Virus record (IMG/VR): IMGVR_UViG_3300033463_000013
Span: 96,001 to 160,000 of that record
Origin: a virus
Taxonomy: Duplodnaviria > Caudoviricetes
Length of the DNA stretch: 64,000 nucleotides
Reading direction: 5' to 3' (one strand)
The first letter of the stretch is position 1; each line of letters opens with the position of its first letter. This document shows positions 1-64,000 of the stretch, piece by piece. The position numbers were made by a program, and so were the translations under genes. The notes under the pieces are model-generated. The model made no database searches. It was not told where the DNA came from and saw only the letters and a program-made list of their open reading frames with translations.

Positions 1-1
1 T

Positions 2-3000
2 GCACAAATTTAGGCATTAATTGATAAATTAGTAGAAATGAAGGCTATTACTGGAGAAAATGCTGATGCTATGCGAGCAATGCTTGAAGGGGCAAATCCT
101 GCACAATTAACTGCGATGCAAGCTACTTTACAAAGTGCTCTGCGTCAAACTGGTAATACCGCTGTTGAAACTGGACAAAAAGTTTAGAATATGGGTAAGA
201 GCTTCTAGACTATTGGTTCAGCTGTTCGTATGCTTTCTAGTATTACTGGATTAAGTAAGGAAGCTAAAGGTAGCATCATGGTTCTTGGTGGAGCTATTAC
301 TGGTCTTGGTGCGGTTATTCAGCTAGTTCATAAAACTAGTAAAGCTGCAGCCGCTTCAAATCCATGGATGGCTATTGCAATGGCAATTGTTGCTGTTGTT
401 AATGGTATTATGATGTTATTTGAAACTCCAGCGCAACGATTAGAACGTTTAAATGAAGAAGCTGATAAATTAAATACTAAAGCTAAAGAAGCTAAAGCGG
501 ATTATAAAACTTTAGATAATACTTCTAAAAAATTAAAGGAATTAGAAGAAAAACGTTATGATAGTGCTGAAGCTACAGAAGAATATTAGACTGCAGTTGA
601 TGAATTAGCGGAAAAGTTCCCTGGCTTAATTGAAGGTTTTGATGAAGCGGGGGAAGTTATTATTAGTACTTCTTCTTTAGAAGATGAGTTGGCCGCGGCT
701 AGAGAAAGAACTGCTGATGCCACTTATAATGCTGCACGCGCTGAACGCGAGGCATTAGAAGAAAAATTAAAGTAGGATGTAGGAAAAATTAAAGCAGGAA
801 ATATAAAAGCTGGCCCTTCCGTAAATGACGCATATGAAAAAGGTACTAGTCTTATGCAGGCCACTGGTGCAACGGTAGAATAGTTTTCATGGTAGTACTA
901 GAAGGATCCGAAGAAGGATACCTGGCAAGAAGCTAGTAATAAATTTGCTTTCTTTGACTCAGACGATCTACGTACTGAAATGTTTACTAATCATGATTAT
1001 GCTAGTTATGATGGTGTATATACAAATATAAGTCTTGGATAGGGCGAGAATTACGTTACTGATTTAATTAATGGTGAATTTGATGAGGACTATGGTATCC
1101 CTGAGAAATATGATAGTTTCTTATCATTTTTACGTGATAGTAGATTTAGAGGTGCAGACGGTAATACTATTGATCTTCCTAAAATTTATAATTTCGTATC
1201 TGCATTAGAAAAAGGAACTTCAAGTTTATATGAGCTATCTGACGCAGAAAGAGAAGCATTAGGAATACAAGAAAGTGAATTAAATTAGTATTCCACTGTT
1301 TCTGAGTGGGCAGAAGCGCATGGAATGAACTATGATTGGCTTTCTTCTGGAAGAGACATCGGCGATGATATGCTTGCTTATTTTAGCGCAGTTGGCTTAA
1401 ATAATAATCAATCAGCTTTTGCATATGAAGATACTAGAAGCTTAGTAGATAATGCTGAATTATTGTCATCATTAAATAATTAGGAATTAATAGAAGGAAC
1501 TAGCAATGATATTGAACTTGTGGCGAAGGCGCGGGATGCCTTTTATAAAGCACGTTAGGAAGACGATTTATCAGCCATGCGCGCAGCGTGGGAAGATTTA
1601 TTAACTTTAGAACGTGCAATTGATCCAGACGATAACGCAATGGCATATCTACGGCTATGGTATGAAGAATTTCATGCCGAATTAGGTGATGTAGGCACTA
1701 TATTAAAAGATGCAACAAGTGATACAAAGTCACTTAGTGGCGCATATAAGAAGGAGATTAGCAGTAAATTTAAGTAGATTTTTGAAGGGGAATAGCGTTT
1801 TTTTGATGATGAATCTGGATTAAGTGGAATTATTACTTCTACTGTATATGACAGATTTACGGAAGAAAAAGAAAGAAATCCTAAATTAAAATTAGATGAA
1901 TGGTTAAGAACTAATGCTTATTCTATGGCTGACAAGTATGGTATTGTTATGGAAAAATTTTGGACTAGTCTTGGAGCGGATGAGCAAGAGTTATTAACTA
2001 CTATGCTTAAAGATACTGATTCTTATGATTTTGAAGATATAGTATAGCAATTTGGTATTCAGCCTGGTACTGAATTGTATACTATGTTAGAAGCATATTA
2101 TAAGAAAATATCTGGTAATATTTAGGAACGTTTAGCTAATAAATTTGAAAATTCTGATTTATTTACCTTGAATGATGAAGGAACTAATCAGGATATGGTG
2201 GCTTTGGGTGAAAAATTTAAAGCTCATGGAAAAACGGCCACAACAACATAGGAAGAACGTTTCTTAAATAAAGTGTATTCTGAAGTTGATACCTTAGCTT
2301 AGGCAGGTTATACACAAAAGGCAGTTGCATATGGAGAGAAAGCTTTAGCCTTACTTGATAGCGTAAATGGTATTACTGATGCAGTTACTAAAAACAAAGT
2401 GTTTGATTTAATTGAGAAAAATGGTATATCAACTATTGAAGGTATTGATGATACTATTAGATCAATTGAAAATGATGAAACAATTGACGCTGAAACAAAG
2501 ACTGCCATGATCACCGCGTTACAACAAACTAAAAAAGATTTAATTACTAATATAGGTTTAGCGTTATAGACTGCCGCAGATAGTTATTTAGAGGCCTGGA
2601 AAACTGATAGTAAAACATTAGGTAAATTAACTAGTGGTCTTGATTTGACCGATGTTGATACTTTAATTCAAAGTGATGCTGGTATTGATATGGGTCTTTC
2701 TATGGATGACTTTATTAGTGATGGTAATAAATTAGTATTAAAAGCTAACCAGGCTGAATTGTATATTAAATCATATTTTGAAGCATAGCGTACTAAGTTA
2801 GGTACTTATCGAGGTCAATTAGAAGCTGTTCTTGGTAAATGGGGTAAGAAAGGTGTAGATGGTAAAATTGATCCTGGTATGTATAATGATCGTATTTTAA
2901 ATCAGGATGCGCAAGCTGAAATCGAATCATTAATTGGTGTTGGTAATTTACAAACCTATGCTAGATGGGATGCAGCAGAACAATACTGGGTTGTTACTAA

Positions 3001-6000
3001 TGCCTAGGGATTAAATGATGCTATTACACAAGGCTATGATAATGCTAATTAGTAGTTAGAATTATATGGCAACTATTTAGATTGGTCTGAAGAATCTATT
3101 ATCAAATCAACCCAATGGAAAGCTGGTAATTATAGTTCATTAAAGAAAATATTTAAATTATCTGATACTGATAACGCAGGATTAGAACGTAATTTAAAAA
3201 CATTATTAAGAAGTGGCAGTGCGGCGTTAGAAGCATATAAAGACACTCCAGATGTAAAGAATGCTGTTACATAGATTCGTAGTGCGCTTTCTACTTTTAT
3301 GTCTGATGCTATTACAAAAGGTATAGATAAAATTGATATTGCTGATTATGAAGGCTTACCAACTTGGATTGTTTCAGATTTTAAGAAGACTGCTTTTAAG
3401 AGTAAATATGAATTTGTATAGAAATATGTTCAATATTTAGGCGATGATGTAGAAGCTATTAATGATATGATTATTTCTGCATTGGAAGCTGATAATGAGC
3501 GTACTTCTGGTGATGTAATTAAAGATCTTAATTTCTTTAGTGAGAGGTAGTTCTCTGCCACTGGTTCTGAACTTAAAACACTAGCAAATAAGTTTGGATT
3601 AAATTTAGCTGACTTATTTGCTCAAGGATATGCTTGGTATGATAAAGAATTGGGTGAATATGTTGTTAATTATCAAGCAATTGCTGCTAGTGGATTATAT
3701 CCAGATTTTGACTTAACTGCGGTTGAAGGTTTCCATGAAACTGTACAAGATAGCATTAATGAATTTTGGAATAAATTAGGTAGTTTAGTTAAAAAAGGTT
3801 TAACAGGATCATTATCTAATACTGAAGTAAAGTAGCTTAGAGAAATGGCAAAATAGACTCATTTTGGAGGAGAGTTAAATTTTGATCAAACTGCAGAAGG
3901 ATTAAGATTAAGTGAACAATCAGCATATGCTTTATATGGTCATTTAAAAAATACTAATTCCTTATAGGCTAATTTAATGTTCAAAGAAATGAAAGATGAC
4001 TTAATTGAAGCTGATGAACATTATTAGTCTATAAGTGCTAATACCGCGAGAATTGCTGTATTAGAGGGAAAAGTTAATACTGCAAAAGTAGTTGGACAAG
4101 GTTATTAGACTCAAGCGGGTAATGTAGATTTAGTTGCTCATGCTACGCATCAAATTACTGGTCAAGAGATGCGCGCTGCTGGTTGGAAGGAATATACTGA
4201 TACTGATTATGCTACACTTGATACTGTTACTTATAGTGGTAAAGAACATGGCACAAATGTAGTATTAAATATTACTCCAATTACTAATGATGGTACTGAA
4301 ATATTAAGTCCTGAAGATTTAGATGCCTATGCAGCGAGTTTATTAGAAGGCGGCGGCACTGCGGATGAGATTATGCTTCGTGATACTAAGCATTTAGTTA
4401 TGGGAGCTTGGGATGTTGATGTATCTAATAGTGACGCATTAGCAGACGGTCTTGCGCGGGCTGGAGAAGAAGCTAATAGATTGCATGAAGAATCTGATTT
4501 GATTGCTCAAAATATAGATTCATGGGATGCTCCTAATGATGCTCGTATTAAATAGTATGAACAAGAATTAGCTCTGGCAAAAGAAATTGAGCAAGTACGT
4601 TCTACTACTGAAGATTCTTCATTTGATTTTATGTCAAATAAGATTCCAGGTGCACAAAATAATCCAATTAAGTATTTTGAAAGCTGGGGCAAGGCTTGGA
4701 AAACATTAAAAGAAAGTTTTAAATCTACAACTGATAAGGGTATGATTGGTTATCAAGATTTCTATAATATTATGACAGAAATGGGTAATATTGCTAAGAA
4801 AAGTGGTGTTCCAATTAAACTTGGTTCAGAAATGTTTGTAGAAGATGCTGAGAGTGCGTCACGATTAATTGAGAAGGGCGCGAAATTTTTAACAGTTGCA
4901 TCTGATGGTTCTATTAAAGTAGATTTAAGTCAATTTGGTATTGATTTTGAAACTGGCGCCGCGGATATGAAAGACGGAGTTAATGCTGGTATTAAAGCCA
5001 TGGCTAAATCTTAGGTAGAAATGCTCGATGGTATGATTAAATTAATGGAAACTATCGTAGCAATGGAAAAATTAAAATCTGTAGATGTAAATGCAGATAA
5101 TAAAATTGACCTAGGAGAAATGTTTACATCTGTAGAGTTCAATACAGATGGTTCTATTGCGGCCCTTGGTGCATTTAAACAAGAGTGGTTAGATGCAAAA
5201 AATGATTTATTGGAGTTCCTTGATTCAGAAGATGGCGCAGATGTAAAAGCTGCAATGCAAAATACTAAAATTACATTTAATGGTATTACTCAATCCATGT
5301 ATGATTTATTCGATATTTCTGATGAAGAGTTAAATAACATGGATACTGCAGCTAAAGAGCGTTACCATGCTATTATGAGTGCTTTCTATAATGCAGCAAT
5401 GTCTGGTGATTATAGTAATGAAAGTATTATGCAATCTATTAAAGATGTATTAATTAGTACTGGATATGAAGGCGACATTGATATTGGTGATTTACATATT
5501 ACTATACATTAGGGAGTAGCTCTTGAACGTGATAGCGATAACAATTATGTAATTGGTGATTATAAAACTCCAGATCCAGATTAGGCTGTTCGAGCGGCCG
5601 CTTTATAGAATGCTGGTGTTGAGGAAATTACTGATTCTGCAAGCCATGTAGATTTTGGTACCGAAGTTGAACTATCTGGTGAATTAAAAGTTGGTAAAAA
5701 TCGCATTGCAGTGGGTTAGACTGATCAAGGAGATACAATTTATCATTCTAATACAACCGGTGGTAATTATGATTCAATGAGTGAATTAATTGCCGCGGAA
5801 TTTAAATTTAAACAAGATAATAATGAAACCGCGGCTGAAACTTTACCAGAATTTGAAATTGAAGCTGGTTATAAAATTATTCCTAAAATTACTGATGAAG
5901 GTGCAACAGTCACTAAAAATCAATTAAAGGCTTTAATTGGTAAATCTGCAGCCGATTTACAAAATGAATGGGGTTCAACCGAAAAAGAACATATTAAATT

Positions 6001-9000
6001 TAAAGCTAAATATGGTATTGAATGGGTAGAAGGTTCTACAGATGCTGATTTAGACGCATTAAGAGAAGCTAGCGGATTAGAAAGTAAAGTAGTAGATATT
6101 ACTGCCAATGTTGATGCTGGCGGTACTCATGAAAAACTTGTTGAAGCTATTGAATCTGGTAGTGCAGAAGTAAAAGTTAAGGTTACTTTAGATACTGAAG
6201 GCGCAGATCAATCTATTCTTAATTTACTTACTGGTAGCGCTAATCCTGGTGATGGGGGACAATCTCCAATTACATTCCCAGAAGGTTCGATAACTCCAGA
6301 CATTCCCGAAACGTTACCTGTCGAATCCGCTCCAAAATTAGAATATAAAGGTACTGATAAGATTGTACTTGATATTGGTGAGGCACCTGTTGAAGCTACT
6401 GTTAAAGGTGTAACTCCTGTTTTACCAGAAGGTACTACTGAATATAAATTATCAACAACCATACCTCAAATTAAAGGTGAAGCGATAGAGTTAGCAATTA
6501 CACCAGGTACTGTTGGTATTGGCAGCGATAATATTACATTGACTGATAAAGTATCAACTACTGGTACTACTGATTACATTAGTTTGAGTACTGATCCAGA
6601 TATTACAGCACAACTAGTCGGAGATGGCGATGATAATACTGTTGATGTAGGTTCAATTACTGGGGATATTGCTGGTACTGCAACTAATTTAATAATTAAT
6701 TCTGTGAGTTTTACACAATTAGGCGAAGACGCAGACGTAGAAATTTCTGATATGATTCCAGAAATCACTGGTGAAGCTACTACTTTAAAGATTACTGCAT
6801 AGAATACTGAGGTTGAAGGTGGTTTATCAAATACAGAAATTACTGCTATGCTAGAAGGCACAACCGTTAAAGTTACAGTTGATAAAGGTACTTCTATTAC
6901 AGATTTAGAAGCCGTTTAGACTGCGGCGGATGATACAGATGAAAAAGAACCAGAAGTCAGTGTTTCTACTGATGGAGAGGATGCGAAGTCAACGTTAAAT
7001 GACTTAATTACTTTAGCTCAACAATTAGCTGATATTGATCCATCTATTCTTATTACTGCTAGTGATCATGCTTCTAGTTTTATTTCAAATATTATTTCAA
7101 AATTAAGAGAATTAGATAACAAAACATTTACTGCAACAGTAAAAGCTCAAGTACAATCTGAGGGTGGCGGCAATGCTAGCGGTACTGTTGGTATGGCTAA
7201 AGCTGGCGGCACTTTAATGGGTGAACTTGGTCCAGAAATGGTTGTATCTAATGGACGATATTTTGTTGTAGGACAAAATGGACCAGAAATGGTAAATCTT
7301 GCTAGTGATGCTATAGTATTTAATCATTTATAGACTAAATCACTGCTTGCAAAAGGAATGTCTTCTACTCGTGGATAGGCCGTCACAAATGAACGTAATG
7401 CCGTTGCTTTTGCTACAGGTAATATCAATGGCGGACCTGCGATGGCAAGTGCTTCTTCAGTACTTGCTACTTTGAAGCAATTAAAAGCTCAGTGGGAAGC
7501 ATTAGCAAAACTTGATGTAGGCTCTCTCGCCGGCGCCGGAGGCGGTGGCGGTGGAGGCGGCGGTGGCGGAAATGACCAACAAGCCCGCGCTGCATGGATT
7601 ACTCAAGTTGAGCGTTGGTATAATTTAATGCAAAAAATTGCTCAATGCGAGAAAGATATTACTCATGAAGAAACACTACGTACAAAGCTTAATTCTGACT
7701 TTAATAAAAATGGTAAAGCATATTATGATAGTCAAATTAGAAGTTTAAAAGTTCTTCAAGATTAGATGATTGCTCAAGAAGAATTAAATATTTCTAAAAA
7801 AGAATACTTTAATCAACGTCGTGAGCAATTAAATACTGCAAATGGTCCGTTTAATCAGCTTTATTCGTTTGATGAAAATGGTTAGTTAAAGTATAATGAT
7901 AATTATCAATTTACCACTTCTGAAGGAAAACAACTAACTGGTGGATTTGCTTTCTTATCTGAATTAATGAAAGTAGACGAAATGGGTACACCAAAATATT
8001 CTTCTGAAGAATAGTATAATATGCTAGTGCAAGCTGGATTTAAAGATTTCATGCAATATGACACTTCTGGTAAAGAAATATTAAAGCCAGAAGATGAAAA
8101 GGGAGATATGAGTTCTTTCTATAGTTCTTCCATTCAAGCATTATTTGATCATATGAATGCATAGAAAGATGAAATGTAGAATTTACATGATACTATTGAA
8201 GAAGGAGAAAATAGTTTACTAGAATTACAAACTTAGTAGAATGAAATTCTAAAAGAAATTCGTGATAACTAGATGGCTGTTGAAGATGCTGTTCTTGAGG
8301 CAATTATTGATCAGCGTCAGCGCGCGATTGATAAATTAAGTGATGAACGTTCTGCTTTAGAAAAATCTACTTCTAAATATATTGAAGGTTTATCAGATGC
8401 ACTTAATAAAGAACGTGATATGTATGAACGTAATGAAAGTTCTGAAGAACTTAATAAAATGCGTAGATAGCTAGCTATTCTACAGCGTTCTGGTGGTTCA
8501 GGTAGTTAGATTAGTTCATTATAGACTTCTATCAGAACTAAAGAAAAAGATACATATTTTGAAGAACAATAGCGTTAGATTGATGCTATTCAAGAAGCAT
8601 CTGACTTACAACTTGAAAGACTAGATGCCCAAATTGAATTAATGACCGAAACTCTTGAATATGAAAAAGACCATGGGATGCTCTGGGAAGCGGTTTATCA
8701 AAAGATGGCTGAAACTCCAGAAGAAATTACAGCTTTCATAATGGAAGAAAATAGTAAATATTGGTCGATGTCTCCATTAAAGAGTTCTGAGGAAATGAAT
8801 AATATTTTATTCTAGTCTGAAGCTTGGACTGCTTTTAGAGACAGTCAAAACGAAGCTTTGAATAAGGCAAATGCCGCGTTAGCAGATGAGGGTACAACTA
8901 TTGCACAAGCCGTTTATGGTGCGGATAACTCCTGGTCTATCTTTACTACTGCAATGGGGAACTTATATGGTGATCAATGGGCTAAGTTAGCTTCTGATTA

Positions 9001-9808
9001 TAAGCCAATATTTGGCCAGAATATGGCGCAAACCGGAGATATCACTAAAGCTACTACTGATTTAACTACAAAGATAAGTTAGGATCTTGGAACATTAGGA
9101 GATAAATTAGTAAGTGCATTAAGTAAACCTGATCCAGTCAGTGTATCTCCTAATACTGATACTGATAATAATTCTTCTACATCGTCTAATACACCCGCAA
9201 CTCCAACTAAAAAGACCACTCCTCCTAAAAATAATACTATAACTGTTTATGAAGTAACAGTAAATGGTAAAACATAGACCTTTACCAATGAATCAGATGC
9301 ACAACGATATCGGTCAGCGGCTGCGGCTGGATATGGCAGTGCTCTTAGTGCTGGTTATTCATAGAGTGGAAAATCTCCAGCTGAAATTAAAAAATTAGCA
9401 GATGCATATATTGCGTCTAAAGTTTCAGGTGTAAAAAAAGTAACAAAGAAAAAAGCTAGTGGCGGTTATGTTAATCATGGTGTATACGAATTAGGTGAAT
9501 TAGGTACTGAAACAGTATTAACTGCAGGTTAGACTAAAATTTTACGTGATAATATTTTATCAGATAGACCAAATTCATTGTTATCATTACTTAAGAGTTA
9601 TAATGAAAATTATAATCATATTAATGATTATACTTAGAGTATGTCTAATGATGATGACAAATCTATTAATATTGAAAATGTATCCGTTAATATGAATATT
9701 GAAGAAATTGCAAATGATTATGACGCACAACGTGCTGGTGAGCAAGCAATGGCTAAGATAATTGAAATTGCACGCAAAACTAGCGCAAAGAATAGCATAA
9801 GGAGGTAA
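2..9808 (+). CDS. Tail tape-measure protein, 5'-truncated, >3268 aa with TAG read as Gln
   Basis: Ten standard-code ORF fragments (230, 1577, 3650, 4169, 4631, 5021, 5777, 7442, 8273, 8858) share one frame and are separated by TAG (>50 by manual count); the frame ends at TAA 9806-9808. Ala/Leu/Glu-rich helical sequence, hydrophobic segment (NPWMAIAMAIVAVVNG), two TMP-type motifs (AGGTLMGELGPEMV, ASGGYVNHGVYELGELGTETV), upstream of tail genes. Confidence 0.88.
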
Positions 9809-9815
9809 AAGGAGT

Positions 9816-11798
9816 ATGCCAACTATAAATTATATTGAGGGTTATGAACCTATAACAACTCGTGAAAAACGAGGACAAGTATATATGGCGACTCATAAAG
9901 GGGAGAATTATCTCCCCTTTATGAATCGTTCTTTTATTAGTTTTTCTTTTGGAGAACGAGATGGTACACCTGTTAATATTGAAGATTTTAATTTAATTGC
10001 TACAACAGATGGTGATAGAATTAAAAGAAACGGATTTTCAGATTTTGAAGATTTGGTTACTTCTTATGATATTCTTGATGGTCAATTTTATTGGGGCACA
10101 TACTATAAAAATAATTCATTGTCATTAACCTTATCTACAGATGGTATATCCCAAGAACAGTTAGATGATTTTTTACATTGGTTTTAGGCTGGAAAAATTC
10201 GTGAATTAGTTTTAGCGGAGCATCCTAATCGCGCGGTGATGGCTCGTGTGTCATCACCGCCGGGCCTATCTTTATTACCATTCGAATTACCAGCTACAGT
10301 TACAATTGCTGGTAAAACATATAAGACTAGTACCACATTATGGAAAGGTGATATTTCATTAGAATTCGTTATGGATGAGCCTTTTTGGTACTCTAAAGTT
10401 AATATATTTGGAAAAAGAGATACTAATGGTGTATATCATGATACATGGACGGACGCCAATGGAAATTTAATTAATGTATTGAATGAAAATGTTAATCAAG
10501 ATGTTATGAAAATTGTTTTAGAAGATGGTATTCCAATTAGCAGTATGCTTACATCTTCTATGATTTTAGGTAATAATATCTATGCTAATTTAGATGACGG
10601 GTATGATGGCATGATCGCGCGTGATACTATTTATGTTACATTTACGCGTGATAATGATAATATTATTGTTTATTTAGGTACTGGTGATTATATTAGACAT
10701 GAGTTAATCACATTTGTAGTTGATGAGCAATTACCAATAGAATCTATTGCGGATTATTTACCGAGTATTAATAAAGCTACTACAAGTATTGCTCCTGTAT
10801 ATAGTATTTATAATGTTCCTGAGATTACTTATACGAGTTTATATGATACAATAAATATGGCTTTAAATACTTATGGAGAAGAATCATATGCATATGCTGA
10901 TATGGACACTACAGAATAGTGTATTATTGCAGAAATATTACAAGATGGTTCAGTATATGGAGCATTGATTTCTGGTCCGCATATGTCAGAATCTACTGGT
11001 ATATTAAATTTAACTCCTGGAGAATATGGATATTTTTACTATTGTGGAACTGCACCATCGCCTGTAGAATTAACATTTACATTAACTCCAAAAATGAGTG
11101 AGAACTATATCTCGATTCCTCAAAATAGTTATAAACATGAAACAAATGAATTTCCATATAATACTATTACTATTGAAAGTATTCATAAACAGGAATTAAG
11201 ATTCACCACTCCTGGAATTTATTCTGCTTATAATAAAGTAATTGAAATTTTCAAAAATATTCAGACAGCATAGGACTGGGTAGCTGTGCGTGAAGATATA
11301 CGTTTAGATGTGCATCATCCGGCGGTACGCGCATGGGCAAATAAAGTTATTGATTATTTAGATAAAAATGCTACGGGTACCATTTAGGAAACTGATAAAA
11401 TTGTTGCCCAAGCTTGTATGACTTATATGTTTAAAACGTATGAAACAGGAGCGGAAAATAATTTACTATCTGGTACATATACTTTTAATAGTAAAACTGG
11501 AAAAGCTACTGGAAAAATTAAGTATCGTATACCATAGGTTGAATTACCAGAAGATTTTAATGGATGGGTAACTTATGGTGAAATTATGAATGAAAATAAT
11601 AATGTAAAAGAAGAAGATATTGGCGATATGGTTAAATCTAACTACCTTATTATAAGAGATAGAAATTATCCGGATAAAATTAATGGTAATATTAATAAAT
11701 GGACAGAAAATTCCAAAGATGCATCTCATCGTATTTATGATGATGTAGATGGCGGCTTATAGAATGTAATTATTAAATATAAAAATTTATATCTGTAA
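9816..11798 (+). CDS. Distal tail (Dit-like) protein, 660 aa with TAG=Gln
   Basis: Fragments 9816, 10236 and 10965 are in one frame joined across TAGs; AAGGAG RBS; ends TAA 11796-11798; directly after the TMP; GDISLEFVMDEPFWY resembles siphophage tail-component motifs. Confidence 0.7.
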
Positions 11799-11822
11799 TG
11801 AGGTAAAAGGAGGAGATATGAT

Positions 11823-14800
11823 ATGGTACAAGATCAGTATATACGACCATATGAAATCTCTATCTGGACACTTTAGGACGAGTTTATAACCGTCCTAAAG
11901 TGGTCCGAAATAGAGAATAAAGGACAAATTCAAAATGGAGAGGTTGAATTAATCGATGATGGCACCGAAAAATTATCTTTTTCTGTTCCATTGTGGTATT
12001 ATTCTGATGGAATAAAAATCAAAAATCCATTATGGATTACAGTAAATAATAAAACAATCGTGCCAAATATGCACAAAATTAAATTAATTTTTAATAAAAA
12101 AACCGAAGATGAAAAAGTTTTTGAATTTTTAATTACTGAAATTAATGAGTCTCATAATAAAGATGAGATTATTTATGATATATCTTGTGAGGGTTTAGCT
12201 TTTCATGAATTAGGTAAAATTGGTTATAAAATTAGTTTAATGCCTGATGATTTCTTAAATGAATGGGAAGCATGGTTTAAAAATGGATAGATTAACGATG
12301 CTCCAGTATAGAATTTACAATATTGGAATGATCGAGTATTTAAATATACTGATGTTTCTGGTGAAGTGCGTTGGAAATATAATTGGACTTATGAAGTACA
12401 TATGGATTGGTCTTCTTTTAGTTATAGTAGTGAACGTGATTCATCTACTGTATATGAAGAAGAATATGTTTCCGCTTGGGACACAAATGATAATTTTTTA
12501 ACTTTTCCTAAATAGGTTGAATAGTTTAAGGAAAAGTGGCGCGCGGTAGAAATTGAAGAAAGTAATATTTATAATATTACATAGACTATTGCTGAAACAT
12601 TTGGAGTTTTCTGTAAATATGAATATGAATATGACGATAATTATCATATTATTGGAAGAAAAGTAATTTATTATAATAATTTTATTTCTGATTCTTATGG
12701 TCATATTGATTTAACATATCCTTATAGTTCTTCATCTATTACACGCACGGCTGATCATACAGAACTAGTTACTAAATTATTTGTACGTCCTATTGATAGT
12801 GACACTTCTGAATCTAATTTAATTACTATTATGAATGTGGATGCAAATAGAAGCAGAGAAGATTATCTATTAAATTTTGATTATTTACATGAAGTGGAGA
12901 CTATTACTGATGAATAGTATGAAGCAGTTCGCACATTTGAAGATGTTATGCGCATGTATAACAATCAATTATTAACACTAGAGACATAGATTGCGGTCTT
13001 ATAGAATAGTTGTATTACAGAAGAAGCAAATATAACTTTATATACAAATGCTCTTAACTTAGATAATGAACGTTGGAATAATGCAAAAGCTTTGCGCGCG
13101 CAGTTAACTGGTGGTACGGATAATATTACAATTAACGATGCATCTCCGGAAATGCTTCTTTTAAAACCAGATGGCACATAGGCTAATATGTATTATGTAA
13201 CAATTTCTTTAGAAGGAGTTATACCTAGTACTGTTGTATTATATAAAAATATAGACTATACAAAGATACCTGGCGGCCTTGTTTCGGAACGACTAACTGG
13301 TATATGCACCGGTGGAAAATATGAATATGATGAATTTGGAAATCTAAATAAAATAAGTAATTTATATATTAAAGATTCTACTATTAAGCGCTTATATATG
13401 ACATGTGAATACCGCCCAGAATTATATTATGATAATGTAGTTCGTACATGGGAAATTCGTCGATATAAAGATTAGTAGGCGTTATAGGAAGCAAAAAATC
13501 GTTTACTTGAATATCGTATGTTATTAAATGGCGGAGATGTAGATTACGCTTGTGTTGATGAAGCAATTACTGATTATGCTGTTTCTGGTAATGGAGTTCG
13601 TGTTGATCAATGTCATGTTGAATACGCACGGTTAGATGAAGGCCATGGATATTTATCTACATATAACGGTGTTTTAAAAGATAAATATGAGCATACTGTT
13701 GAATTTGAACGCATGATGGGTCCTGCATTACGAGAGGGTTATTGGCAACCTGATACATATAATGATTATGGAGATAAATTTCTTGATCGATTTGAAATTG
13801 ATTTTACTCAAGAAAATGGTATAAACGGGACTTCTAAATTTGCAACCTTTATATGGGATACTGAAAATTTTGATGATGAATTAACATTATTTTATGAGTT
13901 GGGTGCATAGCAAGATATACAATATTATTTAATAGTAGATTTAAGTAATGCTTTAGAGTATATTAAGGGTAATTTAAATAATTTAAGCTTTATTTATTAT
14001 GATGAAAATATTAAGACAACAAATGAATTAGAATAGGCTCGTAGAAATTTTACTATTGATTCTTTATGTCAATTTGCTTATGTTTATCATAATGTAAGAA
14101 AGAAATATATTCCTGTATTGGTATTAACTGGCTGTGCATCTTTACGAGACAGCTAGATTACATTTATTAAGAATGCTCCTGCAAGTTTCAAACCATTTTT
14201 AGGAACAATTGAATCTTAGGTCAATTCTACTACATCTGCAATAACAACTGTAGTTAATTCTTTATATGATAATCTTGTATTTATTGACCCAAATGATTTA
14301 AAGGTTAATCAAGCCGGAAAGGCGTGTTTGTGTTATCCTCGTATACGAATTAATTCTTTATAGATGAAAAATACTGAAGATGAAGTATTATTATCTTCAA
14401 ACGGAACTAATCTTAAAATGTTTGATGATTTTTATGTGTTAGTTAGAACAGACCAGAGTAATATTGATGATTCTTATTATATTACAATTAAACCTAAACA
14501 TCTAATTAAAAATGCTACTACCGATTCTGTGATAGATTTAAGTTACTCTATATCTAATGCAGATATATCTATTTATCTTGATGCAATATAGGTGATGAAA
14601 GAAAATTCAAAACCAAAAGTATCTTATAGTATTGATTTAAATGTCTTAAATAAAGACTTTATTCATACAGCTTATAATAAATTAAATCGTATAGTACATA
14701 TTAATGATTTTGAATTATAGTTTGAGGATGTTAATGGCTATATTTCTTCGATAAGATTAAATTTAGATCGACCTTGGGAAGATACAGTAGAAATTAAAAA

Positions 14801-17057
14801 TTATGCTACTAAATTTGAAGATTTATTCTCTACCATTGTCGCATAGACAGAAGCTATGAAGAAAAATGCTAATATTTTAAATTTAGCTTCATCAGTGATA
14901 GGCTCTAATGGATTATTATCAGCTTCTGTATTACAAGATAGTATGTTAAAAGTAGATCTAAATTATGCGTTTAATAATGGTAAACTTACTATTGACGAAA
15001 AGAATGGCATTTGGGGCGTTAGCGATGCTGGCGTTGTTGCGTTCCGCGGCGGCGGAATTTTTACGGCTACAGAATAGGATGAAAATGGATAGTGGAAATG
15101 GAATACTGGTATTTTACCTTCTGGCATTAATGCTGATTTAATTACTAGTGGTCAATTAGATACTAATAAAATAAAGATTTATGCAGGAGATAAAGTTAAA
15201 TTTCAACTTAATGGAGATGGATTATTTGCTTATAAATCTTTATTTTCAGATGGCGTTATTGACACATCTACTGTAGGAGGCCAAACATATCTTAGTACTA
15301 AAATCGGCTCTTCTGATTTACATACGGCTAATATTGATATGGATGCTAGCCAATTTGTTACTTTTAATGAAGAGGGTTTATTCTTAGTTGCAAAAAAGGG
15401 AGCATTAGTATTAAATGAAGATAAAAATGGTTATATTACGGTCGCTGAAAATTTAACATCGATTACTGAAGTTAAACGTGTTGAAATTAGTTGGGATGGA
15501 TTAAAATTACGTAATTGGGATAATAAAGAAGTATTTTATGCTGATCCAAATAGTGGAGATTTAACGCTAGAAGGCTCCGTTATTGCTGATTCTGGACGTA
15601 TTGGTGGTTGGGATTTAAGTGACAAAGCATTAACTGGTCAATTTATGCAGTTAGTTAATGATAAAACAAATATTAATGCTAGTGGTATCTTTTTGACTGA
15701 TACTAGTATTACTAGTAATGAAACAATTCAATATAATAATACAACATTATATGCATATACACTTAGTACACGTCCAGGAGAAGCATTTTATTGTGCTGAG
15801 CGTTAGAGTAGTATGAATGCGAATGGAAAAACTATTTATGGCTATGGAACTCGTATTTAGTCAGTGGTTCCTAAATATACTGCTAAACGTGAATTTAGTT
15901 AGACTAGTACAACCGGTAGTTCGGTCTCTGCGGGAGACCCAGGCGAAGAAGATATGGGTCAATATGGAAGTACTACTTATACTTCTGGTACTGTTTATAA
16001 ATATTAGATAACATATGTATCAACGCAAAATAATAATGTTAATGCAATTGTTTAGTATAAAGGTAAAGATATTGAATATGATGGGAATACCTCTCCTAAT
16101 GCTTCATGGTATTCTTAGTTATAGGCGGCTTTACCAAATACATACTTAAATTATGTAACAATTACTAGAGTTTCAACTTCTAATTTAGTTCAAATAACTG
16201 GGTTAACTGGAACATTAACGTTAGCTACCTATACTCCACATTTTAGTGTATATGCCAATGGTACTGTTATTATAGAAAAAGGTACTTTAGGCGGTTTTAC
16301 ATTAACATCTACAAAATTATTGAATGGTATATTAGAAAATACAAATTTAACAGGTAGCACTATTACCAATTCGATAATTAAAGTTGGTGATACAGCATAT
16401 AATACAAATGACTATGGGCAATTATTCAAAGATTTTACGCCGAACAGTGCGACCGGATAGTTTGTATTGACAAGAAATAATGGGAATACCGTAACTTTTA
16501 ATATAGCCGATACAGCATATTTCAGATCAGCGGTATCGGCAGCACGCGTAATAACGCTTGATCTGAGGTTTGTGAATAATGCATATAATTCTAAAGCTAC
16601 AGCTACAGCAACTACGCCGGGTTTCGGTGCAATTAGTGGATATACTGCTACAGCAGAAGCGTCTTTAGCACCAATTTACAGAAGCGGTTATAATGCCGGT
16701 AAAACGAAAGGTGCAAATGATGTATATATAAAAATTATATAGTGGAATGCGTGGACAAAGACTAGTGCCACAGTCTATTCACAACAGGTAGATTTAACTT
16801 TAAGTAATGGTAATAAGTATACTAGATCTACAGTTATTGATATAGAATCTGATTTAAATGCCTCGTATAAAGACGGATGGAATGATTGTAGAGATGCGAT
16901 GGGTTCGGGAGTACAATGTTTAACTGGCTGGACTGATTATAATAATGGTCGGGCGACAACATTATATAAAAAATCTGGTGATTCTGCTGGCCTTCATGCC
17001 TGGCGTTATGGTGGAACAGTTTCTACTAAATATTCTAAGCCCCCCGCGAAAACATAA
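11823..17057 (+). CDS. Tail tip / baseplate hub (Tal-like, host-specificity) protein, 1744 aa with TAG=Gln
   Basis: AGGAGG RBS; fragments 11991, 13188, 13518, 14364, 14856, 15339 and 16467 are in one frame joined across TAGs; ends TAA 17055-17057. Tail-type motifs LVTKLFV, GINADLITSGQL, GRIGGW; TMP-Dit-Tal gene order. Confidence 0.75.
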
Positions 17058-17096
17058 AAAAAATAAGCCCTCTCTTTCGAGAGGGCTTTATTTTTA
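17056..17096. terminator. Bidirectional intrinsic terminator between the convergent arms
   Basis: Stem AAGCCCTCTC (17065-17074), loop TTTC, GAGAGGGCTT (17079-17088), with an A-tract on the left and a T-tract on the right. Confidence 0.9.
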
Positions 17097-17474
17097 TTCT
17101 TGTATAAAATCTTCAATTAGTATTATTTTTGATGGCGCGATTTCAATATTTTCTAAATCTTCTAATGGAATCGGCTCGGCATCAATACTAACTACAGTAT
17201 TTAATAATGAAGCAATTTCTTCATTAAATTCATTTACTTTTGTAGGTAGGATTTTATAACTATTATTTTCTATTATTGGATTATCATTTTCATCTTTTTC
17301 AGAATAAGTATTAATTAATTTTGTACGTCCTTCATTAAATAATGACAGCTCTTCTTCAACTTTTTTTAATAGTTTAGCTACATGATAAGCCGTTCTACCT
17401 TTAATGGGACTATCTGATAATTCTTTTAACACATCTATACTATTGATAATGGTTAATAATTTAACTTCAATCAT
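17094..17474 (-). CDS. Hypothetical phage protein, 126 aa
   Basis: Clean ORF, TAA stop; its start overlaps the stop of the upstream resolvase. Confidence 0.75.
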   Translation of the reverse strand: MIEVKLLTIINSIDVLKELSDSPIKGRTAYHVAKLLKKVEEELSLFNEGRTKLINTYSEKDENDNPIIENNSYKILPTKVNEFNEEIASLLNTVVSIDAEPIPLEDLENIEIAPSKIILIEDFIQE

Positions 17475-18226
17475 TATATATCTTCACCCCATGTGGCTTT
17501 ATTTGCTTTAATTTTGCCGCAAAAATATTTTCCAATACAAATTGCATCTGACTCATCTTCAGTGCAATCCATATCATACCAAACTTTTACTTTAGCTTGC
17601 GCCTATTTTTTTTGAGCATCGCGGTGCTAATCTCCACCTGCAATACCACAATATGCTCTCCATTCTTTTGAATACACTAATTCGTGTTCTATACCAGCTT
17701 CATATACTACATCTAGTATCACTCCCTATAAATTTGCGAGTGTCTAAAATGTTTTAACCTAAACATCTGTAGCTTTCTCGCCGTATTTCTATAATTGAAT
17801 ATTCTCAATTCCAACGAAGTCTGGTTCCCATTCTTTTAATGCAGCTTTAAGCCAATTTTTTACTTGATTAATACGATCGGTCGCTGGTAAGGAGGAATTT
17901 GTTTTAAAAATTCCATATCCGACCAGTACTTTATTATCATATATTGCATAGCCTGTGATGCCTGTTGCGGCATCTAAGGCTAGAATACGCTATGTATCTG
18001 TACCCTTTTTGGGTACTTTATTTTTTTTGACTTTATATGGATCTCCGGCCATACAAATATCACAAATTTTATGTTTACGCCACTAATCGAATGTCTATTC
18101 CTATTTATGCCCCGCTGGACAAATTATTTCAATCGGAGTTTTAAGATTCTTATAAACTTCGCTTACTAATTTCCATCCTTCCGCTTCCAAGGCATTTTTT
18201 ACAACATAAACATTAATTGTACTCAT
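17474..18226 (-). CDS. RuvC-like Holliday junction resolvase with N-terminal Zn-finger, 250 aa (10 in-frame TAG)
   Basis: Missing from the ORF track. With TAG=Gln it reads MSTINVY...ICPAGHK...CDIC...RILALDAATGITGYAI...FVGIENIQLQ...EDESDAICIG, matching RuvC catalytic D, E and D-x-x-D motifs; both ends overlap neighbours. Confidence 0.85.
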
Positions 18227-19023
18227 TATTTATCAGTACTTCCGAAACCGCCTTCACCGCGATCGGAGTCAACTAAAATATCAACTACTTTAGCTTGGAA
18301 GCGATAGCTTGGCATTACTAGTAGTTGTGCAATACGATCACCGGCATGAATTTGATAATCTTCATCAGAAGTATTATCATAAATAACTCCTAATTCACCA
18401 CGATAACCGCTGTCAATAAGTCCAACACTATTGCTTAAACGTAATGGAGTTTTTAGTCCAATACTAGAACGAGGAAGAATAAAAGCTAGCCATCCTTCCG
18501 GCAATTGAATTTTAACTCCAGTTTTTATCATATTGCTATAAGAATGTGCTGGAATAGTTTGATCTTCTTTTGCGTATATATCCGCCGCAGCGTCCGTCTC
18601 ATGCGCATATGATGGGACTTGTGCGCCAATATTAAGTGTTAGCGGTAAAACAATATTATAACTATGATATTTTTCTACCGCGGTGTCAATAACTTTTAAC
18701 ATTGAATCCATAATACCGTCAATTAGAATCTTCTTATTACCTGTATATGGTTCATCAGTATAAATAGATTCATTTAAAACATTTTTTAATGTATTTGCTG
18801 AATTAATAACTTCTTGCTTAGTTAATCCTTGCTGTTCAAAGCCATTAATTAATTGTGTTACAGATTGATTAATCATTGCTGGAGAAAAACTTTGCTTAAA
18901 CTGTGCTTGTACTAATGTCATTACATCATCAGTTAAAGTATCTTCATCTAATTCTGCCATTTCTTTAATCGCATCTATAATACTACCCAATTCAGTTCCT
19001 TCAAATTCATTCATTTTATTCAC
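18226..19023 (-). CDS. dut: dUTPase (trimeric type) with N-terminal helical extension
   Basis: Motifs AAADIYA, PRSSIG, GLIDSGYRGEL, GDRIAQL, RGEGGFGST. Confidence 0.93.
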   Translation of the reverse strand: MNKMNEFEGTELGSIIDAIKEMAELDEDTLTDDVMTLVQAQFKQSFSPAMINQSVTQLINGFEQQGLTKQEVINSANTLKNVLNESIYTDEPYTGNKKILIDGIMDSMLKVIDTAVEKYHSYNIVLPLTLNIGAQVPSYAHETDAAADIYAKEDQTIPAHSYSNMIKTGVKIQLPEGWLAFILPRSSIGLKTPLRLSNSVGLIDSGYRGELGVIYDNTSDEDYQIHAGDRIAQLLVMPSYRFQAKVVDILVDSDRGEGGFGSTDK

Positions 19024-19026
19024 CTC

Positions 19027-19233
19027 TTACTCAAAAGTCTTTTCAATGGTAACCTTATATTCAATATATAAGATTTCACCTTTTGACTTCTTTGGTTTAG
19101 CAGTATAACCAGATTTAGTTACTGTATAGCCTTCTGATACTGCTTTTTCCTTTGCTTCTTCAATCATATCCATGGCTTCTTCTTCACTATCAGTTAGCCA
19201 TACATCAGTTTTCTTCAGTAGTTGTCTCGGCAT
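19027..19233 (-). CDS. Hypothetical protein, 68 aa
   Basis: ORF in operon context, TAA stop. Confidence 0.65.
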   Translation of the reverse strand: MPRQLLKKTDVWLTDSEEEAMDMIEEAKEKAVSEGYTVTKSGYTAKPKKSKGEILYIEYKVTIEKTFE

Positions 19234-19627
19234 TTTCTTCTTTCTCCTTATTTAATTTTCTTAATTTTTGAATTAAATCTATATAATTAAGTTTTTTTGC
19301 TGTTTCACTCACTGCGCCAATTACATCTCCGCTATCGGCTACCATTTCAGCATACTTCTTCGCGCCAACTTTCTTTTTAAGTGCGCGCCTTTGCGCTCGA
19401 TTCATTGGCACTCGAGTACTATTGATTTTCTCAATAGTTTTGTCTTGAATCTTTTTAAGAACTTCCTCAGGAGTATTCGCACCAATCTGCTCACGCGCTT
19501 CTTCTGTAGTAATATTCTGAATTTGAGCAAATCGCTCAATAAGTTCATCTACTGTTAAGTCTGCTTTTTCCTCTTCGGGAAAAGCATCATCAATTGGGTC
19601 CATCTTTGCTCTTAAACCTCTTTCCAT
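19205..19627 (-). CDS. Hypothetical protein, about 140 aa
   Basis: Start moved to the ATG at 19627 behind a GGAGGA RBS; contains an MNRAQRR motif seen in phage proteins. Confidence 0.7.
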   Translation of the reverse strand: MERGLRAKMDPIDDAFPEEEKADLTVDELIERFAQIQNITTEEAREQIGANTPEEVLKKIQDKTIEKINSTRVPMNRAQRRALKKKVGAKKYAEMVADSGDVIGAVSETAKKLNYIDLIQKLRKLNKEKEENAETTTEEN

Positions 19628-19628
19628 A

Positions 19629-20573
19629 TTATCCTCCACCACCAGAATTCTTATTATAGCCAAATTCCTATGTCTTAAAGAACTCTATGTAGTATTTTTC
19701 AAGTTCATTTAATTTATCTTTATCAGCATAGGTGATAACTTCAATCGTCCAATTCCAAAATCCTTCTTTTAGTATTGCATGATGTACAGCTTGATCTGCA
19801 ATTGACTTTATTCCAATTGCGCTTTTAAAGTGGTCTGCTATACGCTTCTTAACATCTGTACTTTTCCCAATATAAGCCATTCCATTTTCTAGACTTGTAA
19901 GTTTATATATTCCTGGCTCAGTTTTAATTTCAATCCGCTTGAAGGTATCCTCTATATTGGGTTTAACATATTCTGACCAAACTAATTTACTTATTATATC
20001 TGGATGTTGTACTTTCGCCGCGACAGTAGTAAGTAAGAACTCAATATCATCTTGATATTCTTCAGGTAACTAAATAGTATAGAATAAACGTTCTTGCTTT
20101 TCTTTTTCATACTGTTTAATTGGTTCAAGTAAACTTTCATACTTCTATTTTTCTTGATTTACTTTATTCCAATATTGAGCCGCTTCATATTCTGTTTCTG
20201 CTTTAGTATTTTTTAATATCTCATCTAAACGTGAAATTTCATTATCAACGTCTTTCTATTTAGATTCAATTATTCTATTTAGATCTTCTTGACGATTTTT
20301 CCGCTATCTTTCCATGGAAGCGTCTATTTCTTTAAGTCTATTATCGGTTATATCTTGATATACATCTAATGCTGCTTGTAAGTCCTTACGACATTCTTCA
20401 AGCTTATATTTTTCGTAATCAATCTATTCATCTAATACTTGTTTTTCTGCTTTGGTATCAATTAATTGATTACGATATTTATCAAGTTCAGTTCTATCAA
20501 TTTTCTATTTTTGATAAAGTTTATATCCTAAAAATATTATTATAATAAGGCATCCGATTATAGCATATATCAT
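19629..20573 (-). CDS. Membrane-anchored coiled-coil GIY-YIG nuclease, 314 aa (7 in-frame TAG)
   Basis: With TAG=Gln: N-terminal hydrophobic helix MIYAIIGCLIIIFLGYKLY, long coiled coil, then GIYKLTSLENGMAYIGKSTDVKKRIADH...ELEKYYI...QEFGYN; TAA at 19629. Confidence 0.8.
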
Positions 20574-20603
20574 CAAATTCACCACTATTTTCTTTGATAC
20601 CTT

Positions 20604-20632
20604 ATTATAACAAAATTTTTTTAAATTGTCAA
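20604..20632 (-). promoter_or_regulatory. sigmaA/sigma70-type promoter
   Basis: TTGACA-17 bp-TATAAT on the minus strand with an extended -10 TG. Confidence 0.8.
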
Positions 20633-21192
20633 GTGTTGGATTTTAATCCTTGGGCACTGAAAAATATTCCACCAATAATATTTCCTGTGATTGTTAAAAG
20701 TAAGTTCCAACTAAAAATTCCGCCCGTTAACATATAATAGAAATCAGCAATACAGTGATTAAATCCTGCTAGAATAAAAGTAGCAACTGCTAATACTGTG
20801 ACCCATAAAGGAGTTTCTTTATAAGTTGCCAATGACATTAACATTCCGCAACCTATTCCTTTTAAAAGAGCGTCAGTCCAAAGTTGACTTTGTTTGGCTA
20901 ATGCAATTGACTGTGCAGCTTCATGTATAAGTGGAATAGACCAACAGGCTATAATTGCTACTCCAAAAAAATTACACAGTAATATTAATGGATAATAGTA
21001 CCAAGTATTTTCCTTTGTTATCATATATTGAACTTTTCCTGTGAACAGGTGTAATCCATATAGACGCACAGTTAATAATCCACAGGCAAAAAGCACTGCT
21101 CCAATAATGTGGTTGGGCGCGGAAAGATACGCCCAACCTCCTAATGCTATGGCCATTCCTGCGAATACCGCTCTTGATAATTTATTTGCCAT
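20629..21192 (-). CDS. Formate/nitrite transporter (FNT, FocA-like) family protein, 187 aa
   Basis: About six hydrophobic helices; FNT-like motifs AGMAIALG, GLHLFTGK, KGIGCGMLM, GFNHCIAD, GNIIGG. Confidence 0.8.
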   Translation of the reverse strand: MANKLSRAVFAGMAIALGGWAYLSAPNHIIGAVLFACGLLTVRLYGLHLFTGKVQYMITKENTWYYYPLILLCNFFGVAIIACWSIPLIHEAAQSIALAKQSQLWTDALLKGIGCGMLMSLATYKETPLWVTVLAVATFILAGFNHCIADFYYMLTGGIFSWNLLLTITGNIIGGIFFSAQGLKSNT

Positions 21193-21676
21193 TTAAATAA
21201 TCCTCCATATAAATAATTCGTTGATTTGAAGATCCTCTTAATGGAAGAGTGGTATCGCGCTTATCTTGTTCATATCGTCCTTCAATTAAGCAGGTAATGT
21301 TTCGTAATACCGCACGAACATCATCGTCATCGCGCGCTTCAAGTTCTTCTATGGTATATCCAGTCCATACATATATTTTTAAATCTGGATAATCAAGTTT
21401 ACACCAACCTATAAGATTTAGGACATCGCCAATATTCTCATTATTTAATGGTTCGCCACCGAGAATACTTAATGTACGCATTACTCCATTTTTCTTTAGT
21501 TTTTCCATTATTTCTTGGCGCACATCTAAATCATATTCGCGTCCATAATTAAAATCTTGTGCTTCTGGGTTGTGACAACCGGGGCAATGGAAGTGACAGC
21601 CTGAGAAGTAAACCGAGAGGGAGATACCGGGCGCGGCTGCGGTATCATCCCAGTAAATTCCAGCTATTTTACTCAT
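21182..21676 (-). CDS. nrdG: Anaerobic ribonucleotide reductase activase (radical SAM)
   Basis: SGCHFHCPGCHN (CxxxCxxC), LGGEP, WTGY, RGSSNQR; adjacent to nrdD. Confidence 0.95.
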   Translation of the reverse strand: MSKIAGIYWDDTAAAPGISLSVYFSGCHFHCPGCHNPEAQDFNYGREYDLDVRQEIMEKLKKNGVMRTLSILGGEPLNNENIGDVLNLIGWCKLDYPDLKIYVWTGYTIEELEARDDDDVRAVLRNITCLIEGRYEQDKRDTTLPLRGSSNQRIIYMEDYLNGK

Positions 21677-23931
21677 TAGTGGATGTGTTTGACGCGCTCT
21701 TCAGTTTCAACCTGCTTGCCCCTATTAAAAGCAGTTTTATAATTTCCGGTTAAGTAGCCAGTTACGCGTCTAAGTCTTGATATATTAGTACTTCCACACT
21801 GCGGGCACTTCTCGCCAATTTCATCTTGATAACCGCAGTCATTACAGCTATCTAACGGCACGTTGAGCGCGAAATAAGGTATATCGTGGTCCATCGCATA
21901 GTTTACTATAACTTCAAGTGCATCTATATTATTCTTTACTCCGCTTGGAACTTCTACATATGTGATACATCCGGCGCTAGAATATCCTGTTAGTTGGCTT
22001 TCAATATCAATTTTATCAAATACTGAAATGTCGTGCCAAACTGGTACATGCATACTATTTGTGAAATATTCATGGTCAGATACATTTGGAATCTTACCAT
22101 ATTTTGCGCGGAATTTCTTCATTGCGGTATAACAAAGATTTTCTGCGGGAGTATAATATACTCCGAAGTTTAGGTGATATTCTTTCTTAAACTCGGCGCA
22201 TCTATCTTTAAATAGTTGCTCAATACGCTTTGCTAGTTCCATGCCTTTTTCGGTAGTATGGTCACAACCAATTAGAATCTGTAAAGTTTCTGCAAGACCT
22301 AATTGACCTATAACTAATGTGCCGTGCTTTAGTGCAGAGCGAATACCTTCTTCTGGATGATAACCTAGCATTGTATGATTTTCATACATAAATTTGGCAG
22401 AAGAAGCATCTTGACTACAAATCCAATTGAAACGTTCAATAAGCATATCTTTGGCTTCATGGATTTTTGTATCAAGCAAATCCATAAAACAATCAATTAG
22501 TACTTGTTGATATTGTTTATCATCTATATAAGTTTGTTGTAATTGTTTTTCTTTTGCTTCCATAGCAAGTGTAGGCATAATAATTGTTACAGGACAAATA
22601 TTGCCACGACCATCCTTCATTTGAGGATTTGTACCAGGCTCAGCATTTATATCTCCAAGGTTCGCCGTGCGGCAGCCCATTGTAGAGAAGTAAGTGCGAG
22701 GATCATTAATATCATATCCAGCTGCATTAGACCAATCTACATTTGCGTAGTTTGGATAGATACGTCTTGCAGTTGATTCAAGTGCCAGTCTATATAAATC
22801 ATAATTTGGATCCCCATGATACCTATTTACACCTTTCATACATTGGAAGATTCCGCAAGGGAAGATAGGTGTTTTATGAAATTTACCCACCCCTTTAATT
22901 GAACCATTCAAAAGTGCTTTAATTACCATACGCCCTTCGGGTAGTGTACAAGTACCATAGTTAATGCTTGTAAATGGTAACTGATTACCACTACGAGATT
23001 GAAGTGTATTAAGATTATGGTACATACCTTCAACCGCTTGTTGAAGCTCGCGTTCTGTTTGTTCTAATGCATAATAATAAATACCTAAGTCTTGTTTAAA
23101 GTAATCATCCTCAATAGATAAATCCATATCTTTTGCATAAATAATTACTTGCTCTAATTCAGCTTCTGGGAGTCCTCCAATATATTTACAACCATCAGCA
23201 TAATGTTTATAAAAACTTTTCCTTACATAAGGCACCATAGTCCAATCCAAATGAGTAGCGCTAACACCGCCAAACTGCATTAGACTTTGTAACTGGAAGA
23301 TAACTGCTACGAGTTGGAAAGCAGTATTAATTGAATTAGCAGGACGTACATCAGTCTGTCTTGTATTAAATCCATTAGCAAGTAAGTCATCAAATGGAAT
23401 ACTTAAGCAATTATGCATACCAACAGCATATGCACTTAAATCGTGAATATAAATTTCATTATTTAAATGATTGGCTTTAGCCATTGGAGATACACAATAA
23501 TCAAGTGCATACTGCTTCATCATTTCATCAGAAGCCTCACCAACACGGCCGCCGAACGAATGTTCATCAATATTAGCGTTTTGGTTTTGAACATTTGTAG
23601 CACGAAGTTTTTCACTAATAGCCCGAATAAATTCAGTGGAGTTTGCGCGCATCACGCCGTGCTTATACCTATATTTAATATATGCTTTACCTACTGCACG
23701 ATCATAATCAGTTAGATAATCTTCGACTAATTCTTGAATATCTTCAACTCCAAGGGGTTCTTCCATTTCTTTAGCAACATTTTCTACTAATTCAGCAATT
23801 TCATCACCATAATTTGCTAATGTTTCAGCATGAGGATAAACCTCTTTTTGTGCTTTAAAAATAGCACGAGAAATTTTATCTTTATTAAATGGAACTAATT
23901 CACCCGTTCTTTTTCTAATCTGTAATTCCAT
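21676..23931 (-). CDS. nrdD: Class III anaerobic ribonucleoside-triphosphate reductase with ATP-cone
   Basis: IRKRTG ATP-cone, IYIHDL, HNCL, MGCRT, TPAENLC, YFTNSMH, C-terminal CxxC...CxxC and RRVTGYL glycyl-radical motif. Confidence 0.96.
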   Translation of the reverse strand: MELQIRKRTGELVPFNKDKISRAIFKAQKEVYPHAETLANYGDEIAELVENVAKEMEEPLGVEDIQELVEDYLTDYDRAVGKAYIKYRYKHGVMRANSTEFIRAISEKLRATNVQNQNANIDEHSFGGRVGEASDEMMKQYALDYCVSPMAKANHLNNEIYIHDLSAYAVGMHNCLSIPFDDLLANGFNTRQTDVRPANSINTAFQLVAVIFQLQSLMQFGGVSATHLDWTMVPYVRKSFYKHYADGCKYIGGLPEAELEQVIIYAKDMDLSIEDDYFKQDLGIYYYALEQTERELQQAVEGMYHNLNTLQSRSGNQLPFTSINYGTCTLPEGRMVIKALLNGSIKGVGKFHKTPIFPCGIFQCMKGVNRYHGDPNYDLYRLALESTARRIYPNYANVDWSNAAGYDINDPRTYFSTMGCRTANLGDINAEPGTNPQMKDGRGNICPVTIIMPTLAMEAKEKQLQQTYIDDKQYQQVLIDCFMDLLDTKIHEAKDMLIERFNWICSQDASSAKFMYENHTMLGYHPEEGIRSALKHGTLVIGQLGLAETLQILIGCDHTTEKGMELAKRIEQLFKDRCAEFKKEYHLNFGVYYTPAENLCYTAMKKFRAKYGKIPNVSDHEYFTNSMHVPVWHDISVFDKIDIESQLTGYSSAGCITYVEVPSGVKNNIDALEVIVNYAMDHDIPYFALNVPLDSCNDCGYQDEIGEKCPQCGSTNISRLRRVTGYLTGNYKTAFNRGKQVETEERVKHIH

Positions 23932-23936
23932 ATGAA

Positions 23937-24143
23937 TCACTCCTTGAACTTCTTTCCGCAATATGGGCATGAGTCACTATCGGAAAAATCATAACTTCCG
24001 TTACTATGCGGACATAACTTTTGTAAATCTTTAATTTCATCACGAATAATAAATACTCGATCTGAACGTTCCATTGTAGTTAGCGCCTTTTTCAATTCAG
24101 TACTTAATTCCTTATATTTGTTTTTAATATTATCTGTATTCAT
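23937..24143 (-). CDS. Small Zn-ribbon protein
   Basis: CPH...CPYCG motifs; operon context. Confidence 0.65.
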   Translation of the reverse strand: MNTDNIKNKYKELSTELKKALTTMERSDRVFIIRDEIKDLQKLCPHSNGSYDFSDSDSCPYCGKKFKE

Positions 24144-25225
24144 ACTTTCCAAATTCCTCCCTTCTTAGCTGTTTCTGTAGTCTGGCGAAATAAGGTATTA
24201 GATGCTGGATATTTCTCTAATATAATTTCAAGCTGTTCGCGCTCAGGGCGCCGGTCAGATAATTTTTTATCTTTTGGTATCCTATCTATAATACTTTTAT
24301 AATCTTTTGTATCGCCTTGCGACCAAGTAGCAATTAATTTTGATATATCTGAAATTGGATTATAACAGCCTATCATTGGTTCTTCATATTTAATCTTAAT
24401 AGGAATGTTACAGCTCCAAAATACATATAATAAATTTAATTTATAAATTATATCTTTTAAATAATCCGATTGATAATGAAATGAGCCGCCAAGTGAAAGA
24501 TATACCTAAGCGCTTGGACTTACTGCAGCCAATAAGCGATTCTTATAATGCTTCATCAATATTGGTGTTTCTTTTAATGGTATATTTAAATCTAAATATG
24601 CATCATTACTTCGATTAATTAAATAATTTTCACGGACATCTAAAAAATCAGAAATTTTCTTATAATGAGCCGGATGAATAAAATTAATTGAAGAAGGCTT
24701 CCTATCAATCATCTTATCTATTATATTTCTCCAACCATCTTGAAAAAAATCTATATCATAAATATAAATACGATGACGTTTTTGAATTGCAGGAAGAGGT
24801 AGCACATCCTCTCCCGCGTGCCATCTATAATATGAATTATCTAGTAATCGCGCAATTTCAATATCTTTTATACCAGCTACACGCTTATCTTTTAAAAAAT
24901 CATGATATATACGTGTGCGCGCGATAGTATAATCTATTAATTTATTTTCAAATGGAACATATTTACCATTGGTAAATGCTGTTCCTCCATATATAATATT
25001 ATCTGCTCGTTTAAAAATATCTGGCACAGTCACAAAATCTTTAGATTCACTAAAAATATATATCTTTTCATAACTTGTTAATTCAGTTTCATCTAAGTTA
25101 ATCAGACGACAAAATTTATTTTCTTCTTGTTGATAGTAAGTAGCAAGTTTCATTATTTCAAGATTTGGAGGGCAGAGTGATGGTTTCTGCCACAATTGTA
25201 ATTGTAAATCAACTAAACCTATCAC
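24140..25225 (-). CDS. Hypothetical protein, 361 aa (one in-frame TAG at 24506-24508); N-terminus resembles phage radical-SAM-associated proteins but lacks CxxxCxxC
   Basis: ORFs 24506-25225 and 24140-24376 are in frame and joined by one TAG; N-terminal MIGLVD...PNLEIMKLATYY and IIYGGTAF motifs. Confidence 0.7.
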
Positions 25226-28200
25226 TCTTCTACCTCCACACGCTCGGTCTGGAATTCTAAAGTTCCGTCATTATGTATTGCTATTATTTTAGAGATAATT
25301 GGATAAAAACTATCTTTACGTTTTTTCGGAATGAAGTCTTGTCCTCTACGGATACCCTGTACCATTAATAATGTTCCACGCGAGAACCAACTTTTCTCGA
25401 TAACGTGTTTCTTACCATCTAAACCTCTTTGAGATAATTGTTTATCATACCCTGCATATTGATTCTTATAAATCTTCACATTAACAACACCACTGGGTGT
25501 CAGTAATGTTACGGTGTTTTTCATCTTGCTCTTATCTATTACTGTACCAATAATTCTTCTTAATTTATATACTCTAACTTCATTACCATCTTTACCTGTA
25601 AATGAATAATCTACTTCGGGTTCCTCTGGTAATTTGAAAAAATCATCATATAAATATTGTGCTTCTTCTAATTCATGTGAATGACTATAAAAGCTTACAG
25701 ATTCCATTTCCCAATGAGATATTGAGCCGCTAGCATATTTATTAAACATTTCATTATAAAGCGCTTGATTTAATTGTTCTAGCATTTCATTCTTATGTTC
25801 TTTTAAATATATTCTAATAGGATCCATTCCTCTTTGATAGAGATTGTCCCATACTGCGGCAGCAATTCTTGTACCATTAGATAACCAGTCCGCGCTGAAG
25901 TTGTTTGCAATAAAATTAACCGCGGAATCATTTAATTCATAATATTCAACCTTCTTTTGTTGCTTTAAAAACTTGTTGAATAAGAATAATTTTTTACAAA
26001 ACATAAGTTCTTCTGGAATCAAATTATAATTAATTAACATCTGCATATTTTGAAGTGTTAATCTTTGCTTTTTATCAGAAATCAATTCGATATATTTTGC
26101 CATGATTTCTTCACGCGGAACGCCCATTAAACTGTCAAATGCTCCGCATTTAATGAGGTTTGCCATTTGTATCTTATTGACTTTAACTTTGTCCAAAAAT
26201 TCTTCCATCGATCTAAATGGACGCCCACCCATAATATCTTTGATGGTAGACGTTGATAATCTTGTAATACCACGTAGACCGTAGAGGATTTCATTACTTT
26301 CAACCACTGGAGTAAAGGTGTAACTGGAACCATTGATATCGGGTGGAGCGACCTTAATTCCATATGTACTGAACCGTCCGATCGCTGCTGCAACCTTACC
26401 ATAGTCAACTGTTTTAGATTTTTCTTTCTTTTTATCTTCTTTCTCGCCTTCTGTAAGTTCATTTTCTTCCTCCCATTCTTCTTCCTCAATATCATCTTCT
26501 TCGGCCTCAGGTTCAACATCTAAACCCTCATCCTCATCTTCAACCTCTTCAATTTGAATGCCACCGCTATCTACAATTAAATTTGCGGTGTTCCAGAAGA
26601 TGATTGGATAGAAACGAGCAAGATTCATTTCTTGAAGTGCTATCATGGAGTATGAATACGTATGCGCAGCGTTAAATCCATATCCACGGCTCAACGCAAC
26701 TTCAACATCCCAGACATAATGACAGAACTTTTCATTTAATCCCTTTTCCTTAACATTATCAAAAAACTGTTTAGTTAAGGCATCATAATCTTTAGGATTC
26801 TTTTTTGCAATTGACTTACGAAGTTTATCAGCCCACTGTAAGTCCCAACCGCCACATTCAGGCAACTGAACCAACTGCATGAACTGTTCTTGTGTGATAG
26901 ACATGCCATCAGATATGTCTAATTCACGATGCATAATGGCCCGTTGTTCTTCAGTTAAACCCATCTGTTGCATTTCTCTATCCCATGCTTTTGGATTTTC
27001 TCTAAACCTCGCATATTTATCTAATGGACTTTCCGCGCCTTTTTCTGTCGCCATTAAACGAATAACCGAGTTAAGAACTGCTAATTCGTCAACACTTCGT
27101 GGATGTGTCAACGCAATTCCACGAACTCCACTTTGCTGTTCCATCTGGAATAAACTAACTATTTCGTGATTCTGGACCATATCCCACATTTTTTCATCGT
27201 CACGATTTATCTTATAAACTCCAAGAGCATTCTCATATGTTTCTCTTAAAGTTGGATACTGTTTTATATAACCTTGTTCTACCAATAAGTCAAGACAAGT
27301 ATGAATTTTATCCGCAGCTTCAACACTCAACAAGTCCATCTTAATCATGGATACATCTTCAAGGTCATGTAACTCAAACTGTGTAATTACCGTACCATCG
27401 GGCGCCCGCATCAATGCGCTACTTTCTGTAAAGTCCTCATCTGTGAAGACTACACCGCCCGCATGAATACCTTGACCACAAATTAAACCTTCAATCTTAC
27501 TTGCTACTTCCCAAAGTTTGGGATATTTATTTATTTCATTAACAAATGATTGAGTTGGCGCGATGCCATTATCTTCATCACCATAGTATGTTTGCTTTAA
27601 TGTATATACTTGACCACGCTCACTTGGAATTAAATTTGAGATATATGATGCTTCATCAACATCAATTCCTAATCCACGTGCTGCTGTTTGAATCGCTGAT
27701 TTTGACTTTTCTGTCTTAAATGTTGCTACATTTGATACTCGGTTCTGACCATATACTTTTCTTAAATGTTCTAGAACCTGCGCTCTACGAACACCTTCAA
27801 TATCAACATCAATATCAAGTACTGATACACGAGCTGGGTTAAGGAATCTCCAAGGATATGTCTTCGTCTTTTCACGTAAACAATTTATTTGAATAATATC
27901 CAAAGCATACAGAAGAACAAATCCCATACCAGAACCACGTGCCGGCATTACTAATGTTCCAGCATTCCAACATTCATCAATAATTTTTTGAAGATTGAGG
28001 AAGTATGCTGACCATTGTGCTTTATTTACTTCTGAAGAAATCCATGTCATTTCAAGACATTCATTTAATGCCTTATATGCTTCTTCATTTTGAAGATCTT
28101 CATGTTTCATAATGCCTTCTACTACGGCATCTACCAACATATTATCTGCGCGATGAGGAGAACCAATGAATTTTTCTAATTCTGGAATCTTCTCTATATA

Positions 28201-29178
28201 ATATTCCAAATCATCATTACTATGATTATTAAATTCACGCCATGGCAAACTCGGAATCTTTAGTGGCTTTAGAATACTAAAATCTTCACATTTATCTTTA
28301 ATCTCACGAATTGCCGCGTAAGCCGACTCAATCTCATCATCACTCATATACTTTAAGAATCCACGCACTTCTTCATCTTTCATCATGTAAGTTGTTGCGT
28401 AGAAACTCTTAACTTCACGGTCACCATCTTGTGCATTAAGAAATGCTTCATGAATTGAAGCATCTTCTGGACGACCATAATGGCTATCTGTTGTAATAAT
28501 ATATTTTAATTCAAGTTCTTTAGATATTCTGAGCAACTGTTGATTAACGAAAATCTGTTCTTTATTGTTGGAAGGTTGGATTTCGAGATAGAAATTCCCT
28601 TTACCGAATATATCTTCAATATACATGCACCAACGTTTAGCGGTTTCATAAAATTCTTCATCTCCTGTGTCCATATATCTTAACAAAAACTTATCTAATT
28701 GTGAGCCAAGACACGCGCTTGACGCAATCAAATGTCCTTGATTCGGTTTTACAATATCTTTTAAATCCTGATAATAAGTTGGACGTCTGCGCTGGCGCCG
28801 ACTCATATATGAACGCTGCCACGCTCTTGTAGATAACTGACAAATCTGCTTATATCCTTCCAAATCCTTCGCGAGAAGAATGAAGTGGAAGTATCTATCT
28901 TTTGTCTTATCATAATTCTTCGCGGTCAAACCATTTCTTGTAAGGTAAATCTCATTACCGCGAATCAGCTTAAAATCTGGATGTTTTTCTTTAATTTTCT
29001 TATAATATTTCTCTGCCTTAATATAACTTGATATAGTTTCATGGTCTGTTATTGCAACACACTCATGCCCAAGTTCTATGGCTAAATCAATCAAACCTTG
29101 TACGGTGTTAATACAATCACGCAAAGTTTCATTACTATATTCAGTATGATTGTGCATACTACCTGGATATTGTGACAT
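25222..29178 (-). CDS. dnaE: DNA polymerase III alpha subunit (C family)
   Basis: PHP domain (HNHTEYS, AITDHE, TTDSHY), ARGSG, LDIDVD, GIHAGGV, KMDLL, YGFNAAH, PPDINGS; start placed at MSQYPG behind GAGGTG; no in-frame TAG. Confidence 0.96.
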   Translation of the reverse strand: MSQYPGSMHNHTEYSNETLRDCINTVQGLIDLAIELGHECVAITDHETISSYIKAEKYYKKIKEKHPDFKLIRGNEIYLTRNGLTAKNYDKTKDRYFHFILLAKDLEGYKQICQLSTRAWQRSYMSRRQRRRPTYYQDLKDIVKPNQGHLIASSACLGSQLDKFLLRYMDTGDEEFYETAKRWCMYIEDIFGKGNFYLEIQPSNNKEQIFVNQQLLRISKELELKYIITTDSHYGRPEDASIHEAFLNAQDGDREVKSFYATTYMMKDEEVRGFLKYMSDDEIESAYAAIREIKDKCEDFSILKPLKIPSLPWREFNNHSNDDLEYYIEKIPELEKFIGSPHRADNMLVDAVVEGIMKHEDLQNEEAYKALNECLEMTWISSEVNKAQWSAYFLNLQKIIDECWNAGTLVMPARGSGMGFVLLYALDIIQINCLREKTKTYPWRFLNPARVSVLDIDVDIEGVRRAQVLEHLRKVYGQNRVSNVATFKTEKSKSAIQTAARGLGIDVDEASYISNLIPSERGQVYTLKQTYYGDEDNGIAPTQSFVNEINKYPKLWEVASKIEGLICGQGIHAGGVVFTDEDFTESSALMRAPDGTVITQFELHDLEDVSMIKMDLLSVEAADKIHTCLDLLVEQGYIKQYPTLRETYENALGVYKINRDDEKMWDMVQNHEIVSLFQMEQQSGVRGIALTHPRSVDELAVLNSVIRLMATEKGAESPLDKYARFRENPKAWDREMQQMGLTEEQRAIMHRELDISDGMSITQEQFMQLVQLPECGGWDLQWADKLRKSIAKKNPKDYDALTKQFFDNVKEKGLNEKFCHYVWDVEVALSRGYGFNAAHTYSYSMIALQEMNLARFYPIIFWNTANLIVDSGGIQIEEVEDEDEGLDVEPEAEEDDIEEEEWEEENELTEGEKEDKKKEKSKTVDYGKVAAAIGRFSTYGIKVAPPDINGSSYTFTPVVESNEILYGLRGITRLSTSTIKDIMGGRPFRSMEEFLDKVKVNKIQMANLIKCGAFDSLMGVPREEIMAKYIELISDKKQRLTLQNMQMLINYNLIPEELMFCKKLFLFNKFLKQQKKVEYYELNDSAVNFIANNFSADWLSNGTRIAAAVWDNLYQRGMDPIRIYLKEHKNEMLEQLNQALYNEMFNKYASGSISHWEMESVSFYSHSHELEEAQYLYDDFFKLPEEPEVDYSFTGKDGNEVRVYKLRRIIGTVIDKSKMKNTVTLLTPSGVVNVKIYKNQYAGYDKQLSQRGLDGKKHVIEKSWFSRGTLLMVQGIRRGQDFIPKKRKDSFYPIISKIIAIHNDGTLEFQTERVEVEE

Positions 29179-29203
29179 TTTCTCACCTCTTTCTACTATA
29201 TCT

Positions 29204-29232
29204 ATTATATCATAAAATTTAATTTTTGTCAA
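29204..29232 (-). promoter_or_regulatory. sigmaA-type promoter for dnaE
   Basis: TTGACA-17 bp-TATAAT with TG extension. Confidence 0.8.
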
Positions 29233-29624
29233 TGCCAAAACAGAAATGCTATATATGTTATAGCTATCTGAATTAAATGTAATGTTTGGTCTGTAATTAA
29301 ATTTATCTCTAATTTATTCGCCTTTTCATTATCTATATAAGCGTGCCAGAATGTATTCCATAGTAGAAATAGTGGATAATCAAAATAGAAAAATATCTCA
29401 TTATAATTATTTATAATTCCATAAACTAATAATGGTAATAATATCATAAATGCCCAAGAAAAACCGTGTACTATTAAAACTACTTTATAATCATCTTTAT
29501 ACATAGGATTTGGCGCATTCTCTTTCCACCATTTCTTTTGCTTCATCTTTGCCAATATTCCTTGTAAATAATAATCATCTACAATATGACAAAATATCAT
29601 TATAAACAGCAATATTAATTTCAT
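29229..29624 (-). CDS. DUF3307-like membrane protein
   Basis: HIVDDYYLQ, HAYID and DQTLH motifs with hydrophobic helices. Confidence 0.75.
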   Translation of the reverse strand: MKLILLFIMIFCHIVDDYYLQGILAKMKQKKWWKENAPNPMYKDDYKVVLIVHGFSWAFMILLPLLVYGIINNYNEIFFYFDYPLFLLWNTFWHAYIDNEKANKLEINLITDQTLHLIQIAITYIAFLFWH

Positions 29625-29632
29625 ATTATACC

Positions 29633-29869
29633 TCATCCATAAGGGTTCTCGTGCGCCCTATAATCCCAATCTATTTGATCTTTAAATTCTTCTTGTTTTT
29701 TCTCAGTGAATGTGCGCCACGCTTCCAAGTCTGAAAATTGCATATGTTCTTCATGTGTACCTTCCCAAATATAATGTTTACATACTTCACATCTTTTGGG
29801 TTCTTTTTCTTCTTGATACCAACGATTTCCGCACCAAGGACATTCATAGTAAAATACATCAGAACTCAT
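29633..29869 (-). CDS. Small Zn-ribbon protein
   Basis: CPWCG...CEVC. Confidence 0.65.
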   Translation of the reverse strand: MSSDVFYYECPWCGNRWYQEEKEPKRCEVCKHYIWEGTHEEHMQFSDLEAWRTFTEKKQEEFKDQIDWDYRAHENPYG

Positions 29870-31634
29870 ATTTACTATTATCCTCTACTAACTCATAATC
29901 ATCAATGAAACACTGGACTGACTTTTTACCCATCCATTCATTAAGGTTTGCGCGCCCATAAATAGTAAGTTTTTTCATCCTATTATTCATAACTTCCTCA
30001 ATAAAGTCTGTATCTTTAAATTTCACATAATCAATTCCATTATATGAAATCTTAACACTACTTCTGTCCGCGCCCATAACATTAACACTCATAAGTGGAA
30101 TATTCTTTACAATAATCTTCGGCTCATCAATATGATTTCCAAAGTATTCTGGATGCGCTGCTAAACAGCCTAGTAATTCATCATTATAATCATTACCATC
30201 TAGAATGTAATCTACAATATAACAATTCTCAAAGTCTTCAGCTTTTAAATGACTATTTGCATAATTAAGTAGAGCATTTAATTTGTCTCCATTAAGGCCC
30301 CAGCCGGCCGCATTATCATGTCCAGCTGTATATGTTACAAGACCGCTATCTTCAAGGAACTTTTTAAAGCTAGGAAGTCCAGCAAAATTACCATCTGATC
30401 TAATACTTCCTTGAATTTCATTATCATTATTACGGCGACCAATCATGACTGGCTTGCGATATTTTGTAACAACATTCATAGCAATGAGACCAGTTAATTC
30501 TTGTGGAATATTATCTGAACCATCTAGTTCTACTATAATAATATTATTATCATCAAGACCATCTTTTTGAATTTTAAAGTCTACAATTCCCATAGCTTGT
30601 TCTTTTAATCGATCCTGACGGGATTTTGCATTTTTACCTACACGTGCAGTTTGTTCAGCTGCTGTTTCCCAATCTCCTGGTTTTGCTCCACGTTTAGTAC
30701 TTTGTAAAGGTTTATTTGGTTCAATAAAGCAATATAACATTGCCTCTTTCTCTGATGTGGTTCCAACTCGTGTAATGGCATTGATTAATGGCGCGATATA
30801 AAAGGCAATATCAATTGGATTTAATCCTGCATAAGGCGCAATTGCTTTATCTTTTAATGAATAGGATTGTGCTTCAATTAAAGTTTTAAATCCTTCATTA
30901 GTAATATTCCTTAATCCTTCCATCATTATATAATTTGTTTCAACATTAGTTCTATCCATTACATCAGCGATTTCTCCAAGTGCTGCCAAATCAATATAAT
31001 TATGAGCCTGCTCAATACCAAGTTTATCATCTAAAACTTCACAAAATTTATAGACTACGCCCGCGCCACATAGAGATTTGTTTGTATATTCTGGTGATAG
31101 CTGATTGTTTACTACAATAACAGTAGGCAAATCTGATACAACAGGATTACCTTGATCATCATATAATTGGTCATGGTGATCTAAACAAATAACATCCATA
31201 CCTAATTCACCCAATGCACGATGTTCTTTTACATCATAGCTACCAGCATCTGGACATACTACTAAATCCCACTTAGCTTCATCTGTAATCCAGTCAACTT
31301 TATCATTTAATCCATGCTGCTTATGTTCATGCACTGTAAATTCTAATCTTGCCTCTGGAAAGATATGTTTAATATAAAGCCATAAAATACTTGAACTAGT
31401 AAAACCATCAGCATCGCAGTCTACTATAAATAATATATCACTATTTCTACGTAGATGATATAATAGCTTTTCCGCTGCGGCTTCAATATTTTTTAGTTTA
31501 TATGGATTTAATTCACAAGTTTCTGCAGATGGATTAAGAAAATTTTCAATATCTTCTACTCCCCTATCATGGAGTATTTCTTTTAATGCTTTATCTGGAT
31601 TTGTACTATAACTATTTCTTAATCTATATTTCAT
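29859..31634 (-). CDS. recJ: RecJ-like ssDNA exonuclease (DHH family)
   Basis: DCDADG, LDHH, LCGAGV, LGEIADVM, PLINA, GSIRS, AGHDNAAG. Confidence 0.92.
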   Translation of the reverse strand: MKYRLRNSYSTNPDKALKEILHDRGVEDIENFLNPSAETCELNPYKLKNIEAAAEKLLYHLRRNSDILFIVDCDADGFTSSSILWLYIKHIFPEARLEFTVHEHKQHGLNDKVDWITDEAKWDLVVCPDAGSYDVKEHRALGELGMDVICLDHHDQLYDDQGNPVVSDLPTVIVVNNQLSPEYTNKSLCGAGVVYKFCEVLDDKLGIEQAHNYIDLAALGEIADVMDRTNVETNYIMMEGLRNITNEGFKTLIEAQSYSLKDKAIAPYAGLNPIDIAFYIAPLINAITRVGTTSEKEAMLYCFIEPNKPLQSTKRGAKPGDWETAAEQTARVGKNAKSRQDRLKEQAMGIVDFKIQKDGLDDNNIIIVELDGSDNIPQELTGLIAMNVVTKYRKPVMIGRRNNDNEIQGSIRSDGNFAGLPSFKKFLEDSGLVTYTAGHDNAAGWGLNGDKLNALLNYANSHLKAEDFENCYIVDYILDGNDYNDELLGCLAAHPEYFGNHIDEPKIIVKNIPLMSVNVMGADRSSVKISYNGIDYVKFKDTDFIEEVMNNRMKKLTIYGRANLNEWMGKKSVQCFIDDYELVEDNSKYEF

Positions 31635-31647
31635 TGTTTCTCCTTCC

Positions 31648-32769
31648 TTATCTTACTTTTATTCTATGTTTAAAAAGTTCTTCAAAAACTTCCTTGCCTT
31701 TATCAAATGGAGAATCTTTATATCCTAAAAGATTATCCATATCCCATATATAATAAAAAGTTGCTTGGCCCTTATATTTATTACATAGATTTTCTATTTT
31801 TGTTCTATATTCTCTAGCTTCATTAGAACGCCAATCTTCATATTCTTTATCAAATGCAATTGTTATTTCGTTTGCGCCTAATACATTAGTTAATAGACTA
31901 ACTTGAAACTTATTTACATTTGAACCGCAGCAAGCAACTGTATTACTAAAATCATTATAATATCCATCATCAAGCAGAACAGATTTTTCACCTTCTGCTA
32001 TAATTGCACTTCTCCTTTTTTGAATTGCTTCTTTATGCTCATATATTCCATAAAGATTAAAATGTAAAGGGTGTGCATATAACGTATTTGCTATTTGAAC
32101 TGGCCGATATTTACCGTATTCCGCGGCTTCCTCTAAGTCCAGCGTTCGCGCGCGAATACCAACTAATTGTCCATTTATATCAAAATGTGGAATTGTTATC
32201 TTATTTTCTGCATTCCACAGACCAATGTTAAATTTATCCATAACTTCAGGTTTAATACCATCCTTTAGCCATAATGGATGATGATATGGAAGAAAATAAG
32301 TCAACATTTCTTTTGGATAGGATGTTAATTGAGGTATTGATGAATCAAATTTATACTGTTCAAAGTTTATATCTGACTTATATTTTTTCTTATCAGATAA
32401 TACTATATGTTTTAAACATTTTTTAACATAATCAACTGCTTCATTAAACTCTACTTTATGATAATTAATTCTCATAAATTTTTGATAGAGTGTAAAAATC
32501 GACATAGACTCATTACATTCTGTATAGCATTTAAATATTTTATTATTCTGATACCAATATAATTTCATTGATTCTGCTTCATCAAGTGGATTATGACAAA
32601 TAGTAGGACATACTAAATATCCTTTATCTTCATAAATTGCTATTTGATCAACCCCTAAACTTTCAAGAAAAGTTTTAATATCATCTAGAGTAATAGAGTT
32701 AATTATATCTTGAATTGTTAAGTCTAAAAGTTCAAGTTCAGAGTCAGACCCTTGCAATGATGCTATCAT
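31648..32769 (-). CDS. DNA primase (Zn finger plus TOPRIM)
   Basis: CPTICHN...CYTEC Zn finger, ITIPH...GIRAR, AEGEKSV, IAFDKE. Confidence 0.88.
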   Translation of the reverse strand: MIASLQGSDSELELLDLTIQDIINSITLDDIKTFLESLGVDQIAIYEDKGYLVCPTICHNPLDEAESMKLYWYQNNKIFKCYTECNESMSIFTLYQKFMRINYHKVEFNEAVDYVKKCLKHIVLSDKKKYKSDINFEQYKFDSSIPQLTSYPKEMLTYFLPYHHPLWLKDGIKPEVMDKFNIGLWNAENKITIPHFDINGQLVGIRARTLDLEEAAEYGKYRPVQIANTLYAHPLHFNLYGIYEHKEAIQKRRSAIIAEGEKSVLLDDGYYNDFSNTVACCGSNVNKFQVSLLTNVLGANEITIAFDKEYEDWRSNEAREYRTKIENLCNKYKGQATFYYIWDMDNLLGYKDSPFDKGKEVFEELFKHRIKVR

Positions 32770-34370
32770 TTGTTTTCTTCCTCTCCTTCTATACTAATCA
32801 CTCGCTCACTCGCACTTGAAAATAAATCCAATGGTTCATTAATTGGCTGATTATCTGCTGTTGTTATAAATAAATCTTTTCTTGCTCCAGTTCCTAAATG
32901 TATATTACACCATATTCTAATCATCTTGTAGCGGCCACGCCGCATTTTATATATATCTAATACGTGAGTTGGACGTTCTCTTATATCTTCTTCTTTAATC
33001 GTACCTTCACGCACTGCAGCCCTTAATCCTGGCATAATTGAGTTCCATCCCTTTTCTGAAACTCTTGTCATTACATATCCCATATCACATTTATCTGCAA
33101 CTGCTTTTGAGCCGCGAATACTTTTTTCATCTTTAAATCCCATTTCATCATCGCCCATGGCTAGTGCATTTACCTGTGTTGCTGAGAATATAAATAAACC
33201 ATAATCTTTTGCTAATTGCTTTAATTGATTAGCCATTAACATTAGAACTACGTCTTCTCTTAAATTATTCTTTGAGAATTGAGTTACCAGACTTGCCGTT
33301 GTATGAATATAATCAAAAAATACAAATTCTACTTCATCAACGGTCGCATATTTTCTAATTGTGGCTTCAACATTTTGTAAATTCGGTTCACTAATTTCTT
33401 CAATAATAAAATAACCACTATACTCTTCAATAATTTTTGCTGCACATTTCACTCGGGTATATTCTCCTAGTTCATAATGCCCAGTGATAATATGATCTTC
33501 ATCTACACCAGATAAATATGCTAGCATAATTGTTTGAAGTTCTTCTTTATCCATTTCTGTTACAATGAATAATACTTTTCGTGGCTGCCGAGGTTCTCCA
33601 TTTGCATTTATTTCTTCTATGAAACCATTCTTTTCATGCGACCATCGTTTAGGATATGCAATATGACAGGCATCAAAAATACTTGTACGAGATTTACCAC
33701 CACTAGTTGAAGATGATTTAAGAAAGAAACATCCTGGACGTGCACCACGACATACTGAACTAAACATCTTTCCCTCTAAACTTGGACCGATACTGGGAGA
33801 TTTTCTTAAATCTTCAATTAACTTTTCCAGACCTTCTGCAGGGTCTCCTTGCATTTTTCCGCCATTAAGAAAATCATTTCTAATTTCAGAATAATCTCTT
33901 TCTATACTATTTAATATGTCTGCTAATTTTGCTTTATCTAATCTTTCAATAATTTCTGCTTCAATACGAGGATCTTTTACATCTTTATCATCAATATAAT
34001 ATTCGCTAATATCATAATGTGCTTTTTGTAATCTTCTTAATAATGAATACTTTTTTAATCTCTCATAATATACTTTAAAGTTGCTTAATTGGGCATATTC
34101 ATAAGAGTTCTTTAGAAAGTCAAGACCACCTTCAGCCTTATACACTTGTGCGGCGGCACCGCCACCACGTTCAATCTCTTGATCTACTTCTAGCGGCGAT
34201 AACACTTCCGCGCCCGCCTCATATAATTTTCTAATTGCATTTAGACATACTCTTGCCGGTTTAAAATCAAAATCTGAAACCTGTATGTCAGGATATTCCA
34301 AAAATAATAGAGGTTTATACATTAAGCAACCGATTACTTGGCGGTATGCCATAGTGTCGGATAATGTCAT
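32766..34370 (-). CDS. Replicative DnaB-like (SF4) helicase
   Basis: Degenerate Walker A SSTSGGKSR, VTEM, FFDYIH, SATQVN, IRGSKAVADK, KMRRG; adjacent to the primase. Confidence 0.88.
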   Translation of the reverse strand: MTLSDTMAYRQVIGCLMYKPLLFLEYPDIQVSDFDFKPARVCLNAIRKLYEAGAEVLSPLEVDQEIERGGGAAAQVYKAEGGLDFLKNSYEYAQLSNFKVYYERLKKYSLLRRLQKAHYDISEYYIDDKDVKDPRIEAEIIERLDKAKLADILNSIERDYSEIRNDFLNGGKMQGDPAEGLEKLIEDLRKSPSIGPSLEGKMFSSVCRGARPGCFFLKSSSTSGGKSRTSIFDACHIAYPKRWSHEKNGFIEEINANGEPRQPRKVLFIVTEMDKEELQTIMLAYLSGVDEDHIITGHYELGEYTRVKCAAKIIEEYSGYFIIEEISEPNLQNVEATIRKYATVDEVEFVFFDYIHTTASLVTQFSKNNLREDVVLMLMANQLKQLAKDYGLFIFSATQVNALAMGDDEMGFKDEKSIRGSKAVADKCDMGYVMTRVSEKGWNSIMPGLRAAVREGTIKEEDIRERPTHVLDIYKMRRGRYKMIRIWCNIHLGTGARKDLFITTADNQPINEPLDLFSSASERVISIEGEEENK

Positions 34371-34381
34371 ATAAAGCCCCC

Positions 34382-34870
34382 TTAATCATCAAATAAACCA
34401 TCATCTAGATTAATTTCTTTTTTCTCTTTTTTCTTTTCTTGAATTGGAACTACATATTCATGAGTTTCTGTGTTTGCAATTGCAGCAGCAATACTACCGG
34501 CACGTGCTTGTTTATCTGCTTTCCAACTTTTAGTTTGCGCCATAGACTTCGGATTAACTAGTGCCAATGATTCTGTCAATTTATCTTTCTTTAAGACATT
34601 ATAAATATAATCAAGACAAGAAACAATAGAATCATCTGTATATCCATATGTTTCTCTTAATCTTTTACGCTCTGTCCAAATACGAGGTCCCGGCGCTTTA
34701 ATTCCAAATATTTCGCATACTTTATTTGAGAATCTTTCACGTGCTTGCTTTTCTGCTAAACAAGTTTTACAATACCACGCTGATGTTTTTCCGGATGGTG
34801 AAAAATATTGCACCATTTCGTCTTTTCTAATATCTTGTTTACATCCAGCGCACTTACGAGTTATTTGCAT
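34382..34870 (-). CDS. Zn-finger protein upstream of the helicase (possible loader)
   Basis: CAGC...CKTC; function inferred only from position. Confidence 0.6.
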   Translation of the reverse strand: MQITRKCAGCKQDIRKDEMVQYFSPSGKTSAWYCKTCLAEKQARERFSNKVCEIFGIKAPGPRIWTERKRLRETYGYTDDSIVSCLDYIYNVLKKDKLTESLALVNPKSMAQTKSWKADKQARAGSIAAAIANTETHEYVVPIQEKKKEKKEINLDDGLFDD

Positions 34871-34905
34871 ACAATCTACTCCTTTTCATTTTATTCTCTA
34901 TATAC

Positions 34906-34934
34906 AGTATACTATAATTTTCAAAAAAAGTCAA
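34906..34934 (-). promoter_or_regulatory. sigmaA-type promoter
   Basis: TTGACT-17 bp-TATACT. Confidence 0.7.
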
Positions 34935-34970
34935 ATAAAAACAAGAGCGTCCTCAATAGAGAACGCTCTT
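34933..34970 (-). terminator. Intrinsic terminator after the AAA ATPase gene
   Basis: AAGAGCGT...ACGCTCTT hairpin followed by a T-rich run on the minus strand. Confidence 0.7.
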
Positions 34971-35001
34971 TCCGCTCTTTCTACACATGGCAGATGAGCT
35001 A

Positions 35002-35997
35002 TTACATTAGTTGCTTTACCTCATCAATAAAGTATTCAACTAAGCTACTTTGTGAAGGAACTGCTTGACTTAGCTTAAAGTCTTCAGAGCCAAATACTCT
35101 CTTAATGATATCCTTCATAATTGCTAAGTGCTGATCCTTATTTTCTTCACCGCCAGCATCAAGATACTTAATCCATACTTCTTTAGCTTCAGCCATAACT
35201 TCCTGGAATGGACGATCTTTAATCTGAGCAATTTCAGTATGGTCAGTCACTTCTGCGCCATCTTTTTCAACTGCCATATCAATAGCATCACCAATGGCGT
35301 CAACTAATTCTTGATAACCAAATGGAATTTTTGGTTTTAGATACTGATAACGGCTTCCAGCAAATACAGTAGGAGTAGAACGAGTATATAAATAACGTTC
35401 TGATGTTCCATCCGGATTCATCTGTACTTGTAGGTATCCAATAATATCAACAATAGAGTTAATAATTGTATAACATTGATTTGGTAAATCTGGACAAACC
35501 GCAGTAATAGCTTCACCGTCTTCATCACGCATTTCAGTAGGCTTATCCTTACTGTGCGCAATAAATAGAATACCAAATCCTAATAGTGTTATTTCGCGCC
35601 AAAATTCTGAAAATTCTTGCTTTAGCATATTCCAACCCTGGCCCCAAGGCACATCGCGAATACTATCAACGTTTTCGCGCTGGCAGATATACTTCTCACA
35701 TAGCTGCCAAGCAATCGAGGCCGTATCCACCACAATAGTATCGTAAATTTCTTTTGCCTGTGGCTTACGCAACTGCGTAAGAACTTTCTTAGCATCAGTC
35801 CAACGAAGAATTGGTTGACTCTTAATACCTGCTAACGCATTAGTACCTTGTTCAAAATTCATGAACAATGCACGCGGTAGTTGACTACCGAAAGTTGACT
35901 TACCGGTTTTTGGCTGACCGTAAATCAATAGGAATTTACCCTTTAAATCTCTTGAAATCTTTGAGGGTTCCAAAGAGAAAATATCAATATCTGCCAT
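35002..35997 (-). CDS. AAA ATPase, Sak4-like recombination/annealing protein
   Basis: LLIYGQPKTGKST, IVVDT, LFIAH, VDIIGY; next to SSB. Confidence 0.8.
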   Translation of the reverse strand: MADIDIFSLEPSKISRDLKGKFLLIYGQPKTGKSTFGSQLPRALFMNFEQGTNALAGIKSQPILRWTDAKKVLTQLRKPQAKEIYDTIVVDTASIAWQLCEKYICQRENVDSIRDVPWGQGWNMLKQEFSEFWREITLLGFGILFIAHSKDKPTEMRDEDGEAITAVCPDLPNQCYTIINSIVDIIGYLQVQMNPDGTSERYLYTRSTPTVFAGSRYQYLKPKIPFGYQELVDAIGDAIDMAVEKDGAEVTDHTEIAQIKDRPFQEVMAEAKEVWIKYLDAGGEENKDQHLAIMKDIIKRVFGSEDFKLSQAVPSQSSLVEYFIDEVKQLM

Positions 35998-36131
35998 TTA
36001 GCTCTCCTCCTTTCATATGATGTCCGAGGTAGGGCATGAGCCAATTCTCATGCCCAATTCCTCTATCACATTGTAAGTTTTCAATTGCCAGGTGTGCTTT
36101 TAATCACTCCTACCACTGGATTGACTTACAA

Positions 36132-37037
36132 TTACTCCCAATCATACTTTTTAGAAGTAGCTTCTGCAGAGCCAGCGCTACCTGCACCCTGCTTGGAGGC
36201 AGTAGAACGAGCATTAATCTGCATTTGTTCAATAGCAGCCTTGCGCTCGTTAAACGCTTTCTTAATTTCAACTGGGTCATACGCAAAATCTTCTTCCTTG
36301 CACTCATCATCACCAGTAGTGATAATTAGTTCACGTACAAAACGAGTTGTAGTATCTGGAACATCTTCGCCCCAGCCGCTAGACTGGACTTCTTCTTCCT
36401 GAGAAAGAACACGAATACGACCCTTAACTGTTACTGTTCCATTTACTTCCCAGTTGCGAGAGATATATTCAACAGTATCTGGAGCTTCAACGATAAATTC
36501 AACAACATCAAGCTTTCCGCCATACTGAACAATACCACCCTTAACAATAAGACGACCCGTGGTATCGCCTTCACGATCCACTTCATCGTGCATATCCATA
36601 ATAAAAATATCAGTTACAAATGATGCTACAGGAGCGACCTTTGCTTCATTGATAAAGGAACCACGAATCTGCCAACCATTAATTAGCTGACCACTACGAG
36701 ATACAAAGTTATTTTCCTGTAGAGTCGCACCAGTCAAACGAACATTGGATGCATTATCAATACCAACATTCTGTGCAGTTTTCATCATCTTTAGATCATT
36801 TAGACTCTTCCAAGCAGGATTCTGCTTTCCAGTGGAAGTATACTCAGTTGCAAACATACCAACCTGAATATCACTTGTTTCTTCTTTTCCACCATAAGTT
36901 TGTGACACACGAATTGTTACTGTCGCGCGCTGATATGGACGACCATCAGCGAGTTTACCGTCGCCAAAGGCAACATCCAAGAGTTTTCCGGCAAGATTTA
37001 GTTTATTACCGGCCTGAATAGAAATATTTTTACTCAT
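36132..37037 (-). CDS. Phage single-stranded DNA-binding protein (putative)
   Basis: Two OB-fold-like beta-rich halves and an acidic/aromatic tail (KKYDWE); next to the Sak4-like ATPase. Confidence 0.65.
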   Translation of the reverse strand: MSKNISIQAGNKLNLAGKLLDVAFGDGKLADGRPYQRATVTIRVSQTYGGKEETSDIQVGMFATEYTSTGKQNPAWKSLNDLKMMKTAQNVGIDNASNVRLTGATLQENNFVSRSGQLINGWQIRGSFINEAKVAPVASFVTDIFIMDMHDEVDREGDTTGRLIVKGGIVQYGGKLDVVEFIVEAPDTVEYISRNWEVNGTVTVKGRIRVLSQEEEVQSSGWGEDVPDTTTRFVRELIITTGDDECKEEDFAYDPVEIKKAFNERKAAIEQMQINARSTASKQGAGSAGSAEATSKKYDWE

Positions 37038-37082
37038 TTTACATTTCTCCTTTTACTTTTTACTTTTGCTTCGATTTGTTAA

Positions 37083-37451
37083 TTAAAATTCTGCTTCTGC
37101 TTCCTTTGCAGCCTTAGCCGCTTCCTTGGCAGCCTTCTTTGCTTCCTTCTCTGCTGCTTTCTTAGCAGCCTTTTCAGCTTCTTCAGCTACTGGATCATAT
37201 GCAAGACCTTCTTCAGTTAGAGTATGATATTTCACAACCTTGGTCTTAGCCTTGCGAGTCTCAGTAGCAGGCTCTAGTTCAACAGTTTCTTCACGGGTAA
37301 TCTTGGTATATCCTTTCTTTTCAAGTGGATTAATACTACCAATAACGGCACTTAGTGAAATACCTAGTGCTTCAGAAATTTCTTTTTTAGAATACTCGTT
37401 TCCATAATGTTCTTTTAAAAAGTTTAGTACACGTTCAGAATTAATTGTCAT
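37083..37451 (-). CDS. Winged-helix DNA-binding protein with Ala/Lys/Glu-rich tail
   Basis: YSKKEISEALGISLSAVIGSINPLEKKGY...LTEEG; (K/E)AAK repeats. Confidence 0.75.
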   Translation of the reverse strand: MTINSERVLNFLKEHYGNEYSKKEISEALGISLSAVIGSINPLEKKGYTKITREETVELEPATETRKAKTKVVKYHTLTEEGLAYDPVAEEAEKAAKKAAEKEAKKAAKEAAKAAKEAEAEF

Positions 37452-37550
37452 AATACATTTCTCCTTTTGTTATAAATTTTTGATTAGATGATTCATATTA
37501 TTTTTTATTATTTATATCCCACTCATGGGTTTCTCATCTTTTCTACATAT

Positions 37551-37579
37551 ATTATACTATGAATTTTCAAAATAATCAA
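37551..37579 (-). promoter_or_regulatory. sigmaA-type promoter
   Basis: TTGATT-17 bp-TATAAT. Confidence 0.65.
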
Positions 37580-37583
37580 ATAT

Positions 37584-37976
37584 TTAATTATTATCTTCAA
37601 TTATAAAAATTTTTTCAGCTATTTCTTGGGCCTCTTCATCATTTCCGCTTTCATCAAGTACTTTTTGGAGTCTTGGCGCCAAATCTTTTTCATAACCTTC
37701 GATAGCTTTATGTAAGGCAGAGACTTTATCCTTTAAATTATTAGAAACGATTAATGTGCCAACTAACAATTTAGCATATTCATTTTTAGTTAAAACACCA
37801 TCAAAATCTGGTTCTTCTAATTTATCTCTAAGATTTTCAAAGTCATCGCGCATGGTCTTCGCGGTTTCAAAGCCTTTTTCATCATTCTTTGATTTATCAT
37901 AATCCATTACTTGTTCTGCAGAAATTGCAGTAACTCTAGCTATTTCTTTGAATAGCTGCATATATCTTTTATCCAT
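37584..37976 (-). CDS. Hypothetical protein, 130 aa
   Basis: ORF overlapping the gyrA stop, GGAG RBS. Confidence 0.7.
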   Translation of the reverse strand: MDKRYMQLFKEIARVTAISAEQVMDYDKSKNDEKGFETAKTMRDDFENLRDKLEEPDFDGVLTKNEYAKLLVGTLIVSNNLKDKVSALHKAIEGYEKDLAPRLQKVLDESGNDEEAQEIAEKIFIIEDNN

Positions 37977-40053
37977 TTTTAACTCCTTTTACCGCTCGAC
38001 CGGTAATTTTATAATTATTATCGCCTACCCATTTAGCTTCTTTAACATATCCTTTTTCATCTAATTTAATGGCTTTTACACCTTTAGTGGTGCGTCCTGT
38101 ATAATTAATATCACTTATGGGATAGCAATTATAATAATCATTATTGCTAATAATAACAACTTTATCATCTTCATCACTACTAAGTATAACTGCAACTAGT
38201 GAATCATCATCTTCAAGTTTTATTACAGCAGTACCTTTTTTAGAACGAACACCATATTCAGCAATATGACTTTTTTTAATATAGCCATTTCGTGTAATAC
38301 AAGTTAAAGATTTATAAGCATTAAAACTAAGTGTATCAATTAACAGGCGCGGATGTTCTCCTTTAATTTCAAATACTTCATTTATCTTATATTCCTTACC
38401 AAGTTTTAATTTACTAAGTGTAGCATTATACATTTTGCCTGTATCAGTAATAAGGGTTAATGAACCAAGATTCGTACCATATAGAATTTCTTGTGGCCTT
38501 GCACCTTTTAATGTCGTTAATGGCATTTCTACTAATTTAATATTACCATTAGTATATTTAAAGATTGCTATATCTTGTTCTTTAATTTCTTCTGGTTCCC
38601 CATCTTCGCTAATTGTATTAGTAATTCGTGTCCGTCTATTGTCGCCAAAGCGTTTAGATACATTCTCAAGAATTGTTATAAGCTTTTCATCTAGGGCGGT
38701 AGGCTCAGATAATAGGTAGCGACAGTCAGCAATAAAACTTCTTTTTTCTGCTAACTCATCATTTAATTTTACGCCGTCAAGCCGGCATAAAGACGATAGC
38801 TTCATAGCAAGAATGGCATCAACTTGTTCTTTATTAAATCCATACTTAGCTATCAATGCTTTTGCTGCTTCACCTGGATTATCACTACCTTTTATAATTG
38901 CAACGATGTCATCAATATTTGCTATTGCAAGCAATAATCCTTCAATAATATTCTCACGGGCAAGTGCTTTATCAAGTTCAAACTGGATGATATTTCGTTC
39001 ACATTCTCTAATGTGTTCAATATAGGCATTACAGGCTTCGCGCCATCCAAATACTTTTGGAAAACGTCCTTTATCAAGTAATACCATATTAATGGAAAAC
39101 CAATTTTCCAATGAAGTGTCATGATAAAGTTTAGCCATCATCTTATTGGGATTTACACCCTTACTAAGATAAATACGAATATCGGCAGTTTTCTTAGTAT
39201 GATCAATTACTTTATCAATACCATAATCTGGTTCATCCTGCGTGAGCTGTGCCAGTTGATCAATTACTGTGTTTGTGAATACACTATATGGAAGTTCAGT
39301 AGCTTGAATCATATGTTCAGCAGGATTATAAGTTAGGTTAGCGCGGATACGAATAGATTTGCCCTTTCCCAGTCTTAGACTTTCTTTAACTTCATTACTA
39401 TTAGTGATTGTACCACCAGTAGCAAAATCTGGAGCACAATATATCTCATCAAATGAAGCATTAGGATTATTGATTAATTTAATAAGTGCATTATTTACTT
39501 CTTTAAGATTGAACTGGGGTACAGAAGTAGCCATAGCGACCGCAATTCCGGAACAGCCATTGACAATATTCCAATACCCAATACTAGGAAACACAGAAGG
39601 TATTTGCTCCGAATCGTCATAATTCCAATACCATTCCTTAATAGCATTTTTCTTTAATCCATCAAATAAGAAATCGGATATTTCACTCGCACGCATCTCT
39701 ACATAGCGCGCGGCCGCGTGGGAATCTGGAGAAGAAGGATTTCCATAACTGCCTTGCACATCTTCAAGAGGATAATGTGTAGACCAAGGACGAGCTGCAC
39801 GAATAAGAGCATCATACATTGCCGCATCGCCATGTACATAACTCTGAGTCATAGCCGCGGCGACAGACTTTTGTGCTTTTTGAAACTTATCTTTATGAGT
39901 AAGTTTATTTGTATATTGTGCATACAAACCTTGACGAAGACCAATTTTAAGCATATCGCGCACGTCTGGAATTGCACGTTCTTGTGCAACTGATGCTGCA
40001 TACTTTAAGAAGGCTTCTTCAGTTGTCTTTTGAAAATCTACTTCTTTAATCAT
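37969..40053 (-). CDS. gyrA: Type IIA topoisomerase A subunit (GyrA/ParC-like)
   Basis: RAIPDVRDMLK, YVHGD, AAARYVE (catalytic Tyr), NGCSGIAVAMAT, PDFATGG, partial C-terminal pinwheel repeats. Confidence 0.92.
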   Translation of the reverse strand: MIKEVDFQKTTEEAFLKYAASVAQERAIPDVRDMLKIGLRQGLYAQYTNKLTHKDKFQKAQKSVAAAMTQSYVHGDAAMYDALIRAARPWSTHYPLEDVQGSYGNPSSPDSHAAARYVEMRASEISDFLFDGLKKNAIKEWYWNYDDSEQIPSVFPSIGYWNIVNGCSGIAVAMATSVPQFNLKEVNNALIKLINNPNASFDEIYCAPDFATGGTITNSNEVKESLRLGKGKSIRIRANLTYNPAEHMIQATELPYSVFTNTVIDQLAQLTQDEPDYGIDKVIDHTKKTADIRIYLSKGVNPNKMMAKLYHDTSLENWFSINMVLLDKGRFPKVFGWREACNAYIEHIRECERNIIQFELDKALARENIIEGLLLAIANIDDIVAIIKGSDNPGEAAKALIAKYGFNKEQVDAILAMKLSSLCRLDGVKLNDELAEKRSFIADCRYLLSEPTALDEKLITILENVSKRFGDNRRTRITNTISEDGEPEEIKEQDIAIFKYTNGNIKLVEMPLTTLKGARPQEILYGTNLGSLTLITDTGKMYNATLSKLKLGKEYKINEVFEIKGEHPRLLIDTLSFNAYKSLTCITRNGYIKKSHIAEYGVRSKKGTAVIKLEDDDSLVAVILSSDEDDKVVIISNNDYYNCYPISDINYTGRTTKGVKAIKLDEKGYVKEAKWVGDNNYKITGRAVKGVKNG

Positions 40054-40063
40054 AATTTCACCT

Positions 40064-40372
40064 TTAATTATTTTTTATTCTATAATATTCTTCATCAAAC
40101 TTTTTAGTTTTACTTATATGTTTATCTAAAAATTTTGACGCTGCTTTTTTAGTATAATGAATAAATGGAATATTACAGCCATTTTCAATTTGTCGTATAC
40201 GAAATAATTGAAGGTCGGTTGGGCGTTCATTAATTTGATTACTTTCTGTCATTATTTCAAATTGTTTTTGAGGAAATTGCCCACGCAAATTTCTACAAAT
40301 CAATTCTGCATGTAATTCTCCTTCATAAATTGCTTCAATTTTATTATCTGTAATATTAATTACATAGTTCAT
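40064..40372 (-). CDS. Hypothetical protein between the topoisomerase subunits
   Basis: ORF with GAGGG RBS. Confidence 0.6.
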   Translation of the reverse strand: MNYVINITDNKIEAIYEGELHAELICRNLRGQFPQKQFEIMTESNQINERPTDLQLFRIRQIENGCNIPFIHYTKKAASKFLDKHISKTKKFDEEYYRIKNN

Positions 40373-40380
40373 ATTATCCC

Positions 40381-42246
40381 TCAATTATTCAATATATTAA
40401 AATCAACATTATCAAATAAGAAATCTCTTCTATCTTCTACTTCAGTTCCCATTAACATTTTTAATGATTCGCGCGCGGCTTCAGCGTCACGAATTGTAAG
40501 AATTTCTAGGCGTCTATCTTTAGGATTCATCATAGACATTTCCATATCTTCTGAATTTAGCTCGCCCAATCCTTTTGCGCGGGTAATAGTCCAATTTTCA
40601 CGCCCAACTTTAACTTTTGCTAACTCTTCATCATCATAGGCAAATACTTTTTCTTTGCCTTTTTCTAACTTATACAAAGGTGCGCGCAACCAACACAACC
40701 TACCTTCTTCAATGAATTTAGGCATAAGCACATAAAACATTGTAGCAATCAAGCACATAATTGCATATCCATCTACGTCAGCATCTGTTGCGATAGCAAC
40801 CTTACCATAGTTTAGTTTCTTACTATTATATTTATCCTGAATACCGCATCCAAGCGCGAGAATAATATCACTTACTTCTTGATTCTCTAAACATTCTTCA
40901 AGCGGATGTTTCATCAAGTTCTTTACTTTACCACGGACAGCATACAGTGCTTCAGTTTTGACGTCCCTAGCAGGCATAAGCCCACCAAGAGCAGAATTAC
41001 CCTCACTAATAATAAGCATTGATTCCTGGCCATGCTTTTCACAGTCTTTAAATTTATCGGAAGTATTAACTTTACGCTTTTTCTGCTCTACTTCCTTTTT
41101 TTCCATATTCATTACTGCTTCACGTGCCTTCTCAGCAGCGGCTTCCGCCTTTTCAATTTTAGTCAGCATTTCTACTATTGCATTAAATTCACTTGCATAT
41201 AATGTGTTCATTTCTTTAAGTGCATTAGTGAAAGCTGTTGACGCTAATGTACGAAGTGAAGCATTGTTAATTTTTGATTTAGTTTGATTAGCGAATGATG
41301 GGTTTTCTACTTTACAGTTAATAACATAAAATAGATTCTTACGGATATTTTCTCCGTCAAATGAAGCGTCAGCAAGAGAATTAAATGTTTTTGTAATAGC
41401 AGTTTTTGCGCCAGTAATAGGTGAACCACCTTCTGGACAACGTAAGCCATTTACAAATACATATGCAGTTTCATGTTTTGTTCCCCATTGAAATGCAATC
41501 TCAAGACTGTCAGTTCCATCACTTGCAGAACCTGTAATAATATGTTTATGTAATGGTTTTTTCACCATAGTAGATACAAAATCATTTATACCATTTTTCG
41601 CGCAAAAAGTTTGACTTTGAGTACCATCAGAGACTACGAATTCAATTCCAGGATATAAATATGAAATATTTTGAATATCTTCACAGATTCTATTATATTC
41701 ATATCCAATCTTTCCATTACAGAAAACTATTGGATCTGGAATAAAATAAATATCTGTTCCTGTCTTAACATTCTTAGCTGATGCTTCTTTATAAGTGTCA
41801 AGAATACCTTGATTAAAAGTAGCGGTTGCTTTTTTTCCATCTCTGTAACTTGTTACTTCAAATCTAGTAGAGGAAAGACATACACATGAACCACCAATTC
41901 CATTTAATCCTGAAGAGTTTTTATATGCACTATGATCAAATTTTCCACCAGTATGAGATTTTGTATAGATAGAAACAAGTACATTTTCGCCATCTTCACG
42001 TTTACCAAAAGGAACACCACGGCCATAATCACGCACACGAATTCCATTAGTTGATGTATCAAGCGTAATTTCAATACGTTTGCCATGTCCTGCTAGAGCT
42101 TCATCTGTACTATTATTAATAATTTCCTTTAAGGCTTGATATGTTCCTTCAATATCGTCTGAACCAAGATACATATTTATTCTGGTGCGAACGCCTTCAC
42201 GGAAATTCAAACTCTGAATTGAGTTAATATCATATGTTTCTGACAT
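40381..42246 (-). CDS. gyrB: Type IIA topoisomerase B subunit (GyrB/ParE-like)
   Basis: EIINNSTDE, DYGRGVP, HTGGKF, GLNGIG, EGNSA, VRGK, TDADVDG, KGLGE. Confidence 0.93.
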   Translation of the reverse strand: MSETYDINSIQSLNFREGVRTRINMYLGSDDIEGTYQALKEIINNSTDEALAGHGKRIEITLDTSTNGIRVRDYGRGVPFGKREDGENVLVSIYTKSHTGGKFDHSAYKNSSGLNGIGGSCVCLSSTRFEVTSYRDGKKATATFNQGILDTYKEASAKNVKTGTDIYFIPDPIVFCNGKIGYEYNRICEDIQNISYLYPGIEFVVSDGTQSQTFCAKNGINDFVSTMVKKPLHKHIITGSASDGTDSLEIAFQWGTKHETAYVFVNGLRCPEGGSPITGAKTAITKTFNSLADASFDGENIRKNLFYVINCKVENPSFANQTKSKINNASLRTLASTAFTNALKEMNTLYASEFNAIVEMLTKIEKAEAAAEKAREAVMNMEKKEVEQKKRKVNTSDKFKDCEKHGQESMLIISEGNSALGGLMPARDVKTEALYAVRGKVKNLMKHPLEECLENQEVSDIILALGCGIQDKYNSKKLNYGKVAIATDADVDGYAIMCLIATMFYVLMPKFIEEGRLCWLRAPLYKLEKGKEKVFAYDDEELAKVKVGRENWTITRAKGLGELNSEDMEMSMMNPKDRRLEILTIRDAEAARESLKMLMGTEVEDRRDFLFDNVDFNILNN

Positions 42247-42273
42247 ATCTTCGCCTCCTTTTCTTTACATTTT

Positions 42274-42302
42274 ATTATAACATAAATTGAACTAGAAGTC
42301 AA
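42274..42302 (-). promoter_or_regulatory. sigmaA-type promoter for gyrB
   Basis: TTGACT-17 bp-TATAAT with TG extension. Confidence 0.75.
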
Positions 42303-42826
42303 ACTTCTAGTTCTTCAAAAATTAAATCTTTTGGTAGAAAATTGCGACATAGATAAAAAGAACCAAAACTTACACCCTTCTGTACTTCTTTTTTCTGTAA
42401 GTCAGTATAATAGTTAATACGTTTATCAAAAATTAAAGCTTGGCAATCTTTCATGTATGGAAATCTTTTTTGTCCTTGTAGTGAAGGAATTGGAAGTAGC
42501 ATTGCATAAGGTTTATTTAATTCATAAAGATGTTTAATAATATCATCTTTAATTGAGAATGGTGGATTAGAAACAATTACATCATAATGTTCCGTTGGTT
42601 CATATTCAAAGAAATTTTCACCGGTATCAATATGAGTAGCAATTACTTTATTACCATTAGCGCGAATAAGTTTAACAAATTCACTATCATTCATATCAAA
42701 TGGACACCAAACTATATCAGTAGGTTTAATATATTTAACTATTGGTTTAACCGCATAAGCCGGAGTATAAACTTCGTCTGATGCTTTATCAGTTTTAGCT
42801 GTTAAGTATCCTTTATTTAAAGCCAT
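42299..42826 (-). CDS. N6-adenine DNA methyltransferase (small, NPPF type)
   Basis: DEVYTP, VWCPFD, VIVSNPPFS. Confidence 0.82.
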   Translation of the reverse strand: MALNKGYLTAKTDKASDEVYTPAYAVKPIVKYIKPTDIVWCPFDMNDSEFVKLIRANGNKVIATHIDTGENFFEYEPTEHYDVIVSNPPFSIKDDIIKHLYELNKPYAMLLPIPSLQGQKRFPYMKDCQALIFDKRINYYTDLQKKEVQKGVSFGSFYLCRNFLPKDLIFEELEV

Positions 42827-42830
42827 AATA

Positions 42831-43250
42831 TCACTCCATAATTTGATAGTCGCATCCATCAACACTTTTGATATAATCGAGCATATCTTTATATTCAGGT
42901 TTAGAAAACCAAGGACTAAGAAGATATGTATAAGTTACCTTTTCTGCGCCGATAGCTTTACCAATTTTTCTAAATTGAAAGATTTTAAAAGCACAAGTCT
43001 GAGGCTTTTCATCCGCAGAACCCGCGACCTGCTGAAATTTCTTCTCATAAATTTTTAGTTCTTTAGTATTTTCATCAAAGTAGGCTTCATCTGGAAGCAA
43101 TTTTTTACTGATTACATCATTCCACTTAATACCAAGTTTATCCATATATTTATATAGATTATGTTTAGTAAGATTAATTCCAGTAGTATTAATTTGAACC
43201 TGTTTTTCAAATTTAGCTCCGGTAGTAGTATCTCTAGATGCGCGAGTCAT
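42831..43250 (-). CDS. PD-(D/E)XK nuclease, probable type II restriction endonuclease partner
   Basis: TGAKFE, LLPDEAY, IYEKKFQQVAGSADEK; directly upstream of the MTase. Confidence 0.65.
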   Translation of the reverse strand: MTRASRDTTTGAKFEKQVQINTTGINLTKHNLYKYMDKLGIKWNDVISKKLLPDEAYFDENTKELKIYEKKFQQVAGSADEKPQTCAFKIFQFRKIGKAIGAEKVTYTYLLSPWFSKPEYKDMLDYIKSVDGCDYQIME

Positions 43251-43279
43251 AAAATCATCCTCTCATATTTTCTACAATA

Positions 43280-43307
43280 ATTATATCATAAATTTTATTA
43301 AAGTCAA
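43280..43307 (-). promoter_or_regulatory. sigmaA-type promoter for the nuclease-MTase pair
   Basis: TTGACT-16 bp-TATAAT with TG extension. Confidence 0.65.
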
Positions 43308-44330
43308 TTATTTATATTTTTTAATATAATTTTCAATTACTGCTCTACGTTTAGTAACTCCACTGGCGCTAAGATCATTTCCTCGACCAGAACTAAAATT
43401 CTCAATAATATCAACAAAAATCTTTTCAATTTGATCTGGTGTCAATTCTGAATGATTATAAAAACCTTCAATAATAAATGGAAAAATAGTTTTCCAACTT
43501 TGATTTTTAATAATTCTTTCAATTCCAGGAATCTTATTAATTGTATCAATTACTTTTTCGCGTTGAGCTACTAAATAATTAATATTTTCAAATTCATGAT
43601 AATATTTTTCTAGTGATTGTTGTTGTAAGTCACGATTGGTAGGTGAAGAAATTAATAGTAGCATACGAATAATTGCTCCTTCTAATTCTTCTTGCTTCAC
43701 TTTTGTAAAGGATGTTTTTGAAAATTGCGGCATTTCTAGAATTAATTCTGAATAATCAGTGCGCATATAATAGTAACTAGCAAGTCCTTTTGCAAGACTA
43801 GAAAGAGCAGTACCATTATTAATTTTACGGAAAAGTAAAATTTGTTCTTGACGAGTTAAATTACTATATTTAGCTACAGTAATTTGAGTATTTAAAATCA
43901 TACCCTGCGTATCAGCAGGAAATTCTGAGAAGAATACTTCATTAGGTAATTTACTTAATCCTTTTTGCGCCATTTTATATTCAAATAGAAATTGTAGTCT
44001 TTCATTTGCCATTGAACGCTTTAATGGAATTTTATCATCTAAGATATTAAATAAGCAAGTAAAACGTTGACGCCCATCACAAACTTGCCATTTTAGATCA
44101 TTCTCTACCAGTGCGTGAAATTCTGGAATGCGTACCTGAAGTAGCAGAGTGTCAAATAGTTCTTGTTCTTGTGCATTTGTCCATACATATTTACGTTGCA
44201 TATCCATATCTAGATTGATATAACCTTTTTTCATTTGCTCCCAAACATAACGCAAATCATATGAATTTGAAGCACATTTTTGTGAAAAATCATGTTGTAG
44301 TTGTAGATATTCATCATATAAGTTACTCAT
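43308..44330 (-). CDS. DUF262 (ParB/Srx-like, GmrSD N-terminal type) domain protein
   Basis: MQRKYVW, VCDGRQRFT, LFRKINNG match the DUF262 QR / DGQQR / FxxxN signature. Confidence 0.8.
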   Translation of the reverse strand: MSNLYDEYLQLQHDFSQKCASNSYDLRYVWEQMKKGYINLDMDMQRKYVWTNAQEQELFDTLLLQVRIPEFHALVENDLKWQVCDGRQRFTCLFNILDDKIPLKRSMANERLQFLFEYKMAQKGLSKLPNEVFFSEFPADTQGMILNTQITVAKYSNLTRQEQILLFRKINNGTALSSLAKGLASYYYMRTDYSELILEMPQFSKTSFTKVKQEELEGAIIRMLLLISSPTNRDLQQQSLEKYYHEFENINYLVAQREKVIDTINKIPGIERIIKNQSWKTIFPFIIEGFYNHSELTPDQIEKIFVDIIENFSSGRGNDLSASGVTKRRAVIENYIKKYK

Positions 44331-44340
44331 AATGTCTCCT

Positions 44341-44532
44341 TTATTTTTCTTTACTAATTAAATTTATATATGGAAAAGTATCTGTTTCTGTAAATGGAAA
44401 ACAAATATATTTCTTTAATTCAATACCAATACATTGCTCATTTGCTTCAATAAAACCCATATAATCATTAATACATATTGGTAAATCTGGATCATATTTA
44501 GATAATTCAGTTATTAAATCATTAACAGTCAT
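44341..44532 (-). CDS. Hypothetical phage protein, 63 aa
   Basis: MTVNDLITELSKYDPDLPI N-terminus typical of small phage proteins. Confidence 0.65.
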   Translation of the reverse strand: MTVNDLITELSKYDPDLPICINDYMGFIEANEQCIGIELKKYICFPFTETDTFPYINLISKEK

Positions 44533-44533
44533 A

Positions 44534-44827
44534 TTATTCCTCCAGGGTAATACTCATACCTTCAAGTTTAGTTCCATCAAAATCGGAATCTAAAAGCTCT
44601 TGAATTACATCTGCAACCTTATGGATATATAGCGGACGACTATTATCATAATTACCATACATCATATCATTCCAATCAAGAATAGTGAGGTCTGAAATTC
44701 CGTATGCATCTGCTTTTGTATATAGCGCACGCTTATTTACAGTAAGCACTTGAGCATTAGCTTTAAATGCCTCTTGAAGAAATTCTTTTGTTTTACCTGT
44801 TCCGGCTGGACGAGCAATAATTTTCAT
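44534..44827 (-). CDS. Small P-loop-containing protein
   Basis: MKIIARPAGTGKT; GAGGT RBS. Confidence 0.65.
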   Translation of the reverse strand: MKIIARPAGTGKTKEFLQEAFKANAQVLTVNKRALYTKADAYGISDLTILDWNDMMYGNYDNSRPLYIHKVADVIQELLDSDFDGTKLEGMSITLEE

Positions 44828-44849
44828 AAAAATTACCTCTTTTTCTTTT

Positions 44850-44878
44850 ATTATATCATAAATTTTAATTTTAGTCAA
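44850..44878 (-). promoter_or_regulatory. sigmaA-type promoter
   Basis: TTGACT-17 bp-TATAAT with TG extension. Confidence 0.75.
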
Positions 44879-44909
44879 ATTTTTATTTGTTGGCGTTTAC
44901 GCCAACCAT

Positions 44910-45117
44910 ATCATTATTTTTTATTATTATATCATTATTTATATTATTATTATATCTATATTACTCCTGTAATTTTTACCGGAGCCTCCTGTAATTTTTA
45001 CCGGAAGCTATGGTAATTTTTACAGTAGGATACGGTAAAAATTCCTTATGATAGCTGTAAAAATTACCGCATTCAGTACGGTAAAAATTTCCGTATTCCC
45101 AATGCGGTAAAAATTAC
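44910..45117. repeat. Iteron-like array (7 copies of GTAA-WWW-TTAC/TTCC) plus AT-rich tract; candidate replication origin
   Basis: GTAA cores start at 44969, 44991, 45013, 45035, 45057, 45081 and 45107 (spacing 22,22,22,22,24,26). The first three are GTAATTTTTAC, the last four the inverted form GTAAAAATT(A/C/T). An almost pure A/T tract lies at 44910-44963. Confidence 0.75.
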
Positions 45118-45455
45118 AGTATTCCATCTGGAGTAAAGATATAGATATTAGTTTTACCTTCTTCTAATTTTAAGCAACCATTGTCCTCAAGTTCTTTTCG
45201 CGCTAATCTAATACCTTTATCACTAATTCCAATTTCTTCACTAATGCGTTTTGGTGATAAATCAAATTTACCATTACCTGCCCAAGAGAACATATATTCC
45301 CAAAGTTTATAACCATTACCAGTTAGCTTCTTCATAGCTGCTTTCTTATATTTCCATAATACCCATGGCGCAAAAGCTTCACCATTATCTCCAACTTTAC
45401 GAACTGTTTTATCAACATCAAGTTTAATAGTTAGTTGATTTGCATAATTAGCCAT
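45114..45455 (-). CDS. Winged-helix protein, candidate replication initiator
   Basis: LTGNGYKLWEYM...LSPKRISEEIGISDKGIRLARKELEDNGCL HTH pattern; its stop overlaps the last repeat. Confidence 0.6.
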   Translation of the reverse strand: MANYANQLTIKLDVDKTVRKVGDNGEAFAPWVLWKYKKAAMKKLTGNGYKLWEYMFSWAGNGKFDLSPKRISEEIGISDKGIRLARKELEDNGCLKLEEGKTNIYIFTPDGIL

Positions 45456-45636
45456 CTTGCATCACCTTCTCCATTCGCATGAGAAGAGCCATAGATGGCG
45501 TTTCTCTACCATTTAGAACTTTGTTTAAATGTGTCCTGCTTATATTAATTAGCTCAGCGGCCTCACCTTGATGCAGGTTATTATCTTCTATGAACTTTTT
45601 AAATTTATTTATAATTTCCTGTATCAAATAGCACAC
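45448..45636 (-). CDS. XRE/Cro-C1 family HTH regulator
   Basis: LHQGEAAELINISRTHLNKVLNGRETPS. Confidence 0.8.
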   Translation of the reverse strand: MCYLIQEIINKFKKFIEDNNLHQGEAAELINISRTHLNKVLNGRETPSMALLMRMEKVMQDG

Positions 45637-45679
45637 ACCTCGCTTAAAAGATAGACTTGTCCCATTTGTGACAAGTTAA

Positions 45680-45985
45680 TTATTCATTATAGTTTGGATA
45701 ATATAGATAATGTTTTTCAATTACTTCGGTATGAACGAAAAAGCCATAACGTTCTTTAAGATAATCTACAAATTCTTCTTCACTTATATAATTAAAGAAA
45801 TATCCATGCATCTCTTTTGGTAATAGTTCTGGATGTTGCTCATCATAATAAAGTTCTATTCTATTCATTAATGTAGAAGCATCCATTTCTATATTGTCTC
45901 CATTAAGAAAGAATAATTCAAAATCAATAGTATCATAAAAGTCGTAACTAAATTCTTGCATTTTTTCAAATTCTTTAAGATTCAT
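45680..45985 (-). CDS. Hypothetical acidic/aromatic protein
   Basis: ORF with GAGGT RBS. Confidence 0.6.
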   Translation of the reverse strand: MNLKEFEKMQEFSYDFYDTIDFELFFLNGDNIEMDASTLMNRIELYYDEQHPELLPKEMHGYFFNYISEEEFVDYLKERYGFFVHTEVIEKHYLYYPNYNE

Positions 45986-45993
45986 ATCATACC

Positions 45994-46332
45994 TCAATAA
46001 TCAAATTCAAAATAATAATGCCAGCCTTCTTCCTCATCATCATCAAAATGATAAAGAATCTCACAAAGCGCTGGAACAGTGTTAAAACCGCCCCAATAAT
46101 CTGGAGTATGCGCAGCAATATTTAGCATTTCTTCAATATTTTCTTTAGTTAGTCTAATATATTCACAGGAATCTTGTTCTACGTTTTTAATAAAAGATAC
46201 TTGATTTATAAGATCCCAAAACTTTCGTGCGTACCAAACTTCAGTTATTGCTCCACTTTCGTCTTCATACCAATGTGGAGTATCAAAAGCTTTCTTAGTT
46301 TTTGCTTTAAAAATATAAGCATCCATACCCAT
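45994..46332 (-). CDS. Hypothetical phage protein, 112 aa
   Basis: MGMDAYIF...WYARK pattern; downstream of a promoter. Confidence 0.7.
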   Translation of the reverse strand: MGMDAYIFKAKTKKAFDTPHWYEDESGAITEVWYARKFWDLINQVSFIKNVEQDSCEYIRLTKENIEEMLNIAAHTPDYWGGFNTVPALCEILYHFDDDEEEGWHYYFEFDY

Positions 46333-46363
46333 AGTTTACACTTCCTTTCTATTTTCTATTTAT

Positions 46364-46392
46364 ATTATAATATAAATTTTATAAAAAGTCAA
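46364..46392 (-). promoter_or_regulatory. sigmaA-type promoter
   Basis: TTGACT-17 bp-TATAAT. Confidence 0.75.
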
Positions 46393-46420
46393 ATAAGAGG
46401 AGTTGAAGTTTCAACTCCTC
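46391..46420 (-). terminator. Intrinsic terminator
   Basis: GAGGAGTTGA-AGTT-TCAACTCCTC hairpin followed by TTATTT on the minus strand. Confidence 0.8.
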
Positions 46421-46599
46421 ATAGATACATGATATCTTTCTTTTAATAAGTCATGGATTTTCATTAATATATCACTAAGATGGTGAGCGGTTTCATTATC
46501 AGTCCTATGAATTAATTGCCATTCATAATTTTCTTGATTAAAAATTATATCATAGATTTCTTGGGCTAAGTCTTGTTGTCCTCGCTCATAATCAGACAT
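46411..46599 (-). CDS. Hypothetical protein, 62 aa
   Basis: ORF overlapping the permease stop, AGGAG RBS. Confidence 0.6.
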   Translation of the reverse strand: MSDYERGQQDLAQEIYDIIFNQENYEWQLIHRTDNETAHHLSDILMKIHDLLKERYHVSMRS

Positions 46600-47857
46600 T
46601 CTTTTTCTCCTTTAAGATAAGGTTAAGTACAATACCTACAATCATCGCGAGTGCAGTAGTACCAATACTTACAACTCCAAAGTTACAAACTGCGCCGGAA
46701 ACACCGAGTGTTAGTACTGCCGCGATAATAGTAACATTCTTATTATTATTCAAATCAATATTACTATCCTTAATTGTACGAATACCAGATAGAGTAATGT
46801 AACCGTAGAGAATAGCTGCGCAGCCACCAAAAATGGCGCTTGGAATACTTACAAGGAAGGCTTGAAGAGGACCAATAAATGCGGCAATACCCATAATAAT
46901 TGCAGCAAGTGTAATTACATATTTAGAACAAATCTTACTAAAACCAGTGGTTCCGACGCTCTCACCATAACTTGTATTAGGCATAGCGCCAATTAGAGTA
47001 CCGAGAGCAGTAGCAGCGCCATCACCCATTAGAGTATATCCAAGGCCTGGCTTCTGTGTTAAGTCAGTTCCAATTACAGCACTCAATGCTTTATGGTCTG
47101 ACGTATGCTCACAAATCGTAACAAGACTTAGTGGTAGGAATAGTAGAAGAATTTGCGGTAGATAGCCCCAATCCCAAGAACCAAAATGTAGGAAAGCAAA
47201 ATCTGGTAGCTGGAATAGTTTCACTCCATTAAATACGCTAAAGTCAATAATTTTTACACCACATACTGTTAGCAATGCTGCGAATGCATACACAATTAGA
47301 ATTGCTACAAGGAAAGGTAGATTCTTAATAAAGCCTTTTCCATAATGCGAAATAAGAGCAGTAATAATAAGTGTTAGCATACCTAATCCAAATCCAATCA
47401 GACTATACTGTCCGTTAATCTGGAAGTATGTAGGAATAAAGGTTGCTAGATTAAGACCAATAACAGCAACGATTGGCCCAATTACAACTGGCGGTAAAAC
47501 CTTATTAATCCAAGCAGTACCAAAATGATTGATTGCTAAGCCAACAATAAAATATACAAGACATACAATCAAACCACCGATAAATACTGCCAAATAGTTC
47601 GGTGCAGCTCCAAGTGCTAATGCTCCAAGTACGGCCGCGACAAATGCTCCAGAAGAACTAATGAACATTGGTGATTGGCCTTTGGTGAATAGCTGATAGA
47701 GCAATGTGCCTAAGGCAGCTCCAAGCATAGCGGGCGCGATTGGCACACCACAAATTTGTGGAATTAGTACGGTAGCAACGAAACAGGCAATAACCTGTTG
47801 AAGTGCGGCTACGCATAGCCGCTTAAAAGGGAGTTTGTCGTTAATATTATAAAGCAT
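46592..47857 (-). CDS. Uracil/xanthine permease (NCS2 family, UraA/PyrP-like)
   Basis: 12-14 hydrophobic helices; ISSSGAF, PPVVIGP, EHTSDH, PNTSYGESVG NCS2 signature. Confidence 0.9.
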   Translation of the reverse strand: MLYNINDKLPFKRLCVAALQQVIACFVATVLIPQICGVPIAPAMLGAALGTLLYQLFTKGQSPMFISSSGAFVAAVLGALALGAAPNYLAVFIGGLIVCLVYFIVGLAINHFGTAWINKVLPPVVIGPIVAVIGLNLATFIPTYFQINGQYSLIGFGLGMLTLIITALISHYGKGFIKNLPFLVAILIVYAFAALLTVCGVKIIDFSVFNGVKLFQLPDFAFLHFGSWDWGYLPQILLLFLPLSLVTICEHTSDHKALSAVIGTDLTQKPGLGYTLMGDGAATALGTLIGAMPNTSYGESVGTTGFSKICSKYVITLAAIIMGIAAFIGPLQAFLVSIPSAIFGGCAAILYGYITLSGIRTIKDSNIDLNNNKNVTIIAAVLTLGVSGAVCNFGVVSIGTTALAMIVGIVLNLILKEKKNV

Positions 47858-47858
47858 A

Positions 47859-48377
47859 TTATTTTGTCTCCTTTAAATTATTAATTTGGGATTGTAATTC
47901 TTGCATTTTATTATTGATTGCATTTGTAACACATGATGGAATATTTTCCCAAGTTTTAGTAATAGAATTCCAGTAATCACTACCACCAGTATTTAATCCA
48001 GAATTACCTGTATAAATATCATTATCGACTTTAACATTATAGGCAGTTATATTATCTGATTTACAAGTATTACTATCAGATGTGCATACCGAACTTGGCG
48101 CTTTCCATATAGGACCACTTTCTGGATGAATTCTAAAAGTGTCTGGACTACAGGTTACTTCTTTCCACCACTCTGGTTTATATGTCCAATCTGAAGTGAT
48201 TGTCCAATTATTTCCATTACAATCGCATTGTCTTACCCAAGGCGCATTAATACGCTTACAACGTGGACATTCCCATCCTTTTTCTGAGTTATAATCTGGA
48301 TAATATTTCCATGTATAGTTAGTACTAGTTGAAGTTCCAGTAGTTGAATCTCCAACCTAAACTTTATCTGTTGTCAT
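47859..48377 (-). CDS. Hypothetical Cys/Trp/Thr-rich protein, 172 aa (TAG at codon 7)
   Basis: Not in the ORF track; AGGAGG RBS; MTTDKVQVGDS...GWECPRCKRINAPWVRQCDC; TAA at 47859; fills the gap. Confidence 0.7.
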
Positions 48378-48422
48378 ATTATTCCTCCTTGCTTTACTAA
48401 AGTCATATTCATTTAACATAAA

Positions 48423-48968
48423 TTATACCCAATCAGATCTGAAATCTTCTTCTGATTTAAATTCATTTTCATGTTCTTTAATAAAAGCAATAGCGTCTTC
48501 AATATTACTTACAAGAATTCCGCCTTGCTTAATTAAACCGGTGACATATAGATTCTGATAACTATATTGTTGTTCTCCCAAAGATGCGGCCCCACCACGG
48601 TCTTTAGCTTCACTATGTGTCAAGAACATTTGTCTATTATCAGTACAAATACCTACAATATACTTATGGTCACCACGCTCGATTTTCTCATGGAATTTAC
48701 CAATTTCAGCACAGGTTCCACTGGGAAGAACATCTCCATCAATACAAGCTACTAGAATATCAGTATTATTCAATCTAATATTATCACCATTTGCAATTTC
48801 TTGAGAACCTGCAAATTTTTTCTTACCTTCAACACCATTAATATCTGTGTTTTCAACAGGAGAATATAAATCTACTCCTGGTACTGCAGCACGGATTTTA
48901 GCTGCCCATTCGGTATTGCGAAGTAGATCGCCATAAGTAAAAATTGGACCAGCAAGATAAATTTTCAT
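48423..48968 (-). CDS. Nucleoside 2-deoxyribosyltransferase family protein
   Basis: MKIYLAGPIF, DILVACIDG, SGTCAEIG (catalytic Glu), NLYVTG. Confidence 0.85.
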   Translation of the reverse strand: MKIYLAGPIFTYGDLLRNTEWAAKIRAAVPGVDLYSPVENTDINGVEGKKKFAGSQEIANGDNIRLNNTDILVACIDGDVLPSGTCAEIGKFHEKIERGDHKYIVGICTDNRQMFLTHSEAKDRGGAASLGEQQYSYQNLYVTGLIKQGGILVSNIEDAIAFIKEHENEFKSEEDFRSDWV

Positions 48969-48981
48969 ATAATTCCTCCAA

Positions 48982-49857
48982 TTAATAATTAGTTACTAAT
49001 ACTTCAATAGTTGGTTCAGTTGTTTTTGTTTTATTATATACTGCTTTAGAATAATCAGAAAATATATCATGTACATTATATTTTTCTGACCATTCAATTA
49101 AAGCTACATTTTCTTTTCCTTTATGGGCTACTATATTAGATACGGCCCATTTAAGTCCTTGCTCATTTGCTTTATCTAGGAAAGCATATAAATCTATATC
49201 ATCTTGTATATCCCATTTACTATTAATTGCTCGAGGCCCTGTATTATATTGAGCATCAGAAATTAAATATGGTGGGTCTACATATAAAAAATCATTAGAA
49301 TCAGTAAATTTACTTATATCAAAATTTCTAAAGTCTATAGAAGAAAATTGAATGCCTTGAATAGCTGCGTGCATCGCTCTTGTATTTGCGCGCTAAGTTA
49401 AATTAAAATCTGAATGATTTTGACCAAAACTACTATTATATTCATGATTTATATTAAAACTTATTTTATTATTAAATGAAAATCTAGATAATACAAATAA
49501 ATCTAATGGGGTATGATATTCTGGATTCGTATTATATAAATCTCTATATTTTAAAAATCCTTCAGCATTAAATCTTGTCAGCTGAAACTCTTTAATACGA
49601 GCATTTATAAACTCCATGATTTCATCAATAGTTTTATTCTAAAATGCTTTATAGATATCAATAATATTAGTATTAATATCATTGGCATATTTATAAGTTG
49701 CTATAGTATTAATAGATACATCAGTACCACCACAAAATAAATCAATGAAATTATTTATATTAGTGGGAAATAAAGGATATAACTATTTTAGTAGTTTATA
49801 TTTATTTCCTACATAATTCATTGGACTTTTTATAAAAGCAATCTTATTCTTCGTCAT
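48982..49857 (-). CDS. Dam/D12-class N6-adenine DNA methyltransferase, 291 aa (3 in-frame TAG)
   Basis: With TAG=Gln: IKSPMNYVGNKYKLLKQLYPLFP...FIDLFCGG...ANDIN...FLYVDPPY...EVLVTNY; TAGs at 49783, 49639 and 49393. Confidence 0.88.
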
Positions 49858-50122
49858 TCTCATCATCATCCGATAGTAAGAATTCAAGAGCATCTGCAAA
49901 TGTATTACCACGGCTCTTAGTATCTTGTACAGGCTTTGGACGGAAATAGTTATTATATACATAACTTTTTACCATTGCAAACATACTGGAAGAACTATCG
50001 CGTGGATGTGATTCTACATATTCTCTAAGTTTCTTTTTATCTTCTTTAGACATTTTTGCGATGAAGTCTTCGACAACTTCACGAGTTAAATCATTAAATT
50101 TAAGTGGCTGTTGATTTTCCAT
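49844..50122 (-). CDS. Hypothetical protein
   Basis: ATG at 50122 with AGGAG RBS downstream of a promoter. Confidence 0.65.
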   Translation of the reverse strand: MENQQPLKFNDLTREVVEDFIAKMSKEDKKKLREYVESHPRDSSSSMFAMVKSYVYNNYFRPKPVQDTKSRGNTFADALEFLLSDDDENDEE

Positions 50123-50147
50123 AGAATATATCTCCTTTTTTTCTTTT

Positions 50148-50176
50148 ATTATATCATAAAATTTTAAAAAAGTCAA
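50148..50176 (-). promoter_or_regulatory. sigmaA-type promoter
   Basis: TTGACT-17 bp-TATAAT with TG extension. Confidence 0.75.
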
Positions 50177-50202
50177 ATAAAAAAGAGGGCGCCGAAGCGC
50201 CC
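50177..50202 (-). terminator. Intrinsic terminator
   Basis: GGGCGC-CGAA-GCGCCC hairpin followed by TCTTTTTT on the minus strand. Confidence 0.8.
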
Positions 50203-50206
50203 GTAA

Positions 50207-50401
50207 TTATGGTTTACCATCTGGAAATACTGGATGTGGCTTATGTGGATTGCCATGACCAGGATCATGATCACAACCACCACCATGTCCAACGCCAATA
50301 CCCATATCACCATGAGTTTCAACTACATTTGAAGCAGTAATACTATCTGTATAATCAAAAATTAATTTTTCTGCTTGTGGCGTATTATATATTTTTTTCA
50401 T
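50207..50401 (-). CDS. Small peptide with YxxP leader-like N-terminus and His/Gly/Pro-rich tail, 64 aa
   Basis: AAGGAG RBS; followed by a terminator. Confidence 0.65.
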   Translation of the reverse strand: MKKIYNTPQAEKLIFDYTDSITASNVVETHGDMGIGVGHGGGCDHDPGHGNPHKPHPVFPDGKP

Positions 50402-50413
50402 ATTAATCTCTCC

Positions 50414-51667
50414 TTAAATTGGTGGCCTTATTTTATCACAAAGTGCAGCAACTGGGCCACGCTCAGATTTTAATAACTTAACCGCACCAAATAATGGGTC
50501 TCCAGCTAGACGGTCTAACATTGCTCTTATACCATTATTTTTTTCAAATTTTCTATGGTCAATTTGGGCAACATCACCGCAGAAGATAATTTCACTATCC
50601 TTTTCAATACGGCTCATTAAGAACGTGACTAACTTATCATTCATATTTTCACATTCATCACATAATACTATAGAATTAACAATTGAGCGCCCACGCATAT
50701 GTGATAATGGATAAATTTCTATTATTCCATCATCAATTAATTGGTCCAGCATTTCTTGTCCACCTAAGTGGTCAGCTAACGGCGCGCCCCAAATTGACAT
50801 TTTATCACGCATATCTCCAGGTAAAAAGCCAATGTCATTTGTATCAGCAACAACTATATTATTACGGACAAATACTAATTTAGAATAGGCACCTTTATGT
50901 ACTTGTTCTAGAGCGTAGGATAATGCAATTAAAGTTTTTCCGCTGCCCCAAGCACTTGTTAATAGTTTTACTTTAATATCCTAATTCTAAAGTAAATGAA
51001 AAGCCATTTTCTATTCTAGATTTCTTGGTCTAATAGTTTCTTGAATATATGGATTTTTTATTTCTTTATATTTTAAAGGTCCATACTAATGTCCGTCCCA
51101 AAATAATACATCTTTTAGTTCGGTTTTATCGAATATTTCAGCAAATTCATTTGTTTTACAACCTAAACAATTGATTTTAGGATCGGCATACAGTAATGTC
51201 ATTTCTTTTTCATTAGGATAATATTTACCCCAGCCTGCCCATTCTTCTTCTTTACGAAAAGCTAGTTCTTCACCCATAGGATACACAGGGTCTACATGAG
51301 GTAATTGTTGTGCAAATAAATATTGTAAAGCATCGCTAGTTAAAAATATAACATCTTTACTCTATTCAATTGCCATAGCTTCTGCCGCAAGTAATATTCT
51401 ATGATCATTAATATTACTTAAAAAACGATATTTTTTTAATAGTTTATCAATAACTTTATTATCTGGCATAATTACGTGTAGCTTATGGCAATTCATGATT
51501 GCACGAACGGCTTCACGAGCCATATATTTTATGCTTTTATCCTCTTCATGTTCTTTAATATATTCTAATTCTGAAACTGTTAATGGACTAATTGCGATAT
51601 CTACTTCTGAATTTATTAATCCACTCTAGTGTAAAAGAGCAGATGTGTCTGCAAAATGTGTAATCAT
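50414..51667 (-). CDS. phoH: PIN-domain PhoH family ATPase, 417 aa (6 in-frame TAG)
   Basis: With TAG=Gln: PIN domain (FADTSAL, TVSELE, NDHRIL, LTSD) plus PhoH (IRPRNLEQ, AWGSGKT, IGFLPG, HMRGRS, DECEN, CGDVAQID). Confidence 0.88.
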
Positions 51668-52281
51668 TATTCATCAACTCCGATGATTTTGTCAATCAGG
51701 TTCTTTTCCTTCATTTTATCTGCGAATAAGAACCACTGATGCCTGGCGTGCTTATCATATTCTTCAGCTGTCAAATCGGTATTATCTAAAAAGAATTGAC
51801 GAATTTTTTCATCAATTTCATTATTAAATGCCATAATATCAGCTGCAGTTTTCGATTCTGCTGCGGCAAGAGCGACATAACCATCATGAATTAGAACATA
51901 CGAACAAGGATAACAAGAACGAATTATATTTTCATTTTTTCCACCAGCAGCTAATAATACAGTTGCCATGGAACAAGCATATCCTAATACTTGAATATTT
52001 AATGGCTTAGAATATTGTGCTAAATAATATGCTAAAAAGAATCCATCAGAAACTGAACCGCCGCTACTATTAAGAATTAATGTAACTGGCTCATTAGAAT
52101 CATCTTGTTCAAATGCGCGAAGTGGCAAATAAACATATTCTACAATATGTTCTGATATATCATCATTTAATATAATTGTCCTATGGTTTAATAACTGGTC
52201 ATAATACTAATACATTACAGGACTAAGTTCTGTAGCATTAAGTTTTTCCCAAATACCGGAAAGTAGGTCTTCTAAATCCAT
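51667..52281 (-). CDS. ClpP-like protease, 204 aa (TAG at codon 25)
   Basis: RTIILNDDI, LILNSSGGSV, YACSMA (Ser), VLIHD (His); AAGGAGG RBS at the extended start. Confidence 0.85.
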
Positions 52282-52307
52282 AAGAACCTCCTTCAGCGCG
52301 AATGCGC

Positions 52308-53438
52308 TTAATTGAATATTTTCGCTAAAGTACAATCTTTTGGATCAATATCATCTTTTCTAATTCGCTTTAAAAGCGGATGGCGAATTGAAATTCCTTC
52401 ACCATTAGAGTCTGCTTTAGCTTCACTTACCATCATTCCACTAATAGAAACGGGAACTCCGATCCAATCTTCTAGATGAAGCTTTAAATCATTTCTAAAA
52501 CTATCTGTTAAACCACTAACTTTACATAGCGGAATGAGTTGGCCTTCTTTATTATAAACGCCGACTTGAATCGCAGCGGGCCATCCATTATAGTAATTTT
52601 TGGTTACAGGAAGATAGGCTTTACCTTGTTGATAATCACCAAAATATTCGCCTTCTACTAATTCACCAGTTCTTTGATTCTCCCATAGAGTCCAAGAACT
52701 CATGTCTTTACCAGTATAAATTTTTTCTCCTGCAACGGTCCCCATAATAACACAATCAATTTCAGATGAAATTTCTTGTTTTACTTTGACAGTATCCCAG
52801 GCATGAGGACCACGTTTCCCTGGCTCATAATGAGAATCCTTTCGGTAGCAGACAGTACCTTCACCGCCTGCTGCGAAGATTTCACCCATTTTGTCAAAGA
52901 ATTTATTATCCATCTCATAGTAATTCACTCCTTCAACTAGTATAGAATTAATACGCTTGACTACTTGAGGAATGAGTTGAATACGTTTTTCAAAATCCGT
53001 ATTCATGTAATCTTTTCCATCCAACGCGAGCACATCAAATATGCGCCACCTTAGAGGATTGTCTTTTTGACGCGCTTGCGCCTTAGGAGTCAAACAACGT
53101 AATATAGAACCAACATCTTTATCAATTGCGCCAGGAAGATATATTTCTCCTAGTATTACTGTGGTTCCATTAGTAAAAGCATTACAAACATCTTGCCAAA
53201 AGAAAACCTTGTCTTGAATCTCGCCATATGTTTTAGTTACTGTAGAGATTCCACGAGTTTGTAACGCTTGCCTTTCAGCAGTAATTACCGCGCGAGACCA
53301 ATTACCATCTGTCTTTAATCCAAATAGATAATTACCGCTATCAATTAATTGTTCAAGTTTTAATTTCTTAGCTTCTGGGGTCATAGTAGAACTACAAGCC
53401 CAATATTTCATAGGTTCACTAGTAAAATAATCTATCAT
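52308..53438 (-). CDS. ATP-dependent DNA ligase
   Basis: KTDGNW (KxDG), LGEIY, IFDVL, EGTVC, VKVK, KVSGL, IRHP. Confidence 0.88.
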   Translation of the reverse strand: MIDYFTSEPMKYWACSSTMTPEAKKLKLEQLIDSGNYLFGLKTDGNWSRAVITAERQALQTRGISTVTKTYGEIQDKVFFWQDVCNAFTNGTTVILGEIYLPGAIDKDVGSILRCLTPKAQARQKDNPLRWRIFDVLALDGKDYMNTDFEKRIQLIPQVVKRINSILVEGVNYYEMDNKFFDKMGEIFAAGGEGTVCYRKDSHYEPGKRGPHAWDTVKVKQEISSEIDCVIMGTVAGEKIYTGKDMSSWTLWENQRTGELVEGEYFGDYQQGKAYLPVTKNYYNGWPAAIQVGVYNKEGQLIPLCKVSGLTDSFRNDLKLHLEDWIGVPVSISGMMVSEAKADSNGEGISIRHPLLKRIRKDDIDPKDCTLAKIFN

Positions 53439-53440
53439 AG

Positions 53441-54007
53441 TTACTCCTTAATATAACCTAAATCTTTTAATATTGTGTGTGCGCTTTCTTTTAATAATTC
53501 TAATCCTTCATCATTATGTACTACATAATCAAATGCAAAGACATCTAATGAAGTTTCACTTGGATGGTTGCGTTGATTTTCTGTCAATACAGGATTAATC
53601 CAGGGAGTTCCATCTGCATTTTTACGCTCAATACGAACACTCACGCAATTCTTCAAATTCTCTAATGAAATATCTACTTCATTAGGAAAGCGCGCATCTG
53701 GGATGATTGCAATATCAAAATCGCTCGTTGGCTCAAATGCTTGGATTAAACCAACAACAATACCAGTCCAAAAATTAGGATGACGGGCACGTACAATATC
53801 TGTACCAACTGTTTGAAGTAGTGTGCGACCGACTTCATCTTTCTTACCATCCCAATCTAGAAAATCGCGGCAAAACCATTTCACTGCATCAGCATAATGA
53901 ATGACTAAAGCTTTCTTTCCATGTTTAGCTAATTCTTCCTTCATAAATTGGGCCATCATGTCCTTGCCGCTACCAGATTTACCGGATAAAATAATTGTAC
54001 CTTTCAT
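53441..54007 (-). CDS. Deoxynucleoside monophosphate kinase-like protein
   Basis: LSGKSGSGKD, RTLLQTVGT, IPDARFPNE, HPSE. Confidence 0.82.
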   Translation of the reverse strand: MKGTIILSGKSGSGKDMMAQFMKEELAKHGKKALVIHYADAVKWFCRDFLDWDGKKDEVGRTLLQTVGTDIVRARHPNFWTGIVVGLIQAFEPTSDFDIAIIPDARFPNEVDISLENLKNCVSVRIERKNADGTPWINPVLTENQRNHPSETSLDVFAFDYVVHNDEGLELLKESAHTILKDLGYIKE

Positions 54008-54210
54008 TCTTTCATCATCTCCAATTTCATATTAAAATAGAACTGGAGAAATTCTATTTCTTCTTCAGTACATAAATATGAATAATAGTTAGTTACATTA
54101 TCTAAAAAGTCTGATGCCATAACAGGATCTTGCATTTTAGAGGCGAGATACCATGCTTTTTCTGCAACATCTTTTATAGTATTACTAACATTTGCAAATA
54201 TTTCAGTCAT
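54004..54210 (-). CDS. Hypothetical protein, 68 aa
   Basis: Overlapping start/stop in an operon. Confidence 0.6.
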   Translation of the reverse strand: MTEIFANVSNTIKDVAEKAWYLASKMQDPVMASDFLDNVTNYYSYLCTEEEIEFLQFYFNMKLEMMKE

Positions 54211-54529
54211 TTTGTTTCTCCTTTTGAAGTTGATTCAGTACATCAAAAAATGCTTGAACATCTTCTTTAGTATCTAAAATGATTTTTCTAATTTTTTTTG
54301 GTGGGAGACAATCTTCACCTTGAGGGAGGGTAAATACATAATAATGTTCTATTTCATTTTCATCATAAGGAATAATGCGCGTAGTAAAATGTACTCCCTC
54401 TTTATTTTTAATTTTTACTACTGTTCCATAATCTTCATGATAAGTTTCTATATCTGATGTATTTGGATTAATTTGTCCTATTACTCCCGCATATTCATCA
54501 CGGGATACTTCATAAATATCCATATCCAT
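54203..54529 (-). CDS. Hypothetical protein, 108 aa
   Basis: Overlapping start/stop in an operon. Confidence 0.65.
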   Translation of the reverse strand: MDMDIYEVSRDEYAGVIGQINPNTSDIETYHEDYGTVVKIKNKEGVHFTTRIIPYDENEIEHYYVFTLPQGEDCLPPKKIRKIILDTKEDVQAFFDVLNQLQKEKQND

Positions 54530-55047
54530 TATAGATTTTCTTCTCCTTTAAAGTTATCTTTAAGTTTTTGTGATTCTATTTGTGCCAAACGGTCGCATTC
54601 GTTATTCCAATAGTTAGAACCATGTCCTTTAACTTTAGAAAAATGATACCAAAAATCATCAAAAAATGGAATTATTTGAATCCACAGGTCTTGATTAGCA
54701 ACATCTTGGCCTTTTGCATTTACCCAACCATTACGTTGCCAATTTTCATACCATTCATCATTATAACAATTAATGGCATAGGCTGAATCACTATAAATTA
54801 TGACGCTTTCATTAGGGTGCCGGTTTTTCTGCGCGAATTCTAAGGCATTGCGTATCGCCAATAATTCCATACGCTGGTTTGTGGTCCCATATTCGCTTCC
54901 GGCCACCTCATAAATTCGTTCTCCCCCACGAAGAGCAATGAAGCTCCAGCCGCCGAATGTTGCGTTGGTTCCTAATTTTTTACATGAACCATCTGTATAA
55001 ATTTCAAGCTGTGCAATTTGCGCTTTGCTTCTTTTCTCTTGTATCAT
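54529..55047 (-). CDS. rnhA: Ribonuclease HI
   Basis: IYTDGSC, TTNQRMEL, SDSAY, NQDLW, KVKGH, NNECDRLA. Confidence 0.93.
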   Translation of the reverse strand: MIQEKRSKAQIAQLEIYTDGSCKKLGTNATFGGWSFIALRGGERIYEVAGSEYGTTNQRMELLAIRNALEFAQKNRHPNESVIIYSDSAYAINCYNDEWYENWQRNGWVNAKGQDVANQDLWIQIIPFFDDFWYHFSKVKGHGSNYWNNECDRLAQIESQKLKDNFKGEENL

Positions 55048-55072
55048 GAATTATCCTCCTTTACTTAAATTA

Positions 55073-55101
55073 ATTATAATATAATTTAAGAAAAAAGTCA
55101 A
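55073..55101 (-). promoter_or_regulatory. sigmaA-type promoter
   Basis: TTGACT-17 bp-TATAAT. Confidence 0.75.
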
Positions 55102-55628
55102 CTATTTGATTCAGGGAGGGTCTTTCTTTCTTCCAAGGCTTTGATGTCCTTATAATATTTTTCACCTTGCCCGTTACCGCCAAGCTAATCATGATAGATA
55201 TGATATATATGATCAATTTCCATCATTTCTGTATCAGTTACGTATCCGCGCTCGGTTAATACTTTATTCCAACGATATAAAGTATCAAATAATTCCATCT
55301 GTGTTCCATTACCAATAATTTCTAATCGGCCATTTATATGATTTATTTCTTTTTCTAAACCACAAACTTTAGCATTCATACCTTCAACGGTATCACTTAA
55401 ATCATGAACTTTTTCCTTAATGTTACCCATTGAAGTTTCAAGGTTATTAACTTTACTATTCATATTATCTACTGTAGAGGCTAAAGTTTTAATTCCTTTA
55501 TTAATTTCATTAATGCGTAAGCAATTATCTTTTGATCCGCTTAGAAATTCATCCATCTTAATTTCGCGCTCAATACGTTTACGGTGGCGTTCTCCGAGTT
55601 TATTAAGGTAGTCAATAAATTTAGACAT
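55098..55628 (-). CDS. Coiled-coil phage protein with C-terminal YHxxLGGNG motif, 176 aa (one TAG)
   Basis: Reading through the TAG at 55185-55187 gives IYHDQLGGNGQGEKYYKDIKAL, ending TGA 55098; AAGGAGGTG RBS. Confidence 0.7.
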
Positions 55629-55685
55629 TATATTTCACCTCCTTTGGAAGAAATATATAAACAGTTCTTTACGGATTATAATCAA

Positions 55686-58583
55686 TTACATTTCAACATT
55701 TCCTAGCGTTTTATTAATACTATTCATAATATCCATTAATCCAGCTAAAAATAAAATTTTTAATTGGACACCTTGAGATACACGAATACCAGTAGTTAAC
55801 CATGCATTTCTATCAGCTGATTGAATATGCTCTTTATATGGTCTATTAGGAACTAACTCTTCTGAAGCTGGGTTGATGATAGTAATACCTGCACCAATTT
55901 TTTGTGGAATTTTCTATATATTAGTAATAACATCTTGCTATATAGAATCTAATGTACGCTTAAGTACGGTAGAACCAGTTACATATATACCATTTACATT
56001 ATATAAATGTAAAATTTTTCTACTATTGTGTTTTCCAGTCTAAATAATTTTATCTGATAAATTATCAATGATTTTTGCTTCTACACCACCCTCATCAAAT
56101 AGTGCGAAAGCCATTAGTGATCCTAAATATTGTTCTATACTATCTTTGTTCTTTTCTCCAACCATAGATTCTGGGAAACAGTTAATAATAGCTGATTTTA
56201 ACCAAATCATATCACTTGCAGGAATTTCTAATCCCGCAGATGAAAAAATATCAGAAATATTAGATAATTGCTAATCTAAGTGACCACCAATATTACCACC
56301 AACAAAACCTAATTGATTGACATAATCATTATGAGATTTTACAGTAGTGGATACATAGAATGATGATTGTAGTACATTAAGAAATTCAGTACGATATTTT
56401 TCAATCTCTTTTTTACCGCTTGCATCATCGGTATTTTCTTTTAAATAATTTATATATTTATTAACGGCTTCTTCTAATTTATTATAAGCTATTTTTATAT
56501 TTTCATCTAAGTCTTTTCCATCTTTATCTAAATTTATTCTATTTAATATATCGGTATCTAGCACAGTATCCATTTTTGAATATCGTTGACTATCTTTATG
56601 TAATGAATCGGCCTATTTATCTATTACTTTTTGATATTCATGTAATAGATTTATTTGAGCTTCTTGAATTTTTGCTTCCATTTCATTTATTACTGTATCA
56701 TCCACAAGAGCATATACAAGTGCTTTATTTCGAACTTTACTTTTATCAATCAATATATGGACACTATCATTTTTTCCACGCGTTTGGTTCCACGTAATTG
56801 CTCCACGATTAGATTGACGAAACTATAATGTTGTCATTAATTCTGCAAGCGCGGGTCCATCTATAGATATATTTAATGAACGTAATTCCTATCTTACTTC
56901 AGAAATTAATCTATCTTCAGATATACCAAAATCGCTTGATTTTAATGCAGTAATAATATTTTGACGTAAAATTTTTGATGCTCGCGATTTTAAAGTCTAT
57001 AAAGTAGAGGTTAATGTCTATGCATTAAAAGATTTTAATGCAAAAGAATCATAACGATTATCCTATTTTAATGCTACAATTAGAGAGTCCTAGTCTATTT
57101 GTACTTTACCATTAACAACCATAATTTTAATAGTCGCTTTTGCATTTTTTGAAAGCTTGATTTCTTTCTAAAAATCTATTTCTGTTTTATGTAATTTTTT
57201 TAATTTAGCATCATATTGTTCTTGAAATTGATTCACTTTTTTTCTAATTTTTTCTATTTCATGTACTAATGAAACAATATTATCTGTACGTTCTAAAATT
57301 GTTTCATCAGTAGGAGCATTTGATTTAGCCATGGCTTGAATTAAATATGATTCAGATTTTTTAGGATTTTTCTATATTGTACTTTTTTCTTCTTCTATTA
57401 ATTTAGATACATAAGAAAATAATTCTATAGCTGATTTTTTTTCTAATTCTGCAATAGAAGTAATATCATTCATTAATTCTGGTGTTTTTACATTGCGTCC
57501 AAATGTAGTATCTAAATTAGTAATATTTAATTCAGTTGTCATATCCAATACACCGTTATCATCTATATTACGCATAATATTTTTTTCTATTTGCTTAACT
57601 AATTCTTCAGAAATTGCTTGATTCATAGTCAATTTTAAATCATGTATACCATAATCAATAATGACCTAAATTATTGATTCTTGTACTTCATCATTTAATA
57701 ATTTAAAATTTCCATTAACTGGATACTATTCTTCTATTTTTTTTGCTAATTTATTTATAAAATTACTATCAGACGAAACTTTGGCAATCATCTATTCGAT
57801 CCAAGCCGCGAAGTGTTTAGAAATAGTTTGATTAGCTATACTTTGAATAGATTTTCCTCCGTAAAGAATTGCCCTTCCTGTCTTTTTATCTATACGACTT
57901 AACTATTTTTTTTCTGTATATTCGACTAAAAATTTTCTTTGCAGCCTATCTTGAGCATTTTGTCTCATTATTTCCTATAATTCATTAGATTTACCTTTAC
58001 TATACCCAACACCCGCTGCCTAATTTCCTCTACCCTTAATAATATGTTCTACTTGTTTCTAGACAGCTTCAACACGTTTCATTTCTGTATTAAGAATAGT
58101 CTTCATATTATCTTGTCCTTGTAGAATTAAATTACAAAGACTATTAATTTTATCTTTAGGTACAATTCCACTTTCTGAACTAGTATTAATTGTATCTTCT
58201 AAATCTTTAATTTCTTTAATTTTTTCACGCTCTTCTTTAGTAAAATTCTTACGTAAATCTTTTATCATAAGATCAAAATACTATTTTTCATTTGCATATT
58301 CATATGCTATAGCTTTCTATAAGAAAGCTACTATTTGTGACATTTTATTTAAAAAATAACTGTCGTGTTCATCTTGTGTCATACCAGGAAGTACTGAATG
58401 ACTTACCGCATCCATAGCCGCAGTTGCAGCACGCTCACCAGCCAAGTCTACATTCCATGCGCTTTTTGTGTTTTTAGATTTAGAATCGGCCCAAGCATAT
58501 TTAGTTAGACTTTTAAAATAAACATAATCTGGTGACCATCCTTCGTAGAAAGCCAAGTTACCAGCCTAAGCAAAGGTTGCCAT
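55686..58583 (-). CDS. Large hypothetical protein, about 965 aa, TAG-rich
   Basis: Fragments 58317-58556, 58059-58268, 57372-57632 and 56271-56573 are in one frame separated by TAGs; GGAGGTG RBS before ATG 58583; TAA at 55686. Not every intervening codon was checked. Confidence 0.75.
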
Positions 58584-58597
58584 TCTTTCACCTCCAA

Positions 58598-58630
58598 TTA
58601 AAATAAGCCATTCAAACAGAATGGCTTTTC
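58598..58630 (-). terminator. Intrinsic terminator
   Basis: AAGCCATTC-AAACA-GAATGGCTT hairpin with A/T tracts on both sides. Confidence 0.7.
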
Positions 58631-58651
58631 TCTTAAAGATATGTACTTTTA

Positions 58652-59527
58652 TTAAAACTGAATCACTTCAATTTTTTCAACATCATGCTGATGAATTTCG
58701 TTATTGTCTAAATCATTATCTATAAATCCTTGTGCTTGCATAGTTAAAACATTGAGAACATAGGCTCGGCCAGTAAATACGGCGCCAGTATCCATATCTA
58801 ATTTCCAACCTGTTGTATTAGGGATAAAATCATTTTCACGTTTATACATAACAGGAGTAATATCGCAATCTTCTGGCCACTCAAACTTGTCAAGATAATC
58901 GCTAAGATATGGAGTAGGAGTATGACCAAAAACACATATTCTATCTGGCGCCCAACCCACATCAATCGTGGTGCGACTCCAAATTAGATGGTCAATATCC
59001 CAGCTAGGAATTTCTTTTCCTTCATATTCAAGATTTGCTATCTCTTTAAAAGCCTTATAAGTACTACCAGCATGACAAAAGTCTACTTTATTATAAGTAA
59101 AAGTAAGTGGAAGATGTTCTACACGTTCTACTATATCCATTGGCATACCATCAAGAATCCAATCAGTTAATGTAACAAGACCACCATTATAAAGTGAATC
59201 TTGAATTGCCGCATATTTATAATCAAAATGCTTACAAGCATTAAGAACCTTATGAATCTTTTCTTTATCTGCGTCTTCGAAATTAAATTTTTCTTTAATT
59301 TCACGCGCTGCTTTGGAAAACATATCTTCATGATTACCTTTAAGATATACAACTTTAGGATTCTCAAGCAGTTCTTTCATAATTGCATATCCATCTTTAC
59401 CGCGATCAATAGCATCGCCGCCAAAGATAATCATTGCTTCATCATCTTGTTTATGACAATAATTCATGATAGCATCAAAGAGTGGACGTGCACCATGAAT
59501 ATCGGTAAAATAAAAAACATCATGCAT
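58652..59527 (-). CDS. Metallophosphoesterase (Ser/Thr protein phosphatase family)
   Basis: TDIHG, GDAIDRG, KGNHE, HAG, FGHTP, DTGA. Confidence 0.9.
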   Translation of the reverse strand: MHDVFYFTDIHGARPLFDAIMNYCHKQDDEAMIIFGGDAIDRGKDGYAIMKELLENPKVVYLKGNHEDMFSKAAREIKEKFNFEDADKEKIHKVLNACKHFDYKYAAIQDSLYNGGLVTLTDWILDGMPMDIVERVEHLPLTFTYNKVDFCHAGSTYKAFKEIANLEYEGKEIPSWDIDHLIWSRTTIDVGWAPDRICVFGHTPTPYLSDYLDKFEWPEDCDITPVMYKRENDFIPNTTGWKLDMDTGAVFTGRAYVLNVLTMQAQGFIDNDLDNNEIHQHDVEKIEVIQF

Positions 59528-59553
59528 AATCTTTCACTTCCTTTCATATTAAA

Positions 59554-59582
59554 ATTATACTAAAAATTCTATAAAAAGTCAA
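59554..59582 (-). promoter_or_regulatory. sigmaA-type promoter
   Basis: TTGACT-17 bp-TATAAT. Confidence 0.75.
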
Positions 59583-59583
59583 A

Positions 59584-59612
59584 TAAAAAATGAGGCTTAA
59601 TGATTAGCCTCA
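59584..59612 (-). terminator. Intrinsic terminator
   Basis: TGAGGCT...AGCCTCA hairpin followed by TTTTTT on the minus strand. Confidence 0.7.
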
Positions 59613-59728
59613 TATCTACGAATCTGACGATTCAACTTGTTAATAATACCTTTATTTTCTTCGGCTCCACGAGCAGTTAGAAGATTGCGCCGATACAACC
59701 ATCTTAGATACTTAGCATATTCACTCAT
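59597..59728 (-). CDS. Small basic protein, 43 aa
   Basis: AGGAGG RBS; MSEYAKYLRWLYRRNLLTARG...; below the ORF-track size cutoff. Confidence 0.5.
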   Translation of the reverse strand: MSEYAKYLRWLYRRNLLTARGAEENKGIINKLNRQIRRYEANH

Positions 59729-60134
59729 TATATATAATCCTCCTATATACTTTCTCAATCTCATCAAAGTTATCAAACATACCGCATTCGTGCTTTTCAG
59801 ACAAATTATAATAACATACAGTTAGATAAAAATCACTCATTTTAAAGGCATAAACCTGTTCAAGCGGAAGAAGCGTCCAATCGGGCTTTAGTGCTACAAT
59901 TTTATCCCAAACGCTATTCATGGTTTTATATCCACGTCGAGTCATTTCTTGTCTAATATAATAAGCATATGAAATAAAATGATCGTAATCATAATCTAAA
60001 ACAAAATTTACAAGCACATGGTTTGGCGTTCCATTTTTTTGAATTGCGCCAGCAATACTACTAAGTTCTCGCCACTGTGCCACTAGATGTTCACGGGGAA
60101 GAACTTCTATTAATGATGTGTGCCATAATCTCAT
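59721..60134 (-). CDS. Pyrimidine-dimer DNA glycosylase / endonuclease V-like protein
   Basis: MRLWH...LPREHLVAQWRE and EMTRRGY motifs. Confidence 0.78.
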   Translation of the reverse strand: MRLWHTSLIEVLPREHLVAQWRELSSIAGAIQKNGTPNHVLVNFVLDYDYDHFISYAYYIRQEMTRRGYKTMNSVWDKIVALKPDWTLLPLEQVYAFKMSDFYLTVCYYNLSEKHECGMFDNFDEIEKVYRRIIYNE

Positions 60135-60349
60135 TTCATTTTTACCTCTTTCCAGTCTGTAGTTTTATCACTATGCGCCCAAGTAAGAACGCCTTGACGA
60201 GCAGGGTCCCATCTATTTCTTGCATTTTCAAATCCACAATTATATACGTGTTCAAGAATCTCATGAAGTTCTTCTTGACTTAAATCATATCTCTCCCCAT
60301 TATTGGGGAGAGGAAAATCATATAATACTTGTATCATATTATCCTCCAT
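60131..60349 (-). CDS. Hypothetical protein, 72 aa
   Basis: Operon context. Confidence 0.55.
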   Translation of the reverse strand: MEDNMIQVLYDFPLPNNGERYDLSQEELHEILEHVYNCGFENARNRWDPARQGVLTWAHSDKTTDWKEVKMK

Positions 60350-61553
60350 GATACTTGAGCAAGAAGCTATTGCTTACTGCCTTAAAAGACTTTTGACCAT
60401 CGACAGTACGGAATACAATACCTTCGCGCGGAAGACCATCTACTTGAGAATTACCTTCTGCCCAGAGAAGCATATCTTCTACAGTAGCAAATTTATCAGT
60501 AAATATAATATTTTTTTCAACTACAGGAACACATGGAATATTATATTCATTAAGAGTTTGAATCATATCCATCGTGCCTACTCGACCGCAAGAGGAAAAG
60601 ATAAGATTGAAGGCTTTAAAGTCATGTCCCTTAATGGAATAATCACGTTTCTGCACCCCATCACCATAGGTTTCACCCTGGATGGTAATCCATTCTTCGT
60701 TAGGCATTTTCTTAAGAAGATCGGTCAATACATTATAAATATCATACTTCTTAGCCATTTCCCAATACACGTTCGTATCATAATAGCAAGGCTTATTTTC
60801 CTCACCAAAACATACATTACGAGAACATACATAGAAGGAATTACGACCGAATTTACCGCGTTTCATAGTAAAGGTGGTAGAAGTGCCGTCAATCTTCTCG
60901 GTAGCAATCCATACACCATCATCATTAATGATCCACGGCATATTTTGCACACGTTCTTCATCAGTTTTAGAAACCCAAGAAGGCCAGCCATTTTTCTTAT
61001 CCTTCTTCTTACCAAAGAAGAAGAAAAGAATTTTACGACCAAACTTATAGTGCATCATCCAACGAATGAAGGGCTTTTTAAATAGCTTCTGATGATGACT
61101 TGCCATCTTCTTATACTTATCTACAGAAGGAGCCTTACGAGAATTATCCTCATCATCGGCGTAAGTTACGCCAAGCTTCTTGGTAAGAAAACGAGATTCA
61201 TCCACTGGAGTATGAATCATTTCACCATCATCAATTTCACCTTGAAGAGTTACGTGCCAGCCAAAATCAGAAGGATGCATAAGTAAACCTTGTGAAAGAG
61301 TCTTACACATTTTCAGAGTTTTTACTTTATAGTGCCGTTTCTCAAGAAAAGCAAAACACTCACGATCAGAAGGAACACGGCTATCAATCTCAAAATAAAT
61401 AGCAGGATCACCAACTTTAAACTGATCCTTCTGAACAATTACACGCCAGCCGCCAACAAGAGCGTGTTCTACACGGTCATAGCCCGGAATAGGCTCAATA
61501 CCGTCAATTAATACAACATAAGCGAGTTCGCGCTCAGAATTAGCGTTCAACAT
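60339..61553 (-). CDS. RNA ligase (Rnl2/DRB0094-like)
   Basis: N-terminal OB-like domain (IEPIPGYDRVE, YFEIDS, SQGLL), KTDEERVQN, TEKIDGTS, QGETYG, REGIV, SFKAVS. Confidence 0.88.
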   Translation of the reverse strand: MLNANSERELAYVVLIDGIEPIPGYDRVEHALVGGWRVIVQKDQFKVGDPAIYFEIDSRVPSDRECFAFLEKRHYKVKTLKMCKTLSQGLLMHPSDFGWHVTLQGEIDDGEMIHTPVDESRFLTKKLGVTYADDEDNSRKAPSVDKYKKMASHHQKLFKKPFIRWMMHYKFGRKILFFFFGKKKDKKNGWPSWVSKTDEERVQNMPWIINDDGVWIATEKIDGTSTTFTMKRGKFGRNSFYVCSRNVCFGEENKPCYYDTNVYWEMAKKYDIYNVLTDLLKKMPNEEWITIQGETYGDGVQKRDYSIKGHDFKAFNLIFSSCGRVGTMDMIQTLNEYNIPCVPVVEKNIIFTDKFATVEDMLLWAEGNSQVDGLPREGIVFRTVDGQKSFKAVSNSFLLKYHGG

Positions 61554-61583
61554 ACTAATTCACTCCTTTCTCTTTACACTAAT

Positions 61584-61612
61584 ATTATATCAGAATTTTT
61601 ACTAAATGTCAA
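61584..61612 (-). promoter_or_regulatory. sigmaA-type promoter
   Basis: TTGACA-17 bp-TATAAT with TG extension. Confidence 0.8.
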
Positions 61613-61616
61613 AAAA

Positions 61617-61856
61617 TTATTTTTCCCAAGTTACAATACGCCATGTATCAAGATAATACCCTATGTCATCAACTTTAACATACATATAATTATCACTATA
61701 GCGATAAAAGCTAGTACAAATGCCTTGAATAAGCGAACCGTCTGGCATAATAATCATAGCATAACGTTCAGTTTTAACAGCTAAATCAGTGTCATTACAA
61801 CTGGTTAATATAAATAAAACGCCAACTAAAATAATACATAAAATTATTTTTTTCAT
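61617..61856 (-). CDS. Putative lipoprotein
   Basis: MKK plus hydrophobic stretch plus LTSC lipobox. Confidence 0.65.
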   Translation of the reverse strand: MKKIILCIILVGVLFILTSCNDTDLAVKTERYAMIIMPDGSLIQGICTSFYRYSDNYMYVKVDDIGYYLDTWRIVTWEK

Positions 61857-62065
61857 TTATCTAACTCCCTGTGTTCAAAGACCCATTCGCCCTCATCATT
61901 TAACCATACCATAAATACTACTTTCTGTCCATTTTTCCATCCATGAACATATCTTCGCGTGCTGTATGGCGTCATGCAAATTTCTTCAATTCTATCTATT
62001 GCATTAGCATCAAATAAAGTGTCACATACTTTATCATTAATCCACTCTTTATATTCATTACTCAT
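61853..62065 (-). CDS. Hypothetical protein
   Basis: Overlapping ORF chain. Confidence 0.55.
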   Translation of the reverse strand: MSNEYKEWINDKVCDTLFDANAIDRIEEICMTPYSTRRYVHGWKNGQKVVFMVWLNDEGEWVFEHRELDK

Positions 62066-62331
62066 TACCACAAATCCTCACTAAATAGTTCTGCACATCT
62101 AGTGTTTTCTTTTAACTGATTAAATTCCTGTGCGTGTTTCTTTGCGGCAATACGATTATAAAAATTATCGTGTTCGTCAAGGAACCCTTGTTCTAATTCT
62201 TTATAATCAATATTCTTTTTATACCTAAATTCTTTTAGAATATAAAATGCATCACAATGACGCATACAAGGAATAATCCATTCTTTATTTTGTCGTATAT
62301 CAAATATCTTTACTGCTGCTTTAACAATCAT
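62065..62331 (-). CDS. Hypothetical phage protein, 88 aa
   Basis: MIVKAAVK...RH...EQGF...LFSEDLW pattern. Confidence 0.7.
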   Translation of the reverse strand: MIVKAAVKIFDIRQNKEWIIPCMRHCDAFYILKEFRYKKNIDYKELEQGFLDEHDNFYNRIAAKKHAQEFNQLKENTRCAELFSEDLW

Positions 62332-62627
62332 TCACTATCATCCTTTACTTCATTGTACTTACCCTCCCAGAAGAAAAATTCTGTATGAGAACCAACATCC
62401 AGTTTAGTCATACCATCTTCTTCCCATACACGGGTGTAGTAACTTACAAAAGGAACTACTTTAGAAGGATCATAATCCTCACCGTATCTTTCTTTTGCAA
62501 TCTTATGTTTATTAGTATTACAATTCGCAATAAATTCCTCTATTGCCGCATTAACATCCTTCCAAGTATCACAAACTTCTTTAATCACTCTACGATCGCC
62601 ATTACTATTTTCAAACCACAGTTTCAT
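62328..62627 (-). CDS. Hypothetical phage protein, 99 aa
   Basis: YYTRVW...DVGSHTEFF pattern. Confidence 0.7.
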   Translation of the reverse strand: MKLWFENSNGDRRVIKEVCDTWKDVNAAIEEFIANCNTNKHKIAKERYGEDYDPSKVVPFVSYYTRVWEEDGMTKLDVGSHTEFFFWEGKYNEVKDDSE

Positions 62628-62820
62628 CTTTCTTTTCTTCCTTTTCTTCTTTTATTACTCCATCATAATTTGGATTAAAAGGTACCCATAATGTAAATTT
62701 ACATTGTGGACATGAAATATTTTGAGTTTTAGATACATCATTTGGCTCATATCCAATGAGGCATCCACAGTTATTACATCGCGCGATCATTCCATAGTAT
62801 CGCGTATTTAGAATTTTCAT
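62611..62820 (-). CDS. Zn-ribbon protein, 69 aa
   Basis: CNNCGC...CPQC. Confidence 0.65.
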   Translation of the reverse strand: MKILNTRYYGMIARCNNCGCLIGYEPNDVSKTQNISCPQCKFTLWVPFNPNYDGVIKEEKEEKKDETVV

Positions 62821-62825
62821 TTATA

Positions 62826-63014
62826 TCACTTCTCACATAACTTGGGGGTAGTACGGCATTGTGCAGTACATTCTTTACACCAAAAAGATTCACCGCAATG
62901 ATGCTTACAACATGATTCTCCATGAGGGGCATCATACATACAAGTTTCACACCTTTCACGATCTCTGCGTACTTGTTCCCATTTATCATATCTTCTATCA
63001 AATGTTAATCTCAT
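62826..63014 (-). CDS. Cys-rich small protein, 62 aa
   Basis: Multiple CxxC; AAGGA RBS. Confidence 0.5.
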   Translation of the reverse strand: MRLTFDRRYDKWEQVRRDRERCETCMYDAPHGESCCKHHCGESFWCKECTAQCRTTPKLCEK

Positions 63015-63015
63015 A

Positions 63016-63747
63016 TTAATATTCCTTACAGTACCATACTACTGTTACCTTATTTCCATTAATTTCTTTATGTTCTTTAACTTTCATTTTCAAAGAAACA
63101 ACTTTATCACAGGGATAATCTTTGGCGCCCGTTTCCCATACGTATGTATTATCCTCGGCATCAACCAAAGTATACGTATGTTTCGTACCAAAGTGGCTTT
63201 CTTTACTTTTTTTCTCTGTAATCTTAACTGTTTTTTGTAGCCATTCATCTACTTCACCTTGATATGTACTATTTGTTTTGCTACCGATTAATGAAGCTAC
63301 GATTTCAACAACTACATTATGCGGCTTCATTCTATCATTATAATCCATTACAGTTTCCCAAGACAATCGAATAGGAACTACATCGCTTGGAAGAGTGCAT
63401 AGGCTGATATAAGAAGGAGTATAATATCCAAAGGTAAGATTTCTCCTAAAACATTCATGGTGCTCTTCGACGCATTGTTCTAGACTTTCTTGATTTCCCT
63501 TATAAATTGTAATAAAGCCCAAATCGCCAAAACCAAATACATGACGAGCATTAAAATCCATAATATCATGTTTATCATTATTTATTATTTCATTTGGATA
63601 TAAACGATGATATTCAGCTTCAGAATACCAACGTACTTTCTTTAATCCTTTAGGTGAAATGACGTTAATATACATACGTTTATTTTCCATAAAAGGCTCA
63701 CCACTAATTTCCATATTAGCATAAGTTTTTGCAACCGCCATTTTCAC
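63016..63747 (-). CDS. Hypothetical protein, 243 aa, with OB-fold-like C-terminus
   Basis: AAGGAG RBS downstream of a promoter. Confidence 0.7.
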   Translation of the reverse strand: MKMAVAKTYANMEISGEPFMENKRMYINVISPKGLKKVRWYSEAEYHRLYPNEIINNDKHDIMDFNARHVFGFGDLGFITIYKGNQESLEQCVEEHHECFRRNLTFGYYTPSYISLCTLPSDVVPIRLSWETVMDYNDRMKPHNVVVEIVASLIGSKTNSTYQGEVDEWLQKTVKITEKKSKESHFGTKHTYTLVDAEDNTYVWETGAKDYPCDKVVSLKMKVKEHKEINGNKVTVVWYCKEY

Positions 63748-63774
63748 TCTTACTCCTTTCTTTTCTTCATATAT

Positions 63775-63803
63775 ATTATAACAAAAAATTTAAAAAAAAT
63801 CAA
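63775..63803 (-). promoter_or_regulatory. sigmaA-type promoter
   Basis: TTGATT-17 bp-TATAAT with TG extension. Confidence 0.65.
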
Positions 63804-63829
63804 CCATTTAACTATTGTCAAATGGTTGA
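63790..63829 (-). terminator. Intrinsic terminator overlapping a promoter
   Basis: TCAACCATTT...AAATGGTTGA hairpin followed by a T run on the minus strand. Confidence 0.65.
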
Positions 63830-63999
63830 AAAATATAAAATTTTTCTAACTGGCCCTGAGTAATTATGTCTTGATATTTATCTATAAAATCAAATGCAGT
63901 ATAAGCATAAATGACTGTAGAATCTTTATATCCAAATATACATTTAACTTGTTCAATTACTGGATCAGCCGCCTTAATTCGCTGTTGAAATTGTGATTT
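63808..63999 (-). CDS. Partial hypothetical protein (C-terminal end)
   Basis: Open frame from the window edge to TAA at 63808. Confidence 0.5.
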   Translation of the reverse strand, partial: KSQFQQRIKAADPVIEQVKCIFGYKDSTVIYAYTAFDFIDKYQDIITQGQLEKFYIFQPFDNS

Positions 64000-64000
64000 C

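Follow-up and report, generated by a model that had tools for sequence, protein, structure and literature searches.

A 181-kb tailed phage very probably reads TAG as glutamine through its own long-armed tRNA(CUA)

We are confident that a 181-kb tailed phage decodes TAG as glutamine by means of its own tRNA(CUA). The stretch of 64,000 nucleotides analyzed here (G000:C1:96001-160000, henceforth the window) is part of a complete phage record of 181,407 bp with direct terminal repeats, about half of whose genes use TAG. Reassignment of TAG to glutamine is a known habit of gut phages, documented for code-15 phages (Borges et al., 10.1101/2021.08.26.457843) and, with proteomic proof, for crAss-like phages (PMC9523058), and the phage described here adds a further case.

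The affected reading frames are interrupted by a single kind of stop codon. The eight main genes of the window that bear TAG hold 147 of these codons in frame and not one TAA or TGA, and the +1 and +2 frames of the same genes hold hundreds of each of the three; a first-pass annotation, made from the sequence alone, had proposed that TAA or TGA interrupting these frames as often as TAG would count against the recoding. The comparison of translation tables 15 and 11 that it had also suggested gives an ORF coverage of the whole genome of 0.695 for table 11 and of 0.915 once TAG is read through, while reading through TGA instead brings it only to 0.745. On the plus strand, positions 2..17057 resolve, as claimed earlier, into three long ORFs once TAG alone is read through (2..9808, with an open 5' end, 9816..11798 and 11823..17057); table 11 splits these into 101 TAG-bounded pieces, 36 of them at least 60 aa and 16 at least 100 aa long, which makes the original estimate of about 20 fragments a reasonable one if the larger pieces are meant. 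Gene calling with TAG read through yields 218 ORFs, of which 143 terminate in TAA and the other 75 in TGA, as had been stated for the gene ends; up to five short ORFs carry a TAG so close to their end, a few codons away, that it might be a genuine stop, but none of the 218 ends is a confirmed TAG. Ninety-nine genes use TAG, and in them it accounts for 36% of all Gln codons. The base following an in-frame TAG is T in 20% of cases, as for sense codons, compared with 52% after real TAA stops.

The identity of the encoded residue is apparent from related sequences, in which 369 of the 501 TAG sites are alignable. Glutamine accounts for 31.5% of the residues opposite TAG. At the codon level, the enrichment for glutamine that the recoding leads one to look for in homologous columns is pronounced: CAA stands opposite TAG in 21.0% of cases against a background of 2.2% (9.4x) and CAG in 6.8% against 0.9% (7.6x), whereas Ser, Leu and Tyr codons are at background level or lower. 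The log-likelihood for the TAG residue is -2082 with Gln and -2631 with the next best residue, Glu, a gap of about 550 log units. TAG itself faces TAG in 11.8% of the aligned cells in relatives, which amounts to a modest site-level conservation. Individual proteins agree with the tabulation: all 120 homologues of PhoH have Gln at site 219 and all but one (119 of 120) at site 227, and Gln also occupies site 219 in a solved structure (PDB 3B85). We considered whether the homologue residues in PhoH could be an artefact of gene callers translating TAG as Gln and rejected this, since the DNA, checked on IMG/VR loci, has CAA or CAG there. Codon tabulation and structure together thus support the code-15 reading first advanced from the sequence. 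The accompanying expectation of glutamine in Dam holds for family relatives, whose codons at the three sites are all CAA or CAG, but fails for the T4 Dam, which has Glu, Ile and Lys. Between TAG-rich and TAG-free genes, CAG falls in the former, and amino-acid composition is otherwise uninformative.

The plus strand of the window opens with a tape measure gene and two probable tail genes. The first (2..9808; genome 90125..105808) encodes the last 3268 codons of a tape measure protein of 5227 aa and is open only with TAG read through, its frame containing 60 TAG (144 in the entire gene), 0 TAA and 0 TGA; PF10145 (PhageMin_Tail) matches residues 457-668 of the full-length protein (E 6e-27), and the counterparts in two relatives are 5351 and 5623 aa long. 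The following gene (9816..11798; 660 aa, 6 TAG) probably encodes a tail-tip protein; it has no family match, and its counterpart in the related genome G001 shows 37% identity and 9 TAG. The third (11823..17057; 1744 aa, 32 TAG), probably coding for a tail or baseplate protein, likewise lacks a family match and has homologous stretches in G001 and in a second related genome, G002. No tandem repeats were found in the giant genes.

On the minus strand, TAG occurs in genes for a RuvC-like Holliday junction resolvase (17474..18226; 250 aa, 10 TAG; PF02075, phrog_827), a GIY-YIG endonuclease (19629..20585; 318 aa, 7 TAG; PF01541, phrog_314), a Dam-type (D12) adenine methyltransferase (48982..49962; 326 aa, 3 TAG; PF02086, E 4.5e-27) and a PIN-PhoH ATPase (50414..51667; 417 aa, 6 TAG; PF02562, PF13638). 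Family matches bear out all four assignments of the first-pass annotation, and the motifs that it quoted are exact to the letter (PhoH RPRNLE-TAG-K, Dam NKYKLLK-TAG-LYPLFP, RuvC GIENIQL-TAG and GIY-YIG FFKT-TAG-EFGYN). The RuvC-like gene is also TAG-bearing in the relatives (8 in G001, 2 in G002), as is the GIY-YIG gene (11 and 9, respectively); the RuvC-like protein has no sequence match to a solved structure. Four further minus-strand genes bear TAG: a 186-aa gene with a single TAG at codon 21 (47859..48419), where 14 related contigs have TAG at the same site; a ClpP-like protease with one TAG (51667..52335; 222 aa; PF00574), whose site 43 is CAA in 18, CAG in 6 and TAG in 7 relatives; a coiled-coil protein of 176 aa with one TAG at codon 148 (55098..55628), across which 7 homologues align and whose family matches are weak coiled-coil ones only; and a 965-aa gene with 23 TAG (55686..58583), a number found likewise in its G001 counterpart. 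The last of these is the final TAG-bearing gene of the window and ends at 58583, where the recoded region had been placed. Beyond it lie TAG-free genes, including those for a phosphatase and an Rnl2-type RNA ligase (58652..64000, minus strand).

Between these genes stretches a replication block on the minus strand (20629..47857) with PHROG matches to NrdD, a DnaE-like polymerase, RecJ, primase, DnaB, Sak4 and topoisomerase II A and B. It has no in-frame TAG over thousands of codons, aside from two genes with one TAG each, 24140..25225, where homologues align across the TAG, and 29229..29669, where it is at codon 4; G001 likewise has no TAG in this block. On the TAG-bearing side stand terminase, portal, tape measure, tail genes, two nucleases, Dam and PhoH, and on the TAG-free side polymerase, NrdD, RecJ, primase, helicase and topoisomerase. 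The division follows the late-gene recoding model of Borges et al., with recoding in structural genes and replication genes that can be read under the standard code, although there are exceptions in both directions; no lysis gene was identified. Both G001 (Fisher 1.9e-14, rho 0.79) and G002 (Fisher 3.5e-6) conserve the set of genes that bear TAG. The TAG-free genes end in TAA or TGA and read the same with or without TAG suppression.

We propose that host ribosomes would stop at TAG until the tRNA(CUA) has built up, and that TAG would thereby delay or limit the production of terminase, portal, tape measure, tail proteins, the two nucleases, Dam and PhoH. This timing role, which we draw from gene functions only, is less certain than the reading of TAG as glutamine. 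Timing alone does not explain the pattern, because there are TAG-free genes in the late module (three after the portal and that for a 352-aa virion structural protein, all of them probably abundant) and TAG-rich ones inside the replication block region (the nucleases, Dam and PhoH). These exceptions, along with the modest conservation of individual sites, favor a different account, under which TAG is a sense codon but no late-gene timer: it would persist in genes that can afford low or slow output and be purged from those whose output must be high or early, and its main use may also be to prevent expression in a wrong cell or by a competitor phage. We regard this as possible but rather doubtful, given that terminase, portal, tape measure and tail genes are all TAG-bearing, which matches the published late-gene pattern (10.1101/2021.08.26.457843). 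The strong gene-level conservation of TAG fits both accounts alike.

A further alternative, that TAG already means glutamine in the host and the phage simply conforms, appears very unlikely. The half or so of the genes that lack any TAG include polymerase and NrdD, together about 2,800 codons; hosts of such phages are predicted by published surveys to use the standard code (10.1101/2021.08.26.457843); and the phage has its own tRNA(CUA). This suppressor, predicted earlier to be encoded outside the window, is indeed found there as a single copy of 93 nt (genome 5318-5410, minus strand; identified by ARAGORN, 53.3 bits with the Rfam tRNA model). Of the three items recommended for a genome search, the CUA tRNA is thus present, whereas RF2 and GlnRS are not: no RF-1 domain and no GlnRS/GluRS catalytic domain occur in the phage genome, and release-factor modulation, offered as the alternative to a suppressor, is accordingly not encoded. 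A sigma-70-like site (11/12 matches; genome 5886-5858) precedes a TAG-free 114-aa gene and the tRNA, though such sites are no commoner than in shuffled sequence. Both G001 and G002 are also recoded, each with a long tRNA(CUA); BLAST of the suppressor against five related genomes gave almost no matches, and it was whole-genome ARAGORN that found the counterparts.

With its 93 nt and long variable arm, and a G73 like that of a supD-type tRNA-Ser(CUA), the tRNA has a class-II look, which could be taken to mean that TAG is read as Ser, Leu or Tyr; a second kind of long tRNA(CUA), from very large phage contigs, does combine G1:C72 and A73 with a class-II D arm. We nevertheless find this extremely unlikely for the present phage. 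Not only is there no enrichment of Ser, Leu or Tyr codons opposite TAG, with Ser about 830 log units worse than Gln, but the D stem has 4 bp rather than 3, the acceptor stem is identical to that of the phage's own tRNA-Gln(UUG), and the loop of the arm is that of a Gln anticodon; together with G73, these features led us to reject a class II suppressor. Finally, that the TAGs are damage or error, be it pseudogenes or assembly or sequencing artefacts, has no finding in its favor and is scarcely conceivable: the frames are interrupted by TAG alone and never by TAA or TGA, two further complete genomes and many contigs have TAG in the same genes, and essential genes such as terminase and portal are affected.

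The acceptor end of the tRNA(CUA), with its A1.C72 mismatch, G73 and encoded CCA, is of the tRNA-Gln type. Its variable region of 23 nt, a 20-nt insert relative to the Rfam tRNA model, folds into a small hairpin with a 7-nt loop, CUCUGAA, identical to the anticodon loop of tRNA-Gln(CUG); compensatory changes occur at all three pairs, with 95.7% of cells paired. Among 62 unique long tRNA(CUA) in IMG/VR, 49 display U-YUG in a 7-nt arm loop (CUG 42, UUG 7), closed by 16 different stems, and every one with a Gln-type acceptor end (41/41) carries this arm. The long tRNA(UCA) have U-CCA-R (Trp) in the arm in 38 of 51 and YUG in none; related tRNAs are not independent samples, so that Fisher values overstate the evidence. 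We found no description of a long-arm suppressor tRNA in literature searches. The textbook amber suppressors are the supE-type tRNA-Gln(CUA) and su+7, a tRNA-Trp with a CUA anticodon that is loaded with Gln in E. coli. The phage molecule shares with these the CUA anticodon, the Gln-type acceptor end, the weak 1:72 pair, G73 and G10, and its anticodon arm is close to the tRNA-Trp type by comparison with E. coli. However, their variable loop has 4-5 nt in place of 23 nt with a hairpin copying the Gln anticodon loop; an ordinary supE-type tRNA-Gln(CUA) was therefore rejected on account of the variable region and its conserved hairpin, despite the fitting acceptor end.

We suggest that a host enzyme would charge the tRNA(CUA) with glutamine, the variable arm providing the Gln anticodon signal lost by the CUA anticodon. 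The copy of the Gln anticodon loop may thereby explain the glutamine loading. In its general form, which we advance tentatively and at a little under an even chance, the proposal is that the tRNA separates decoding, in which CUA reads UAG, from identity, in which the YU-YUG-AR hairpin of the variable arm presents the Gln anticodon to the host GlnRS, to GluRS plus amidotransferase or to a Gln-specific modification enzyme; Gln identity would so be kept after the anticodon change, and, along with the CCA arm of UGA suppressors, this would give phages a general means of reassigning stop codons. The identity role of the arm is less certain than the assignment of TAG to glutamine. The geometry also makes a role in loading awkward, since GlnRS recognizes the anticodon at the distal end of the tRNA and comes in from the side opposite the variable region.

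The phage is an SPbeta-like siphovirus whose host is probably a member of the Bacillota living in an animal gut. Those of its TerL matches that are listed by organism are to Bacillus, Lactococcus, Enterococcus, Clostridioides and similar siphoviruses and include no named crAss-like phage; a crAss-like origin, which the giant ORFs had suggested, conflicts with the relatives found for terminase and polymerase and with the tape-measure domain, and is rejected. An NrdD search in bacterial genomes returned only mixed Bacillota MAG contigs, some of them possibly phage. The nearest named relatives are SPbeta-like Bacillus phages, Geobacillus virus E3 and Lactococcus phage 949 (terminase 29-35%, polymerase 36%), likewise large siphoviruses with a long tape measure, whose deposited annotations have whole terminase and polymerase genes and whose similarity is family-level at best. 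With the code-15 phages of Borges et al. it has in common TAG in structural genes and variably in replication genes, an own tRNA(CUA), a predicted standard-code, Firmicutes-type host and no dedicated synthetase; it differs from them and from the crAss-like ones in its SPbeta-like terminase and DnaE-type polymerase, and from some Lak and Agate genomes in having no RF2. The nearest published code-15 relative is phAss-1 of the proposed Phassvirus group (PMC10607447; GenBank OQ749652; NCBI 'Caudoviricetes code 15 clade'), also a siphovirus with TAG as Gln, a very long tape measure, many tRNAs and no synthetase. One of its three tRNA(CUA) is 91 nt long with the same anticodon arm, arm loop and T arm as here, a long arm of which the phAss-1 paper makes no mention (PMC10607447). 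The two phages differ in genome size (136 kb in phAss-1 versus 181 kb), number of suppressors (three versus one) and tape measure length (3149 versus 5227 aa). Membership in the Phassvirus genus was rejected, as the TerL proteins are 33.7% identical and the best GenBank phage matches of the polymerase are SPbeta-like at 36%.

The recoding matters mainly for annotation: table 11 makes the genome look 30% non-coding, and under it the terminase, the portal and the 5227-aa tape measure appear shattered. Beyond this, published surveys leave open how host enzymes correctly load stop-reading tRNAs (10.1101/2021.08.26.457843), and the tracking of the assigned amino acid by the arm triplet, YUG with CUA and CCA with UCA, makes the loading question testable at the bench. 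The long-arm tRNA could, in turn, give a natural design for suppressor tRNAs.

Window positions 1-17057 of the + strand hold only short ORFs under the standard bacterial code (table 11). When TAG is read through, they collapse into three giant ORFs, as the first-pass annotation had claimed: 2..9808 (3268 codons, 5' end open), 9816..11798 (660 codons) and 11823..17057 (1744 codons), with 60, 6 and 32 TAGs, respectively. Nine minus-strand genes, up to 58583, likewise need TAG readthrough. Across eight TAG-bearing window genes the coding frame contains 147 TAGs and not a single TAA or TGA, while each of these triplets occurs hundreds of times in the other two frames. The whole genome, of which the window covers positions 96001-160000, is a single virus record of 181,407 bp (GC ~33%) with direct terminal repeats, classed as complete in IMG/VR, and here a simple greedy ORF cover rises from 0.695 under table 11 to 0.915 with TAG readthrough, as against 0.745 when TGA and 0.849 when TAA is read through instead; the TAA value is inflated, as expected in AT-rich DNA. 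The 519 in-frame TAGs are spread over 99 of the 218 ORFs, all of which end, in keeping with the annotation, in TAA (143) or TGA (75); in single-TAG genes with relatives the homologue alignments mostly span the TAG. The four TAG-containing motifs quoted earlier match exactly, and the corresponding family assignments (RuvC, GIY-YIG, D12 methylase and PIN-PhoH) stand.

The first giant (window 2-9808, +) has an upstream start at genome 90125, giving a 5227-aa tape measure ORF (PF10145, E 6e-27), whose counterparts in two relatives measure 5351 and 5623 aa. With the usual 0.15 nm of tail per tape measure residue, this ORF would specify a tail of ~0.8 micrometres.

The residue at TAG can be read from PhoH, where site 219 is Gln in all 120 full-length homologues, as well as in the solved Corynebacterium structure 3B85, and site 227 is Gln in 119 of the 120; at further TAG sites Gln is the plurality in three and behind Glu in one. 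As gene callers might themselves translate TAG as Gln, we checked homologue codons at the DNA level, drawing on 37 IMG/VR loci retrieved by a PhoH search plus two related genomes in full, with the query written as X at each TAG. At the 369 of 501 TAG sites that aligned to relatives, the opposing codon is CAA in 21.0% (background 2.2%), CAG in 6.8% (0.9%) and TAG itself in 11.8% (0.6%), while codons for Ser, Leu and Tyr do not exceed background. Since CAA lies two changes from TAG, its enrichment does not reflect mutational closeness. The opposing residues also fit the substitution profile of Gln better than that of Glu (log-likelihood -2082 versus -2631). The earlier expectation of Gln in Dam holds for family relatives, which have CAA or CAG at its three TAG sites, but not for T4 Dam, which has Glu, Ile and Lys. 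The base following in-frame TAGs resembles that after sense codons rather than that after true stops, and TAG accounts for 36% of the Gln codons in TAG-using genes. Together, these observations show that TAG is a Gln codon in this phage.

TAG-to-Gln phages are already well described, and NCBI has a taxon 'Caudoviricetes code 15 clade'. Among named phages, the closest relatives are the SPbeta-like ones (polymerase 36%), together with Geobacillus E3 and the published code-15 phage phAss-1 of PMC10607447 (terminase ~34%). The closest NrdD matches come from Bacilli, Oscillospiraceae and Clostridia MAG contigs of herbivore and human guts. Two 'Bacilli' MAG contigs from water-deer rumen (L337:2001-5206 and L339:2001-5392) have an NrdD homologue that spans ~1 kb of DNA beyond the protein's need, pointing to an intron, intein or split gene.

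The first-pass annotation had placed a suppressor tRNA or release-factor modulation outside the window. Of these, the tRNA was found: the window has no tRNA, and the genome has 30 in two clusters, at genome 1806-5410 and 168338-177578 (-), of which just one, at 5318-5410 (-), has the anticodon CUA. No RF-1 domain was found in the genome, nor, in the search for a phage GlnRS that it had proposed, any GlnRS/GluRS catalytic domain. The tRNA(CUA) adjoins tRNA-Gly(UCC), just downstream of minus-strand tail genes. A sigma-70-like site (11/12 matches) precedes it and a TAG-free 114-aa gene, but is only a hint, as shuffled sequence contains sites of this kind at least as often.

This amber suppressor measures 93 nt and has a long variable arm, features which first suggested a Ser-type suppressor; that reading is countered by an acceptor stem shared with the phage's tRNA-Gln(UUG), A1.C72, G73 and a 4-bp D stem. 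CCA is encoded, and the Rfam tRNA model scores the molecule at 53.3 bits, treating 20 nt of the variable region as an insert. The insert forms a hairpin with the loop CUCUGAA, against CUCUAAA in the true anticodon loop; it copies the Gln anticodon loop. The counterparts in the related recoded genomes G001 and G002 are 88 and 87 nt long, and the homologue in phAss-1, one of its three tRNA(CUA), is 91 nt long. The same design is present at L139:1519-1611 and L107:1226-1316. An IMG/VR pattern scan for long tRNA(CUA) with the arm unconstrained yielded at least 116 stretches, at least 62 of them unique. Among the matches listed, 49 of 62 unique tRNAs carry U followed by the Gln anticodon triplet YUG (CUG 42, UUG 7) in a 7-nt arm loop, closed by 2-5 pairs in 16 different stems. 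Across 40 aligned sequences, each of the three arm pairs shows changes in both partners, and 95.7% of cells are paired. The YUG arm is found in every one of the 41 whose acceptor end is of the Gln type, and the 13 YUG-less ones are all A73 and mostly G1:C72. The sequences are mutually related, so that p-values overstate the case. The arm design is widespread in IMG/VR and also present, undiscussed, in the published phAss-1 genome; our literature search found no paper on it.

Another type of long tRNA(CUA), seen in five contigs of ~130 to 413 kb (L111, L122, L154, L202 and L203), combines G1:C72 and A73 with a class-II D arm and lacks the YUG arm; in these phages TAG may encode Leu or Tyr instead of Gln. 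Run with the anticodon UCA, the same scan yielded 51 distinct long tRNAs, none with YUG in the arm. In 38, from viral contigs (L227, L242, L251, L263 and 34 others), the variable-arm hairpin displays U-CCA-R, i.e. the Trp anticodon CCA, with an A1:U72, G73 acceptor end; we read the rest as putative selenocysteine tRNAs.

Within the window TAG is absent from NrdD, the DnaE-like polymerase, RecJ, primase, DnaB, Sak4, topoisomerase II, ligase, dNMP kinase, RNase H, dUTPase, phosphatase and RNA ligase, and present in the three giants, RuvC, GIY-YIG, Dam, PhoH, a ClpP-like protease, a 965-aa protein and three small genes; outside it, terminase (6 TAGs), portal (9) and tail proteins carry it. Orthologues keep their TAG-bearing or TAG-free state in G001 (Fisher 1.9e-14, rho 0.79) and G002 (Fisher 3.5e-6), showing that the TAG-carrying genes are a conserved set. 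Within the TAG-rich late module, TAG is missing from three genes that follow portal and from that of a 352-aa virion structural protein (genome 81154-84210 and 88061-89119, +); these may encode the most abundant virion proteins. Two small + strand ORFs (42843-43280 and 46018-46446), putative genes each with 2 TAGs and one aligned counterpart in relatives, lie within the minus-strand replication block.

As to mechanism, we posit that a host enzyme would load tRNA(CUA), with the arm providing the Gln anticodon signal; the latter step is uncertain, as the tRNA variable region is away from the site where GlnRS reads the anticodon. The phage brings its own TAG decoder in the form of tRNA(CUA), and translation of its TAG-bearing genes would wait for this tRNA.

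Follow-up and report, generated by a model that had tools for sequence, protein, structure and literature searches.

TAG-rich nuclease genes among TAG-free neighbours in a six-gene operon of a recoded rumen phage

Gut and rumen viromes commonly contain recoded phages, and we know of no experimental test of in-frame stop codons as timers of protein synthesis. Stop-codon recoding has been proposed to act in phages as a gate on the translation of late genes, and in the same study a recoded intron endonuclease within an early gene was proposed to be held back until late (Borges et al., 10.1101/2021.08.26.457843). Phage stop-codon recoding was also treated by Yutin et al. (PMC7886860). In the phAss-1 group of TAG-recoded gut phages, TAG is found mostly in virion genes and in several DNA-processing enzymes, with a pattern that varies among close relatives (PMC10607447). 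Delayed translation is also known from T4, in which I-TevI, segB, mobE and other late genes are carried on early polycistronic mRNAs and are kept from translation by RBS-sequestering hairpins, a block that is lifted on late-promoter transcripts (Edgell, Gibb and Belfort, PMC2988022).

The locus described here lies in a window of 64,000 nucleotides (positions 96,001 to 160,000 of IMG/VR record IMGVR_UViG_3300033463_000013), to which all coordinates refer unless given as genome positions. The source phage genome, from the rumen, is complete at 181 kb and assembles as a circle; its host is probably a rumen Firmicute. A blastn comparison with a phage collection turned up no annotated relative, and the similarity to Thomasclavelia and Enterocloster phages was at the level of NrdD only.

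Genetic code and operon layout

TAG encodes glutamine in this phage and is never used as a stop. Among 164 genes called with a heuristic caller made for this analysis, 104 end in TAA, 60 in TGA and none in TAG, and in genes with a single TAG the sequence conservation runs on past that codon. Across 56 orthologue groups, 78 of 139 conserved columns opposite TAG are Gln, with Glu (18) and Lys (10) next, and the commonest partner codon of TAG in aligned orthologues is CAA (300, with 109 for CAG). ARAGORN placed a tRNA(cta) at genome position c[5318,5410]; it scores 53 bits as a tRNA in Rfam and has homologues in two relatives (G001 and G002) and a split copy in a third (G003). The gene sits downstream of a sigma70-type promoter, and searching the genome with Pfam yielded no release factor, no GlnRS and no Sigma70_r2 domain. 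Given this promoter, and with neither a release-factor nor a GlnRS gene found, a sharp code switch is an assumption. A structured leader RNA (cow-rumen-4) precedes the suppressor tRNA. Elsewhere, a sigma-like protein with TAG heads the structural block; its "sigma factor" label comes from a PHROG match only, Pfam giving none.

The operon is read from the minus strand in the order GIY-YIG nuclease, p140, p68, dUTPase, RuvC-like resolvase and p126:

20604 to 20632, minus strand: operon promoter, TTGACA, 17-nt spacer and TGn-extended TATAAT, a 12/12 match to sigma70
19629 to 20573, minus strand: GIY-YIG nuclease, 314 aa (Pfam PF01541, E 7e-9; PHROG 314, E 4e-20)
19205 to 19627, minus strand: p140, TAG-free, with 6 Gln codons; it starts 1 nt past the GIY-YIG stop, at an ATG with a GGAGG Shine-Dalgarno motif
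19027 to 19233, minus strand: p68, TAG-free
18226 to 19014, minus strand: dUTPase, 262 aa, with an N-terminal extension (Pfam PF00692, E 9e-26); 14 Gln codons, 0 TAG
17474 to 18226, minus strand: predicted RuvC-like resolvase, 250 aa (Pfam PF02075, PHROG 827)
17094 to 17474, minus strand: p126 (PHROG 1401), TAG-free; its start overlaps the RuvC stop (TAATG)
17065 to 17088, bidirectional: intrinsic terminator, 10-bp stem with 6 GC pairs and T-runs on both sides

An earlier note, made from the sequence alone, had described this as a tightly coupled run, which was borne out by the 12/12 promoter, the TAATG stop/start overlaps at both dUTPase/RuvC and RuvC/p126, and the strong terminator. The promoter, located about 25 to 30 nt 5' of the GIY-YIG ATG, is kept in 22 of 22 relatives with 0 to 1 mismatch and a variable spacer. 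The terminator separates the operon from a convergent TAG-rich 1744-aa gene, and a strong hairpin with a T-run is present 35 to 45 nt 3' of p126 in 17 of the 18 relatives scanned. Promoter, overlaps and terminator, the first and last of them conserved, support a predicted single transcription unit of six genes, and no conserved strong promoter was found before RuvC in the relatives. The genome has 61 near-consensus sigma70 promoters, among them that of the operon, which is of the same class as the promoter preceding DnaE. Such promoters also head TAG-rich late blocks, however, so this class does not prove early transcription.

TAG accounts for 17 of the 34 Gln-type codons in the two nucleases vs 0 of 22 in the other four operon genes (Fisher p 4e-5). 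The RuvC-like gene has 10 TAG, 4 CAA and no CAG, with TAG at codons 42, 44, 48, 79, 146, 156, 161, 167, 200 and 208. The GIY-YIG gene has 7 TAG, 12 CAA and 1 CAG, and its first TAG is codon 23 as counted from a Shine-Dalgarno-supported ATG. The TAG counts and first positions in both genes, and the absence of TAG from dUTPase, p68, p140 and p126, agree exactly with what had been noted before.

Pfam and PHROGs confirm the identities of RuvC, GIY-YIG, dUTPase, NrdD and NrdG. The RuvC-like protein has an N-terminal Zn-ribbon-like motif followed by the RuvC domain, and its profile match lies above the curated threshold (PF02075, 26.9 bits, cut-off 22.2; PHROG 827, E 1.7e-21), which makes it a predicted Holliday junction resolvase; a PDB sequence search gave no match. 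The motifs LALDAAT, GxENIQLQ and DExDAICIG are invariant in its orthologues, as are D85, E141, D224 and D227, which by motif position form a putative catalytic tetrad (Asp, Glu, Asp, Asp). Some of its TAGs occupy invariant Gln positions. We rejected a pseudogene or split gene, since 250 codons hold 10 TAG but no TAA or TGA, the domain extends across the TAGs and the gene itself is conserved. At 10 of 14 codons, its TAG content is within the range of late genes, one of which has 12 of 17.

The GIY-YIG protein is laid out as an N-terminal membrane helix, a single helix of about 140 residues, a small helical domain and a C-terminal GIY-YIG domain. When aligned to the I-TevI catalytic domain, it has the GIY, YIG, KR..H, E and GYN elements, all of which are invariant in 14 orthologues. 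A PDB sequence search with the domain gave a best match of only E ~0.1. In Foldseek, the AlphaFold model (pLDDT 78) gave a TM of 0.69 with I-TevI and of 0.62 with UvrC-N, at weak E-values (4e-3 to 1e-2), which confirmed the fold but did not separate Slx1, UvrC and homing-enzyme types. Motifs and model together place the protein in the GIY-YIG nuclease superfamily, with the predicted catalytic Arg, Glu and Asn residues present.

TAG status in relatives and across the genome

The expectation that orthologues in related phages would keep their TAG status held in both close and distant relatives. Over 22 to 23 close relatives, the TAG fraction of Gln-type codons is 0.41 in GIY-YIG and 0.44 in RuvC, vs 0.016 in dUTPase (4 TAG among 244 codons), 0.024 in NrdD, 0.026 in p68, 0.04 in p126 and 0.11 in p140, the least strict of the TAG-poor genes. 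The relatives' NrdD, dUTPase and p140 do carry occasional TAGs, and TAG-free status is not absolute. RuvC has 3 to 13 TAG in 22 of 23 close relatives, with four truncated copies counted, and GIY-YIG has 3 to 14; in every close relative both genes stand in synteny, and their identities resemble those of their neighbours. The RuvC of one relative (G005, 0/16 TAG) is uninformative because TAG makes up only ~0.1 of Gln codons in that phage's late genes, and 0/16 is not unusual there. TAG falls in 27 alignment columns across 24 RuvC sequences. Because individual sites turn over this quickly, the lack of TAG in the operon neighbours reflects purifying selection. Orthologues were also concordant in TAG status over whole genomes (Fisher p 6e-11, 1e-9 and 3e-8).

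Among more distant phages, TAG is present in RuvC at 35 of 38 recoded loci. At all 18 recoded loci compared, which represent at least 12 more distant clades, TAG is more frequent in RuvC than in the upstream co-directional replication genes, with pooled counts of 114/268 (0.43) vs 139/1152 (0.12). The RuvC tree shows 7 or more changes of code state. That RuvC is TAG-rich in many independent recoded lineages shows that selection sets TAG content gene by gene.

Genome-wide, the per-gene TAG fraction was checked for bimodality and is bimodal: among genes with 5 or more Gln codons, 47 are free of TAG and the others range from 0.08 to 0.71. The genome follows the model of Borges et al. in having TAG-rich structural genes and a replication block mostly free of TAG: the fraction is 0.27 and 0.40 in the two late blocks but 0.08 in the replication block on the minus strand, in which 67 of 78 genes (526 Gln codons) lack TAG. 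DnaE, RecJ, DnaB, GyrA, GyrB, ligase and RNase H are TAG-free with Pfam/PHROGs identities. Of the replication genes noted earlier as TAG-free, we did not identify a primase. Length, composition and expression level had been named as possible confounders; gene length, GC3 and a codon-adaptation proxy do not explain the pattern, as DnaE (0/59) and DnaB (0/15) have adaptation as low as RuvC. The proxy is nevertheless negatively correlated with TAG fraction (rho -0.39), and four probably abundant virion genes within the TAG-rich block are TAG-free in every relative and CAG-rich. Translation efficiency thus also shapes the TAG pattern, and TAG-free cannot simply be equated with early. In non-Gln synonymous codon usage, late and early genes are only weakly separated; a late-type assignment of RuvC and GIY-YIG on this basis was rejected, as both match their neighbours and the replication block.

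Other TAG-bearing genes, of which those for the 965-aa, PIN-PhoH and Dam proteins are further TAG islands, are as follows:

55686 to 58583, minus strand: 965-aa protein, 23 TAG, first at codon 6
51667 to 52281, minus strand: ClpP-like (prohead-protease-like) gene, one TAG, at codon 25
50414 to 51667, minus strand: PIN-PhoH protein, 417 aa, 6 TAG, first at codon 14
48982 to 49962, minus strand: Dam-type N6-adenine DNA methyltransferase, 3 TAG
47859 to 48377, minus strand: 172-aa gene, one TAG, at codon 7

The 965-aa gene, whose G001 orthologue has 30 TAG, lies downstream of a TAG-free 291-aa gene and that gene's sigma70 promoter. The TAG status of PIN-PhoH varies, as its orthologues carry 6, 0 and 9 TAG. 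First TAGs had been said to come early, and the positions given for the 965-aa, 172-aa, PIN-PhoH and ClpP-like genes hold once starts are placed by Shine-Dalgarno motifs, while codon 25 in Dam hangs on an uncertain start. As a general tendency the direction is above chance but the effect is weak: TAG is the first Gln-type codon of 25 genes in this genome vs 20.1 expected (p 0.09) and of 5 of 11 replication-block islands vs 3.3 expected (p 0.2), and three complete relatives lean the same way (p 0.21, 0.09 and 0.0007). The rule that TAG marks DNA-cutting functions was overstated, because RecJ and RNase H are TAG-free and Dam, PIN-PhoH, the ClpP-like protease and the 965-aa protein carry TAG. The islands have the same TAG fractions as ordinary late genes. 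Since they do, and since the 5' bias is weak, positive selection for a lock is not required.

A proposed translational gate and its alternatives

The best explanation, which we hold with moderate confidence, is that RuvC and GIY-YIG are held until the code switch while the co-transcribed TAG-free cistrons are translated. We infer early transcription, late action of the suppressor and a benefit of delaying the nucleases. Host RNA polymerase would make one mRNA, from GIY-YIG to p126, starting at the consensus sigma70/sigmaA promoter. As long as host release factor 1 prevails over the suppressor tRNA, ribosomes would halt at codon 23 of GIY-YIG and codon 42 of RuvC, and p140, p68, dUTPase and p126 would be made from the same message without waiting for the switch. 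Full-length nuclease and resolvase would follow only once the code switches. A late resolvase would fit the need to debranch concatemers before packaging; earlier, it would damage replication and recombination intermediates. Selection would remove TAG from genes needed before the switch and from the most heavily expressed virion genes, and TAG would drift to the late-gene level (~0.35-0.45 of Gln codons) where early expression is unneeded or harmful. TAG-rich nucleases stand beside TAG-free neighbours here and in many relatives, and the full-length enzymes are therefore probably made only late. The pattern fits TAG tolerance in late-only genes as well as it fits an evolved lock.

The same pattern might arise with no temporal gate, a possibility that we take seriously but consider rather unlikely. 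The suppressor tRNA would then be active from the start, as its sigma70-type promoter would allow, and TAG would be a slower or leakier Gln codon, purged where translation must be efficient or accurate and drifting up elsewhere through CAG-to-TAG mutation in an AT-rich genome. The quick turnover of TAG sites, the negative correlation with the adaptation proxy and the TAG-free, CAG-rich virion genes are consistent with this, as is the scarcity of CAG where TAG is common (148 TAG and 32 CAG in the relatives' RuvC; 4 TAG and 125 CAG in their dUTPase). Against it, DnaE, DnaB and GyrA (0/18) are strictly TAG-free at adaptation as low as that of RuvC. A 5227-aa gene with 144 TAG points to near-complete read-through after the switch, so that TAG would be cheap and its strong exclusion from the whole 68-kb block unexpected without a gate. 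The block-wise split, moreover, matches the early/late split in other recoded phages (10.1101/2021.08.26.457843).

Two further readings seem less probable. If each TAG loses some of the ribosomes to release factor 1, 7 to 10 TAGs could keep potentially toxic nucleases very low throughout infection, limiting amount and not timing. The islands do encode enzymes needed in catalytic amounts (RuvC, GIY-YIG, PIN-PhoH and Dam), and the TAG fraction of RuvC is as high as 0.71 here and 0.73 in L105. This is improbable, however, because giant virion proteins with 32 to 144 TAG must still be produced, the low-dose DnaE, RecJ and RNase H have none and the island fractions are no higher than those of late genes overall. 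It is very improbable that the operon picture misleads because RuvC and GIY-YIG have internal late promoters or are recent mobile, homing endonuclease-like genes from a TAG-rich source. The PHROG families matched by the GIY-YIG domain are labelled homing endonuclease, and weak promoter-like sites with 2 mismatches recur within the dUTPase region of some relatives. Homing enzymes, though, were defined here by catalysis at the N-terminus, DNA binding at the C-terminus and a distribution that is sporadic and insertion-like. The catalytic domain of this protein is C-terminal, behind a membrane helix and the 140-residue helix (coiled coil), and its gene has the same operon position in 22 of 22 relatives covering the locus, which led us to reject a mobile homing endonuclease. 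The synteny, neighbour-like identities and replication-block codon usage of both genes also argue against a foreign origin, and, with stop and start codons overlapping, a promoter has no space immediately in front of RuvC.

A broader form of the favoured gate, in which the code switch and not promoter switching is the master developmental timer of this phage group, is unlikely in our view. If it were true, one host-type sigma70 promoter class would serve early, replication and late units, with the presence of TAG timing each cistron. RuvC would be locked in every recoded lineage, premature junction cleavage being lethal to replication, and the sigma-like protein and the cow-rumen-4 leader would link late transcription and the switch in one circuit.

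Comparison with known systems

Because a single promoter and mRNA alternate TAG-rich and TAG-free cistrons, this operon is a natural test in which transcription is controlled internally. Block-wise multi-code gene callers will mis-annotate such TAG islands. The recurrence of TAG-rich RuvC nominates the resolvase as a function to keep off early, a problem that T4 solves by RNA hairpins. Work by Barth et al., cited in the review of Edgell, Gibb and Belfort, reportedly concerns T4 gene 49, the endonuclease VII resolvase.

Extending the gate to single nucleases, as the earlier note did, is not new in principle given the recoded endonuclease of Borges et al. The example described here is well supported, and its new part is the recurrence of TAG-rich RuvC. 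The words "resolvase" and "RuvC" are absent from the main text of Borges et al. (10.1101/2021.08.26.457843), and "resolvase" was not mentioned in a set of publications on phage recoding. The phAss-1 paper (PMC10607447) makes no mention of a resolvase and analyses neither operons nor patterns across clades; the phAss-1 dUTPase carries TAG in two genomes, whereas the dUTPase here is nearly TAG-free.

Like the phages of Borges et al., this phage reads TAG as Gln through its own suppressor tRNA and has TAG-rich structural genes and a replication block compatible with the standard code. Unlike their endonuclease, the TAG-rich genes here are core syntenic enzymes that alternate with TAG-free cistrons in one promoter-to-terminator unit, and the RuvC pattern recurs in at least 12 clades. 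In T4, DNA-cutting enzymes, one of the GIY-YIG type among them, share transcripts with early or middle genes but are translated only late, and a like delay is proposed here. T4 uses hairpins, whereas the block proposed here would be termination at in-frame TAG, lifted by the suppressor tRNA; the parallel is one of similar logic and not of shared ancestry.

Genome organization and the TAG codon

The phage genome is a single contig of 181,407 bp (GC 36%) with an overlap of ~48 bp between its ends, and it carries 30 tRNA genes, one of which has the anticodon CTA. The window covers its bases 96001-160000. When TAG is read as Gln, long broken frames join into genes. Genes were called with our own heuristic caller (longest TAA/TGA-bounded frames, a codon-usage score, and greedy overlap removal), giving the following layout in genome coordinates:

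0-44 kb, minus strand: structural block, TAG-rich
44-75 kb: small-gene array, TAG-free
75-113 kb, plus strand: terminase, virion proteins, and a 5227-aa gene (144 TAG), TAG-rich
113-181 kb, minus strand: replication and nucleotide-metabolism block

Strong AGGAGG ribosome-binding sites, TGn-extended -10 promoters, the likeness of NrdD to that of Thomasclavelia phages, and Rfam matches to cow-rumen-3, cow-rumen-4, and ROOL RNAs suggest that the host is a rumen Firmicute. The cow-rumen-3 RNA (L058:1062-1157, minus strand, 99 bits) and a full-length ROOL RNA (L063:6758-7347, minus strand, 277 bits) both adjoin the tRNA arrays.

The earlier note had assumed that TAG encodes Gln, and the relatives bear this out. 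Four relatives and this genome together give 56 orthologue groups, in which Gln is the partner of TAG in 78 of the 139 columns where other members agree, followed by Glu (18) and Lys (10), and the most frequent partner codon is CAA, two mutations distant. Genes end in TAA (104) or TGA (60), none requires TAG as a stop, and conservation runs on beyond isolated TAGs; together these establish the assignment. The suppressor tRNA(CTA) (L058:5318-5410, minus strand, identical in genome coordinates) is 93 nt long, with a long variable arm of type-II shape that is kept in relatives (85-86 nt) and a tRNA-Gln-like acceptor end (mismatched or weak 1-72 pair, G2-C71, and G73). Such a shape is unusual for a Gln acceptor, although TAG is clearly Gln. 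In one relative, G003, the homologue (L049:1729-1755 and L049:2053-2100; genome 101729-102100) is missed by ARAGORN and is interrupted exactly in its anticodon loop by ~297 nt, which may be an intron. Upstream of the suppressor tRNA, a sigma70 promoter leads directly into a 15-bp hairpin and T-run (L058:5788-5886, minus strand) that matches the cow-rumen-4 RNA (RF02948, 68 bits), followed by a TAG-free 114-aa Lys/Glu-rich gene and then the tRNA. Promoter and hairpin are kept, with compensatory changes, in two relatives (G001 and G002), and the hairpin could regulate the code switch, the proposed moment when the suppressor out-competes host release factor 1.

TAG-bearing genes within a single operon

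The minus-strand operon at window 17094-20573 comprises GIY-YIG, p140, p68, dUTPase, RuvC-like, and p126 genes, and the TAG counts reported for it all hold. The RuvC-like gene (window 17474-18226) has 10 TAG, 4 CAA, and 0 CAG codons and the GIY-YIG gene (window 19629-20573) has 7, 12, and 1, respectively, while the other four cistrons have no TAG in 22 Gln-type codons (TAG, CAA, and CAG; Fisher p 4e-5). Pfam and PHROGs agree on RuvC, GIY-YIG, dUTPase, NrdD, and NrdG, and both back the identities of the TAG-free DnaE, RecJ, DnaB, GyrA, GyrB, ligase, and RNase H. Of the 78 genes in the replication block, 67, with 526 Gln codons among them, are without TAG, and over the whole genome the share of TAG among Gln codons has a bimodal distribution. 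Two signals flank the operon:

window 20632-20604, minus strand: perfect sigma70 promoter (TTGACA, 17 nt, TGnTATAAT), ~25-30 nt ahead of the GIY-YIG start
window 17065-17088: bidirectional terminator, 10-bp GC-rich, separating the operon from a convergent 1744-aa gene

The cistrons are tightly packed, with the p140 ATG 1 nt past the GIY-YIG stop and TAATG overlaps connecting dUTPase to RuvC and RuvC to p126. Promoter hexamers have 0-1 mismatch in all 22 close relatives, with a variable spacer, and a strong terminator lies 3' of p126 in 17 of the 18 relatives scanned; no strong promoter ahead of RuvC is conserved. Genome-wide, 61 promoters lie within one mismatch of consensus, almost all of them between genes and co-oriented, and that of DnaE is of the same class as the operon promoter. 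Based on the conserved signals, the packing, and the DnaE promoter, co-transcription of the operon by the host polymerase is well supported at the sequence level. That transcription is early we infer more cautiously, since similar promoters also lead TAG-rich blocks.

Near-consensus promoters are dense at genome 50-73 kb (L060, L061). Those at 54-73 kb, where our caller yields few genes, have a ~20-bp palindrome (TTTAGGTGTCGACACCTAAA-like) ~7 bp upstream of the -35 box; replication-block promoters are without it. A ResIII/helicase-like gene (L060:11449-12996, plus strand; genome 51449-52996) with 14 TAG (7-14 in relatives) is the lone TAG-bearing gene amid the TAG-free early array, and a perfect sigma70 promoter lies inside the called ORF, directly ahead of its likely true start. 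The plus-strand TAG-rich block opens with a gene (L061:15545-16907, plus strand; genome 75545-76907; 440 aa, 9 TAG) that begins 11 nt past a perfect sigma70 promoter and matches PHROG 5767 'sigma factor' (E 2e-20) without Pfam support; its product may be a late sigma factor gated by TAG. Beside the operon, a compact TAG-free formate/nitrite-transporter-like ORF (window 20629-21192, minus strand; 187 aa; PF01226, E 2e-23) overlaps the nrdG end and is retained in 13 relatives.

The RuvC-like protein has invariant acidic motifs and an N-terminal Cys/His Zn-ribbon-like motif that contains the first three TAGs. The GIY-YIG protein has a conserved membrane helix, a TAG-rich single helix of ~140 residues, and a small helical domain ahead of the GIY-YIG domain, which is C-terminal and keeps its catalytic residues intact. 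Its gene comes first in the operon of every close relative with sequence there; this constant position, and a catalytic domain behind a membrane helix, led us to reject a homing enzyme. Read with the standard code, the gene would give an early product that scarcely extends beyond the 22-residue membrane helix, and in about ten relatives, not all, the first TAG directly follows that helix.

Conservation across close and distant relatives

An IMG/VR scan with the RuvC protein recovered 23 syntenic loci at 64-85% identity, and the same orthologues proved TAG-rich: RuvC has 3-13 TAG in 22 of 23 (four truncated copies counted) and GIY-YIG 3-14 in 22 of 22. Over aligned columns only, f(TAG), or TAG/(TAG+CAA+CAG), is 0.44 for RuvC and 0.41 for GIY-YIG, against 0.016 for dUTPase, 0.026 for p68, 0.04 for p126, 0.024 for NrdD, 0.05 for NrdG, and 0.11 for p140. 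RuvC sites are not fixed, with 27 TAG columns across 24 sequences swapping with CAA and CAG. Because TAG is freely gained and lost in RuvC and GIY-YIG yet kept from the cistrons between them, the alignments mean purifying selection against TAG at single-gene resolution. Gene-by-gene TAG status is concordant with three complete relatives over the whole genome (Fisher p 6e-11, 1e-9, and 3e-8), with variation in PIN-PhoH (6, 6, 0, and 9 TAG over four genomes). The sole close relative with a TAG-less RuvC, G005, is weakly recoded throughout (late genes ~0.1) and is thus no exception.

A profile scan extended this to 80 loci (RuvC at 31-82% identity), which fall into standard-code (RuvC 0 TAG) and recoded groups. 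The two are interleaved (RuvC loci L064-L142) on a quick maximum-likelihood RuvC gene tree, which gives no direction of change; code state changes at least 7 times on well-supported branches and 15 times by parsimony, so recoding has been repeatedly gained or lost. RuvC bears TAG in 35 of 38 recoded loci, and its f(TAG) exceeds that of pooled co-directional upstream genes in 18 of 18 representatives of at least 12 clades (114/268 = 0.43 vs 139/1152 = 0.12, pooled). In TAG over Gln-type codons, a typical locus, L112, reads 0/13, 0/30, 0/3, and 0/5 and then RuvC 8/20, and L121 has six genes summing to 0/63 and then RuvC 4/12. By these counts, these recoded phages generally have a TAG-free replication array that ends, on its 3' side, in a RuvC TAG island.

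Selection on TAG and comparison with known systems

Length and GC3 do not explain TAG fraction. Translation efficiency also excludes TAG. Four genes of the plus-strand TAG-rich block (genome 81154-84210 and 88061-89119; L062:1154-4210 and L062:8061-9119) are TAG-free in every relative and distinct in codon usage, three being clearly CAG-rich; one matches a virion structural PHROG and one is 95-97% identical in relatives. The four probably encode the most abundant proteins of the virion, which would avoid TAG. With these four genes as the reference set, a codon-adaptation index falls as TAG fraction rises (rho -0.39 over the genome, -0.33 within the replication block). Translation efficiency does not account for everything, since RuvC (index 0.50; 10/14) is adapted at least as well as DnaE (0.49; 0/59) and DnaB (0.48; 0/15).

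Whether TAG was selected for or simply tolerated is a separate matter. TAG-bearing genes of the replication block have f(TAG) of 0.12-0.71, within the ordinary late-gene range (0.08-0.71, mean 0.34), and one late gene with 12/17 TAG makes 10/14 in RuvC unexceptional after multiple testing. The claim that first TAGs come early stands only in part: there is a genuine 5' bias, but it is slight (TAG averages a relative position of 0.44-0.47, vs 0.49-0.52 for CAA/CAG, in four genomes). Genes whose first Gln codon is TAG, with starts refined by Shine-Dalgarno, number 25, 28, 36, and 28 in the four genomes vs 20.1, 24.9, 30.5, and 17.1 expected; among the replication-block islands here there are 5 of 11 vs 3.3 expected (p 0.2). 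CAG is scarce where TAG is common, as expected if C-to-T pressure turns CAG into TAG wherever harmless. The data are explained no worse by TAG being kept from pre-switch genes and drifting to equilibrium elsewhere than by positive selection for TAG, which tempers the idea of an evolved lock; both versions predict that RuvC and GIY-YIG would be made only late.

The interpretation in the earlier note is partly supported. Co-transcription and single-gene conservation of TAG stand, but the rule that nucleases as such are delayed does not: RecJ and RNase H are TAG-free, and Dam, PIN-PhoH, a ClpP-like protease, and a 965-aa protein carry TAG. From sequence evidence, we lean slightly toward a gating mechanism in which the code switch would confine synthesis to the late phase.

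Borges et al. (10.1101/2021.08.26.457843) reported that TAG and TGA recoding falls mostly on structural and lysis genes, with variable use in replication genes, and proposed that a preferentially recoded intron endonuclease within an early gene should be withheld until late. In phAss-1, TAG occurs in 'several DNA-processing enzymes' (PMC10607447). In the recoding papers searched, the Borges preprint included, we found no mention of a RuvC TAG island, and 'resolvase' is absent. In T4, early polycistronic mRNAs include the genes of the GIY-YIG enzyme I-TevI and other late genes, whose translation is blocked by RBS hairpins until late (reviewed in PMC2988022). This is a different route to the end proposed here. 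Barth et al., reference 60 of that review, reportedly dealt with T4 gene 49, the endonuclease VII resolvase. The present operon is a new, unusually clean case of a known phenomenon, and its new element is the recurrence of RuvC across clades.
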